From: Tissierella sp.
GTDB taxonomy: Bacteria > Bacillota > Clostridia > Tissierellales > Tissierellaceae
Direction of reading: 5' to 3'
DNA: 32,000 bases
Assembly (NCBI RefSeq): GCF_031460495.1
Contig: NZ_JAVKTS010000002.1
Coordinates: 209,332 to 241,331 of the forward strand
Shown here: positions 1 to 32,000 of the stretch, piece by piece
How the letters are laid out: every line of letters begins with the position of its first letter
Position numbering within the stretch: position 1 is the first letter of the stretch
Notes under the pieces: generated by a model
Databases searched by the model: none
What the model was told of the DNA's origin: nothing
Seen by the model: only the letters and a program-made list of their open reading frames with translations
Translations under genes and position numbers: made by a program

Positions 1-1
1 G

Positions 2-1369
2 GTAGAGAAAATGGGAAAGCATGGCTTGTTTACAGGTGGAGATGATGCTCTTGTACTTAGTAGGATTGTAGATGAAGTTGCAAATCATACAGGCAACATA
101 TGGACTCCTATTGTTTCCTTAAGGCGAGAAGATGCTGCAAGACTTGGTTTTGATCAAGCTGAGAGCTGGCACAATATGATTTCTTACTATGCCATAGACA
201 TAGCTGAGTGTTTAAAAATAAAACCTGAAAACTTTCAGTGGTATGCAGCCTTTCATAACGAAGGGCATCATCCTCATGTTCATATGATTTGTTATTCAGC
301 AGATCCTAAAGAAGGATACCTGACTAAAAAAGGTATAGAGAAAATGAAATCGGGATTTGTAAAAAATATATTTGGTCAGGAACTAGAGAAAATTTATATA
401 GAGCAAAGTAAAAGACGAGATGAGCTGAAACATGAGTCGAGAGAAGTGTTGATGCAATTAATTTCTGAAATGAAAAATGGCACAATGCAGAATAGCAATA
501 TTGAAGAAAAGTTAATAAATCTTTCCGACCGTCTGAAATTTACTAATGGAAAAAAACAATATGGTTATTTACAGCCACAGTTAAAAGAAATGGTAGATGA
601 CATTGTAGATGAGCTGGCTAAGGATGAAAGAATAAGCAAGGCATATAAGTTATGGTATGAAATGCGTAATGAGGTACTTCATAGTTATATGGATAGTTTA
701 CCCGAGTCTCTACCTTTATCGGAGCAAAAGGAATTTAAGTTAATTAAGAACATGATAATTAAGGAAGCAGATAATTTAAATAAAGGGGTTATTACTTTTG
801 AAGAACTTGATGATGCTGATGAAATGATTGCAGAAGAAATATATACAGATGATTTATTTATGCATGATACAGTTGTTATTAATGAAGATTTAGGTAATAT
901 AAATATAAATTTGAAAAGTTCATTTCTTTATTATGGCAAGGCAAAGGTAATTCTTAAGGAAGAGAATCCCGATGAAGATGATATAAAAAGAGCTGTTAAT
1001 TTTCTAGAGATAGCATCTGACAATGGGAATCAGTTTGCACAATATATGCTAGGAAAACTATACTTGTTGGGAAGGTATGTATCAGAAGATAAAGAGATGG
1101 CTAAAGAGTATTTTACCTTATCCGCTGAACAAGGAAATGAATATGCAAAGTTTTTTCTTGAAAATATGGATAAGATCCATAATCCAACTGTTTGTCTTGT
1201 AGCATCGAGGATGCTTCATCATATGAGTAAAATATTTGAGGATAGTATTCCGTTTAAATCATCAGAGGTAGGACATAAAATTGATAGTAAGCTTATGAAG
1301 AGGTTGAGAGAAAAGAAAGTTGCTCAGGGACATAAGAGAGATGATAAGGAACAGGAGATCATACTTTAA
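2..1369 (+). CDS. Conjugative relaxase, 5'-truncated by the window edge, with C-terminal Sel1/TPR-like repeats
   Basis: The frame is open back to base 2, so the N-terminus lies upstream. 'HNEGHHPHVH' (254-283) fits the relaxase His-triad (H...PHxH) metal-binding motif. The tail 'GNQFAQYMLGKLYLLG...AEQGNEYAKFFL' is Sel1-repeat-like. Confidence 0.8.
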   Translation, partial: VEKMGKHGLFTGGDDALVLSRIVDEVANHTGNIWTPIVSLRREDAARLGFDQAESWHNMISYYAIDIAECLKIKPENFQWYAAFHNEGHHPHVHMICYSADPKEGYLTKKGIEKMKSGFVKNIFGQELEKIYIEQSKRRDELKHESREVLMQLISEMKNGTMQNSNIEEKLINLSDRLKFTNGKKQYGYLQPQLKEMVDDIVDELAKDERISKAYKLWYEMRNEVLHSYMDSLPESLPLSEQKEFKLIKNMIIKEADNLNKGVITFEELDDADEMIAEEIYTDDLFMHDTVVINEDLGNININLKSSFLYYGKAKVILKEENPDEDDIKRAVNFLEIASDNGNQFAQYMLGKLYLLGRYVSEDKEMAKEYFTLSAEQGNEYAKFFLENMDKIHNPTVCLVASRMLHHMSKIFEDSIPFKSSEVGHKIDSKLMKRLREKKVAQGHKRDDKEQEIIL

Positions 1370-1533
1370 AATTGAGAGTTGAAAATTGCTTGTTTATAAA
1401 GTTATCCTTTAAAAAGATATAAAGCTATCGTATAATATATATTATCAAAATATTTAGATAACATGAAATAATTGAAAGAATAAAAGTCAAATACTATTTT
1501 ATAATTTATTAAACAAGAATAGGGGTTACTAAT

Positions 1534-2301
1534 ATGCTGGAAGAAGTGCAGGATAAGGAAATTAATTATCTATTAGATACAGTTAATAGGGTACAATATG
1601 ATAAAGATAGGTTCAAGGTAATAATTGGAGAAGAAAAGTATTTATTTGGTATTGTTTCTGGTGTGAATTCCGCTTCTGCTCCCTTAAGTAAATTAATGCA
1701 ATATAAAACTCTTTACGATACATTAAGAGATCTAGATTATAAGATCAAAATATCATTAAAAAAGGCGATAGAATATGCGTATTCAGATAGATTGCAAGAT
1801 GATTTCACCTTATTTCAAGAGAGCTCAATTGAAGAAACAAACAGTTATTATTTTATAGAAAATGCTTTATTTAGAACATCAAGTTTATGGGATATGCTAG
1901 CTCAATTTTATCGACTCTATTATAATATTGAGATTGAAGCCCATAATGTGTTTTATAAAAAAATATTTAACCCTAAATTAAACTATTGTGATTCGTTTAA
2001 GGAACAAGCAAAGGAAATTGATAATTACTTGAATCAAAGTAATGATACAGAATGTCAAGAGAAGTGGAAAGGAAATCATAGATATTCAAATGATTGTCGA
2101 AATAAAATGACACATAGAAATTCTCCAAATGTGGCATCGATGAGCGATTTTGATGTTAATTTTAAGCAACACCCAGCTTATATGCTTAAAAGAATTATAG
2201 AAGATTATAGTATGGCATCAAATTACATAGGGAAGATATTAAATGAAATTGAAAAAGAAGTTATGAAAGAGTTTGAGAATATATGCTCTGAGGATGAGTA
2301 A
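1534..2301 (+). CDS. Hypothetical protein with a HEPN-like RX4H motif (resembles Cthe_2314-type HEPN from memory)
   Basis: 255-aa ORF with an AGGGG RBS upstream. 'RNKMTH' (2098-2115) fits R-x4-6-H. It is preceded by 'YYFIENALFRTSSLWDMLAQFY', typical of HEPN helix 1-2 regions. Confidence 0.55.
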   Translation: MLEEVQDKEINYLLDTVNRVQYDKDRFKVIIGEEKYLFGIVSGVNSASAPLSKLMQYKTLYDTLRDLDYKIKISLKKAIEYAYSDRLQDDFTLFQESSIEETNSYYFIENALFRTSSLWDMLAQFYRLYYNIEIEAHNVFYKKIFNPKLNYCDSFKEQAKEIDNYLNQSNDTECQEKWKGNHRYSNDCRNKMTHRNSPNVASMSDFDVNFKQHPAYMLKRIIEDYSMASNYIGKILNEIEKEVMKEFENICSEDE

Positions 2302-2702
2302 AAATTTCAAATCAATAGTTTGTTTATGGTTGCATTATAGAATGGGAAGGAAGTTAAGAAAAAATAATAAATTAATTTTGAAAAGGTAGCAGAATTGCTG
2401 GAAAGGTTATATACTATCTGAAACAAGACTGAACAAACAATAATCATCTTCACCCAGATAATCGATTTAACGGTAGTAAAAATGATTTGTGGTCCGTTGA
2501 CGACTATAATGATACGAATGATGAGTAGAAATTGGAGATTCGAAAGCAGGCAATGCTAACGGATGGTATTTCTCTTGATATTGAGAATATTAATAGTTCA
2601 GTGTGTCAAGAATTGAAATACTCACAGAACGAATACGTGAGTTGTTTGGATGATAAGAGGTTGCTTAACTGTATTAAATTAAATTGATTGGAGATTGGGG
2701 TT

Positions 2703-4634
2703 GTGAAAATAGGGAGAAATGATTCATGTCCTTGTGGCAGCGGAAAAAAATATAAAAAATGTTGTATTGACAAACTCTCAGAAGAAATAATAAAGCAAAT
2801 GTATATAGAGCAACTAGAATTAACAAAGGAACTGAAAGATGAAGAAATTTGTTATACTGTTCTTAGAATTGGTGAAGAGATAATAGTTAATAACCAAGAC
2901 AGTGTTTGTATGACAGGTACATATGTAAACATGGCTGTAGCAAAGAGAGTATTATATTATTTACATCAGAATATTAATGATTTAAATGACGCAAAAACAT
3001 ATTGCACCAAAGCACTTGATTTGAAACCTACCAATCAAGCAGCTATCAAAATGATGTATGGTATTTGCTTAGAATTAAAAGAATATCAAAACGCCTATTT
3101 AGCTATAGAAAAATATGAGGATGTAAATATTTTTTCCCCTATGAGTACTCAAATTGTCATGGAATATCAATATGCAGTTGATGTGGCGAATCATGGTGAA
3201 CATTCTGAGACAACAAGAGAATGGTTAAATAAAATTACGAATGCGTTATTTGAAAAATTCGGAATGAGCGCAGGTTTGTGCGGAGTATCTATTATGTATT
3301 ATCTTGGCATAGGAAATGATGCATTAAGAGCGTATGAACTTGGAAAACGGTGTGTTGAAGATTGGCCAAATTCTGCTACTTATAATAGTTTAGGATGGGT
3401 ATGTTTGAGTCCGGAAATCAATCGAAAAGATGATGCAATCACGTACTTTCTCAAAGCTTTAGAACTTTCAGATGAAGAGAAACAAAAAACTGAAATAAGT
3501 GGAAATTATTTTATTGCACTGATGGAAACCGAACGTTTTGAAGAAGCAGAAGAATTAATGCGTAATCTAATCCACGAAAACCCTTGCAATCAAAATTTTT
3601 CTAACTATGCTGAATTATTGAAACGACGTGGAAACTTTGAAGAAGCATTAGAGTGGGGCAAGAAGGCACTTTTCTTGATTGAAGATGATACTACATTATT
3701 GGTAGTTGCTGATATTTATAAAAGGATGGCAAATTATAAGGATGCTATAGAAATGTACAAGCTGTGTCTTGGGCATATAAATGCCAGGGAAAATGTTTGT
3801 AGATTTGATGATGTTAATGAATACACAATGTATTCTATGGCATCTAACAGCAGTTTAAAAATGACTCTATATGAAGTTTTGAAAGGGATAATATCATCTT
3901 TTAGTTCACAAAGGGATTATGAGAATGCAAAAGCTTATTTGGAAATAGCTAAAGAGAAACTTCCTAAAAAGAGTGATTGGGAAATATGGAATCAAACATT
4001 ACCGGAGATTGAGGTTACAGAACAAAAGCACAAAGAAATTCAAGAACAATTTAATGAAATTAAGAAAGATATTGATAATCATAAAAATTTTGTTAGACAG
4101 TGGGCGTTGAAACTTATTCAACTTCAGAGTAACTCAGGGCAATTAGATTTGGATGAAGAGGATGATTGGTCAAAATATGAAATAGAAATGGATAAGATCC
4201 TAAATGAAATGGCTCAGATTATTAACAAGGATAGCATTGTCTATAAAAATACAGAGAGCATGGTTAATTCAATATATCCGAATTTAGATGATGCTTCTAA
4301 AAAGTTTTTAATCACGGCAGAAACGCTCTATGAAATCCACAAGTCAAGCACTATAGATTTCGCCCCTATTGTGGTAGAATATTGTAAGGTTGTAGAAAAA
4401 CAACTAAGAGTGCTACTAGCGAATAGAATTCCGTGTAATGTAAAGATGTTAGGTGATGTGATTTCTGAAATTGCAAATAATAGAATTTCTCCATATAACA
4501 GATATTTGACTGATCTAAATAAGATAAATGGTCTAAGAAGAAAAAGTGCTCATACTGGTGTTTTAGGAAAATGTGATGCAGATAAAATAAGAGATATTTT
4601 TTATACGAATAATTTGCTGAATAAACTTACGTAG
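2703..4634 (+). CDS. SEC-C motif / TPR-repeat protein with a C-terminal HEPN-like RX4H motif
   Basis: N-terminal 'CPCGSGKKYKKCC' (2727-2765) is a classic SEC-C metal-binding motif. The long helical-repeat middle is TPR-like (e.g. 'AITYFLKALEL', 'ALEWGKKALFL', 'AIEMYKLCL'). The C-terminus has 'RRKSAH' (4536-4553). A GTG at 2703 with GGAG at 2690-2693 is preferred over the TTG at 2688, which directly follows an in-frame TGA. Confidence 0.6.
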   Translation: MKIGRNDSCPCGSGKKYKKCCIDKLSEEIIKQMYIEQLELTKELKDEEICYTVLRIGEEIIVNNQDSVCMTGTYVNMAVAKRVLYYLHQNINDLNDAKTYCTKALDLKPTNQAAIKMMYGICLELKEYQNAYLAIEKYEDVNIFSPMSTQIVMEYQYAVDVANHGEHSETTREWLNKITNALFEKFGMSAGLCGVSIMYYLGIGNDALRAYELGKRCVEDWPNSATYNSLGWVCLSPEINRKDDAITYFLKALELSDEEKQKTEISGNYFIALMETERFEEAEELMRNLIHENPCNQNFSNYAELLKRRGNFEEALEWGKKALFLIEDDTTLLVVADIYKRMANYKDAIEMYKLCLGHINARENVCRFDDVNEYTMYSMASNSSLKMTLYEVLKGIISSFSSQRDYENAKAYLEIAKEKLPKKSDWEIWNQTLPEIEVTEQKHKEIQEQFNEIKKDIDNHKNFVRQWALKLIQLQSNSGQLDLDEEDDWSKYEIEMDKILNEMAQIINKDSIVYKNTESMVNSIYPNLDDASKKFLITAETLYEIHKSSTIDFAPIVVEYCKVVEKQLRVLLANRIPCNVKMLGDVISEIANNRISPYNRYLTDLNKINGLRRKSAHTGVLGKCDADKIRDIFYTNNLLNKLT

Positions 4635-4995
4635 TTTCCAATATATGAAGTTAAGTGTACCAAGATATTGATGGTGCCGAGATGCATAGTAATAACATAT
4701 TTATCAATAAGAAAAAGTCTACCGCCATTCCATCATCTATCGCTGACTCAGACTATCCTACGGACTATTATTGAATGTTATATCATGTCTCGATAAGGGT
4801 GCTCATTTGATAGAAAGTGGACATTATAAAGTTCTATCGAGCCATGTAGAAAGGTAGTATTATTGTTGGAATTCTAATAAACTGCCTATTACATGGATAA
4901 TGTGAACTTCCCATTTTTTTATAATGCGAAGTTGACAAATTGCAATTTAAAATAAAAAAGTAAGGCATATTAAAAAATATATGTATTTAAAAACT

Positions 4996-5027
4996 ACGGT
5001 CTTTCAAATGAGAGGCTGTTTTTTCAT
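4996..5027 (+). terminator. Possible intrinsic terminator
   Basis: ACGGTCTTTC-AAAT-GAGAGGCTGT forms a stem with three G.U pairs that work only on the plus strand, followed by TTTTTT. It lies about 360 nt after the nearest upstream stop, so what it terminates is unclear. Confidence 0.35.
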
Positions 5028-5093
5028 ACCTAAAATTATATAAAAAGGGTTAGACAATTGAAAATAAGAAACTAGAAATACAAGGAGGTGCTT

Positions 5094-6503
5094 ATGAGTA
5101 CTTATATTCATTTTACAGAAGAACAAAAGCAAAGAGCCAATTCAGTTGACCTTGTAGAATTTTTGCAAAGACAAGGTGAAAAACTATTGCCATCAGGTAG
5201 AGAAAAAAGACTTGCAAGTGATCGCAGTATTACAGTCAGAGGTAATGAGTGGTATGACCATGCGTTAGAACAGGGTGGACTTGCTATTGATTTTGTACAA
5301 AACTTTTATGGTTTGTCTTTCCCAGAGGCAGTAACAATGCTACTTGGTGGTGAGCAAGGCGGGGTATACAGTAAGGCAAAAGAAAGAAAACAAACGGAAC
5401 AAAAAAACTTTGTACTCCCTCCGAAGAATTCAGATATGCGAAGAGTTTTTGCATATCTCATTAAAAATCGTTATATTGACCGTGATGTGGTAAGTTTCTT
5501 CGCTAAGCAAAATTTACTCTATGAAAGCTGTGAGCAATCAGTAGATAGGGTAAAAGAATACCATAACGCAGTATTTGTAGGATATGATGAAAATGGAGTT
5601 CCTTGTCACGCTCACAAACGTGGAATTTATTCTAATGGTAAAAGCTTCAAAGGTAATGTTGAGAGCAGTAATCCTTGTTATAGCTTTCATTACACAGGAA
5701 TAAGTAATAGGCTTTATGTATTTGAAGCACCTATTGATATGATGTCTTTCATTACAATAAATAAAAATACCAATTGGCAGAAACACAGCTATGTCGCATT
5801 GTGTGGAGTATCGGAACAAGCAATGCTTAAAATGCTTGAAAATAATCCCAATTTAAATCATGTTATATTATGTTTAGACCATGATACTGCTGGAATAGAA
5901 TCAACTGAAAAGTTTCAAGATATTCTTTACGAGAAGATAATTGAATGCAGTAGAATGAGTTCTAAGTGCAAGGATTGGAATGAAGATATAAAAGAAAGCC
6001 TCAATCTCCCAGCAATTCCATCAGAGGAACACCCACAATATATTATTCGTGATGAAGTTTGCTCTGAAATCAAAGTATATGTCTTAGAAACAAGAAAGAA
6101 TGATAATTCACATTCAAAACTAAATACCTTATTTGAAAAATGTAATACTGATGATGCAGAGCAGATAGTTGGAAATTTAAAACAACTGTCTGCTCTTTCT
6201 TTATGCCTTGCATCCAATGAATACAGACAGATGGGCTATCCTTCAGAAAAGGACAAATTGCTTACTAGATTACATGATGGCTTCAAAGCATATGAAAATC
6301 GTAGCAAACATAATAATCGTTTATTAGATATTAAAAAGGAACTTGAAAAGTTTGGGAAACATCAGGGTGTTATTTGTGAAAATGAAAAGAAAGATGCTGC
6401 TAAGAGGTATGAAGTTATTGCTAGTCACTGCCTAAAGGCAATTATTACTATTGAAATCCAACAGCAAAAACAAGAACAAAAGCAGTTAATTGTGATGTCA
6501 TAA
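5094..6503 (+). CDS. DUF3991/Toprim domain primase-like protein of conjugative elements
   Basis: AGGAGG at 5083-5088 then ATG at 5094. The N-terminal 'VDLVEFLQRQGEKL...RGNEWYDH' is degenerate zinc-finger/primase-like. 'VILCLDHDTAG' is a Toprim acidic motif. Confidence 0.75.
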   Translation: MSTYIHFTEEQKQRANSVDLVEFLQRQGEKLLPSGREKRLASDRSITVRGNEWYDHALEQGGLAIDFVQNFYGLSFPEAVTMLLGGEQGGVYSKAKERKQTEQKNFVLPPKNSDMRRVFAYLIKNRYIDRDVVSFFAKQNLLYESCEQSVDRVKEYHNAVFVGYDENGVPCHAHKRGIYSNGKSFKGNVESSNPCYSFHYTGISNRLYVFEAPIDMMSFITINKNTNWQKHSYVALCGVSEQAMLKMLENNPNLNHVILCLDHDTAGIESTEKFQDILYEKIIECSRMSSKCKDWNEDIKESLNLPAIPSEEHPQYIIRDEVCSEIKVYVLETRKNDNSHSKLNTLFEKCNTDDAEQIVGNLKQLSALSLCLASNEYRQMGYPSEKDKLLTRLHDGFKAYENRSKHNNRLLDIKKELEKFGKHQGVICENEKKDAAKRYEVIASHCLKAIITIEIQQQKQEQKQLIVMS

Positions 6504-6562
6504 AAAACCATAGGATTGATTAATCTGTGAATAAAATATTTTTGGGAATGGAGGTAAATGTA

Positions 6563-8410
6563 ATGCAATCACAAGTGTTTTTATTAATAGGAATTGGTGC
6601 CTTAATGTTCATAATAATTGGTGGGTTGTCTTTAATTGCTCACTATTATACCCTAAATGGAATCAAATCTAAAACAGTAGGAGATGGGCAACATGGAGTC
6701 GCTCGATTTGCTACGCAAAAGGAAATTATTAAAACGTATGAGCATATTTCTTTTCAAGTATCACAGTGGAGGAAAGGTAAGAATCTTCCATGTGATGAGA
6801 ATGGAAACTTGATACAGGGATTAGTAGTTGGGTGTAAAGGAAATAAAGGAGATATTGTAGGTCTTGTAGATACAGGAGATGTTCACTGTCTTATGATTGG
6901 TGCAGCAGGAGTTGGTAAAACAGCCTTTTTTCTATATCCAAACCTAGAATATGCATGTGCGAGTGGGATGAGTTTTATAACCACTGATACAAAGGGAGAT
7001 TTAGCTAGAAAATATGGAACTATAGCAAAAGAGAATTATGGATATAAAGTTGCAGTTATAGATTTAAGAAATCCCACACGCAGTGATGGAAATAACCTTC
7101 TACATTTAGTAAATAAGTATATGGATGCATATCGAGAGAATAACAATAATCTATCTGCAAGAGCCAAGGCAGAAAAATATGCAAAGATAATTTCAAAGAC
7201 AATCATAAATTCAGGTGGTGACAGTTCAGCTTATGGACAAAATGCATTCTTCTATGATGCTGCAGAAGGACTTCTGACAGCAGTTATTTTGCTTATAGCA
7301 GAATATCTCCCACCTACTGAGGAAGATGGACATATAATAGATACAAGACATATCATAAGTGTGTTTAAATTGGTTCAGGATTTAATGGCACCAAGCAAGG
7401 TGAAAGGGAAAAGCCAGTTTCAATTATTGATGGATAAACTTCCTCCTGATCATAAAGCTAGATGGTTTGCTGGTGCAGCTCTTAATTCAGCAGAGCAGGC
7501 AATGGCTTCTGTTCTTTCTACAGTACTATCAAGACTCAATGCATTTCTTGATTCTGAAATGGAGCAGATATTGTGCTTTGATACAACAATTGATGCGGAA
7601 ACTTTCTGCTACGAAAAGTCTGCAATCTTTCTTATACTCCCGGAAGAAGATAATACAAAGTATTTCATGGTCAGTTTATTTTTGCAACAGTTCTACCGTG
7701 AAATGTTAACAGTAGCGGATGAAAATGGTGGTAAGCTTCCTAATCGTGTGATGATATATGCAGATGAAATAGGTACTATCCCAAAGATAGAATCCTTCGA
7801 AATGATGCTTAGTGCAGGGAGATCAAGAAGAATTTCTATTGTACCAATCATTCAATCCTTTGCACAGCTTGATAAAAACTATGGAAAAGAAGGTAGTGAG
7901 ATTATAACTGATAACTGTCAACTCACTATATTTGGAGGGTTTGCACCAAATTCAGAAACAGCTCAGGTGTTATCTAAAGCACTTGGCAGTAGAACAGTTA
8001 TGAGTGGAAGCATCAGCAGAGGGAAAAATGATCCCTCTCAAAGTTTACAGATGATTGAGCGACCACTTCTTACGGCAGATGAGTTAAAATCCTTGCCTAA
8101 AGGAAACTTTGTAATTATGAAAACAGGTGTACATCCAATGCAAACAAAACTTCGATTGTTTTTGGATTGGGGCATCACTTTTGACAAGCCATATGAGATG
8201 GAGGAAAAGTCCCATCGTAAGGTACGCTATGCCGACAAGCAGACCTTAGAAGAAAATGTTCTTTGTCAGCATATGACTGATGCAATAGATGAAGAAGAAA
8301 CTACCGAATCCACGGTAAAGAGACAAGGAGGTATACTTCATACTCCTGGGCATGAACAAACAGATGGAAGTAAAGTAGATCCAAAACGTAAACCAATACT
8401 AAGGACATAA
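6563..8410 (+). CDS. Type IV coupling protein (VirD4/TraG/TcpA-like ATPase)
   Basis: GGAGG at 6550-6554 then ATG at 6563. N-terminal TM helix, Walker A 'GAAGVGKT', Walker B-like 'VMIYADEIG'. It sits next to the relaxase and primase genes. Confidence 0.85.
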   Translation: MQSQVFLLIGIGALMFIIIGGLSLIAHYYTLNGIKSKTVGDGQHGVARFATQKEIIKTYEHISFQVSQWRKGKNLPCDENGNLIQGLVVGCKGNKGDIVGLVDTGDVHCLMIGAAGVGKTAFFLYPNLEYACASGMSFITTDTKGDLARKYGTIAKENYGYKVAVIDLRNPTRSDGNNLLHLVNKYMDAYRENNNNLSARAKAEKYAKIISKTIINSGGDSSAYGQNAFFYDAAEGLLTAVILLIAEYLPPTEEDGHIIDTRHIISVFKLVQDLMAPSKVKGKSQFQLLMDKLPPDHKARWFAGAALNSAEQAMASVLSTVLSRLNAFLDSEMEQILCFDTTIDAETFCYEKSAIFLILPEEDNTKYFMVSLFLQQFYREMLTVADENGGKLPNRVMIYADEIGTIPKIESFEMMLSAGRSRRISIVPIIQSFAQLDKNYGKEGSEIITDNCQLTIFGGFAPNSETAQVLSKALGSRTVMSGSISRGKNDPSQSLQMIERPLLTADELKSLPKGNFVIMKTGVHPMQTKLRLFLDWGITFDKPYEMEEKSHRKVRYADKQTLEENVLCQHMTDAIDEEETTESTVKRQGGILHTPGHEQTDGSKVDPKRKPILRT

Positions 8411-8422
8411 GGGGGTATTTCA

Positions 8423-8683
8423 TTGAGCTTTTTTGGAAGTATTTATAAAGAGGAACTTCCATCTCGTGCTAAGTGTGTGTATATGTATCTAAAAGATAGG
8501 TGTGATGCAAAGGGTGAGTGCTGGCCAGCAATTAATACTATTGCAAAAGATACATCGATGTCAAGGAGTACAGTAAAGAGAGCTATAGCCGATTTAATCC
8601 GTTGTGGTTTGCTTAGAAAAGAATCACGTTATAGGGAGAATGGCAGTAATTCCTCTAATCAATATTTTTTAATTATAGAATAA
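8423..8683 (+). CDS. Small winged-helix/HTH DNA-binding protein common after T4CP genes in Firmicutes elements
   Basis: 86-aa ORF (TTG start) with 'INTIAKDTSMSRSTVKRAIADLIRCGLL', a typical HTH recognition segment. Confidence 0.6.
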   Translation: MSFFGSIYKEELPSRAKCVYMYLKDRCDAKGECWPAINTIAKDTSMSRSTVKRAIADLIRCGLLRKESRYRENGSNSSNQYFLIIE

Positions 8684-8713
8684 TTTTTAAGTATAGATTA
8701 AGGTACATGAAAA

Positions 8714-8752
8714 AGCACGTATTTCCCACCAAGGGGAAACTGCGTGTTTTTT
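8714..8752 (+). terminator. Rho-independent terminator closing the transfer module
   Basis: CACG-TA-TTTCCC / GGGAAA-CTG-CGTG hairpin followed by TTTTTT. Confidence 0.7.
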
Positions 8753-8922
8753 GTGGACTGAGGTGAGGTTCATATTGAACCTACCAGAAGGACTCACTTT
8801 AACAATATACTTAACATCAGAAAAAGAACAATTATAAATATAGATATACTATTTACTTTTATATTAATCAGTTTAATAACAGATTAAGTATGATAATTTC
8901 AATACCAATCCAATACCCAATA

Positions 8923-8955
8923 AATAATATTCTAATAATATTCTAATAATATTCT
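8923..8955. repeat. Perfect 3 x 11-bp tandem repeat AATAATATTCT
   Basis: Read directly: units at 8923-8933, 8934-8944 and 8945-8955, in the AT-rich spacer upstream of the BREX operon. Confidence 0.9.
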
Positions 8956-9013
8956 GATATTTAATAATTTAGATATGATAATGATATATTTTTTGAGATA
9001 TTGAACGATTATG

Positions 9014-9061
9014 TTGAAGTTTTTATAATAGTCCTATATAATATAATCATGTTGCTATAAT
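9014..9061 (+). promoter_or_regulatory. Candidate sigma-70-type promoters for the HTH/BREX operon
   Basis: TTGAAG (9014-9019), 17 nt, TATAAT (9037-9042). A second extended -10, TGcTATAAT, lies at 9053-9061. Both are about 50-90 nt upstream of the 9108 ATG. Confidence 0.5.
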
Positions 9062-9107
9062 CGTTATATGGAAATTTGTGAAAAGATAAGATGAGTAAAG
9101 AGGTGCT

Positions 9108-9320
9108 ATGATGAGCGTAAGTTATAAAAAATTATGGAAGCTGATTATTGATAAAGATATGACCAACGTTGAAGTTCGAAAAGCTACAGGAATTAGCCCC
9201 GCTACTTTTACCAAGCTTAAGAAAAATGAAATTGTATCTCTAGATATTTTATTAAAGATATGCAAATTGTTGGATTGTAATATTGGCGATATTGTAGATG
9301 TTGTAAAGGATGCAGAGTGA
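9108..9320 (+). CDS. Small XRE/YozG-like HTH transcriptional regulator, first gene of the BREX locus
   Basis: 70 aa. 'MTNVEVRKATGISPATFTKLKKNE...LDILLKICKLLDCNIGDIV' matches the short HTH-only (HTH_26-like) pattern. AGAGGTG RBS. Confidence 0.7.
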   Translation: MMSVSYKKLWKLIIDKDMTNVEVRKATGISPATFTKLKKNEIVSLDILLKICKLLDCNIGDIVDVVKDAE

Positions 9321-9383
9321 TGTCCGTTTTATGGTACAGCTCTTCTGTTATATTAATATGGGTAAGTTTTTGGAGGAAGATCT

Positions 9384-9980
9384 ATGGAAAAATATAGTTC
9401 AGGACTTGTATCAGAATCTTTTTGGTTTATCGAATTCAAAAAGATAATAAAGTTGAGAAATGACGGTAAATCTTGGGATGACATTAGAGATCTATGTTTA
9501 AATGATAATTTGCTTGGCATCTCGAAGGAGTATAGAGCAAGGCGTATTTATGGATACTTAAAAAATCGAGTCGATGTAATTGATGAAGGTCTAATAAATA
9601 TATTTATCAATGCGGATTTAACAACTCAGAAGATTATCAATATTATTGCCATAGCAAAGAAAAATAGATTGTTTTTTGAGTTTTTATATGAGGTATATCG
9701 TGAAAAGGTACTACTTGGCGCTATAGAGCTTACAGATAGTGACATTAATATCTTTTTCAAAAATAAGCAGGGGCAAGATGAAGATATTAGCAAATGGACA
9801 GATGTGACATTAAAAAGACTTCGTAGCACGTACATGAATTTTTTAACTGATGCAGGATTTTTAACCGGAATAGATAAACAAAGAAGTATCACACCACCGA
9901 TCTTAGAAATCTCACTGGAGAATTATCTTAAAGATAATGGCGAAAAGCAGATGCTTAAAGCTATAAGGGGGGCAGATTAA
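9384..9980 (+). CDS. brxA: BREX protein BrxA (DUF1819)
   Basis: About 198 aa, starts 'YSSGL...', helical, ends '...FLTDAGFL'. Its position is immediately 5' of brxB/brxC. Confidence 0.85.
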   Translation: MEKYSSGLVSESFWFIEFKKIIKLRNDGKSWDDIRDLCLNDNLLGISKEYRARRIYGYLKNRVDVIDEGLINIFINADLTTQKIINIIAIAKKNRLFFEFLYEVYREKVLLGAIELTDSDINIFFKNKQGQDEDISKWTDVTLKRLRSTYMNFLTDAGFLTGIDKQRSITPPILEISLENYLKDNGEKQMLKAIRGAD

Positions 9981-10565
9981 TTGCGTAATTTAGAGAGTAG
10001 GCTTAATGAATTAGAAGATAAGATAAAACAGCCAAATTTTAGAAAGAATAAAGGTCTTGGAAATGAAGTAGGTTATTATGTATTCGATTACCCAGCAGAG
10101 CAAGAGCTTACTGTGAGAGAAAGAGTGCATTATCTTGTATCAAAGTATGAAAAAAATGTTCATGATTTTAAGTTAATTGTATTTGATTTGTATGACATTA
10201 TTATAGATTTGTTGATACAAGAAGGCTTTTTAGAAATTTGCGAAGAATTTGAAAAGACGAAAGGTTTACAAGAGATTACAAGGGCAGTCAACGAGATGCT
10301 TCGTATGGAAGAAGATAACCAAAGTAATGAGATATTGGCGCATATTAAGAAAAATACACCAAAGGATTCAATTGTGTTTTTAACAGGTGTTGGGAAATGC
10401 TTTCCTATTTTGCGTTCACATAAAATTCTAAACAATTTACATCAATTTATAGATGAGGTTCCAGTTGTAATGTTTTTTCCTGGAAAGTACGATGGTCAAT
10501 CATTGATGCTTTTTTCTGAAATTAAAGATGATAATTATTACAGAGCATTTAAGCTCGTAGATTGA
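9981..10565 (+). CDS. brxB: BREX protein BrxB (DUF1788)
   Basis: 194 aa, abuts the brxA stop (TTG start). 'YYVFDYPAEQEL' is the characteristic BrxB N-terminal motif. Position fits. Confidence 0.85.
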   Translation: MRNLESRLNELEDKIKQPNFRKNKGLGNEVGYYVFDYPAEQELTVRERVHYLVSKYEKNVHDFKLIVFDLYDIIIDLLIQEGFLEICEEFEKTKGLQEITRAVNEMLRMEEDNQSNEILAHIKKNTPKDSIVFLTGVGKCFPILRSHKILNNLHQFIDEVPVVMFFPGKYDGQSLMLFSEIKDDNYYRAFKLVD

Positions 10566-10578
10566 GAGGTGGAGGATT

Positions 10579-13500
10579 ATGTTTATAAAGAATATGTTTG
10601 CTAAACCAATTGACAGAAATATAAAAGGTGTTATTAAAGTTGGACAAGGTGATGATGAAAATGTAAAGCAAGAGCTTGAAGAATATGTAGTAACAAGAGA
10701 GCTACAAAAACACTTTGCAGATTTTTTTTCTAGTTATAAAAGAGGAATTGTTGGAAATACAGATGCAATGGGTGTTTGGATTTCTGGTTTCTTTGGAAGT
10801 GGTAAATCACATTTCTTAAAAATACTATCTTACCTATTGGAAAATCGTGTTGTTGATGGAAAAACAGCACTTAATTATTTTATCGAAGACAAAAAAATAA
10901 AAGATGAAATGGTACTTGCGGATATGCAACTTGCAGCCAACGTATCAAGTGATGTTATTTTGTTTAATATTGATTCTAAAAGTGGAATGGGTGATACTCA
11001 GAATAACAAGGAAGCTATTCTTTCTGTATTTTTAAAAGTCTTTAATCAACATTTAGGGTTCTATGGGGCTAACCCTTTTTTGGCAGATTTAGAAAGGCAA
11101 CTTACAGAGGAAGGTAAATATGAAGATTTCAAAAAAGCATTTGCAGAAATACGTGGTAAGAAATGGTTAGACTCTAGACATCAATTTAGATTTATTCAGG
11201 ATGATGTATGTAAGACATTGGTTCAAATAGATTTTATGAGTATGGATGCTGCAAAAAATTGGTGTGAAAGTTCTACAGGTACCTATAATATCGACATTAT
11301 GACTTTTGCAAATATGGTTAAGAAATACATAAATAAGAAAGGTAACAATCATCACATTGTATTTCTAGTGGACGAAATTGGACAATATATTGGTGATGAT
11401 TCAAAATTAATGTTAAATCTACAGACAGTTACTGAAGATTTAGGATCTGCTTGCCACGGTAAAGCTTGGGTTGTAGTTACTAGTCAGCAGGATATTGATA
11501 GCATTACAAAAACGAAGGGAAATGATTTCTCCAAGATTCAAGGTAGATTTGATACAAGACTTTCTTTGTCATCAGCAAACGTTGATGAAGTAATACGAAA
11601 GAGAATACTTGAAAAAACAGAAACAGGAAGACAAACATTGGGGCTTCTCTACGATGAAAAAGATACGATAATCAAAAACCTTATTATTTTTAATGACGGC
11701 ATAGAAAAGAAACTATATTCGGATAGAAATGATTTTTCTGCTGTTTACCCTTTCGTTCCTTATCAGTTTAATTTGCTGGCAAGTGTACTTACTTCAATAC
11801 GGACTCATGGAGCAAGCGGTAAGCATCTAGCAGAAGGTGAGAGATCTATGCTGGCATTATTTAAAGAGTCTGCTATGAAGATTATGGAGAATTCTGAAGG
11901 ATCAATTGTTCCTTTTAATCTGTTCTATGATGCTCTTGAACAATTTTTAGATCATAGTCATAAGGGCGTTATTATCCGTGCCTATGATAATGAATACTTA
12001 AATCCTGACAAATTAGAGGATTGTTTTGATGTCAATGTTTTAAAGACACTTTTTATGATTAAATATGTCAAAGAAATTGTTGCGAATTTAGAGAACATCA
12101 CAAGCTTAATGATTTCTAATATTGATGATGATAGAATTGTACTAAAAGATAAAGTTGAGCAGTCTTTAAAACGTCTTGTTCGCCAAACTCTCATACAAAA
12201 AACTGGTGAGGTATACGTGTTTTTAACTGATGAAGAACAGGAGATTAATAGAGAAATTGAAAGTCAAAATGTTGAAATTTCTGAAGTTATTGGGAAAGTA
12301 TCAGAGATGATTTTTGATGGGTTATATTCAGAGAAAAAATACAGATATCCAGCATTTAACGGTCGATATAATTTTGGGTTTAATCAGATTGTAGATGACA
12401 GACCTTATAAGGGAAATCAAAATTACGATATCTCACTTAGAATATTAACACCAAATTATGAATCAGGTACAGATGAAACAACACTTCGCATGATGAGTGG
12501 TCAGAGTAAATGTGTTATTGTAGCACTACCAGATGATAAAGCATTTATAGATGAGATTCGCTCTGCCCTAAAGATAGAAAAGTATTTAAGATTGAATACG
12601 TCCAATAGGGTAAGTAAATATGAGCAAATCAAAGAAGCAAAACGTGTTGAAATGCGTGAGAGGAATTCAAATGCTCGCATTTTTCTGGAAGAATCTTTGA
12701 AGGATGCTGATATTTATACTAATAGTGACAAAATACAGAATGTATCAAAAGATATAGCTGTGCGTATTAATGATGCTCTTGGTAGACTTGTACATACCGT
12801 ATATCACAAGCTATCTTATATTGATACTTCAGTGGGAGAATCTCATATCAGATCAGTTTTGAAAGGAAATAATAATAATCAACTTTCCCTTGATGGTACT
12901 GATCAAACACCTAATAAACTTGCTTTAAAAGATGTCTTAGATTTTATAAGTATGAATACTCAAAGACATGCGAAGACATCTATGAAGTCCATAATGGAGC
13001 GATTTACAAAAGCACCATACGGATTTATAGAGGATGACGTTCAATGGCTAATTGCTAAATTATTTAAAGATGGTGATATAGCATTATTTGTGAACAATGA
13101 TGTGGTTACCCTATTAACCAAATCTGAGGATGAGGTCTATCGCTACCTTAGTCGTAAAGAATATCTCGAAAAGCTTCTTACAGAACAAAGAGAGAAAGCA
13201 AATGATAAGCAGAAGAAAGCTGTGAGAGAAGTTATGAAAGAGCTGTTTAATGTGTCACCAATGAGTGATGAAGATGATTCCATGTTAAAGAGCTTTCAGC
13301 AATATGCAACTAACTTAAAAAATGATCTTGAAAAGTTAGAAATTCATTACAAAAACGAACCAAGCTATCCGGGTAACAATGTTGTCAAAGATGGAAAGTC
13401 TGAGCTTATGAACTTGTTGGAAATTAAGTACTCAGTGGAATTTTTTAAGACAGTTGATGATAAATTGGATAAAATATTGGGATTTGCAGAAGATTATGAA

Positions 13501-14205
13501 CCTGTAAAAGCTTTCTTTGGTGGGGAACAGATTGAGATTTGGAATCGAAGTCTACGCTTGCTAAAGATATATGATGATAGTAAGACATTTATAGTCAACA
13601 AAGAAATTGAAACAGTGGTTGCTGAAATAAAAGGAATCATGAAGAAATCATATCCTTATAGTGAAATCAGAAAGATACCTGAACTTCTTGAGCGTTATAC
13701 AGAACATTATAATAGAATGCTCGATGAAATGGAGCAACCTGTTCTTGCTGCCATTAAAGAAGCACACTCTCGTGTTGTGGAAGAACTTGAAGGAAAAGAG
13801 TGCAAAGATATATTTTCTAAAAAGGTATATGAACGTTTTAATGAAATTAGTGAAAAAGCAAAAAGCTGTAATAATGTAGCTACCTTACAAAATATAAAAG
13901 TGGAAGCTGATGCTTTAAAAGTCCGATTGCTCAATGAGATTAGTACAGAAGAAACACGCATTATAGAATCAAAACTACTAAAACCAACACCTGAATCAGG
14001 AGCCGACAAAGTCGCTGAAAATCATATGCCTTTTATTAATAAGCCAAAGATGAAAACCCAAAAGACTGTTAGTATCAAATCAATCAATTCAGAGACTACT
14101 TGGAGGATTGAAACAGAAGCAGATGTAGACCGTTATGTTGAAACCTTAAAGGCAAAATTAAAGCAAAGTATTAAAGAAAATACAATCTTGAATATAGAAT
14201 TTTAA
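10579..14205 (+). CDS. brxC: BREX P-loop ATPase BrxC/PglY
   Basis: 1208 aa. Walker A 'GFFGSGKSHF', Walker B 'IVFLVDEIGQY', long coiled C-terminal half. GGTGGAGG RBS. Confidence 0.9.
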   Translation: MFIKNMFAKPIDRNIKGVIKVGQGDDENVKQELEEYVVTRELQKHFADFFSSYKRGIVGNTDAMGVWISGFFGSGKSHFLKILSYLLENRVVDGKTALNYFIEDKKIKDEMVLADMQLAANVSSDVILFNIDSKSGMGDTQNNKEAILSVFLKVFNQHLGFYGANPFLADLERQLTEEGKYEDFKKAFAEIRGKKWLDSRHQFRFIQDDVCKTLVQIDFMSMDAAKNWCESSTGTYNIDIMTFANMVKKYINKKGNNHHIVFLVDEIGQYIGDDSKLMLNLQTVTEDLGSACHGKAWVVVTSQQDIDSITKTKGNDFSKIQGRFDTRLSLSSANVDEVIRKRILEKTETGRQTLGLLYDEKDTIIKNLIIFNDGIEKKLYSDRNDFSAVYPFVPYQFNLLASVLTSIRTHGASGKHLAEGERSMLALFKESAMKIMENSEGSIVPFNLFYDALEQFLDHSHKGVIIRAYDNEYLNPDKLEDCFDVNVLKTLFMIKYVKEIVANLENITSLMISNIDDDRIVLKDKVEQSLKRLVRQTLIQKTGEVYVFLTDEEQEINREIESQNVEISEVIGKVSEMIFDGLYSEKKYRYPAFNGRYNFGFNQIVDDRPYKGNQNYDISLRILTPNYESGTDETTLRMMSGQSKCVIVALPDDKAFIDEIRSALKIEKYLRLNTSNRVSKYEQIKEAKRVEMRERNSNARIFLEESLKDADIYTNSDKIQNVSKDIAVRINDALGRLVHTVYHKLSYIDTSVGESHIRSVLKGNNNNQLSLDGTDQTPNKLALKDVLDFISMNTQRHAKTSMKSIMERFTKAPYGFIEDDVQWLIAKLFKDGDIALFVNNDVVTLLTKSEDEVYRYLSRKEYLEKLLTEQREKANDKQKKAVREVMKELFNVSPMSDEDDSMLKSFQQYATNLKNDLEKLEIHYKNEPSYPGNNVVKDGKSELMNLLEIKYSVEFFKTVDDKLDKILGFAEDYEPVKAFFGGEQIEIWNRSLRLLKIYDDSKTFIVNKEIETVVAEIKGIMKKSYPYSEIRKIPELLERYTEHYNRMLDEMEQPVLAAIKEAHSRVVEELEGKECKDIFSKKVYERFNEISEKAKSCNNVATLQNIKVEADALKVRLLNEISTEETRIIESKLLKPTPESGADKVAENHMPFINKPKMKTQKTVSIKSINSETTWRIETEADVDRYVETLKAKLKQSIKENTILNIEF

Positions 14206-14217
14206 CGGGAGGAAGTT

Positions 14218-17200
14218 ATGAATAAGACAGCAATTAAGAACTTTGCCATATGGGCTAGATGTAAACTCATCAGCGATATCACATATAAAGCAGGGGTTAT
14301 AGGTATCAATGAAAAATGCATATTACAGCCATTGCCAATATCCACAGATAATGTACAATTTTTTGACATTGGTACAGGAAAACCTACTGAGATTTCAAAT
14401 CATGAAATTAAGCAACGTAATGCTCTTGTACATAGAATCAAAGAAAAAGAAAGTACATCTGATTATAGAACGGCTTTTCAATTTGTTATGGAAGAAGTTG
14501 CATATACGTGGTTTAATCGCTTGGTTGCTATTCGTTTTATGGAAGTCAATGATTATCTACCTTCACGTATTCGTGTACTTTCAAGTGAAACAAAGGGAAA
14601 GTCAGAACCAGATATGGTGACGACACCCTTTGATACGGATATGAATTTCTCACCATATGAAAAAGATAGAATCGTACAGTTAAAAGATGAGAATAAATTG
14701 AATGAACTATTCCGTATGCTATTTATTAAGCAATGTAATAAATTAAATGAGGTGCTTCCCGAACTCTTCGAAGAGACATCGGACTATACAGAATTCTTAC
14801 TTAATATTTCTTTTACAGATAAAGATGGAGTTGTAAGTCATCTTATAAATGATATTGAAGAGAAAGATTTTACTGAGGCAGTAGAAATTATCGGATGGCT
14901 TTACCAGTATTATAATGAAGAACGTAAGAATGAGGTCATAAATATTTATAAAGGAACAATTAAAAAGGATGACATACCAGCAGCCACGCAGTTATTTACA
15001 ACGGATTGGGTTGTTCGTTATATGGTTGATAATTCTCTAGGTCGTTATTGGATAGAAAGAAATCCTCAGAGTAAATTACAAGATAAATTACAATATTTTT
15101 TGACACCTAAAAATGGTGAAATTCAATTTATTAATGAAAAAGTTACCCCTGAAGAGATGACGTTTTTTGACCCTTGTATGGGAAGTGGTCATATTCTTGT
15201 ATATGCCTTTGATGTACTTATGGAAATATATAGAGAGTGTGGTTATGTAGATAGAGATGCAGCACAGGCAATTGTTGAAAACAATCTATTTGGGTTGGAT
15301 ATTGATAACCGCGCTTATCAACTTGCTTATTTTGCAGTTATGATGAAAGCACGTAGTTATGATAGAAGATTTTTAACTAGAAAAATCGAACCTAATATTT
15401 CTGTAATTGAAGAAACCAATACAATTAAAAAGTTTAGCTGTGATGGTGTTACTAACGACAGAGAACAGAATAAAGTTGGTGAATATCTTGTTAATGCCTA
15501 TAAGCATGCAAAAGAAATAGGTAGTTTAATACCTATTGAAAATAGAGATTATAATGCGTTTGAAGAATATTTAAATACCTGTAACCTTTCTGGTCAGATT
15601 ACAATTGATAGCGATCATTGGAACAGAGATACTTTACCAGTAATGATAAAGGTTGTAAAACAAGCACGTATTATGATACAAAAGTATTCAGTTGTTTGTA
15701 CCAATCCTCCTTATATGAACAAATTAGAGGGGAATCTCAAAAAGTTTGTGGTTGAGAAATACAAACCATATAGTGGAGATTTATTCTCTGTGTTTATATA
15801 TAAAAATTTTGATTACTGTAAGCCAAACGGTTATTCAGCATTCATGACACCATTTGTATGGATGTTTATAAAAACTTATGAAAAACTGAGGGAATATATC
15901 ATCAATCAAAAATCAATTACTACACTTGTGCAGATGGAATATTCTGCTTTTGAGGAAGCTACTGTACCTATATGCTCTTTTGTTTTGAAAAATGGCAAAA
16001 TAGAAAAAGGATTGTATTTTAAGCTGTCTGATTTTAAAGGTGGAATGGAAGTACAGAAACAAAAAGTGTTAGAAGCAATTGAGGATAAAGAGTGTGGATA
16101 CTTTTATGAAACAAGTTCAGAAAACTTCTCCAAAATCCCTGGTTCGCCGATTGCGTATTGGGTAACTGAGAAAATTCATTTATGTTTTGAAAAAGGGAGT
16201 ATTCTTGGTGAAATTGCGAAACCTCGACAAGGTATGGCAACAACAAATAACAATCTTTTCTTAAGGCAATGGTATGAAGTTAATAATATGAAAACTTTTT
16301 TTATTGCAAAAAATAGCAAAGAAGCTTATGAGAGCAGTAAGAAATGGTTTCCATATAATAAAGGCGGAGAATATAGAAAGTGGTATGGAAATAATGATTG
16401 TTTAGTTAATTGGGAAGATGATGGCAGAGATATAAAAAAATACCTCGAAGGCAAAAATCCGAACATTCCAAGAGGTGAATCTCTTTATTTTGACAAGTGC
16501 TTTTCTTGGTCGTTAATTTCTTCTGCATCACCTGCTTTTAGATTTAAAGATTATGGAAATATATTTGATATTGCAGGAATGAGTTGTTTTTCCACCAATA
16601 ATCTCTGGTATCTGTTAGCATTGTGCAATAGTAAAATTGCACTAAAAATTCTTAGAATTTTAGCGCCTACGATTAATTTCCAAGCGGGAGATATCGCAAA
16701 TATACCTGTTATTTTTTCCAAAGAACACGAGGCACAAATAAATATTTTAGTCGATCAAAATATTTCCATCTCTAAAACTGATTGGGATTCCTTCGAAACA
16801 TCATGGGATTTTATTACTCATCCACTCATTATCTATCGTAGTAGTGCAGATTATGCCGATGTACAGATGGATAAATGGCAGTTTAAAATAGTTGATGCTT
16901 TTAGAAGTTGGGAAAGTAATACAGAAACGCAATTTAATATCCTCAAAGCCAACGAAGAAGAACTTAATCGTATTTTCATAGAAATATACGGCTTACAAGA
17001 TGAACTTACTCCCGAGGTAGAAGATAAGGATGTTACTGTCCGAAAGGCAGACCTACAAAGAGATATTAAAAGCCTTATATCCTATGCAGTTGGATGCATG
17101 TTCGGGAGATATTCCCTTGATGTAGATGGCCTTGCTTACGCAGGTGGCGAATGGAATGATAGCAAATACACCACTTTTATACCTGATGAGGATAACTGTG

Positions 17201-17790
17201 TTCCAATTACCGATGAAGAATATTTTGAAGATGACATTGTTGGTTTATTTGTTGCATTTGTAAAGAAAGTGTACGGAATTGAAACTCTTGAAGAAAATCT
17301 TGATTTTATTGCAAAAGCGCTAGGCAATAAAGGTGATACTTCAAGAGAGGTAATTCGTAACTACTTTGTAAAAGATTTTTATAAAGATCATTTAAAGATT
17401 TATCAGAAACGTCCAATTTATTGGTTATATGACAGTGGTAAACAAGATGGATTCAAAGCTCTAATATACATGCACCGTTATAATGCTGATACAACAGGTA
17501 TTGTTCGTGTTGACTACCTTCACAAAATGCAGAAAATTTATATGGGTGAAATTGATCGTATGCAGGATATGGTGGAAAATGGTACTCAAGTTCGTGAAAT
17601 TGCACAGGCAGAAAAACGGAAAGAGAAACTTATTAAACAGCTTAAAGAAACAAAAGAATATGATGAGAAAATTGCCCATATTGCTCTTAGTCGAATAGAT
17701 ATAGATCTTGATGATGGAGTAAAGGTTAATTATGAAAAAGCTCAAACAGCTCAAGATGGCAAGAAACTTGATATTCTTGGAAAGATCTAG
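14218..17790 (+). CDS. pglX: BREX N6-adenine DNA methyltransferase PglX
   Basis: 1190 aa. SAM motif 'FFDPCMGSGHILV', catalytic 'NPPY' (15703-15714). Size and position are canonical. Confidence 0.9.
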   Translation: MNKTAIKNFAIWARCKLISDITYKAGVIGINEKCILQPLPISTDNVQFFDIGTGKPTEISNHEIKQRNALVHRIKEKESTSDYRTAFQFVMEEVAYTWFNRLVAIRFMEVNDYLPSRIRVLSSETKGKSEPDMVTTPFDTDMNFSPYEKDRIVQLKDENKLNELFRMLFIKQCNKLNEVLPELFEETSDYTEFLLNISFTDKDGVVSHLINDIEEKDFTEAVEIIGWLYQYYNEERKNEVINIYKGTIKKDDIPAATQLFTTDWVVRYMVDNSLGRYWIERNPQSKLQDKLQYFLTPKNGEIQFINEKVTPEEMTFFDPCMGSGHILVYAFDVLMEIYRECGYVDRDAAQAIVENNLFGLDIDNRAYQLAYFAVMMKARSYDRRFLTRKIEPNISVIEETNTIKKFSCDGVTNDREQNKVGEYLVNAYKHAKEIGSLIPIENRDYNAFEEYLNTCNLSGQITIDSDHWNRDTLPVMIKVVKQARIMIQKYSVVCTNPPYMNKLEGNLKKFVVEKYKPYSGDLFSVFIYKNFDYCKPNGYSAFMTPFVWMFIKTYEKLREYIINQKSITTLVQMEYSAFEEATVPICSFVLKNGKIEKGLYFKLSDFKGGMEVQKQKVLEAIEDKECGYFYETSSENFSKIPGSPIAYWVTEKIHLCFEKGSILGEIAKPRQGMATTNNNLFLRQWYEVNNMKTFFIAKNSKEAYESSKKWFPYNKGGEYRKWYGNNDCLVNWEDDGRDIKKYLEGKNPNIPRGESLYFDKCFSWSLISSASPAFRFKDYGNIFDIAGMSCFSTNNLWYLLALCNSKIALKILRILAPTINFQAGDIANIPVIFSKEHEAQINILVDQNISISKTDWDSFETSWDFITHPLIIYRSSADYADVQMDKWQFKIVDAFRSWESNTETQFNILKANEEELNRIFIEIYGLQDELTPEVEDKDVTVRKADLQRDIKSLISYAVGCMFGRYSLDVDGLAYAGGEWNDSKYTTFIPDEDNCVPITDEEYFEDDIVGLFVAFVKKVYGIETLEENLDFIAKALGNKGDTSREVIRNYFVKDFYKDHLKIYQKRPIYWLYDSGKQDGFKALIYMHRYNADTTGIVRVDYLHKMQKIYMGEIDRMQDMVENGTQVREIAQAEKRKEKLIKQLKETKEYDEKIAHIALSRIDIDLDDGVKVNYEKAQTAQDGKKLDILGKI

Positions 17791-17801
17791 GGTGATGATT
17801 T

Positions 17802-18521
17802 ATGGAGAAGGAAATGATAATTTCTGATATTAATCACTTGCTTAATACTGTTAGTACCGCTATTGAGGATGAAGATTCAAATATGTCTTCGTTTATTTAT
17901 GATAATTATATTAGAATTGCCGAAGTATGCAAAAGTAATTACTTTTTAAATATTCCGTTACTTTCATTGAATGATATTCTGAATTATGAAGAAAAGGGTG
18001 GTATGCGAGGAACATATTCTGCAATTCAAACGAGTTTAAAGCAGATTAAGAGTAGAATAGAAATATATATAAGTTATAATCCGAGAACTTATACTAAACC
18101 GTATTTTATGGATATTAAAGATTCAATTATTTCAGAAATCGAACGAGCAAGTTTTGTTATTTGGATTGCTATTGCTTGGTTTACGGATCTTGATATTTAT
18201 AAAGCTTTATTATCTGCTAAAGAGCAAGGTGTAAATGTTCAAATATTAACACTCAACCATGAAAATAATAAAAATAGAGATGGTAGCTATAAGTTGGACT
18301 TTAGAAAGAAAATTGAAACTAAATACTTTTCCGGATATGTTGTAGGGCAAGAAAATTTACATCATAAATTTTGCATGATTGATTTTGAAATGGTTATTAC
18401 TGGATCATATAATTGGACTATAAGTGCAAGTAAAAATTCAGAAGATGTAATATTTGTTTATGATATAGAAACAGCAAAAAATTATGCTGAAAAATTTGTA
18501 GATTTAAAGAAAAAAGTTTAA
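17802..18521 (+). CDS. PLD-superfamily (single HKD, Nuc/BfiI-like) putative nuclease with an uncharacterised ~100-aa N-terminal region
   Basis: 'HHKFCMID' (HxKx4D) plus 'GSYNWT' at 18360-18419. Upstream, 'ASFVIWIAIAWFTDLDIYKALLSAKEQGVNVQIL' is the usual PLDc_2 beta-alpha-beta start. There are 11-nt gaps to pglX and to pglZ. Confidence 0.75.
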   Translation: MEKEMIISDINHLLNTVSTAIEDEDSNMSSFIYDNYIRIAEVCKSNYFLNIPLLSLNDILNYEEKGGMRGTYSAIQTSLKQIKSRIEIYISYNPRTYTKPYFMDIKDSIISEIERASFVIWIAIAWFTDLDIYKALLSAKEQGVNVQILTLNHENNKNRDGSYKLDFRKKIETKYFSGYVVGQENLHHKFCMIDFEMVITGSYNWTISASKNSEDVIFVYDIETAKNYAEKFVDLKKKV

Positions 18522-18532
18522 GGTGGTGAAAA

Positions 18533-21052
18533 ATGGCAGAACTTAATTTAAAACAGATAACAGATAAACTAAATAGCGAATTTGCATCAGATATCCGTAA
18601 GCTAGTCTTCTGGTATGATGCTAATGCAGAATTTGTATCAGATATAGATACATTGGAACTTGAGAATGCAAAGATTTTCAGACTTGAGAGAGACAATCAG
18701 TTTCATACGAAATATTTCTTAGAGCGTAAAGATACAAAAACTAATTATTTAATATATGCACCTTTTCCAAAGCCAGCACTAAAGGACAATCATCTGGCAG
18801 ATACAATACGCTATTCCAAAGAGTTTTTTGCAGACAGAGCCTCATTACTGGCGATCGATTTAGGTATTGATGAGAAGTATAAGCCTGTGCTACAACATTA
18901 TATTAAGTTCTTTGGGGCGAAAGATAGAACACAAAAGTTTTATGAATTGGAAATTGAGAATTTTAATAAACCAGTTATAGAAACAGCACTTATGAGTGTA
19001 ATTTGCAAGACTAAGGTTGTTTCATTTGAGGAAATTGTCAGGACCATGATTTCAGAGGGAGAGTTAGAGAATAATAAATATTTGGCTGAATTTGAGAAGT
19101 ATGATTTGATAGAACCTTTCTGGAAGATGTGTGAGGAAACCTTTGGATACACAGATATTGTACCGTCTTTATCAAAACTTATTTACACATTGTTTGTGAC
19201 CTATACCTCAAAGGTGATTCATACAGAGCTTCCACAAGCATGGAGAAATTATTGTTCTTATAAATCAGGGAATATCATAGCTTTTTTGGATAGTTTAATG
19301 AATAGCCTGATTTATAATGAGAACTTCGATGAACTTTCACAGATGGTATATGACAGCTTAAAAGGTGACGATATCTTTGAAAGAATAGGGACAGATAATA
19401 TAGTTGATTGTGAAATATTCCGTAAGGTTGATATCTTCATAATTAAATGGCTTATTGCAAGGCTTGAGAATGAAGATACCGATGCTAAATTGCATGGATA
19501 TACTATACCGGAAATTTGTCGTTTAAGAAGAAAGATGCACTATAGAAAGATATATTATTCCCATTACTATATTATTGAAAATGCCTATTACCTGATTCTT
19601 GCAGCTCACTTTGAGCCTAAGAAAACAATAGAAGAAATAGCAAATCAATATATTGTAAAAGATTATATGATTGACCAGAAATATCGCTATTTCTATTTTC
19701 ACTTTGATAAAGTGTTAAATAATACCCCATATGAATCTCTTCGTGATTTGGTAGAGAATATTTATACAAATAAATTCTTAGATGAATTGTCCGTAGAGTG
19801 GAACAAGGCCTTAGTAGATGCGAAAGCAGATACAGGGCTTATAAAACAGCAGGAATTTTTTAATAGATATATAAGAAACTCCAAAGAACGTGTTGTTGTT
19901 ATTATATCCGATGCACTCCGCTTTGAAGTAGGGCAAACCCTAATGAAAAGGTTGCAGGAAGATGAAAAATGTACAGCGAAGATTGCAGCAATGCAAAGTG
20001 TCTTACCTTCCTATACGAGATTTGGTATGTCAGCATTACTCCCACATAAAGAACTTTCTATGAGTGATGACTATAAGATTTTAGTAGATGGTAAGGTATG
20101 TGATGATTTAAAGTCGAGAGAACAAATACTACAAACTTATGTGCCAAATAGTCGAACAGTCCAATTTGATGACATAAAAACAATGAAGATAGCTGATTTG
20201 AAGGAGATATTCGTTGGACAGGATGTTGTATATATATATCATAATCAGATAGATGCCAGAGGTGATAAGCTAAATACTGAAAATGAAGTCTTTATTGCCT
20301 GCGAAGAAGCTGTAGAAGAGATTCATACTATGATAAAAAGACTTACAAGTGCCAATAACATTCATTTTATAATAACGGCAGATCATGGATTCATCTATAA
20401 ACGTGACAAACTAGCTGAAAGTGATAAAATTGGTGGCTTTCATAAGAATAATGCTTTGGTTGGCAGACGATATGTTGTTGCAAACGAAAGAGTGAATGCA
20501 GATGGTATTGGAAGTGTTACACTAGGGGATATATTAGGGAGTGATGATCAAAGGGTAGTTTCAGTTCCAATAGGCAGCGATGTTTTCAAAGTGTCTGGAG
20601 GAGGCCAAAACTATGTGCATGGCGGTTCTTCATTACAGGAATTGATTATCCCTGTCATAGATGTAAGAACTAACAAATATCATACAGAAACTAAAACGGT
20701 AAGTATTGGACTTGTGAGCTTGGTGCATAAGATTACCAATCTTATGACTAATCTTGATTTTATCCAGACAGATCCAGTTACTGATATTAATAAAGAGACG
20801 GTTTATAAACTGTTCTTTATCTCAGATGATAATGAAAAAATTTCAAATGATAATATCTACGTTGCAGATAAAAAAGATAAAGATGCAAGTAAGCGAATAT
20901 TCCGATTAAAGTTTACTTTTAAGAATAAACAATATGGTAAAAACAGAAAATATTACCTTGTTGCCTATGATGAAAAAAATGCACTTGAAGTGATTCGTCA
21001 TGAGGTAAAGATGGACTTAGCATTTGTTGATGATTTCGGGTTTAATGTTTAG
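18533..21052 (+). CDS. pglZ: BREX alkaline-phosphatase-superfamily protein PglZ
   Basis: 839 aa. 'VVVIISDALRFE' and 'IITADHGF' are PglZ-domain motifs. AGGTGGTGA RBS. Confidence 0.9.
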   Translation: MAELNLKQITDKLNSEFASDIRKLVFWYDANAEFVSDIDTLELENAKIFRLERDNQFHTKYFLERKDTKTNYLIYAPFPKPALKDNHLADTIRYSKEFFADRASLLAIDLGIDEKYKPVLQHYIKFFGAKDRTQKFYELEIENFNKPVIETALMSVICKTKVVSFEEIVRTMISEGELENNKYLAEFEKYDLIEPFWKMCEETFGYTDIVPSLSKLIYTLFVTYTSKVIHTELPQAWRNYCSYKSGNIIAFLDSLMNSLIYNENFDELSQMVYDSLKGDDIFERIGTDNIVDCEIFRKVDIFIIKWLIARLENEDTDAKLHGYTIPEICRLRRKMHYRKIYYSHYYIIENAYYLILAAHFEPKKTIEEIANQYIVKDYMIDQKYRYFYFHFDKVLNNTPYESLRDLVENIYTNKFLDELSVEWNKALVDAKADTGLIKQQEFFNRYIRNSKERVVVIISDALRFEVGQTLMKRLQEDEKCTAKIAAMQSVLPSYTRFGMSALLPHKELSMSDDYKILVDGKVCDDLKSREQILQTYVPNSRTVQFDDIKTMKIADLKEIFVGQDVVYIYHNQIDARGDKLNTENEVFIACEEAVEEIHTMIKRLTSANNIHFIITADHGFIYKRDKLAESDKIGGFHKNNALVGRRYVVANERVNADGIGSVTLGDILGSDDQRVVSVPIGSDVFKVSGGGQNYVHGGSSLQELIIPVIDVRTNKYHTETKTVSIGLVSLVHKITNLMTNLDFIQTDPVTDINKETVYKLFFISDDNEKISNDNIYVADKKDKDASKRIFRLKFTFKNKQYGKNRKYYLVAYDEKNALEVIRHEVKMDLAFVDDFGFNV

Positions 21053-21069
21053 TTTAGGAGGATGGCAGA

Positions 21070-23139
21070 ATGGCTGATTTAAATAAATTTGATGAAGTAG
21101 ATAATCCCAATACTGTCATAAATAAAAAGCTAAGACAGTATTTTGACGGGAAGATAGTCCGAAAGGATTTGACAAAATCTATTAAAGAGGGAGCTAATGT
21201 ACCCATTTACGTTCTGGAATTTTTATTGGGGCAATATTGTAGCTCTGATGATCCGGACATTATTGAAGAAGGAGTAAAAACAGTAAAAAAAATTCTAGCA
21301 GATAATTTTGTTCGCCCTGATGAAGCACAGAAGGTTTTATCTATTTTGCGTGAACAAGGTAGTTATACAGTAATAGACCGTATTACTGCTAAACTTAATA
21401 TTAAGCAAGATCGATACGAAGCAGAATTCTCGAATCTAGGAGTTAGGGAAATACTCCTTGCTCCTGATTATGTATCTAAGTTCGACAGATTACTTTGTGG
21501 TGGTATTTGGTGCATTGTTCAACTTGAATATGAATTTTTAGAAGAAGACAAAAGAGCAACTCCCATTCGTGTGAGGAAATTGACACCAATTCAGATGCCT
21601 CATATTGAGTTAGATGAAATAAAGGAAGCCAGAAAAGAATTTACAAAAGATGAGTGGATTAATATTTTACTTCGTTCTACAGGTATGGAACCAGATAAAT
21701 TTACTGAACGTGAAAAATGGCTTCTCCTTGCTCGTATGATTCCACTTGTAGAAAACAATTTTAATCTTTGTGAACTTGGTCCTCGTAGTACAGGTAAGTC
21801 CCATATTTACAAAGAGATATCACCTAATAGCATTCTTGTATCTGGAGGTCAAACTACAGTTGCTAATCTTTTTTATAACATGGCCAATAAGACAATTGGT
21901 CTGGTTGGAATGTGGGATTGTGTTGCTTTTGATGAGGTTGCAGGGATTACCTTTAAAGATAAAGACGGTATTCAGATTATGAAGGATTATATGGCATCAG
22001 GTTCATTTGCTCGTGGGAAAGAGGAAAAGGCTGCGAGTGCATCTATGGTTTTTGTAGGTAATATTAATCAAAGTGTGGATGTACTACTAAAAACCTCTCA
22101 TTTATTCGAGCCATTTCCAGAAGCTATGGCTTATGATACTGCTTTCCTTGACCGTATGCATTGTTATATCCCTGGTTGGGAAATACCGAAGTATAGACCA
22201 GATTTCTTTACAAATGAATATGGATTTATAACGGATTATTTTTCTGAATTTATGCGTGAAATGCGTAAAGAACAGTTTAGTGATATAAGTGATAAATATT
22301 TTAGATTTGGTTCTAACTTAAACCAACGTGATGTTATTGGTGTCAGAAAAATGATATCAGGGTTTGCTAAGCTTCTCTATCCAAACGAGGAATTTACAAA
22401 AGAAGATATAGCTGAGATAGTGACTATATCACTTGAACTAAGAAGACGTGTAAAAGAACAGCTTAAAAAGATAGGTGGAATGGAATTTTATGATGTGAAT
22501 TTCTCCTACATAGATAATGAAACCTTTGAAGAACATTATGTATCAGTTCCAGAACAAGGTGGAGGCAAATTGATTCCTGAAGGCATCAGTAACCCTGGAC
22601 ATGTGTATACCATATCAAGAGGTAAAACTGGTATGATAGGAGTCTATCGTTTGGAAACACAAGTTTTACCGGGCAATGGAAAATTTGAACGCACTGGTCT
22701 TGGTACTGATAGAGAAGCTAGAGAGGCTACTAATACTGCATTTAACTATCTAAAAGCTAATGGTCATTCAATCAGCAACTCTATTAGTACGACAACAAAA
22801 GATTACATCATAAATTATCAGGATTTAAATGGAATAGGAATTACTAAATACTTAACCTTACCTACACTAATTGCAATTGCATCAGCAGCACTAAATAAGC
22901 CAACCTTAAGTAGTCTTGCTGTTTTAGGTGATATCAGTATCAGTGGAACAATTTTAAAAGTAGAGGAATTGGCCAGTGTATTGCAAGTATGCCTAGATAG
23001 CGGAGCAAAGAAGGTGTTACTACCAATTACATCTGCAGCAGAGATGGGAACAGTGCCATCGGATTTGATGGGTGCTTTTAGCATAATATTTTATTCAACG
23101 CCACAAGAAGCAGTGTTTAAAGCTTTAGGTGTAGAGTAA
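21070..23139 (+). CDS. brxL: BREX Lon-like ATPase/protease-domain protein BrxL
   Basis: 689 aa. Walker A 'GPRSTGKSH', Walker B-like 'VAFDEVAG', C-terminal Lon-protease-like fold ('AVLGDISISGTILKV...GAKKVLLP'). AGGAGG RBS. Confidence 0.9.
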   Translation: MADLNKFDEVDNPNTVINKKLRQYFDGKIVRKDLTKSIKEGANVPIYVLEFLLGQYCSSDDPDIIEEGVKTVKKILADNFVRPDEAQKVLSILREQGSYTVIDRITAKLNIKQDRYEAEFSNLGVREILLAPDYVSKFDRLLCGGIWCIVQLEYEFLEEDKRATPIRVRKLTPIQMPHIELDEIKEARKEFTKDEWINILLRSTGMEPDKFTEREKWLLLARMIPLVENNFNLCELGPRSTGKSHIYKEISPNSILVSGGQTTVANLFYNMANKTIGLVGMWDCVAFDEVAGITFKDKDGIQIMKDYMASGSFARGKEEKAASASMVFVGNINQSVDVLLKTSHLFEPFPEAMAYDTAFLDRMHCYIPGWEIPKYRPDFFTNEYGFITDYFSEFMREMRKEQFSDISDKYFRFGSNLNQRDVIGVRKMISGFAKLLYPNEEFTKEDIAEIVTISLELRRRVKEQLKKIGGMEFYDVNFSYIDNETFEEHYVSVPEQGGGKLIPEGISNPGHVYTISRGKTGMIGVYRLETQVLPGNGKFERTGLGTDREAREATNTAFNYLKANGHSISNSISTTTKDYIINYQDLNGIGITKYLTLPTLIAIASAALNKPTLSSLAVLGDISISGTILKVEELASVLQVCLDSGAKKVLLPITSAAEMGTVPSDLMGAFSIIFYSTPQEAVFKALGVE

Positions 23140-23237
23140 AGGGGATTTTGTGGAGAAGAGAAAGAATCAAAAAAAGACTGTATACGAGGCGAAAGTATAA
23201 CTATCTCAATAATGCGGATATGGAGGGGCAAGTCATT

Positions 23238-23978
23238 ATGACTACTACACTAGTTAATTTTTTATTGATAAATAGTAGTGCTTTATCAATTGATATGTTT
23301 AGCTATACAGAAGACATTATGAAAGTACTATTCAAAAAAGGGTTAATAACTCAATTTAGTATTAGTGATGCAAGAGCAGATTTTGGCGATGGTACATGTA
23401 TTGTTGAGATTGTGGATACTATATACACATCAGAATATATTTACATAAAAGGCGAAGAAAAAACACATTGGCAGTTGATTTTCGAATTTGGAACATTTAC
23501 ATCATCTAGTCAGTTGCAAATAAAAATTAACTCGAATGATTATGACGTAAAAGTTGCTGATAACTATTTAGAACAACTAAAACTTTCTATCAAGAATATT
23601 GTCAAATCAGATTGGGAAAGAACTATTTGGCTAATGGATAAGGACTCTGAAATTTTGTCAATTACTCTTTATCCGAGTGTTTATAGAGTAGAAAACATGA
23701 CACGACAGTTGATAAGTGAAATAATGACTAAGGAGTATGGTATTGGTTGGTGGGATGCATATGTTCCGATACAAATAAGAAATAAGCACAAAGTCAGATT
23801 GAGTGGGTATAAATCAATTGCCCCAGGATTTGCGAATGTCGATGAAAGACTAATGTCTATTGATATTGGGGATTTAAATTCCATACTCACTTTGAAAGAG
23901 AAAAAGTGGAACCCATCATTCAGCACAGAAATAAACAATTTCTTAATAACCAGTCAGATATTAAGCTTGAAAAAATGA
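23238..23978 (+). CDS. Hypothetical protein; the C-terminal part looks like the first half of a Swt1-like HEPN domain
   Basis: GGAGGGG at 23222-23228 then ATG at 23238, preferred over the basic TTG-initiated extension from 23148. 'VENMTRQLISEIMTKEYGIGWWDAYVPIQIRNKH...IDIGDLNSIL' matches the E..lR..I...G..WW...P pattern of Swt1-type HEPN as I recall it. There is no RX4-6H in this ORF. Confidence 0.55.
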   Translation: MTTTLVNFLLINSSALSIDMFSYTEDIMKVLFKKGLITQFSISDARADFGDGTCIVEIVDTIYTSEYIYIKGEEKTHWQLIFEFGTFTSSSQLQIKINSNDYDVKVADNYLEQLKLSIKNIVKSDWERTIWLMDKDSEILSITLYPSVYRVENMTRQLISEIMTKEYGIGWWDAYVPIQIRNKHKVRLSGYKSIAPGFANVDERLMSIDIGDLNSILTLKEKKWNPSFSTEINNFLITSQILSLKK

Positions 23979-25006
23979 AAGAAGTATTATCTGACCAAAT
24001 GGAAGTTACCCTCGATCTGTGGGGAGAACAGTTTTCAAAATATTTATCAGAAGATTTTATAAAGAATTTTAAAACATTTGAGTTAAACCGTAACCATGTT
24101 GTTCATAACAAATTGATTGATCGTACGGCATATAGTAGTATATTCAACTCTATAAATATAGTAGAAGTAGAACTAAAAAAAGCATTGCAGAAAGTCGGGG
24201 AAATTGTTGTTTCCAGAGAACAAAGGGATGCAATTGAAGAACAAATGTATATAGCTCAACAGGAATCAGAAGCCGCGCTACATGAAATAATGGAGTCAGA
24301 GACTGGTGTTGAAATTAGGAATTCAGAGGAAATCATCGACTTGTATGACGAGTATTTATATCAATTTCACTCAGAACTTCAAGATTATTTAAGATTTCGC
24401 AATGACTTAGAAGTTGGAGAATATCAAAATATTTTATCTAAAAATAATGCTGGTACATTGTTTGAAATTACATATAAAATTAACGATAAAGTAGCCATAG
24501 TTAGCTATTCTATTGAATCTATTGATGATTCTCAGGGCGGAGAAAGTACTGTCGAGATAATAATTACATTAGATGAAAAAAGCGAATCTCATTCAATTAC
24601 TTATAGGAATGGAGAGGTGGTTTTTAACTCATACCAAGGGTGCTATTTACCAGAAACTCAAGATGCTATTTCCACAGAAGACATAGGTTTGCTAAAGGAT
24701 TATCTTGTAGAATTTCTCGATACTTATTTTGAAAATATTCGTGAGAAAGTGGATTCAGAAATGTATTCGATTATAAAAGATGGTGGGAATAGTCCCGTGG
24801 CGGACATTTCATGCTGTGAGTGTGGTGAAGAGTATATCTGTGTAGATGAAAATTATGGTGTATTTGGACAATGTCTAAATTGCGGAGAGATGAACGAAAT
24901 TTGTTTATGCGACAGGTGTGGTTGCTATTTTGAAGGTGAATCAAACGAATATAGAGATGCTCCAAACTTGTGTGATAGTTGTCAAGACTATTACGAAAAT
25001 CAATGA
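23975..25006 (+). CDS. Hypothetical protein with an N-terminal HEPN RX4H segment and a C-terminal four-CxxC zinc-ribbon cluster
   Basis: The ATG at 23975 overlaps the upstream TGA (ATGA). This frame is open from 23864. 'LWGEQF...FELNRNHVVHNKLID' carries RX4H at 24089-24106. The C-terminus reads 'CCECG...CLNCG...CDRCGC...CDSC'. Confidence 0.55.
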   Translation: MKEVLSDQMEVTLDLWGEQFSKYLSEDFIKNFKTFELNRNHVVHNKLIDRTAYSSIFNSINIVEVELKKALQKVGEIVVSREQRDAIEEQMYIAQQESEAALHEIMESETGVEIRNSEEIIDLYDEYLYQFHSELQDYLRFRNDLEVGEYQNILSKNNAGTLFEITYKINDKVAIVSYSIESIDDSQGGESTVEIIITLDEKSESHSITYRNGEVVFNSYQGCYLPETQDAISTEDIGLLKDYLVEFLDTYFENIREKVDSEMYSIIKDGGNSPVADISCCECGEEYICVDENYGVFGQCLNCGEMNEICLCDRCGCYFEGESNEYRDAPNLCDSCQDYYENQ

Positions 25007-25029
25007 AAGGACAAAAGAATTCTAAATTA

Positions 25030-25060
25030 AGCTCCCACTGTTCTAAGAATAGCAGGAGCT
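25030..25060. terminator. Hairpin between convergent genes (end of the BREX operon / end of immA)
   Basis: AGCTCC (25030-25035) pairs with GGAGCT (25055-25060), with further internal pairing. It lies exactly between the 25006 stop and the 25061 stop. The flanking T-tracts are weak. Confidence 0.45.
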
Positions 25061-25600
25061 TTACACTTTTATCTTCTTTAAAAAATCACCTTCAGGACGA
25101 TAAGGTACATTAAAATCATATCCCATTTTATTCATTTCCTGCATTTTTATTAGAAGTAGATTAATATGTGAATTTAACATGCTTGAAATTTGCACTATAT
25201 CATAACCATCTCGTGCTAGAGCTAATACCTCATCATTATCAATTAACAAATGAGAACCAAAGATATTGGCTTCGTATTCGGTAGTATTTTTCATATCAAA
25301 AAGTTCAAATTCCTTAAGACCATTACTGGCTAAATTTCTATGAAAAATATCATGACCGATTTCATGAGCTAATACCATCTGCCGCATGTGGTCATCTAAA
25401 TTATTATTAATAAAGATAATACGTTGTTTCCAACGATAGGTATACATGCCAAGTAGGTCATCATAATTCTCATAATAAATTTTGATACCAAGTTCATTGG
25501 CAATCTGTCTGGTATCCCTTGTCCCTATACGGTTGACAAGAGCATTTGCTTTCTTATATATTCTGAAAGAGTCAATCAAAGCAGCACCCCCTGTATACAA
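25061..25600 (-). CDS. ImmA/IrrE-family zinc metallopeptidase (anti-repressor protease)
   Basis: 'LAHEIGHDIFH' is an HExxH motif. About 179 aa, directly downstream of an XRE repressor gene as in ImmR/ImmA modules. Confidence 0.85.
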   Translation of the reverse strand: MYTGGAALIDSFRIYKKANALVNRIGTRDTRQIANELGIKIYYENYDDLLGMYTYRWKQRIIFINNNLDDHMRQMVLAHEIGHDIFHRNLASNGLKEFELFDMKNTTEYEANIFGSHLLIDNDEVLALARDGYDIVQISSMLNSHINLLLIKMQEMNKMGYDFNVPYRPEGDFLKKIKV

Positions 25601-25638
25601 TCTACTATTCCCCTGTTATTATACTAAAAAAGTTGGAC

Positions 25639-26061
25639 TTATTCATTATTATCGTCATCTGTTCTATATTTTTTAGGAGTGTACTTTTTGTTTTCCTCTT
25701 TGGCGTCCCAATAAGCTTGTTGTAAGGAGCGCATAACAGCATCCTTATCTGCTTCTGATAATTCACCACCTGCAAATAATCCACCAATTTCAGCAACTAA
25801 GTCTTCAGCTTGTCTTGCACCATGATTGCCATATTTAGTTTTTGCCTTTGTGATAAATTCTTCATCTTCGGTTAAAAGATAATTAATATCGACATTAAAA
25901 AGTGTAGCTAATTTGGAATAAACTTCTCGTTTCTTTGGATAGCTGTTACTATTTTCGTAGCTAATAATTGTACGTAGTGAAACACCGATTTCTTTTGCCA
26001 AATCAGTCTGGGTCATATCTTTCCCTTTCCGTAAGTCTCTAAGTTTTTCTCCAAATCTCAT
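25639..26061 (-). CDS. XRE-family HTH repressor (ImmR-like)
   Basis: AAGGAGG then ATG at 26061 (minus strand). 'MRFGEKLRDLRKGKDMTQTDLAKEIGVSLRTIISYENSNSYP' is a canonical HTH_3. The longer ORF from 26094 lacks an RBS. Confidence 0.85.
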   Translation of the reverse strand: MRFGEKLRDLRKGKDMTQTDLAKEIGVSLRTIISYENSNSYPKKREVYSKLATLFNVDINYLLTEDEEFITKAKTKYGNHGARQAEDLVAEIGGLFAGGELSEADKDAVMRSLQQAYWDAKEENKKYTPKKYRTDDDNNE

Positions 26062-26110
26062 AATATCCTCCTTGAATATGAAGTTATATTTCATAAAACG
26101 TATTTTACTA

Positions 26111-26139
26111 TTGACATATGATGGTTATCTTCATATAAT
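26111..26139 (+). promoter_or_regulatory. Consensus sigma-70 promoter driving rightward genes
   Basis: TTGACA (26111-26116), exactly 17 nt, TATAAT (26134-26139). Confidence 0.75.
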
Positions 26140-26141
26140 AT

Positions 26142-26190
26142 AAATGTGAAGAATAACTACACATACTATAGTACATAAATCTTCACATTT
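26142..26190. promoter_or_regulatory. 11-bp perfect inverted repeat (putative XRE operator pair) plus a related half-site in the promoter spacer
   Basis: AAATGTGAAGA (26142-26152) and TCTTCACATTT (26180-26190). A related ATCTTCATAT lies at 26127-26136, overlapping the -10 element. A tandem GTCAATA x2 lies at 26192-26205. Confidence 0.6.
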
Positions 26191-26196
26191 TGTCAA
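26168..26196 (-). promoter_or_regulatory. Candidate leftward promoter for the XRE/ImmA operon
   Basis: The minus strand reads TTGACA (plus 26191-26196), 17 nt, TACTAT (plus 26168-26173). It overlaps the right operator arm. Confidence 0.5.
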
Positions 26197-26267
26197 TAGT
26201 CAATAAAAATATGGGGTGGGGAATATAACATGTAAATTAAATACCCCTAAAACAACGGAGGTATGGG

Positions 26268-26849
26268 ATGAGACTTACAAGAAACATGAAGAATATTTCA
26301 AAGATGTATGAGGGTATGAACCTTGATGAGGAACAGGTTTTTCATAAATCAAAACTTGTTCTTGCTATATACAGGGATGTAGTATGGAGAACCATTCAAG
26401 AAGCTAATTATGTAAGGGAAGCATGTGAGTCATATTATAGCAATGAACTTGCTACAGCTTTAACATATTTAAATGATTTTGCACCTACTGAAAAGAAGGA
26501 CAAGTTTAGTGATAAAGTTTCCTGTATTTTTGAGACTAAATGGATGATAGATCTTGTAGATACAGCAATGATTAAAATTTATAATTATCATACAAATGGA
26601 AAGCTGTATCATGAAATATTGTCAAAATGCTATATTACAGCATATCCAATGACAGAAACAGAAATACTAGAATATCTTTCTATTGAGCGGACAAGTTTCT
26701 ATACAAAAAAGAAAGAGGCAATAAAACTATTTGGAATTGCACTTTGGGGATATTCCTTGCCAAAATATCAAGCTATATTTAATGGGACAAGTACTATAGA
26801 AGAAAATGAGTTACTATATTTCTTTGAAGAAAAACAAAATGCGTACTAA
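26268..26849 (+). CDS. Putative sigma-like/ArpU-type transcriptional regulator (C-terminal HTH)
   Basis: GGAGG at 26257-26261. The C-terminal 'TETEILEYLSIERTSFYTKKKEAIKLFGIAL' resembles a sigma region-4-like HTH. Its position after the switch is typical of element activators. Confidence 0.45.
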   Translation: MRLTRNMKNISKMYEGMNLDEEQVFHKSKLVLAIYRDVVWRTIQEANYVREACESYYSNELATALTYLNDFAPTEKKDKFSDKVSCIFETKWMIDLVDTAMIKIYNYHTNGKLYHEILSKCYITAYPMTETEILEYLSIERTSFYTKKKEAIKLFGIALWGYSLPKYQAIFNGTSTIEENELLYFFEEKQNAY

Positions 26850-26963
26850 GTGTGAACTAAAGTTGAACTAGATACGAACCATATACGTACTGACTTTGAA
26901 TTGTCAATAGCCTATACTCTGTATTATGGGGAAGTAATGGCCTAAAATAAAATAACAATCAAG

Positions 26964-26994
26964 AACCTCGGCATTTATGTCGGGGTTATTTTTA
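26964..26994 (+). terminator. Intrinsic terminator (first of a tandem pair)
   Basis: AACCTCGGCA-TTTA-TGTCGGGGTT forms a stem with 2 G.U pairs (plus strand only), then ATTTTTAT. Confidence 0.5.
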
Positions 26995-27027
26995 TGCCCA
27001 TTTCTCCAAATATATGGTGCTGAAGAA

Positions 27028-27069
27028 GCCTGGAATAACAAATTAATGTTGTTCCGGGCTTTTTCTTTA
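27028..27069 (+). terminator. Intrinsic terminator (second of a tandem pair)
   Basis: GCCTGGAATAACA / TGTTGTTCCGGGC forms a 13-bp stem with 2 G.U pairs, followed by TTTTTCTTT. Confidence 0.7.
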
Positions 27070-27187
27070 CCCAAAAACAGGGGGAAACATGGAACAGCCA
27101 AAGTCTAGCTTACATACTAAATGCCGTTCTCCTCCTTTTTCTGATGATTACATTCATTTTTAAAAATCAGAAAACGGAGGAATTAGA

Positions 27188-27661
27188 ATGGGTTTTAATT
27201 ATAGTAGAGAAAAGTTGATATTTGATAGAGAATGGGAAAAGTTACGTGGACAATACAAAAAAGCAGGAATGAATGATGAAGCAATACAGGAGCTATATGA
27301 TTTTGATTGGAGCTGGTTTCGTATGAGAAGAAACTATGAAAATCGCGTACAAGCATTGCCAGAAGAAGGGATAGATGAACAGAAGGCTGAAACACGCTCC
27401 AATCTGTTTCAAAGGTTTACATCACTATACACAAGTTTTGATGAAATAGAGCTTTCAGGACGGTATGCTTGGATAGATACTATTTCTGATGATGCACTTT
27501 CTAGAAAACTAAGAGATTTAAGTGAGGATGAATTAGAGCTTTTAACTTTGTTGGCTATAGAAGGCTATACACAGCGTGAAATTGCAAGGAAAGTGCACTG
27601 TTCACAAAATGCCATCTCCAAAAGATTAATCAAAATAAAAAGAATTTTAAAAGAAAAATAA
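27188..27661 (+). CDS. Sigma-70 region-4-type HTH protein (small sigma-like factor of conjugative transposons)
   Basis: 'LSEDELELLTLLAIEGYTQREIARKVHCSQNAISKRLIKIKRIL' is a typical region 4.2 HTH. GGAGG RBS. Confidence 0.7.
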   Translation: MGFNYSREKLIFDREWEKLRGQYKKAGMNDEAIQELYDFDWSWFRMRRNYENRVQALPEEGIDEQKAETRSNLFQRFTSLYTSFDEIELSGRYAWIDTISDDALSRKLRDLSEDELELLTLLAIEGYTQREIARKVHCSQNAISKRLIKIKRILKEK

Positions 27662-27688
27662 AATATTTACAAAAATGGTTGTCAAAAA

Positions 27689-27728
27689 GGTCTTCTCGTT
27701 GCCTACACATTGAGGGGATCTTTTTTAT
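27689..27728 (+). terminator. Intrinsic terminator after the sigma-like gene
   Basis: GGTCTTCTC ... GAGGGGATC forms a stem with 3 G.U pairs (plus strand only), followed by TTTTTTATT. Confidence 0.6.
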
Positions 27729-27904
27729 TCCCTGTCTTGAACTTTGAAAACTAAATATCCGATTACATAAATACGTTAGCTGATGAGCCAGAAATGGAAA
27801 AGCGACAATGGAGGATGCGCCAAGACCACCTGTAAGAACAGATATTTTAATCTCTGTTTTTATTAAAGTCGGCAAAATAAGGTGCAAAGCGATACCCATC
27901 CGTC

Positions 27905-28235
27905 CCAAGAAACAATCTATGGTAGATTGTTCGCAATAACCCTCATCAGTCTATAATGATACTTCTGCCCAGCCACAGACATCGCAATGGGGGCAGCCAG
28001 CGGAGATCCCGGTGGAGGTGAGAGTCCTATGATGCAATAACTGTTAAAGCAGTTACAACCAGTTGCAGTTTATGTAATCGCCCTTTAAGTCTTGCTTGCA
28101 AGACTTTGTGTGTTGGGGATGGTAGTGTCTAAGTACAACACAAAATCTTAATATTAGAAGCAATGGGGATCGCTTGAAATAGACGAGAGTCTATTTATAA
28201 GTTTTTTATTTAAAATGGCGGTCCCTATTTTTGTG
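27905..28235 (+). ncRNA. Candidate structured non-coding RNA / leader upstream of the recombinase operon (family unknown)
   Basis: No credible ORF. Hairpins lie at 27911-27931 (9 bp), 28038-28055, 28087-28106 (8 bp, CUUG loop), 28109-28142 and 28177-28196 (8 bp, GAGA loop). The last is nested in 28165-28226 (9 bp with 2 G.U), which is followed by a U5 tract at 28228-32. Confidence 0.4.
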
Positions 28236-28300
28236 ATATTAAGCAGATGAAAAATACTTACATAAACAATAATAAAATTTACATGAATGGAGGAATGGTG

Positions 28301-28462
28301 ATGACAAAAGAGCAAACAGCGAAAGAAGTAGAATATAAAATGGCTTTAAAACTGTTAAAGATCTTACTTTGTAGGGGAATTATAACTGATGAAGAATATG
28401 CAGAAATTGATGAATTAAACCGTCAGACCTTTTCTCCACAACTTGCAAAAGTATATGTGTAA
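28301..28462 (+). CDS. Small SHOCT-like protein preceding the serine recombinases
   Basis: GGAGG at 28289-28293, 7 nt, ATG at 28301. 'LLCRGIITDEEYAEIDELN' resembles the SHOCT motif. Confidence 0.55.
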   Translation: MTKEQTAKEVEYKMALKLLKILLCRGIITDEEYAEIDELNRQTFSPQLAKVYV

Positions 28463-28543
28463 TAACACTAGCTATATTTGAATTCTTATGGTAATGTGTG
28501 TTGCTAACAGGAACTAAAGTTCTAAAGGAAAGGAGGAAAAACC

Positions 28544-30133
28544 ATGGCAAAGAAAGTAAGAAGAATAGAGCCTGTAAAGCAAAGGGTTATCCTAGAATTG
28601 CAACCTAAAAAACGAGTTTGTGCCTACTGCAGAGTAAGTACTGATTCAAGAGAACAACAGAATTCCTTTTCTGCACAAGTAGAATATTACAAGACTTTTA
28701 TCGGAAAAAGAGATGACTGGGAATACACAGGAATCTACGCTGATGAAGCCAAAAGTGGTACACAAGTAAAAAAACGTGATGAATTTCTACGGATGATAAA
28801 AGACTGTGAAGACGGCAAAATTGATATGATCATTACAAAATCCGTTACAAGGTTTGCTAGAAATACGGTAGACAGTATTGAGTCTATCAGAAAGCTAAAA
28901 GCACTTGGTATCGGGGTATATTTTGAGAAAGAACATATTAATACCCTATCAGAAAAAAGTGAGCAGATGATTACCATACTAAGCTCCCTTGCACAAGGAG
29001 AGGCAGAAAGCATCTCCACTAATAACAAATGGGCAGTTAAAAAGAGATTTCAAGATGGAACATTTAAGCTTAGCGATCCTGCTTATGGATATACCAAGGA
29101 TGAAGATGGAAATCTCATAATAAAAGAAGATGAAGCAAAGATTGTTCGTAGGATTTTTCATGAATATCTAAATGGAAAAGGCTCATATGTAATAGCAAGG
29201 CATTTAAAAGACGATAATATCCCAACCATACGCTCAGCAGAAGAATGGCAGGACAGTGTAGTAAAAGCAATCTTACAAAATCCCATCTATGAGGGAGACT
29301 TATTATTACAAAAGACATATACAACTGAGGTGCTTCCCTTTGAAAGAAAAACAAATAAAGGGGAATTGCCTCAGTATTTTATTGAAAACAATCACGAACC
29401 CATTATTACAAGAGAAGAAGGGCAGATGGTCCGAGAGATATATGAATATCGAAGAAATCAAATGAGAGTAGATGATAGTGGAAAATACCAAAACAGATAT
29501 GAATTTAGTAGCAAAATCATCTGCAAGGAATGTGGTAGCACCTTTAGGAGACAAAAGATTTATATAGGTAAACCATATGAAAAAATTCAGTGGTGCTGTG
29601 TCCAGCATATAAGAGATATAAGTAAATGCAGTATAAAAGCTGTAAGGGAGGATATTATAAAAGAAACCTTCCTAACCATGTGGAATAAGCTTCTAAGCAA
29701 TCATACAGATATCCTTTATCCCCTACTTGAATCTTTAAGAAATCTAAGAACAGATCATGAGCAGGAAGAAGAAATAGAAAAACTAAATAATAGAATAATG
29801 GAATTAACAGAGCAGAGTCATATCCTAAGTAGAGTTGTATCGAAAGGATATATTGACTCTGCTATTTTTATAGAAAGACAAAATGCTCTGACTGTAGAAC
29901 TTGAAGCCGTTAAGAAAATGAGGAATCAAAGCCTTGATGATAACGGTTATGAAAAAGAAATTTTAGGAACGGTAAGGTTACTTGAAATCATAAGGTATAA
30001 CCCAGAGATTATAGAAGAGTATGACGAAAACCTATTTCTCAATACGGTGGAAAATATCATTGTTGGAGAAAATCATGAGATTACATTTAAGCTAATTAAC
30101 AACCTAGAACTGACAGAGCATTATGGAAAGTGA
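28544..30133 (+). CDS. Large serine recombinase (resolvase + recombinase + zinc-ribbon + coiled-coil/DUF4368-like)
   Basis: 'RVCAYCRVSTDSREQQNSFSAQ' carries the catalytic Ser. 'ITKSVTRFARNTVDS', 'CKECGSTF...WCCVQH' zinc ribbon, coiled C-terminus. Confidence 0.9.
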   Translation: MAKKVRRIEPVKQRVILELQPKKRVCAYCRVSTDSREQQNSFSAQVEYYKTFIGKRDDWEYTGIYADEAKSGTQVKKRDEFLRMIKDCEDGKIDMIITKSVTRFARNTVDSIESIRKLKALGIGVYFEKEHINTLSEKSEQMITILSSLAQGEAESISTNNKWAVKKRFQDGTFKLSDPAYGYTKDEDGNLIIKEDEAKIVRRIFHEYLNGKGSYVIARHLKDDNIPTIRSAEEWQDSVVKAILQNPIYEGDLLLQKTYTTEVLPFERKTNKGELPQYFIENNHEPIITREEGQMVREIYEYRRNQMRVDDSGKYQNRYEFSSKIICKECGSTFRRQKIYIGKPYEKIQWCCVQHIRDISKCSIKAVREDIIKETFLTMWNKLLSNHTDILYPLLESLRNLRTDHEQEEEIEKLNNRIMELTEQSHILSRVVSKGYIDSAIFIERQNALTVELEAVKKMRNQSLDDNGYEKEILGTVRLLEIIRYNPEIIEEYDENLFLNTVENIIVGENHEITFKLINNLELTEHYGK

Positions 30134-30143
30134 GGTGAGGTAG

Positions 30144-31064
30144 ATGATGCAAAGACATATGCCACATGGCTATAAGATAGAAGATGGAAAAGTAATATTT
30201 GATGATGAAAAGGCAGCAGTAATAAAAAAGATATTTGAGGAGTACCATAAAGGATCATCCTTACATGCCATAGCGAAAGAACTTACAAGTGCAGGATTTT
30301 TAAATGCTAATAACAAATCTAATTGGAATCATGGCTCCGTAGGAAAAATACTTCAAAATATTAAGTACTTAGGAGATGACTTTTATCCTCAGATGATAGA
30401 TAAGGAAATCTTTGAATCTGTACAGAAAAGAAGAAAGAAAAAGGAAGAGGGACTAGGAAGAACCCTACAACCAAATAGTATGAAAAATCAAAGTTTATTT
30501 AGTAGTAAATTAATATGTGGAGAATGTGGTGATGTTTATCGCAAATATATTGAACATGCTGGCAGACCATCTGAGAAGAGCAACTGGAAGTGTAAGAGGT
30601 ACATCTATCAAAATAGAGTACACTGTAGAAATTTATTTTTAACTGAAAAGGATATAGTAAATGCCTTTTTATCAGCATCCAATAAAGTCTTATCAAGAAA
30701 GTGGATGCTAGACAAAGGTAAGAAAAAAGAACCTCCAAGGATTACCTTAGAAATTAGAAAGTTGGAAGAACGAATCAAAGAGCTAGAGTATGAAGAACAT
30801 TTCTCATCAAAGGAACTATCAGAGCTAATCTTTAAAAGGGCAAAGGCTTATTATAGCATAGCTAAAATTGATGATTATGATTATAACACTGAAAAAATAA
30901 AACAAGCACTGGCTGATAAAGAACAGCTAATAGAGTTTGAAGAAGATATATTTATAACCATAATAAAGCAGATAGTTATTTATAAAGATGGAAGAATCCT
31001 AGTAGAATTTATCAATGGCATAACTATGGAGGAAGATCATGAAAAAATAAGAGAGGATGAATGA
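30144..31064 (+). CDS. Recombinase-domain/zinc-ribbon protein lacking the N-terminal resolvase catalytic domain
   Basis: It starts directly in the recombinase domain ('PHGYKIEDGKVIFDDEKAAVIKKIFEEYHKGSSLHAIAKEL'). It has 'CGECGDVY...WKCKRY' and a coiled coil. There is no 'Y.RVS' or 'SR..R' segment. Confidence 0.75.
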   Translation: MMQRHMPHGYKIEDGKVIFDDEKAAVIKKIFEEYHKGSSLHAIAKELTSAGFLNANNKSNWNHGSVGKILQNIKYLGDDFYPQMIDKEIFESVQKRRKKKEEGLGRTLQPNSMKNQSLFSSKLICGECGDVYRKYIEHAGRPSEKSNWKCKRYIYQNRVHCRNLFLTEKDIVNAFLSASNKVLSRKWMLDKGKKKEPPRITLEIRKLEERIKELEYEEHFSSKELSELIFKRAKAYYSIAKIDDYDYNTEKIKQALADKEQLIEFEEDIFITIIKQIVIYKDGRILVEFINGITMEEDHEKIREDE

Positions 31065-31065
31065 A

Positions 31066-32000
31066 ATGGCAGTAGCAGTAGCAAAAAAAAATGTAGCATT
31101 TATTCCGGCACAAACCATATATGACAGGAATGTAAGGGTGGAGCTAAAGACCCTAAGAGTAGCAGCATACTGTAGAGTTAGTACCACATTAGAACAACAG
31201 GAAGGCAGTTATGAGGCTCAAATATCCTACTACACAGAGAAAATTAAAAGTAACCCAAATTGGAAGTGTGCTGGAATTTATGCAGATGATGGAAAGTCAG
31301 CCACTAATACAAAAAAGAGAGATGATTTTAATGCTATGATTGATGACTGTATGGCTGGGAAAATAGACATGGTCATAACAAAATCAGTCAGCAGATTTGC
31401 AAGAAATACAGTAGATTCCCTTCAGACCATAAGGAAACTCAAAGAAAAGAATATCGCCATATACTTTGAAAAAGAGGGTGTTAATACTCTAGAAAGCACA
31501 GGAGAATTACTGATTACAATCTTAAGTAGTCAAGCACAAGAAGAAAGCAGAAACCTAAGTGAAAATACAAAATGGGGAATCGTAAGAAGATATGAAAATG
31601 GAATCATCACGGTTAATCATAAGAAATTTATGGGATATACCAAAGATAAAAAAACTGGCGAACTGGTTATAGTACCTGAACAAGCAGATATTGTGAGACG
31701 AATTTTTAGATTGTATTTAGAAGGAAGTAGTATAGGAGAGATTATAAAAGCTTTAGAGGCAGATAAAATCAAAACAGTTACAGGCAAGGAAACATGGCAT
31801 CCTGGAGTAATAGAAAAAATGTTAGTAAACGAAAAATATATGGGAGATGCCCTAATGCAGAAAACCTACACCGTAGACTTCCTAACAAAGAAACGAGTTA
31901 AGAATAACGGAATTGTACCTCAGTATTATATAGAAGATAATCATGAGGCCATTATACCAAAGGAATTATTCTATAAAGTACAGGAAGAAAAGGCCAGAAG
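31066..32000 (+). CDS. Large serine recombinase, 3'-truncated by the window edge
   Basis: Own translation from ATG 31066: 'MAVAVAKKNVAFIPAQTIYDRNVRVELKTLRVAAYCRVSTTLEQQEGSYEAQ...ITKSVSRFARNTVDS...'. The frame is open to the end of the window. This ORF is absent from the supplied track because it has no stop. Confidence 0.9.
   Translation, partial: MAVAVAKKNVAFIPAQTIYDRNVRVELKTLRVAAYCRVSTTLEQQEGSYEAQISYYTEKIKSNPNWKCAGIYADDGKSATNTKKRDDFNAMIDDCMAGKIDMVITKSVSRFARNTVDSLQTIRKLKEKNIAIYFEKEGVNTLESTGELLITILSSQAQEESRNLSENTKWGIVRRYENGIITVNHKKFMGYTKDKKTGELVIVPEQADIVRRIFRLYLEGSSIGEIIKALEADKIKTVTGKETWHPGVIEKMLVNEKYMGDALMQKTYTVDFLTKKRVKNNGIVPQYYIEDNHEAIIPKELFYKVQEEKAR

What the first reader, a model, noticed from the sequence alone, without database searches (positions are those of the whole stretch)
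9014..25060. A 10-ORF 'BREX-plus' operon carried as cargo between the transfer and regulatory modules of a mobile element
Seen: the whole block is bracketed by a strong terminator (8714-8752) plus AT-rich spacer on the left. On the right is a convergent hairpin (25030-25060) against the ImmA/XRE module. All six type 1 core genes appear intact with their key motifs: Walker A/B in BrxC and BrxL, NPPY in PglX, DALRFE/ADHGF in PglZ. Inference: the element mobilises a complete BREX system plus two putative effectors (PLD nuclease, HEPN RNase). This would be a composite of epigenetic, nuclease and RNase functions rather than plain BREX, and the site looks like a cargo hotspot.
Basis: partly seen in the sequence, partly recalled or inferred. 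Interest (0 to 1): 0.65.

Follow-up and report, generated by a model that had tools for sequence, protein, structure and literature searches.

The report
BREX defence cargo on conjugative element
A complete, ordinary type 1 BREX anti-phage system sits in a cargo hotspot of a conjugative element from a Clostridia-like bacterium, with a rare PLD-type nuclease gene in BREX's usual variable gap and, just downstream, an unrelated HEPN gene that a one-base deletion has broken.

Summary
The sequence features are real. Window 8832-25055 is a 16.2-kb cargo block between the T4CP/HTH_36 genes and ImmA/XRE. It carries brxA-brxB-brxC-pglX-pglZ-brxL, full length with all quoted motifs, led by a small XRE gene.

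Three corrections apply.
1. The last two ORFs (23148-23978 and 23906-25006) are one ~590-aa HEPN gene split by a 1-nt deletion near 23944. Relatives at 99% identity are intact.
2. This HEPN family is not BREX-linked. It was 0 of 80 related BREX loci, is absent from a 98.7%-identical BREX copy, and occurs alone on other ICEs, plasmids and defence islands.
3. The PLD gene occupies the pglX-pglZ junction. In about 47 of 69 related Firmicutes BREX loci this junction holds unrelated accessory genes. Near-identical BREX copies carry YjcQ or nothing there, and distant PLD relatives lie outside BREX.

The hotspot idea holds: sister ICEs carry type III-like R-M, type I R-M, other BREX variants or tetracycline-resistance-like genes at the same site.

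Auxiliary nucleases in BREX loci were catalogued in 2026 (PMC12839542). This is a new member of a known kind, of modest interest. The open question is whether the rare PLD nuclease co-operates with BREX.

The parts
6527..8683 (+). ICE backbone to the left of the cargo: T4CP (6527-8410) and a small HTH_36 protein (8423-8683)
   Evidence: Pfam T4SS-DNA_transf, TraG-D_C and HTH_36. 88.9% nt identical to sister ICE L106 up to 8831.
8714..8752 (+). Intrinsic-terminator-like hairpin closing the transfer module
   Evidence: -24.8 kcal/mol, z -3.95, followed by TTTTTT. Conserved in L106.
8832..25055 (+). Variable cargo region of the ICE hotspot (16.2 kb)
   Evidence: Homology to sister ICE L106 ends at 8831 and resumes at 25056.
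8923..8959 (.). Three tandem 11-nt repeats (AATAATATTCT) in the AT-rich leader. Function unknown; possibly operator sites.
9001..9042 (+). Two overlapping sigma-70-like promoter matches (10 of 12) upstream of the XRE gene. A hint only.
   Evidence: Such matches occur at chance frequency in this AT-rich DNA.
9108..9320 (+). 70-aa XRE/Cro-type HTH protein (XRE70), the leader gene of the cargo and probable regulator
   Evidence: Pfam HTH_26, E 1e-20. A homologue lies 19-80 nt upstream of brxA in 16 of 27 evaluable Firmicutes BREX loci. It also heads non-BREX cargo in L106.
9384..9980 (+). brxA
   Evidence: Pfam BrxA 1e-61; PADLOC BrxA 5e-81
9981..10565 (+). brxB
   Evidence: Pfam BrxB 9e-43; PADLOC 5e-73
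10579..14205 (+). brxC (P-loop ATPase)
   Evidence: NCBIfam BREX_BrxC 1347 bits, full length. Walker A at aa 70 and Walker B at aa 261.
14218..17790 (+). pglX (N6-adenine methyltransferase and specificity subunit). The most diverged gene among near-identical copies.
   Evidence: NCBIfam BREX_1_MTaseX 1415 bits. NPPY at aa 496. Only 79-85% nt identical to L021, against 98.7% for pglZ-brxL.
17802..18521 (+). Accessory gene in the pglX-pglZ slot: a 239-aa protein with an N-terminal three-helix domain and one HKD (PLD-type) nuclease domain
   Evidence: Pfam PLDc_2 3e-22. AF2 model pLDDT 87; best PDB matches NucT, Nuc and Zucchini. GC 27% against 31-36% for neighbouring genes. The cassette 17780-18519 is absent from L022 and replaced by YjcQ in L008 and L021.
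18533..21052 (+). pglZ (type A)
   Evidence: TIGR02687 550 bits. DALRFE and ADHGF motifs.
21070..23139 (+). brxL (Lon-like AAA+)
   Evidence: TIGR02653 1075 bits. Walker A at aa 237 and Walker B at aa ~286.
23220..25006 (+). One HEPN-family gene (about 590 aa when intact: N-terminal alpha/beta domain, HEPN with RNHxxHNK, C-terminal beta domain, two Cys4 zinc ribbons). It is split here by a 1-nt deletion at ~23944 into 252-aa and 343-aa ORFs.
   Evidence: The frameshifted allele is present in two separately assembled runs.
25029..25060 (.). Hairpin at the right cargo boundary, between the convergent HEPN and ImmA genes
   Evidence: Its 3' arm lies in the backbone shared with L106.
25061..26094 (-). 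ICE backbone to the right of the cargo: ImmA-like metallopeptidase (25061-25600) and XRE repressor (25639-26094)
   Evidence: Pfam Peptidase_M78 and HTH_19/HTH_3. 93% nt identical to L106.

Best explanation
Window 8832-25055 is the exchangeable cargo of a hotspot in a Clostridia-type ICE. The ICE backbone has a MobL relaxase, a DUF3991/Toprim protein, a T4CP, an ImmA/XRE switch and serine recombinases. The cargo is a mosaic of three separable modules.

1. A canonical type 1 BREX system headed by a small XRE regulator.
- Established for the BREX family: PglX methylates a non-palindromic site on resident DNA, and BrxA, BrxB, BrxC, PglZ and BrxL block replication of unmethylated incoming DNA.
- Inferred: the XRE protein sets or delays expression, like an R-M controller protein, when the ICE enters a new cell.

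2. A rare single-HKD PLD nuclease gene inserted at the pglX-pglZ junction.
- This junction is the boundary between the two BREX operons in B. cereus and is a general landing site for accessory defence genes.
- Inferred: the PLD protein dimerises to form one active site, like Nuc and NucT, and degrades nucleic acid.
- It most likely works as an autonomous second layer, as BrxU does. Less likely, it is a BREX-coupled backup DNase.

3. A stand-alone HEPN/zinc-ribbon gene of a family widespread on ICEs, plasmids and defence islands.
- It was added downstream of brxL and is inactivated here by a 1-nt deletion.
For: BREX:
- Full-length hits to type 1 models and all motifs present.

Hotspot:
- The L106 breakpoints lie at 8831 and 25056, with a different R-M-like cargo between them.
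- Other relatives carry type I R-M, other BREX variants or Tet-like genes at the same site.

PLD slot:
- About 47 of 69 related BREX loci have co-directional ORFs between pglX and pglZ. These ORFs fall into 47 clusters, including Schlafen-HATPase-wHTH, DUF3990, AAA_21, RhuM, Fic, DUF2971 and YjcQ.
- L008 and L021 are 98.6-98.7% identical downstream of the slot but carry YjcQ there. L022 has an empty slot.
- PLD homologues at 97%, 60% and 46% identity also follow pglX.
- The PLD gene's GC is 27%, against 31-36% for its neighbours.
- The predicted fold matches NucT, Nuc and Zucchini.

HEPN:
- Homologues are single proteins of about 584 aa.
- The 1-nt deletion is at ~23944.
- 0 of 80 BREX loci have this gene, and L021 lacks it.
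- It occurs beside a MobL relaxase, Lamassu-like genes, SieB/AbiE and a kinase, and on 148 plasmids.

XRE:
- A homologue lies just upstream of brxA in 16 of 27 loci.

Literature:
- Auxiliary nucleases in BREX loci are catalogued in PMC12839542.
- BrxU acts independently of its BREX system, and B. cereus BREX is transcribed as ABCX + ZL operons (PMC12707154 and PMC9122589).
Against: - Nothing here shows activity. The methylation motif, phage exclusion, nuclease activity and transcript structure are all untested.
- Tight spacing (0-17 nt) from brxA to brxL, including the PLD gene, is compatible with co-transcription and so with functional coupling.
- Three of the five PLD lineages whose context could be read are inside BREX. 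That could reflect real co-operation rather than a safe harbour.
- The frameshift rests on assemblies. It is seen in two runs that may come from one study, so a shared error or a minority allele is not excluded.
Confidence: 0.8

Rival explanations
1. The ten ORFs form one integrated 'BREX-plus' system, transcribed as one unit, in which the PLD DNase and the HEPN RNase are effectors working with the BREX core.
For: - All genes are co-directional, with 0-17 nt gaps from brxA to brxL.
- No convincing internal terminator was found.
- The concept of backup effectors is published (PMC12839542).
Against: - The HEPN gene is frameshifted.
- It is absent from near-identical and related BREX loci and common without BREX.
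- An 80-nt gap follows brxL, and the HEPN gene's GC3 is 39% against 19-29% for the BREX genes and the PLD gene.
- The PLD gene is exchangeable with YjcQ or nothing.
- B. cereus BREX is transcribed as two operons split exactly at pglX|pglZ.
Confidence: 0.07
2. The PLD protein is a BREX-dependent auxiliary nuclease, a stand-alone counterpart of the HKD domain fused to BrxL in some type 1 systems. Its private N-terminal helical domain docks it on the BREX complex, and it degrades DNA that BREX has recognised or that PglZ has nicked.
For: - PLD lineages at 97%, 60% and 46% identity all sit directly after pglX or before pglZ.
- The gaps on both sides of the gene are 11 nt.
- The N-terminal domain occurs only in this ~240-aa family among 1.84 billion representative proteins.
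- BrxL-HKD fusions are reported in PMC12839542.
Against: - More distant members with the same architecture lie outside BREX. One is next to a Barstar-like gene. Another is at a prophage end next to an AbiJ-like gene.
- 0 of 80 related BREX loci in genomes have it.
- The slot hosts many unrelated genes.
Confidence: 0.25
3. The apparent frameshift is an assembly error or a tolerated or programmed shift, and the HEPN protein is made full length.
For: - The change is a single A in a short run (TTAATAA vs TTAAATAA).
- Only one other substitution lies within the gene, so the lesion, if real, is recent.
Against: - The same allele was assembled independently from two runs.
- An AA/AAA run is too short to be a typical homopolymer error, and no slippery heptamer or stimulatory structure is evident.
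- A -1 shift would be needed at a site with no known signal.
Confidence: 0.12

Closest known systems
Type 1 BREX (Bacillus cereus H3081.97, E. coli HS, Acinetobacter)
   Same: The same six genes in the same order, the same diagnostic motifs, and full-length matches to the type 1 models.
   Different: It is led by a 70-aa XRE protein and not by the WYL regulator BrxR. It has a PLD gene between pglX and pglZ. It is carried on a Clostridia-type ICE.
BREX loci with embedded auxiliary or backup nucleases (PMC12839542, NAR 2026), e.g. BrxU (GmrSD) in the E. fergusonii pEFER BREX island and PARIS-like modules
   Same: An extra nuclease gene sits inside the core BREX locus. The commonest slot occupant found here, Schlafen + HATPase + wHTH in 12 loci, is one that paper lists in at least 1017 taxa.
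   Different: That survey found HKD nucleases mainly fused to the C-terminus of BrxL. Here the HKD nuclease is a separate 239-aa protein with its own N-terminal helical domain, from a very rare family.
Single-HKD nucleases Nuc (pKM101), NucT (H. pylori) and Zucchini/PLD6
   Same: One HxK(x)4D(x)6GSxN motif per chain. The predicted fold superposes on them (Foldseek E 4e-11 to 6e-10; TM 0.66-0.77 normalised to the target). This implies a dimer with one shared active site.
   Different: Identity is only 19-26%, and scores are far below the NucT equivalog cut-offs (37 vs 225 bits). There is an extra ~95-aa N-terminal three-helix domain and no signal peptide.
DISARM DrmC and Dpd DpdK (PLD-type components of other methylation-based defences)
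   Same: A small PLD-family protein is encoded inside a modification-based defence operon. Weak profile matches exist (DrmC E 3e-9 in PADLOC).
   Different: No DrmA, DrmB or Dpd genes are present. The DrmC score of 18.5 bits is far below the 133-bit cut-off.
Defence cargo in ICE hotspots (e.g. BREX in hotspot 5 of SXT ICEs of Vibrio cholerae; recalled from my own knowledge, not checked here)
   Same: A fixed backbone site holds alternative defence systems in sister elements.
   Different: The ICE family is different (Firmicutes; MobL relaxase; serine recombinases). The hotspot lies between T4CP/HTH_36 and ImmA/XRE.

Membership tests
BREX type 1 | Six genes brxA, brxB, brxC, pglX, pglZ and brxL, clustered and co-directional | tested here: met
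   Full-length Pfam, PADLOC and NCBIfam hits in that order, 9384-23139
BREX type 1 | PglX is an N6-adenine methyltransferase with an NPPY catalytic motif. BrxL (Lon-like) is present as the type 1 signature. | tested here: met
   NPPY at aa 496. NF033452 1415 bits (cut-off 500). TIGR02653 1075 bits (cut-off 628).
BREX type 1 | Methylation of a non-palindromic site and exclusion of unmethylated phage without an abortive phenotype | not testable with these tools
   Needs methylome sequencing and phage assays
DISARM | DrmA (helicase) and DrmB (DUF1998) together with DrmC and a methylase | tested here: not met
   No such genes in the window. DrmC model 18.5 bits vs cut-off 133.
Single-HKD (Nuc/NucT-like) nucleases of the PLD superfamily | One HxK(x)4D(x)6GSxN motif on a PLD fold | tested here: met
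   H187, K189, D194, G201, S202 and N204 are invariant in alignment A2. PLDc_2 79 bits vs cut-off 27. Fold matches 6ehi, 1byr and 4ggk.
Single-HKD (Nuc/NucT-like) nucleases of the PLD superfamily | Dimerisation and nuclease activity | not testable with these tools
   Only a monomer model was made; no assay
NucT (NCBIfam equivalog) | Score above the equivalog cut-off | tested here: not met
   27-37 bits against cut-offs of 211-351
HEPN superfamily | Rx4-6H motif in a helical domain | tested here: met
   R291 and H296 (RNHxxHNK) are invariant in 57 homologues. The segment is helical in the AF2 model.
HEPN superfamily | Significant match to a HEPN profile | tested here: inconclusive
   HEPN_Swt1 gives 24.8 bits for the repaired protein against a cut-off of 27.5. 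PF18731 is precomputed for about 30 homologues. No PDB fold match for the whole chain.
HEPN superfamily | Intact reading frame in this window | tested here: not met
   1-nt deletion at ~23944 relative to L008 and L009
Integrative and conjugative element | Relaxase, coupling protein and integrase/recombinase on one element | tested here: met
   MobL 11-1369, T4CP 6527-8410, serine recombinases 28544-31064. A third recombinase lies in the parent contig.
Integrative and conjugative element | Mating-pair-formation (T4SS) genes and defined element ends | not tested
   These lie outside the window. Relatives L010-L017 show TrbL and VirB4-like genes upstream.
R-M controller (C) proteins (considered for the 70-aa XRE) | A small HTH protein encoded just upstream of, and co-directional with, the system it controls | tested here: met
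   Found 63 nt upstream of brxA here and 19-80 nt upstream in 16 of 27 loci
R-M controller (C) proteins (considered for the 70-aa XRE) | Palindromic C-box operators in its own promoter, and autoregulation | tested here: inconclusive
   Only weak inverted repeats and three 11-nt direct repeats were found; no conservation analysis was done

The most novel reading that the evidence does not exclude
The ~240-aa 'three-helix + HKD' protein is a dedicated BREX partner. Its private N-terminal domain docks on PglX, PglZ or BrxL and gives this BREX lineage a true DNA-degrading arm. It would then be the free-standing equivalent of BrxL-HKD fusions. That would make it a tractable system for asking how BREX hands recognised DNA to a nuclease.
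Probability: 0.2. Interest if true: 0.5.

Novelty: new member of a known kind. Interest (0 to 1): 0.3.

Why it matters
- It gives a clean natural example, with near-isogenic comparators, of modular exchange at two nested levels. Whole defence systems swap at an ICE hotspot, and accessory genes swap at the pglX-pglZ junction inside BREX.
- The comparators are PLD, YjcQ and empty slots in BREX copies that are 85-99% identical.
- This set could be used to test whether slot occupants act with BREX or alone.
- The small XRE gene that heads BREX in 16 of 27 evaluable Firmicutes loci, and also heads other cargo, is a candidate regulator. It may play the role that BrxR plays in Proteobacteria.
- None of this overturns current understanding of BREX.

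Tried and rejected
- DISARM or Dpd reading of the PLD gene: rejected. No partner genes are present and the scores are below cut-off.
- Treating ORF9 and ORF10 as a coupled gene pair with an ATGA overlap at 23975: rejected. All homologues are single proteins, and the indel maps to 23944.
- Fold search of the whole HEPN-family model against the PDB: no significant hit (best E 3e-3, to small alpha/beta domains).
- Exact-protein look-up of HTH_36 to find other cargo: it returned only the same element. The T4CP scan of metagenomes was needed instead.
- Rfam scan: nothing within the finding; one pemK RNA outside it.
- Promoter and terminator scans inside the block: at chance level, so not used as evidence.
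- PLD search in plasmids: thousands of Nuc-like HKD hits, but none covers at least 80% of the protein. The best hit (B. subtilis plasmid) is not in a BREX locus.
- The Goldfarb 2015 paper could not be opened. The two-operon statement is cited second-hand from PMC9122589 and PMC12707154.

Full report
**1. What is in the window**

The window is about 32% G+C. Nearly all long ORFs are on the + strand.

Left of the finding lies a conjugation module:
- a MobL relaxase (11-1369), which runs off the left end of the window
- a HEPN_Cthe2314 protein (1534-2301)
- a SEC-C/TPR protein (2688-4634)
- a DUF3991/Toprim protein (5088-6503)
- a T4CP (6527-8410)
- an 86-aa HTH_36 protein (8423-8683)

Right of the finding lie an ImmA-like peptidase and an XRE repressor on the - strand (25061-26094), a sigma-like protein, and serine recombinases (28544-31064). 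This is an ICE of the Clostridia type. The same element is seen on an 83-kb contig.

**2. Checking the observation**

- The hairpin at 8714-8752 is real and unusually stable: -24.8 kcal/mol, z -3.95, followed by a T-run.
- The boundary hairpin at 25029-25060 is also real, with z about -3 on both strands.
- The six core genes give full-length matches to type 1 BREX models: BrxA, BrxB, BrxC (NF033441, 1347 bits), PglX (NF033452, 1415 bits), PglZ type A (TIGR02687, 551 bits) and BrxL (TIGR02653, 1075 bits).
- Every quoted motif is present.
- The PLD ORF (17802-18521) has one complete HKD motif.

One correction is needed for ORFs 23148-23978 and 23906-25006.
- They overlap by 73 nt in different frames.
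- The first carries the front of a HEPN-like domain. The second carries the Rx4H motif.
- A search with the joined sequence returned 228 homologues. All 120 listed are single proteins, nearly all 570-600 aa. One is a 595-aa protein 99% identical to the window.
- Alignment with two contigs encoding that protein shows the window lacks one A at ~23944 (TTAATAA vs TTAAATAA). Only two further substitutions occur in the aligned region, at 24493 and 25068.
- The truncated 252-aa product is recorded in two separately assembled sequencing runs. The lesion is therefore probably real.

The block holds nine genes, one of them broken.

**3. The cargo hotspot**

A metagenome scan with the T4CP gave 80 related ICE loci.

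The closest is L106, with T4CP 94%, HTH_36 96% and ImmA 96% aa identity.
- It aligns with the window at 5083-8831 and again from 25056, with nothing in between.
- Its 9.1-kb insert encodes an XRE70-like protein (50% identity), an SNF2 helicase, an N6/N4 methylase, a ResIII protein and a PD-(D/E)XK nuclease.

Other relatives carry different cargo at the same place:
- type I R-M (L110)
- SNF2 + DUF4391 + methylase (L108)
- XRE70-like plus other BREX variants (L134, L137)
- XRE + Trans_reg_C + a Tet-type GTPase (L010-L017)

The hotspot inference is supported.

**4. The PLD gene**

The family is very rare.
- Only 9 hits were found among 5.8 billion clustered proteins, and only 4 of them are full length.
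- Its N-terminal 95 residues recur only in a handful of ~240-aa proteins among 1.84 billion representatives.

The AlphaFold model (pLDDT 87) shows a three-helix N-terminal domain plus a PLD fold. The fold's best PDB matches are NucT, Nuc and Zucchini.

Context of the PLD lineages:
- Copies at 97%, 60% and 46% identity all lie just after pglX or just before pglZ.
- The 43% copy lies next to a Barstar-like gene.
- A copy about 35% identical lies at a prophage end next to an AbiJ-like gene.

BREX does not need the PLD gene.
- L008 and L021 (Firmicutes bacterium UBA3553) are 98.6-98.7% identical to the window from the pglZ start onward, but carry a 101-aa YjcQ gene in the slot.
- L022 (Sedimentibacter) is 85-89% identical and lacks exactly 17780-18519.
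- None of the 80 related BREX loci from genomes has a PLD homologue.

Among the 69 loci that show both pglX and pglZ, about 20 have a gap under 150 bp. About 47 have one to four co-directional ORFs in the gap. These ORFs fall into 47 clusters:
- Schlafen/AlbA_2 + HATPase_c_4 + wHTH (12 loci)
- DUF3990 sets
- AAA_21
- RhuM
- Fic
- DUF2971
- YjcQ
- HEPN-like proteins

The PLD gene is also compositionally distinct, at 27% GC against 31-36% for its neighbours. In B. cereus this junction separates the two BREX operons, ABCX and ZL (PMC9122589 and PMC12707154). That would explain why insertions are tolerated there.

**5. The HEPN-family gene**

Fifty-seven homologues share an invariant RNHxxHNK motif and eight Cys residues that form two zinc ribbons. 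The model (pLDDT 88) has N- and C-terminal beta-rich domains around a helical core, with no PDB match for the whole chain.

The family is common and is not tied to BREX.
- A 65%-identical member occurs in more than 1000 contig blocks, always just upstream of the MobL relaxase of related ICEs that lack BREX.
- Others lie beside a Ser/Thr kinase, a Lamassu-like set, or SieB/nSTAND/AbiE genes.
- The family is on 148 plasmids, mostly conjugative Bacillus and Enterococcus plasmids.
- 0 of 80 BREX loci have it within 10 kb.
- In L021, homology to the window stops at 23142, three bases after the brxL stop. It resumes at 27027, with a different 6.2-kb insert between.
- Its GC3 (39%) differs from the BREX genes (19-29%).

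It is an independent module, and it is inactive here.

**6. The XRE gene**

A homologue lies 19-80 nt upstream of brxA in 16 of 27 evaluable loci. It also heads the non-BREX cargo of L106. A controller-like role is inferred, not shown.

**7. Comparison with what is known**

Type 1 BREX membership is met on every sequence criterion. DISARM is excluded.

Auxiliary and backup nucleases embedded in BREX loci were catalogued in PMC12839542. These include HNH/GmrSD, PD-(D/E)XK, OLD/TOPRIM, HKD, HEPN and Schlafen types. There, HKD is mostly a BrxL fusion. BrxU acts independently of its BREX system.

The present locus adds a rare free-standing HKD variant and a well-resolved set of near-isogenic slot variants.

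**8. Verdict**

The 'composite BREX-plus system' reading is not supported for HEPN, and is unproven and less likely for PLD.
- Novelty: a new member of a known kind.
- Interest: 0.3.

Noticed in passing
window 27953-28032 (+): A pemK RNA motif (Rfam RF02913, 69 bits against a gathering score of 34.8) lies about 500 nt upstream of the first serine recombinase gene.
   Followed up: no
window 1354-5082: A second variable slot lies between the relaxase and the DUF3991/Toprim gene. It holds a HEPN_Cthe2314 protein (1534-2301) and a SEC-C/TPR protein (2688-4634). Both are absent from sister ICE L106, which has other DNA there. In related ICEs, the HEPN-family gene that sits after brxL here lies just upstream of the relaxase.
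   Followed up: partly
window 14218-17790 vs L001, L008, L021: PglX is far more diverged than the rest of the system between near-identical BREX copies. It is 79-85% nt identical, with unalignable stretches (about 15386-16119 against L001; 15432-16895 against L021), against 98.7% for pglZ-brxL. This suggests recombination or selection on the specificity region.
   Followed up: partly
window 18385-18413 (+): The second-best sigma-70-like match in the region (TTGAAA-17-TATAAT, 11 of 12) lies inside the 3' end of the PLD gene, about 120 nt upstream of pglZ. It could be the promoter of a pglZ-brxL operon, as in B. cereus. It is unproven, because such matches are at chance frequency overall.
   Followed up: no
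window 8923-8959: Three tandem copies of an 11-nt unit (AATAATATTCT) lie in the AT-rich leader, about 50 nt upstream of the promoter-like site for the XRE gene.
   Followed up: no
L003-L006 (e.g. L003 6738-7325): In the BREX lineage carrying the 46%-identical PLD, the slot holds a second gene: a 195-aa protein with no Pfam match, between pglX and the PLD gene.
   Followed up: partly
L033 8015-9049: Another BREX slot occupant is a 344-aa protein with an RNQIQH (Rx4H-like) motif followed by several Cys-rich zinc-ribbon-like repeats and no Pfam hit. Its HEPN + zinc-ribbon layout recalls the gene downstream of brxL in the window.
   Followed up: no
L021 8689-14859: In Firmicutes bacterium UBA3553, the segment between brxL and the sigma-like gene is replaced by a 756-aa ORF (- strand, no Pfam hit), a 150-aa ORF, a 638-aa N6_Mtase protein and a 220-aa ORF. 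The region right of BREX is therefore also exchangeable.
   Followed up: partly

What the first reader, a model, noticed from the sequence alone, without database searches (positions are those of the whole stretch)
17802..18521. PLD-family (single HKD) nuclease gene embedded between pglX and pglZ of a type 1 BREX operon
Seen: a 239-aa ORF on the operon strand, 11 nt after the pglX stop and 11 nt before the pglZ start. It carries one HxKx4D motif (HHKFCMID) plus GSYNWT at 18360-18419, and an N-terminal ~100 aa with no motif I recognise. Established: the canonical type 1 order brxA-brxB-brxC-pglX-pglZ-brxL contains no nuclease, and how BREX blocks phage replication is unresolved. Single-HKD PLD proteins (Nuc, BfiI) act as dimeric nucleases, and PLD nucleases are effectors in other defence systems such as Mokosh. 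Other BREX loci are known to host embedded accessory defence genes (BrxU, PARIS). Inference: this may be a BREX-coupled nuclease arm, a restriction-like effector gated by PglX methylation. Alternatively it is an independent defence gene using the operon. I know of no description of either arrangement at this position.
Basis: partly seen in the sequence, partly recalled or inferred. Interest (0 to 1): 0.8.

Follow-up and report, generated by a model that had tools for sequence, protein, structure and literature searches.

The report
Swappable PLD nuclease cassette inside BREX
A small gene for a Nuc-like phospholipase-D-family nuclease really does sit between pglX and pglZ of a complete BREX phage-defence operon. 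Comparison with related operons shows it is one of many interchangeable cargo genes at a known insertion hotspot, not a built-in BREX restriction arm.

Summary
ORF 17802-18521 (239 aa) lies 11 nt after pglX and 11 nt before pglZ in a complete type 1 BREX operon on a Tissierella conjugative element. It has an intact HxKx4D/GSxN/E catalytic set and a Nuc/NucT-like fold. Its N-terminal three-helix bundle matches nothing known.

The preferred interpretation, a BREX-coupled nuclease arm, is not supported. An almost identical element (99.4% DNA identity downstream) carries a 101-aa YjcQ gene in exactly the same slot, and the next closest BREX loci carry nothing there. Of 69 related BREX loci, 44 hold unrelated cargo in the slot (OLD/TOPRIM, TIR, HEPN, Schlafen, RES, Abi and others).

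The full-length PLD family is small. In 8 of 13 lineages with known context it lies inside BREX at this slot. It also occurs without BREX, beside other defence genes.

The hotspot (Went 2024) and auxiliary HKD nucleases in BREX (Rakesh & Krishnan 2026) are already published, and PglZ itself is now known to be a nuclease. I rate this a new member of a known kind, of moderate interest.

The parts
17802..18521 (+). PLD-family gene (239 aa; NCBI WP_310443557.1, annotated only as 'phospholipase D-like domain-containing protein', Tissierella sp.)
17802..18095 (+). N-terminal domain, aa 1-98. Predicted three-helix bundle (helices 2-22, 26-43, 56-92). No Pfam, PDB-sequence or significant fold match.
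18126..18500 (+). PLDc_2 catalytic domain, aa 109-233, with a Nuc/NucT-like fold
18360..18383 (+). HxKx4D motif (H187, K189, D194), invariant in 18 family members
18402..18419 (+). GSYNWT motif (G201 and N204 invariant, S202 nearly invariant). The invariant E214 lies at 18441-18443.
17790..18519 (+). Cassette as delimited by comparison with L212. Homology stops at the pglX stop codon and resumes at the pglZ ribosome-binding site. L212 holds a YjcQ gene here, and L099/L100 hold only 46 nt.
18385..18413 (+). Best sigma-70-like match in 8.4-25.2 kb (TTGAAA-17-TATAAT, 11/12), inside the PLD gene and 120 nt upstream of pglZ. It overlaps the codons for the conserved SYNW motif, so it may be a by-product of coding.
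9384..17790 (+). brxA, brxB, brxC, pglX (first BREX block)
18533..23139 (+). pglZ and brxL (second BREX block). The invariant columns of the five-locus PglZ alignment include window T495 and H696. BrxL is the Lon-type, not the HKD-type.

Best explanation
The gene encodes an intact, cytoplasmic, single-HKD enzyme of the Nuc/NucT/Zucchini branch of the PLD superfamily. By analogy with that branch, two subunits would pair to form one active site and cut phosphodiester bonds of nucleic acid without metal, through a phospho-histidine intermediate (inferred, not shown here). A family-specific N-terminal three-helix bundle is attached. It probably controls pairing, activation or target sensing (inferred).

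The gene is not part of the BREX core. It is a self-contained cargo cassette sitting exactly between the pglX stop codon and the pglZ ribosome-binding site. This is the junction of the two BREX transcription units and a known hotspot where unrelated defence genes are exchanged (shown here).

It most likely serves as an accessory, second-layer anti-phage effector. It would be co-expressed and co-mobilised with BREX on a conjugative element and able to act without BREX. Any cooperation with BREX would be optional rather than obligatory (inferred).
For: Catalytic competence and fold:
- PLDc_2 E 2.8e-22.
- H187, K189, D194, G201, N204 and E214 are invariant, and S202 nearly so, across 18 homologues at 24-97% identity.
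- AF2 model pLDDT 87. Top fold hits are NucT 6ehi (E 6e-11, TM 0.76), Nuc 1byr and Zucchini.

Cassette nature:
- L212/L213 share the same ICE and BREX. DNA identity is 99.4% over 6.5 kb from window 18520 onward and 91% up to 17789. They carry a 101-aa YjcQ gene in place of the PLD.
- L099/L100 (PglZ 91% identical) have a 46-nt gap.
- Of 69 evaluable related loci, 24 have no insert and 44 have inserts of at least 500 nt. Only one of these (the L001 contig) holds this PLD.
- Other cargo in the slot includes OLD/TOPRIM, AAA_21, YaaC, CAP12/Pycsar TIR, HEPN-ApeA, Schlafen, RES, Abi_C and RhuM.
- In a PglZ tree, near-identical PglZ clades carry different cargo, and PLD-bearing loci are scattered.
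- The PLD gene has the lowest GC in the operon, 0.29 against 0.32-0.35.

Autonomy: full-length homologues with the same N-domain occur outside BREX.
- In a prophage end beside PDC-S32/AbiJ-like and lysis genes (P0012).
- After a DrmD-like helicase plus type III R-M, next to PDC-M22 (P0014).
- After an HNH type IV-like gene (P0013).
- After a Barstar-domain gene (P0004).

Precedent: embedded PARIS between pglX and pglZ can be deleted without changing BREX methylation or defence (PMC11341690, PMC9009780).
Against: - Eight of 13 lineages of the narrow full-length family lie in this very slot of BREX loci whose core proteins are only 44-52% identical. Two other PLD architectures also sit in or beside pglX: Runella PLD-DnaJ and a PLD cassette splitting pglX in L119/L132. 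Such recurrence could reflect a functional preference for BREX rather than only cassette shuffling between BREX loci.
- There is no adjacent immunity gene, so how a cytoplasmic nuclease is kept harmless is unexplained. Gating by methylation would solve that.
- Nuclease activity, dimerisation and substrate are inferred from family membership only.
Confidence: 0.6

Rival explanations
1. BREX-coupled auxiliary nuclease. The PLD dimer is recruited or licensed by the BREX complex and degrades DNA that PglX recognises as unmethylated. This would be analogous to DrmC in DISARM, to BrxL-HKD fusions, or to MtsD in MANTIS.
For: - The family recurs in the pglX-pglZ slot of diverged BREX loci, in 8 of 13 lineages.
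- One non-BREX member follows another methylation-based system, a type III R-M with a DrmD-like helicase.
- The best PADLOC hit is DrmC (E 3e-9).
- Spacing within the operon is tight, 11 nt on each side.
- HKD nucleases are fused to BrxL in about 35% of type 1 BREX (PMC12839542).
- No immunity gene is present.
Against: - The gene is absent or replaced in near-identical BREX elements that are otherwise intact.
- Only 1 of 69 related BREX loci has it.
- Homologues with the same architecture occur without BREX.
- The N-domain is equally conserved in BREX and non-BREX members, so it is not a BREX-specific adaptor.
- PglZ in this locus keeps T495 and H696. These sit in motifs I take, from family knowledge and without an alignment, to match the metal-site residues T538 and H741 of E. 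fergusonii PglZ (PMC12205998). If so, no missing nuclease needs replacing.
- The DrmC match lies far below NCBIfam's cut-off (18.5 against 133 bits).
Confidence: 0.22
2. A function for the mobile element rather than defence, for example a Nuc-like nuclease serving conjugation or entry of the ICE, as with Nuc of plasmid pKM101. Alternatively, a neutral passenger whose main effect is to supply a promoter for pglZ-brxL.
For: - The operon lies on a conjugative element with a MobL relaxase, T4 coupling protein and serine recombinases.
- Nuc (1byr) is plasmid-borne and among the best structural matches.
- The strongest promoter-like site of the region lies inside the gene, 120 nt before pglZ.
Against: - There is no signal peptide or hydrophobic N-terminus (sequence), whereas Nuc and NucT are exported (established knowledge).
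- Homologues sit in BREX or defence contexts regardless of any ICE.
- The total count of promoter-like sites does not exceed shuffled sequence (81 against 83 expected), and the site overlaps constrained SYNW codons.
- The catalytic residues are conserved, which argues against a neutral passenger.
Confidence: 0.08
3. A catalytically inert PLD-like scaffold of the FAM83/SACK1 (DUF1669) type that only binds a partner.
For: Pfam SACK1 matches above its cut-off (43.5 against 21.4 bits). FAM83 structures are among the fold hits.
Against: The full HxKx4D, GSxN and Glu set is kept in all 18 homologues. NucT and Nuc score better than FAM83. The SACK1 match overlaps PLDc_2 and looks like clan-level similarity.
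Confidence: 0.03

Closest known systems
Accessory defence genes embedded between pglX and pglZ of type 1 BREX (PARIS ariAB in Salmonella; BrxU, reported by Went 2024 as the commonest known system between pglZ and pglX; survey in PMC11341690; auxiliary-nuclease catalogue in PMC12839542)
   Same: Same slot and same operon strand. Presence varies among close relatives. Cargo is swapped between otherwise near-identical BREX loci.
   Different: The cargo here is a 239-aa single-HKD PLD protein with a new N-terminal helical domain. It matches no named system in PADLOC at system level. The 2026 catalogue mentions HKD nucleases mainly as BrxL C-terminal fusions, not as this stand-alone family.
Nuc (pKM101, PDB 1byr) and NucT (H. 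pylori, PDB 6ehi)
   Same: Single HKD domain of about 140 aa, the same catalytic residues and the same fold (TM 0.76 normalised to target). A homodimeric, metal-independent nuclease mechanism is therefore expected.
   Different: It has an extra 100-aa N-terminal helical bundle and no export signal. It scores 27-37 bits against NCBIfam NucT models whose cut-offs are 211-351. Identity is 24-27%.
DrmC, the PLD protein of DISARM
   Same: A small stand-alone PLD nuclease encoded within a methylation-based multi-gene defence operon. The DISARM methylase DrmMI is a PglX homologue. DrmC is reported as dispensable for DISARM defence (my recollection of Ofir 2018, not checked here).
   Different: Only weak domain-level similarity (PADLOC E 3e-9; NCBIfam 18.5 against 133 bits). 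There is no drmA or drmB in the window. The N-terminal domain is different.
BrxL-HKD fusions of type 1 BREX and MtsD of MANTIS (BREX-related type 2)
   Same: An HKD/PLD nuclease genetically tied to BREX-type machinery (PMC12839542; bioRxiv 10.64898/2026.09.23.753747).
   Different: Those nucleases are fused to an ATPase or helicase motor and are fixed components. BrxL-HKD has an HRD variant motif. Here the PLD is free-standing, has a true HKD, and BrxL is the Lon-type. Direct sequence comparison with a BrxL-HKD domain could not be made.

Membership tests
PLD superfamily, PLDc_2 (PF13091) | HxK(x)4D motif with downstream GSxN, and a Pfam score above the gathering cut-off | tested here: met
   HHKFCMID and GSYNWT are present. 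Score is 79.4 bits against a cut-off of 27.
Nuc-like single-HKD nuclease branch (Nuc/NucT/Zucchini) | One HKD domain per chain, with a fold closest to Nuc/NucT rather than to two-HKD phospholipases or synthases | tested here: met
   Top fold hits are 6ehi, 1byr and 4ggj (E 6e-11 to 1.5e-9). Two-HKD enzymes (PLD2, PssA, F13) rank lower with poor TM.
Nuc-like single-HKD nuclease branch | Homodimer forming one composite active site, with metal-independent nuclease activity | not testable with these tools
   No multimer prediction or assay was available. This is inferred from the family.
NucT / Nuc orthologues (NCBIfam equivalogs NF010490-NF010493) | Score above the curated equivalog cut-off, and an exported protein | tested here: not met
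   27-37 bits against cut-offs of 211-351. No signal-like N-terminus.
DISARM DrmC | NCBIfam DrmC_I equivalog score, and a drmA/drmB context | tested here: not met
   18.5 against 133 bits. The operon proteins are BREX proteins, with no DrmA or DrmB.
Mokosh MkoB/MkoC | PLD nuclease together with, or fused to, an RNA helicase | tested here: not met
   Only PLD-domain-level hits (E 4e-7 and 7.5e-3). There is no helicase partner in the operon.
Type 1 BREX (the host operon) | brxA-brxB-brxC-pglX-pglZ-brxL all present and co-oriented | tested here: met
   All six have strong Pfam and PADLOC matches.
Type 1 BREX core component (would the PLD qualify?) | Conserved presence across related BREX loci | tested here: not met
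   Present in 1 of 69 evaluable loci with PglZ 56-96% identical. Replaced by YjcQ in a 99.4%-identical element.
BREX pglX-pglZ hotspot cargo | Located between pglX and pglZ on the operon strand, variable among close relatives, with alternative unrelated genes at the same point | tested here: met
   The hotspot is described in PMC11341690.
FAM83/SACK1 pseudo-PLD (PF07894) | PLD-like fold acting as a scaffold, generally without a complete catalytic set | tested here: inconclusive
   The Pfam score passes (43.5 against 21.4). However, the match overlaps PLDc_2 and the catalytic residues are all retained.

The most novel reading that the evidence does not exclude
The small family (N-terminal helical bundle plus Nuc-like PLD) is a genuine BREX-licensed nuclease. 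It has spread from BREX locus to BREX locus because it reads the BREX self/non-self decision, for instance by docking on PglX, PglZ-BrxB or BrxL. This would give these BREX variants a true restriction-endonuclease arm and a simple handle on how BREX signals 'foreign DNA'.
Probability: 0.15. Interest if true: 0.7.

Novelty: new member of a known kind. Interest (0 to 1): 0.4.

Why it matters
If it works as proposed, this adds an uncharacterised, very compact (about 240 aa) candidate defence nuclease family to the set of genes that ride in the BREX pglX-pglZ hotspot. About 5000 of roughly 7000 surveyed inter-pglX/pglZ inserts have no known function (PMC11341690), so each identified family helps to read them.

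The three natural variants found here form a ready-made experiment: PLD (the window), YjcQ (L212) and an empty slot (L099/L100). The window and L212 share almost the same ICE and BREX backbone, while L099/L100 is a more distant relative (about 88% DNA identity across pglZ-brxL). Comparing them would show whether slot cargo modulates BREX.

If the minority reading were right, it would supply a direct genetic link between BREX recognition and DNA cleavage.

Full report
**1. Observation**

The window holds an ATG-initiated ORF at 17802-18521 on the + strand, 239 aa.
- pglX ends at 17790 and pglZ starts at 18533. The two spacers are 11 nt each and each contains a purine-rich ribosome-binding site.
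- HHKFCMID is encoded at 18360-18383 and GSYNWT at 18402-18419.
- Pfam gives PLDc_2 for aa 109-233 (E 2.8e-22) and nothing for aa 1-100.
- The surrounding genes are a complete type 1 BREX set, brxA-brxB-brxC-pglX-[PLD]-pglZ-brxL. Pfam and PADLOC matches are mostly at E = 0.
- BrxL is the Lon-type.
- The exact protein is in NCBI as WP_310443557.1 from Tissierella sp., annotated only as 'phospholipase D-like domain-containing protein'.

**2. What the protein is**

By sequence, the nearest solved structures are NucT (6ehi, E 3.5e-9), Nuc (1byr, 2e-7), FAM83B and Zucchini/MitoPLD.

An AlphaFold2 model built on 18 homologues is confident (pLDDT 87). Its best fold matches are NucT (E 6e-11, TM 0.76 on the target), Nuc and Zucchini. 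Two-HKD phospholipases, phosphatidylserine synthase and poxvirus F13 rank lower with poor superposition. The refutation condition 'models as a phospholipid-type PLD' is therefore not met.

H187, K189, D194, G201, N204 and E214 are invariant, and S202 nearly so, in 18 family members down to 24% identity. The enzyme is therefore expected to be active.

It is not an orthologue of NucT, DpdK or DrmC. NCBIfam scores are 18-37 bits against cut-offs of 100-351. PADLOC gives only domain-level hits to DrmC, MkoC, DpdK and MkoB.

The N-terminal 98 residues fold, alone or in context, into a three-helix bundle. This bundle has no significant relative:
- by profile search of 5.8 billion proteins;
- by PDB sequence search;
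- by fold search, where the best E is 0.3.

There is no hydrophobic or signal-like N-terminus, so the protein should be cytoplasmic (sequence).

**3. The family and where it lives**

An exhaustive HMMER search found about 12,000 proteins sharing the PLD domain. Only about 14 cluster representatives match over the full length including the N-domain. I obtained genomic context for 13 lineages.

Eight lie between pglX and pglZ of type 1 BREX loci:

| Lineage | PLD identity to window |
|---|---|
| the window | - |
| P0001 | 97% |
| P0002 | 60% |
| P0003 | 46% |
| Acetobacterium MAG L010 | 45% |
| P0010 | 45% |
| P0011 | 44% |
| P0015 | 36% |

Five do not lie in BREX:

| Lineage | Context |
|---|---|
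| P0012 | End of a prophage, beside a PDC-S32/AbiJ-like gene and the lysis cassette |
| P0014 | After a DrmD-like SNF2 helicase and a type III R-M pair, and before PDC-M22 |
| P0013 | After an HNH type IV-like gene |
| P0004 | After a Barstar-domain gene |
| P0016 | After an unknown gene |

The family is therefore strongly tied to defence loci and enriched in BREX, but it does not depend on BREX. The N-domain is equally conserved in both groups. In a rough NJ tree without support values, the BREX members fall mostly in one clade, with P0012 and P0013 nested inside it.

**4. Is it part of BREX or cargo?**

I fetched 80 metagenomic BREX loci whose PglZ is 56-96% identical to the window's. I then measured the distance from the pglX end to the pglZ start.
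- 69 loci were evaluable.
- 24 have no insert (12-61 nt). These include the closest PLD-less relatives in this set, L099 and L100 (PglZ 91% identical, gap 46 nt).
- 44 have inserts of 0.6-3.6 kb.
- Only one insert is this PLD, and that locus is the same contig as L001.

The other inserts form more than 20 unrelated families on the operon strand. They include OLD-type ATPase/TOPRIM, AAA_21/AbiEii-like ATPases, YaaC, CAP12/Pycsar-type TIR, HEPN-ApeA, Schlafen-AlbA_2 with HATPase_c_4, RES, Abi_C, RhuM and many unknowns.

In a PglZ tree, clades with nearly identical PglZ carry different cargo. The PLD-bearing loci are scattered: the window nests among empty loci, and the others sit on deep branches.

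The sharpest case is L212/L213. These carry the same conjugative element and the same BREX.
- DNA identity to the window is 99.4% from 18520 to 25032 and 91% up to 17789.
- Between those two points they hold a 101-aa YjcQ-family gene instead of the PLD.

The exchange unit runs exactly from the pglX stop codon to the pglZ ribosome-binding site (aaGGYGGTGAAA), which is shared by the window, L212 and L099.

Two further observations fit a mosaic history:
- The PLD gene has the lowest GC of the operon (0.29 against 0.32-0.35).
- Between the window and L001, the PLD differs by 1.0% at DNA level, pglZ by 4.8%, and PglX by 33% at protein level.

**5. Literature**

- Went et al. 2024 (PMC11341690) report that about 7000 of about 9000 genomes with linked pglX and pglZ have one or more genes between them. 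About 5000 of these hold no known system. BrxU and PARIS are the commonest known ones. Deleting the embedded PARIS does not change BREX methylation or defence. The same holds for StySA (PMC9009780).
- Type 1 BREX of Bacillus cereus is transcribed as brxABC-pglX and pglZ-brxL (Goldfarb 2015, as cited in PMC9881135). The slot is therefore the junction between two transcription units.
- Readshaw et al. 2025 (PMC12205998) showed that PglZ is itself a metal-dependent nuclease that contributes to defence.
- Rakesh & Krishnan 2026 (PMC12839542) catalogued auxiliary nucleases (REase, HNH, HKD, OLD/TOPRIM, HEPN, Schlafen, PIN) embedded in BREX loci. They found HKD domains mainly as C-terminal fusions of BrxL (1030 of 2913 taxa).
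- MANTIS, a BREX-related system, uses a PLD-helicase as its effector (bioRxiv 10.64898/2026.09.23.753747).

None of the papers read here describes this particular stand-alone family.

**6. Mechanism**

Shown here:
- an intact Nuc-like catalytic domain;
- a novel helical N-domain;
- exact cassette behaviour at a hotspot;
- occurrence of the family with and without BREX;
- defence-type neighbours throughout.

Inferred:
- homodimerisation and metal-independent phosphodiester cleavage through phospho-histidine, from the Nuc/NucT/Zucchini family;
- nucleic acid as substrate;
- a regulatory or sensing role for the N-domain;
- an anti-phage function.

My best reading (confidence about 0.6) is an autonomous or loosely cooperating second-layer effector that rides in the BREX hotspot.

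The main rival (about 0.22) is a BREX-licensed nuclease. It draws support from three points:
- the family's striking preference for this slot in very different BREX loci;
- two further PLD architectures at or in pglX, namely Runella PLD-DnaJ and a three-gene PLD cassette that splits pglX at about residue 880 in L119/L132;
- the absence of any immunity gene.

It is weakened by the presence/absence pattern and by the non-BREX members. In addition, PglZ here keeps T495 and H696. These lie in motifs that I take, from family knowledge and without an alignment, to correspond to the metal-site residues T538 and H741 of E. fergusonii PglZ. If so, no nuclease is 'missing' from the operon. How self-damage is avoided remains unexplained under either reading.

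**7. Verdict**

The feature is real and was accurately observed. It is an ordinary instance of a known phenomenon (cargo in the BREX pglX-pglZ hotspot; an auxiliary HKD nuclease) involving an uncharacterised protein family. I rate it a new member of a known kind, interest 0.4. The most novel surviving reading, a true BREX-gated restriction arm, has a probability of about 0.15.

Noticed in passing
window 23148-25006: The gene after brxL is split here into two overlapping ORFs (276 aa at 23148-23978 and 366 aa at 23906-25006). In the 99.4%-identical element L212 it is one 595-aa ORF (10151-11938). The window therefore carries a frameshift near 23950, either a pseudogene or a sequencing error. 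The N-part hits candidate defence family PDC-M34B (E 3e-10) and weakly HEPN_Swt1. The C-end is Cys-rich and looks like a zinc ribbon.
   Followed up: partly
window 1-8410 and 25061-31064: The BREX operon is cargo of an integrative conjugative or mobilisable element. Components: MobL relaxase (11-1369), DUF3991/Toprim (5088-6503), type IV coupling protein (6527-8410), ImmA/IrrE peptidase plus XRE repressor (25061-26094, minus strand), a sigma-70 region-4 protein (27188-27661) and a large serine recombinase (28544-30133), followed by a second ORF (30144-31064) that was not scanned. The same backbone is seen in L212.
   Followed up: partly
window 1534-4634: Two further possible defence or accessory genes on the element: a HEPN_Cthe2314-like protein (1534-2301, E 4.5e-8) and a 648-aa SEC-C-motif plus TPR protein (2688-4634).
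   Followed up: no
L119 766-7000 and L132 1033-7000: In two metagenome BREX loci, pglX is split at about residue 880 into an 871-aa gene and a 321-aa gene. Three inserted genes lie between them: an unknown of 294 aa, a 255-aa PLD related to P0064, and an unknown of 163 aa. No inverted pglX fragments were seen, so this does not look like a shufflon.
   Followed up: partly
L087 (Runella defluvii) 9995-18291: A Bacteroidota BREX-like locus has, directly after pglX, a 458-aa PLD-DnaJ fusion. It is followed by unknowns, a protein kinase, a DUF4407 protein and a Schlafen/AlbA_2 protein. No pglZ lies within the 10 kb fetched.
   Followed up: partly
window 14218-17790 vs L001 3813-7466: Between the window and L001, BrxC (99%), PLD (97%) and PglZ (96%) are nearly identical, but PglX is only 67% identical. 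This suggests replacement of the PglX specificity region within an otherwise conserved operon.
   Followed up: no
window 18385-18413: The best sigma-70-like site in 17 kb (TTGAAA-17-TATAAT) lies inside the PLD gene, 120 nt upstream of pglZ. It could drive pglZ-brxL. However, its -10 box is formed by the Tyr-Asn codons of the catalytic GSYNW motif, and promoter-like sites overall are no more frequent than in shuffled sequence.
   Followed up: no
L003 6738-7325; L010 9004-9756: In two PLD-bearing BREX loci, a second and mutually unrelated unknown ORF (195 aa and 250 aa) sits between pglX and the PLD. Neither has a Pfam or PADLOC match.
   Followed up: partly

What the first reader, a model, noticed from the sequence alone, without database searches (positions are those of the whole stretch)
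23238..25006. Terminal BREX-operon module: unknown N-domain + Swt1-like HEPN + double zinc ribbon
Seen: no terminator lies between the brxL stop (23139) and these ORFs. The first hairpin comes after 25006, so they look co-transcribed with BREX. Together the two ORFs contain E..R / GWW helices (about 23690-23790), RX4H (RNHVVH, 24089-24106) and four CxxC-type pairs at the C-terminus (about 24811-24990). Established: HEPN domains with R-x4-6-H are metal-independent RNases used as abortive-infection/toxin effectors in many defence systems. Inference: this is a candidate RNase effector or sensor appended to BREX. The zinc ribbons may bind nucleic acid. The ~150-aa N-terminal region has no motif I recognise.
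Basis: partly seen in the sequence, partly recalled or inferred. Interest (0 to 1): 0.75.

Follow-up and report, generated by a model that had tools for sequence, protein, structure and literature searches.

The report
Frameshifted stand-alone HEPN RNase gene
The two ORFs after the BREX operon are one gene, broken here by a single-base deletion, for an uncharacterised ~590-residue HEPN ribonuclease-type protein with two zinc ribbons that travels on mobile elements next to many different defence systems, so it is probably an independent immune effector and not a part of BREX.

Summary
ENxxR, GxxWW and RNHxxHN, plus four CxxC pairs, are invariant across an alignment of 25 diverse homologues.

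Two parts of the interpretation need correcting.

1. The two ORFs are one gene. Full-length homologues are about 570-600 aa. Three independent metagenome contigs of the same element (97-99.8% identical) carry an intact ORF. The window lacks one A at 23945/23946 (TTAAAT to TTAAT), which splits the HEPN domain. This copy is therefore a pseudogene or a sequencing error.

2. It is not a BREX module. The whole window is an integrative conjugative element (ICE) with BREX as cargo. None of 80 species-level genome loci has homologues of the window's BREX proteins within 10 kb. Homologues instead sit after Lamassu, Gabija, Thoeris, Mokosh or kinase genes, beside serine recombinases, and in Tn7-like cargo. 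They also occur on 147 plasmids and in a prophage, with no conserved partner.

The HEPN assignment (Swt1-like, PF18731) holds at family level: 24 of 25 members match, best E 2.7e-10. Fold searches gave no confirmation.

The best reading is a stand-alone, mobile-element-borne, trigger-gated HEPN RNase of the abortive-infection type. Its architecture resembles RAZR and HEC-08, but it belongs to neither. Interest is moderate.

The parts
23140..23237 (+). Intergenic gap between the brxL stop and the gene start. It holds a Shine-Dalgarno sequence, GGAGGGG, at 23223-23229.
   Evidence: Sequence read. No terminator-like site and no strong promoter-like site lie in the gap.
23238..23945 (+). 5' part of the gene, residues 1-236, in the frame of ORF1. 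ORF1 then runs out of frame to a stop at 23978.
   Evidence: Colinear with the intact homologue P0001 up to ...EINNFL.
23238..23639 (+). N-terminal alpha/beta domain, residues 1-134, with topology beta-alpha-beta4-alpha-beta. No family match. It is the least conserved domain (mean identity 38%).
   Evidence: AlphaFold2 model, pLDDT 87. Only weak Foldseek matches to KA1, BamC-N and METTL16-VCR type domains, E about 1e-2. Conservation figures.
23640..24208 (+). Swt1-like HEPN domain, residues 135-324, with a roughly 80-residue insertion. Key motifs are ENMTRQ (23689-23709), GIGWWD (about 23740-23757) and RNHVVHNK (24089-24112). The frameshift splits this domain.
   Evidence: PF18731 hits. PADLOC PDC-M34B, E 1.9e-11. 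Invariant residues.
23945..23946 (+). Frameshift site. The window has AA where intact copies have AAA (TTAAAT to TTAAT, a 1-nt deletion).
   Evidence: blastn alignments with L001 and L002 and the L098 sequence.
23946..25006 (+). 3' part of the gene, residues 237-589 plus the stop codon, in the frame of ORF2. ORF2 as listed starts at GTG 23906.
24209..24403 (+). Two long helices that form a linker (coiled-coil-like), residues 325-389.
   Evidence: Secondary structure of the AlphaFold2 model: H333-362 and H369-393 in P0001 numbering.
24404..24784 (+). Central alpha/beta domain: a seven-stranded sheet followed by two helices, residues 390-516. No family match.
   Evidence: Weak START/Bet v1-like Foldseek matches only.
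24785..25003 (+). C-terminal tandem zinc ribbons with the pattern CxxC-x16-CxxC-x8-CxxC-x17-CxxC. The first Cys codon is at 24812.
   Evidence: Eight Cys are invariant in 25 homologues. Four CxxC are present in most of about 90 copies. There is no Pfam hit.
25029..25078 (+). Hairpin (AAGCUCC...GGAGCUU) followed by a U-rich tract. It is a likely terminator between this gene and the convergent ImmA gene.
   Evidence: strand folding: dG -18.2 kcal/mol, z -2.68. The consensus scan missed it because of its long loop.
9384..23139 (+). Upstream type 1 BREX operon: brxA, brxB, brxC, pglX, an embedded PLD gene, pglZ and brxL. This is context, not part of the gene family's conserved neighbourhood.
   Evidence: Pfam hits.
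25061..26094 (-). Convergent ImmA/IrrE-type peptidase gene (25061-25600) and XRE HTH repressor gene (25639-26094). Together they form the ICE regulatory module.
   Evidence: Pfam. The same arrangement follows homologues in L032 and L033.

Best explanation
Positions 23238-25006 hold one gene. It encodes a protein of about 589 residues from an uncharacterised family found almost entirely in Bacillota.

Domain order:
- a variable N-terminal alpha/beta domain;
- a Swt1/Abi2-clade HEPN domain with an intact ENxxR...RNHxxHN catalytic signature;
- a two-helix linker;
- a second alpha/beta domain;
- two C-terminal zinc ribbons.

The family is a stand-alone cargo gene of mobile elements: ICEs, conjugative plasmids, prophages and Tn7-like transposons. 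It lands in defence islands next to many different systems. In this ICE it happens to lie directly downstream of brxL.

The most likely mechanism is inferred, not shown. The protein would be an auto-inhibited, metal-independent HEPN endoribonuclease. Two HEPN domains would pair to form the composite R-x4-H active site. The non-catalytic domains, above all the exchangeable C-terminal module, would sense an infection or invading-DNA cue and release RNA cleavage. That would stop growth of the infected cell, as in abortive infection.

In this particular window the gene carries a 1-nt deletion inside the HEPN domain. If the deletion is real, this copy is inactive.
For: One gene with a frameshift:
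- 226 homologues were found, and full-length ones are 571-599 aa.
- The intact allele is present in three independent contigs at 97-99.8% identity.

HEPN domain:
- PF18731 matches 24 of 25 members, best E 2.7e-10.
- P0149 scores 28.8 bits, above the gathering cut-off.
- PADLOC PDC-M34B matches at E 1.9e-11.
- The catalytic residues are invariant.

Zinc ribbons: eight Cys are invariant.

Stand-alone and mobile:
- The window itself is an ICE, with MobL, Toprim, TraG, ImmA/XRE and serine recombinases.
- Homologues lie in a related ICE upstream of mobL, after Lamassu LmuB, and after SieB/nSTAND and beside AbiE.
- Others lie after a Ser/Thr kinase and next to TnsD/TniQ, GajB, ThsA, MkoA, SIR2, Mrr and Schlafen AlbA_2 genes.
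- The family is on 147 plasmids, 108 of them predicted conjugative, and in Clostridium phage CWou-2020b.
- Clustering of neighbours found no conserved partner.

Modular sensor idea:
- The HEPN domain is the most conserved part (57% mean identity) and the N-domain the least (38%).
- The C-terminal zinc ribbons are replaced by DUF3427 in L063 and by an acidic tail in a Lachnospiraceae subfamily.

Precedents from papers:
- RAZR uses a Cys4 zinc ribbon as its phage-protein sensor and a HEPN RNase as its effector (PMC13017515).
Against: - No experiment exists on any member of the family.
- The window's own sequence scores below Pfam's cut-off: 21.5 bits for the repaired translation and 25.6 bits for P0001, against 27.5.
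- A toxic RNase with no antitoxin needs auto-inhibition, which is assumed here, not shown.
- A defence-island context is guilt by association.
- The copy in this window is disrupted, so nothing can be said about its activity here.
Confidence: 0.6

Rival explanations
1. The gene is a BREX-coupled back-up effector. In this element it would be transcribed with BREX and functionally wired to it, for example firing when BREX is inhibited, in the way PrrC guards EcoprrI.
For: - The gene is on the same strand as brxL, separated by a 98-nt gap with no terminator-like site.
- The arrangement is kept in four copies of the element.
- A 2026 survey reports HEPN, Schlafen and PIN RNases immediately next to BREX loci and proposes them as back-up suicide effectors (PMC12839542).
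- The PADLOC PDC candidates were derived from genes embedded in BREX, DISARM or type I RM systems.
Against: - None of 80 genome loci of the family has homologues of the window's BREX proteins within 10 kb.
- The four BREX-adjacent copies are one element at 97-99.8% identity, so they count as a single event.
- The same family follows Lamassu, Gabija, Thoeris and other genes elsewhere.
- Other copies carry their own promoter-like upstream regions.
- The gene lies outside the BREX core, at its edge next to the ICE regulatory module.
Confidence: 0.12
2. The gene serves the mobile element itself and not phage defence. It could be an RNase used in competition between mobile elements, in exclusion of or interference with incoming plasmids or ICEs, or as an addiction-type toxin that stabilises the element.
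For: - The gene is carried almost exclusively by ICEs, conjugative plasmids (108 of 147), prophages and Tn7-like elements.
- In the most abundant ICE it sits directly upstream of the relaxase gene.
Against: - There is no conserved antitoxin-like neighbour.
- Its position within mobile elements is variable (cargo slots), not fixed in the transfer operon.
- Its neighbours are typical anti-phage systems.
- The boundary between phage defence and anti-mobile-element defence is blurred, so this rival overlaps the best explanation.
Confidence: 0.2
3. The protein is a non-catalytic HEPN that binds RNA or nucleotides in a regulatory role, like the inactive HEPN of eukaryotic Swt1.
For: The Swt1 HEPN of eukaryotes is thought to be inactive (PMC3710099). 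The zinc ribbons and the KA1/VCR-like fold hints could indicate nucleic-acid binding.
Against: Bacterial Swt1-like HEPNs are described as catalytically active. R, H and the flanking N residues of RNHxxHN are invariant in about 90 copies, which is the pattern expected of an active site.
Confidence: 0.05
4. The two ORFs are meant to be separate, or are joined by programmed ribosomal frameshifting.
For: The two frames overlap over 23906-23978. By coincidence, a -1 shift near AAT TTC TTA would recreate the wild-type peptide ...NNFLNNQ... (sequence).
Against: - All homologues are single ORFs.
- Three near-identical copies have the extra A.
- There is no X XXY YYZ slippery heptamer and no long homopolymer at the site.
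- The split falls inside the HEPN domain.
- ORF2 has no convincing ribosome-binding site.
Confidence: 0.03

Closest known systems
PADLOC candidate PDC-M34, protein B (untested 'phage defence candidate' found by guilt-by-embedding in BREX, DISARM or type I RM systems)
   Same: This is the only defence-database model that matches (E 1.9e-11). The homologous part is the N-terminal half of the HEPN domain. The candidate set was derived from genes embedded in BREX and similar systems.
   Different: - The match covers only residues 142-231 and model positions 59-148 of 192.
- The PDC-M34B model is 192 positions long, against about 589 residues for this protein.
- PDC-M34 is a multi-gene candidate, and no conserved partner was found here.
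- No paper in the searched library mentions PDC-M34.
RAZR (PD-T7-4), ring-activated zinc-finger RNase
   Same: It is a single-protein system that combines a Cys4 zinc ribbon with a HEPN RNase. It acts by abortive infection. The zinc-ribbon domain senses phage proteins, and the R/H residues are essential (PMC13017515).
   Different: - RAZR's structural model covers residues 3-179 plus a further unplaced part of the HEPN domain, so it is far smaller.
- Its domain order is ZnR then HEPN, the reverse of this protein.
- Its HEPN is DUF4145.
- This protein has neither a DUF4145 nor a PD-T7-4 match. Its HEPN is Swt1-like, it has two ribbons at the C-terminus, and it has two extra alpha/beta domains.
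[quoted passage not shown]
   Same: The order of modules is the same, with the HEPN first and the zinc-binding modules at the C-terminus. It is a validated single-gene defence that is lost on mutation of the Rx4-6H histidine, and it was found embedded in another defence system.
   Different: It uses a different HEPN family (DUF3644, the EC042_2821 type). This protein matches no HEC-08 or DUF3644 model, and HEC-08 has no equivalent of the N-terminal and central alpha/beta domains.
AbiD/AbiF (Abi_2) and bacterial Swt1-like HEPNs such as the HEPN-DUF499 ATPases
   Same: They fall in the same HEPN clade (Abi2/Swt1) in the 2013 classification. They are active RNase-type domains found in abortive-infection and restriction contexts (PMC3710099).
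   Different: There is no Abi_2 or DUF499 match, and the flanking domains are different.
BREX-adjacent 'auxiliary/back-up' nucleases (PMC12839542)
   Same: A HEPN RNase lies immediately next to a type 1 BREX core on the same strand.
   Different: That paper describes the phenomenon in general terms, as stand-alone or MNT-fused HEPNs. This family's association with BREX is confined to one element.

Membership tests
HEPN superfamily, Swt1-like family (Pfam PF18731) | Significant match to the family profile | tested here: met
   24 of 25 diverse members match at E <= 0.01, best E 2.7e-10. P0149 scores 28.8 bits against a gathering cut-off of 27.5. The window's repaired protein (21.5 bits) and P0001 (25.6 bits) are just below the cut-off.
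HEPN superfamily, Swt1-like family (Pfam PF18731) | Conserved R-x4-6-H catalytic motif | tested here: met
   RNHVVH lies at 24089-24106. R291, N292, H293, H296 and N297 are invariant, and RNHxxHN is present in all of about 90 copies.
HEPN superfamily, Swt1-like family (Pfam PF18731) | Four-helix up-and-down HEPN fold similar to solved HEPN structures | tested here: inconclusive
HEPN superfamily, Swt1-like family (Pfam PF18731) | Metal-independent endoribonuclease activity and HEPN dimerisation | not testable with these tools
   This needs biochemistry.
BREX system component or dedicated BREX accessory gene | Recurrent co-occurrence with BREX core genes across lineages | tested here: not met
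   None of 80 species-level genome loci has blastp hits (E < 1e-5) to the window's BrxA, BrxB, BrxC, PglX, PglZ or BrxL within 10 kb. No BREX family appears in the neighbour tallies. Only the window, L001, L002 and L098 are BREX-adjacent, and they are one element.
BREX system component or dedicated BREX accessory gene | Same transcription unit as BREX in this locus | tested here: inconclusive
   The gene is on the same strand, after a 98-nt gap with no terminator-like site. No expression data exist, and homologues elsewhere have promoter-like upstream regions.
RAZR / PD-T7-4 | N-terminal Cys4 zinc ribbon followed by a DUF4145 HEPN, with a match to PD-T7-4 models | tested here: not met
   No PD-T7-4 hit in PADLOC and no DUF4145 hit in Pfam at E <= 1. 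The domain order is reversed and the protein is far larger.
HEC-08 | [quoted passage not shown] | tested here: not met
   No HEC-08 hit and no DUF3644 hit. The two are only analogous in architecture.
PDC-M34 (PADLOC candidate) | Full-length match to PDC-M34B and presence of the partner gene PDC-M34A | tested here: inconclusive
   There is a partial match only: residues 142-231, model positions 59-148 of 192, E 1.9e-11. No recurrent partner was found among neighbours, but PDC-M34A could not be queried by name.
HEPN-MNT (HepT/MntA) toxin-antitoxin | Adjacent or fused minimal nucleotidyltransferase antitoxin | tested here: not met
   The window neighbours are brxL and a convergent ImmA gene. No nucleotidyltransferase family appears among the 25 commonest neighbour families upstream or downstream.
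Zinc ribbon (tandem) | Two pairs of CxxC knuckles per ribbon, conserved across homologues | tested here: met
   C532, C535, C552, C555, C564, C567, C585 and C588 are invariant, with spacing CxxC-x16-CxxC-x8-CxxC-x17-CxxC. No Pfam zinc-ribbon model matches, and zinc binding itself cannot be tested here.

The most novel reading that the evidence does not exclude
This is an undescribed single-protein immune sensor-effector family, widespread on ICEs, conjugative plasmids, prophages and Tn7-like elements of Bacillota. A Swt1-like HEPN RNase would be gated by exchangeable sensor modules: a tandem zinc ribbon in most members, DUF3427 or an acidic tail in others, together with a fast-evolving KA1-like N-domain. 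Its abundance on a very common tetracycline-resistance ICE of gut Clostridia would make it one of the more prevalent uncharacterised defence genes of the human gut microbiome.
Probability: 0.4. Interest if true: 0.55.

Novelty: new variant of a known kind. Interest (0 to 1): 0.38.

Why it matters
If the intact protein is an active, trigger-gated RNase, it adds a new architecture to the group of HEPN effectors that carry a zinc-ribbon sensor, alongside RAZR and HEC-08. This one is native to Gram-positive mobile elements. It is carried by a very abundant gut ICE: the P0016 homologue is indexed in 1283 blocks of the assembly collection.

The natural swaps of the C-terminal module offer a ready-made test of which part senses infection.

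For genome annotation, three practical lessons follow:
- The gene should not be counted as a BREX component.
- The window's copy should be flagged as disrupted.
- 'Last gene of a defence operon' can simply be the next cargo gene in a mobile-element hotspot.

Tried and rejected
- Repairing the frameshift at the A5 run 23901-23905 was my first guess. It was wrong: comparison with P0001, L001 and L002 places the deletion at 23945/23946.
- Foldseek of the whole model against the PDB gave only weak alpha/beta-domain matches (KA1, BamC-N, METTL16 VCR, START-like; E about 1e-2). The output does not say which domain they match. The assignment of the KA1-like hits to the N-domain rests on its beta-alpha-beta4-alpha topology only.
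- Foldseek of a HEPN-only model against the PDB found nothing.
- Foldseek of the whole model against viral structures found nothing significant.
- A profile search against PDB sequences gave no relative. There was only a non-significant resemblance of the first ribbon to the S27e zinc ribbon.
- NCBIfam gave no hit.
- Literature searches for PDC-M34 and for HEPN_Swt1/PF18731 found no paper.
- Programmed frameshifting was rejected (see rival explanations).
- A conserved two-gene system was rejected, because clustering of neighbours at positions -3 to +3 found no partner shared across lineages. The one exception is a Schlafen AlbA_2 gene downstream of the subfamily that lacks zinc ribbons.
- Composition shows no boundary at the gene: GC is about 33% throughout.
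- Rfam finds no RNA family in or near the gene.
Full report
**What is in the sequence.**
- The interval holds two overlapping ORFs on the + strand. ORF1 runs 23148/23238-23978, and ORF2 runs 23906-25006 in the -1 frame relative to it.
  - ENMTRQ at 23689-23709 and GIGWWD at about 23740-23757;
  - RNHVVH at 24089-24106;
  - four CxxC pairs from 24812 to about 24990.
- The likely start is ATG 23238, preceded by GGAGGGG at 23223-23229. Homologues start at the equivalent position.

**The two ORFs are one gene.**
- A search with the joined translation found 226 proteins. The full-length ones are 571-599 aa and cover the whole query as a single chain.
- The closest, P0001 (98% identity, 595 aa as called), reads ...WNPSFSTEINNFLNNQSDIKLEK.... 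It follows ORF1 up to FL and ORF2 from NNQ.
- At the DNA level, two independent ENA metagenome contigs and one JGI contig read TTCTTAAATAACC where the window reads TTCTTAATAACC:
  - L001, 98.6% identical;
  - L002, 99.8% identical;
  - L098, 97.3% identical.
- In L002 and L098 this is the only indel over 3.2-4.0 kb.
- The window therefore lacks one A at 23945/23946.
- The break falls in a loop inside the HEPN domain. It separates the ENxxR helix from the RNHxxH helix, so this copy is probably non-functional if the deletion is real.
- These data cannot separate a true mutation from a sequencing error.
- Programmed frameshifting is unlikely. There is no slippery heptamer or long homopolymer at the site, and every relative is in frame.

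**Transcription signals.**
- No terminator-like site lies in the 98-nt gap after brxL.
- A hairpin with a U-rich tail follows the stop codon at 25029-25078 (dG -18.2 kcal/mol, z -2.7).
- Read-through from BREX is therefore possible.
- In other contexts the homologous gene is preceded by a terminator-like hairpin and extended -10 promoter-like sequences (TGGTACAAT, TGGTATAAT). The gene is evidently able to stand alone.

**Domain anatomy.**
- An AlphaFold2 model of P0001 built on 25 homologues is confident (mean pLDDT 87.1).
- It shows five parts, in P0001 numbering (window numbering is 6 lower):
  - an N-terminal alpha/beta domain (8-140) with topology beta-alpha-beta4-alpha-beta;
  - a helical domain with an insertion (141-330);
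  - two long linker helices (333-393);
  - a second alpha/beta domain (397-520);
  - a C-terminal Cys-rich region (530-595).
- The helical domain is a Swt1-like HEPN.
  - PF18731 is hit by 24 of 25 aligned members at E <= 0.01, best E 2.7e-10.
  - One further member reaches 28.8 bits against the 27.5-bit gathering score.
  - The window's own protein stays just under the cut-off at 17-21.5 bits, and P0001 scores 25.6 bits.
- PADLOC's candidate model PDC-M34B matches the first half of the domain (E 1.9e-11).
- Invariant residues include E158, N159, R162, W177, W178, R291, N292, H293, H296, N297, K298 and D301.
- RNHxxHN is present in all of about 90 copies collected.
- Eight Cys are invariant with spacing CxxC-x16-CxxC-x8-CxxC-x17-CxxC, which indicates two zinc ribbons in tandem.
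- Structural confirmation of the HEPN fold failed:
  - Foldseek against the PDB gave nothing for the domain model;
  - it gave only weak KA1, BamC-N, METTL16-VCR and START-like matches for the alpha/beta domains of the whole model;
- The HEPN call therefore rests on profile and motif evidence, not on fold comparison.

**Genomic context of the window.** The whole window is an integrative conjugative element. In order it carries:
- a MobL relaxase (11-1369);
- a Cthe_2314-like HEPN gene (1534-2301) and a SEC-C/TPR gene (2688-4634);
- a DUF3991-Toprim gene (5088-6503) and a TraG/VirD4 coupling protein (6527-8410);
- small HTH genes;
- a type 1 BREX operon: brxA 9384, brxB, brxC, pglX, an embedded PLD gene at 17802-18521, pglZ, and brxL ending at 23139;
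- the gene studied here;
- convergent ImmA and XRE genes (25061-26094);
- a sigma-like gene (27188-27661);
- serine recombinases (28544-31064).

BREX and this gene thus occupy a cargo slot between the transfer genes and the element's regulatory module.

**Context of homologues.**
- The most abundant homologue is P0016 (65% identity, Anaeromassilibacillus senegalensis, indexed in 1283 blocks). It lies in a related ICE with tet(M)-like cargo, immediately upstream of mobL, and that ICE has no BREX.
- Other contexts seen individually:
  - after a metallophosphatase-nSTAND gene and SieB, near AbiE and Fic, beside serine recombinases in Tissierella;
  - after a Ser/Thr kinase in Acetobacterium;
  - directly after Lamassu LmuB in an Enterococcus genome and in a metagenome contig.
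- A scan of one genome per species returned 80 loci, nearly all Bacillota.
  - None has homologues of the window's BREX proteins within 10 kb.
- Immediate upstream genes of the collected family loci include LmuB (3), TnsD/TniQ (3), serine recombinases (3), GajB (2), ThsA (2), MkoA (2), Stk2/PD-T4-6 kinases (2) and SIR2 (2).
- Immediate downstream genes include Schlafen AlbA_2 (5), Fic-like (3), Mrr (2) and nSTAND3.
- Clustering of the three genes on either side found no partner shared across lineages.
- The family also occurs on 147 plasmids: 134 Bacillus, 10 Enterococcus, and 108 predicted conjugative.
- It is also in Clostridium phage CWou-2020b, next to its recombinases, and is always annotated as hypothetical.
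- Streptococcus phi-m46.1-like prophages hold only a C-terminal remnant.
- A profile search of 1.84 billion representative proteins found 179 clusters at E <= 1e-30 and 398 at E <= 1e-10.

**Variation within the family.**
- The HEPN domain is the best conserved part, at 57% mean identity to P0001. The N-domain is the least conserved, at 38%.
- The C-terminal module is exchangeable:
  - most members have the double ribbon;
  - a Lachnospiraceae subfamily ends in an acidic helix and is usually followed by a Schlafen AlbA_2 gene;
  - a Paenibacillus member has DUF3427 in its place (E 1.6e-76).
- Several copies are truncated (L027, L039, the phi-m46.1 remnant). This fits a gene that is costly to keep.

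**Most likely mechanism.**
- Shown: a conserved HEPN catalytic signature, conserved zinc-binding cysteines, stand-alone distribution on mobile elements, and defence-island neighbours.
- Inferred:
  - the protein is an auto-inhibited HEPN endoribonuclease that dimerises to form its active site;
  - its non-catalytic modules sense an infection cue;
  - activation leads to RNA cleavage and growth arrest.
- Two studied proteins give precedents:
  - RAZR/PD-T7-4 has a Cys4 zinc ribbon that binds ring-forming phage proteins and switches on a DUF4145 HEPN RNase (PMC13017515);
- This family matches neither set of models. It may work like them, but it is not a member of either.

**Relation to BREX.**
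- A 2026 survey already reports HEPN, Schlafen, PIN and other nucleases directly beside BREX loci and proposes them as back-up effectors (PMC12839542). The general idea in the finding is therefore published.
- For this family, BREX adjacency is a single evolutionary event.
- A functional link in this element cannot be excluded, but the distribution does not support one.

**Verdict.**
- The HEPN, zinc-ribbon and unknown N-domain reading is right.
- The 'BREX module' reading is not supported.
- The family is an uncharacterised variant of a well-known kind, the stand-alone HEPN RNase defence-type effector on mobile elements.
- Interest is moderate. The family is a reasonable candidate for experimental test, but it would not surprise a specialist.

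Noticed in passing
window 1534-2301 and 2688-4634: A second HEPN gene (Cthe_2314-like, PF18730, E 4.5e-8) and a 648-aa SEC-C/TPR protein sit between the relaxase and Toprim genes of the ICE. They may be another defence-type cargo pair in a different slot.
   Followed up: no
window 17802-18521; L001 1433-1738: A PLD-like (PLDc_2) gene is embedded between pglX and pglZ. In the otherwise 98.6%-identical contig L001 the same slot holds a 101-aa YjcQ gene, and the adjacent pglX 3' end is only 86% identical. This looks like a variable embedded-gene slot inside BREX.
   Followed up: partly
window 27953-28032: The only Rfam hit in the window is a pemK RNA motif (RF02913, 69 bits, E 1.2e-10), upstream of the serine recombinase genes.
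   Followed up: no
window 8423-8683 and 9108-9320: Two small ORFs lie between traG and brxA. The 70-aa one, just upstream of brxA, looks like an XRE-type HTH by eye and could be a BREX regulator. Neither was scanned against a family library.
   Followed up: no
L013 6327-9878 and L014 6359-9943: In two loci with family members that are only distantly related to the window protein, the gene lies immediately downstream of a complete Lamassu-like operon (effector, MC3, LmuB). PADLOC finds LmuB as the upstream gene in 3 of 71 loci. This is the most frequent single neighbouring system seen.
   Followed up: partly
L085-L087, L090 (and L079-L083): A Lachnospiraceae subfamily lacks the zinc ribbons and ends in an acidic helix (...EEDWxAE...). 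In four or five loci it is followed within about 90-180 nt by a Schlafen AlbA_2/HATPase-like gene of roughly 480 aa. This may be a two-gene variant.
   Followed up: partly
L063 9731-12190: A Paenibacillus kribbensis member (819 aa) keeps the N-domain, HEPN and central domain but carries a DUF3427 domain (E 1.6e-76) in place of the zinc ribbons.
   Followed up: partly
L096 4001-4645 (Streptococcus phage phi-m46.1) and related records H2-H12: Twelve Streptococcus prophage records match the family. In eleven of them, many carrying the '_rum' suffix, the match is only a C-terminal remnant (residues 382-595). In phi-m46.1 the remnant lies about 2.7 kb downstream of tet(O) and is only partly annotated as ORF63.
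   Followed up: partly
L023 (JAAYKC010000144.1): A contig binned as a 'Thermoplasmatales archaeon' MAG carries the same gene order as the bacterial ICE of P0016, including the homologue at 65% identity to the query. This is probably a binning contaminant.
   Followed up: no
L075 10019-12010: One member has a low-complexity insertion of about 80 residues, made of PEGTAPEIPSGTE-type repeats, in the linker after the HEPN domain.
   Followed up: no
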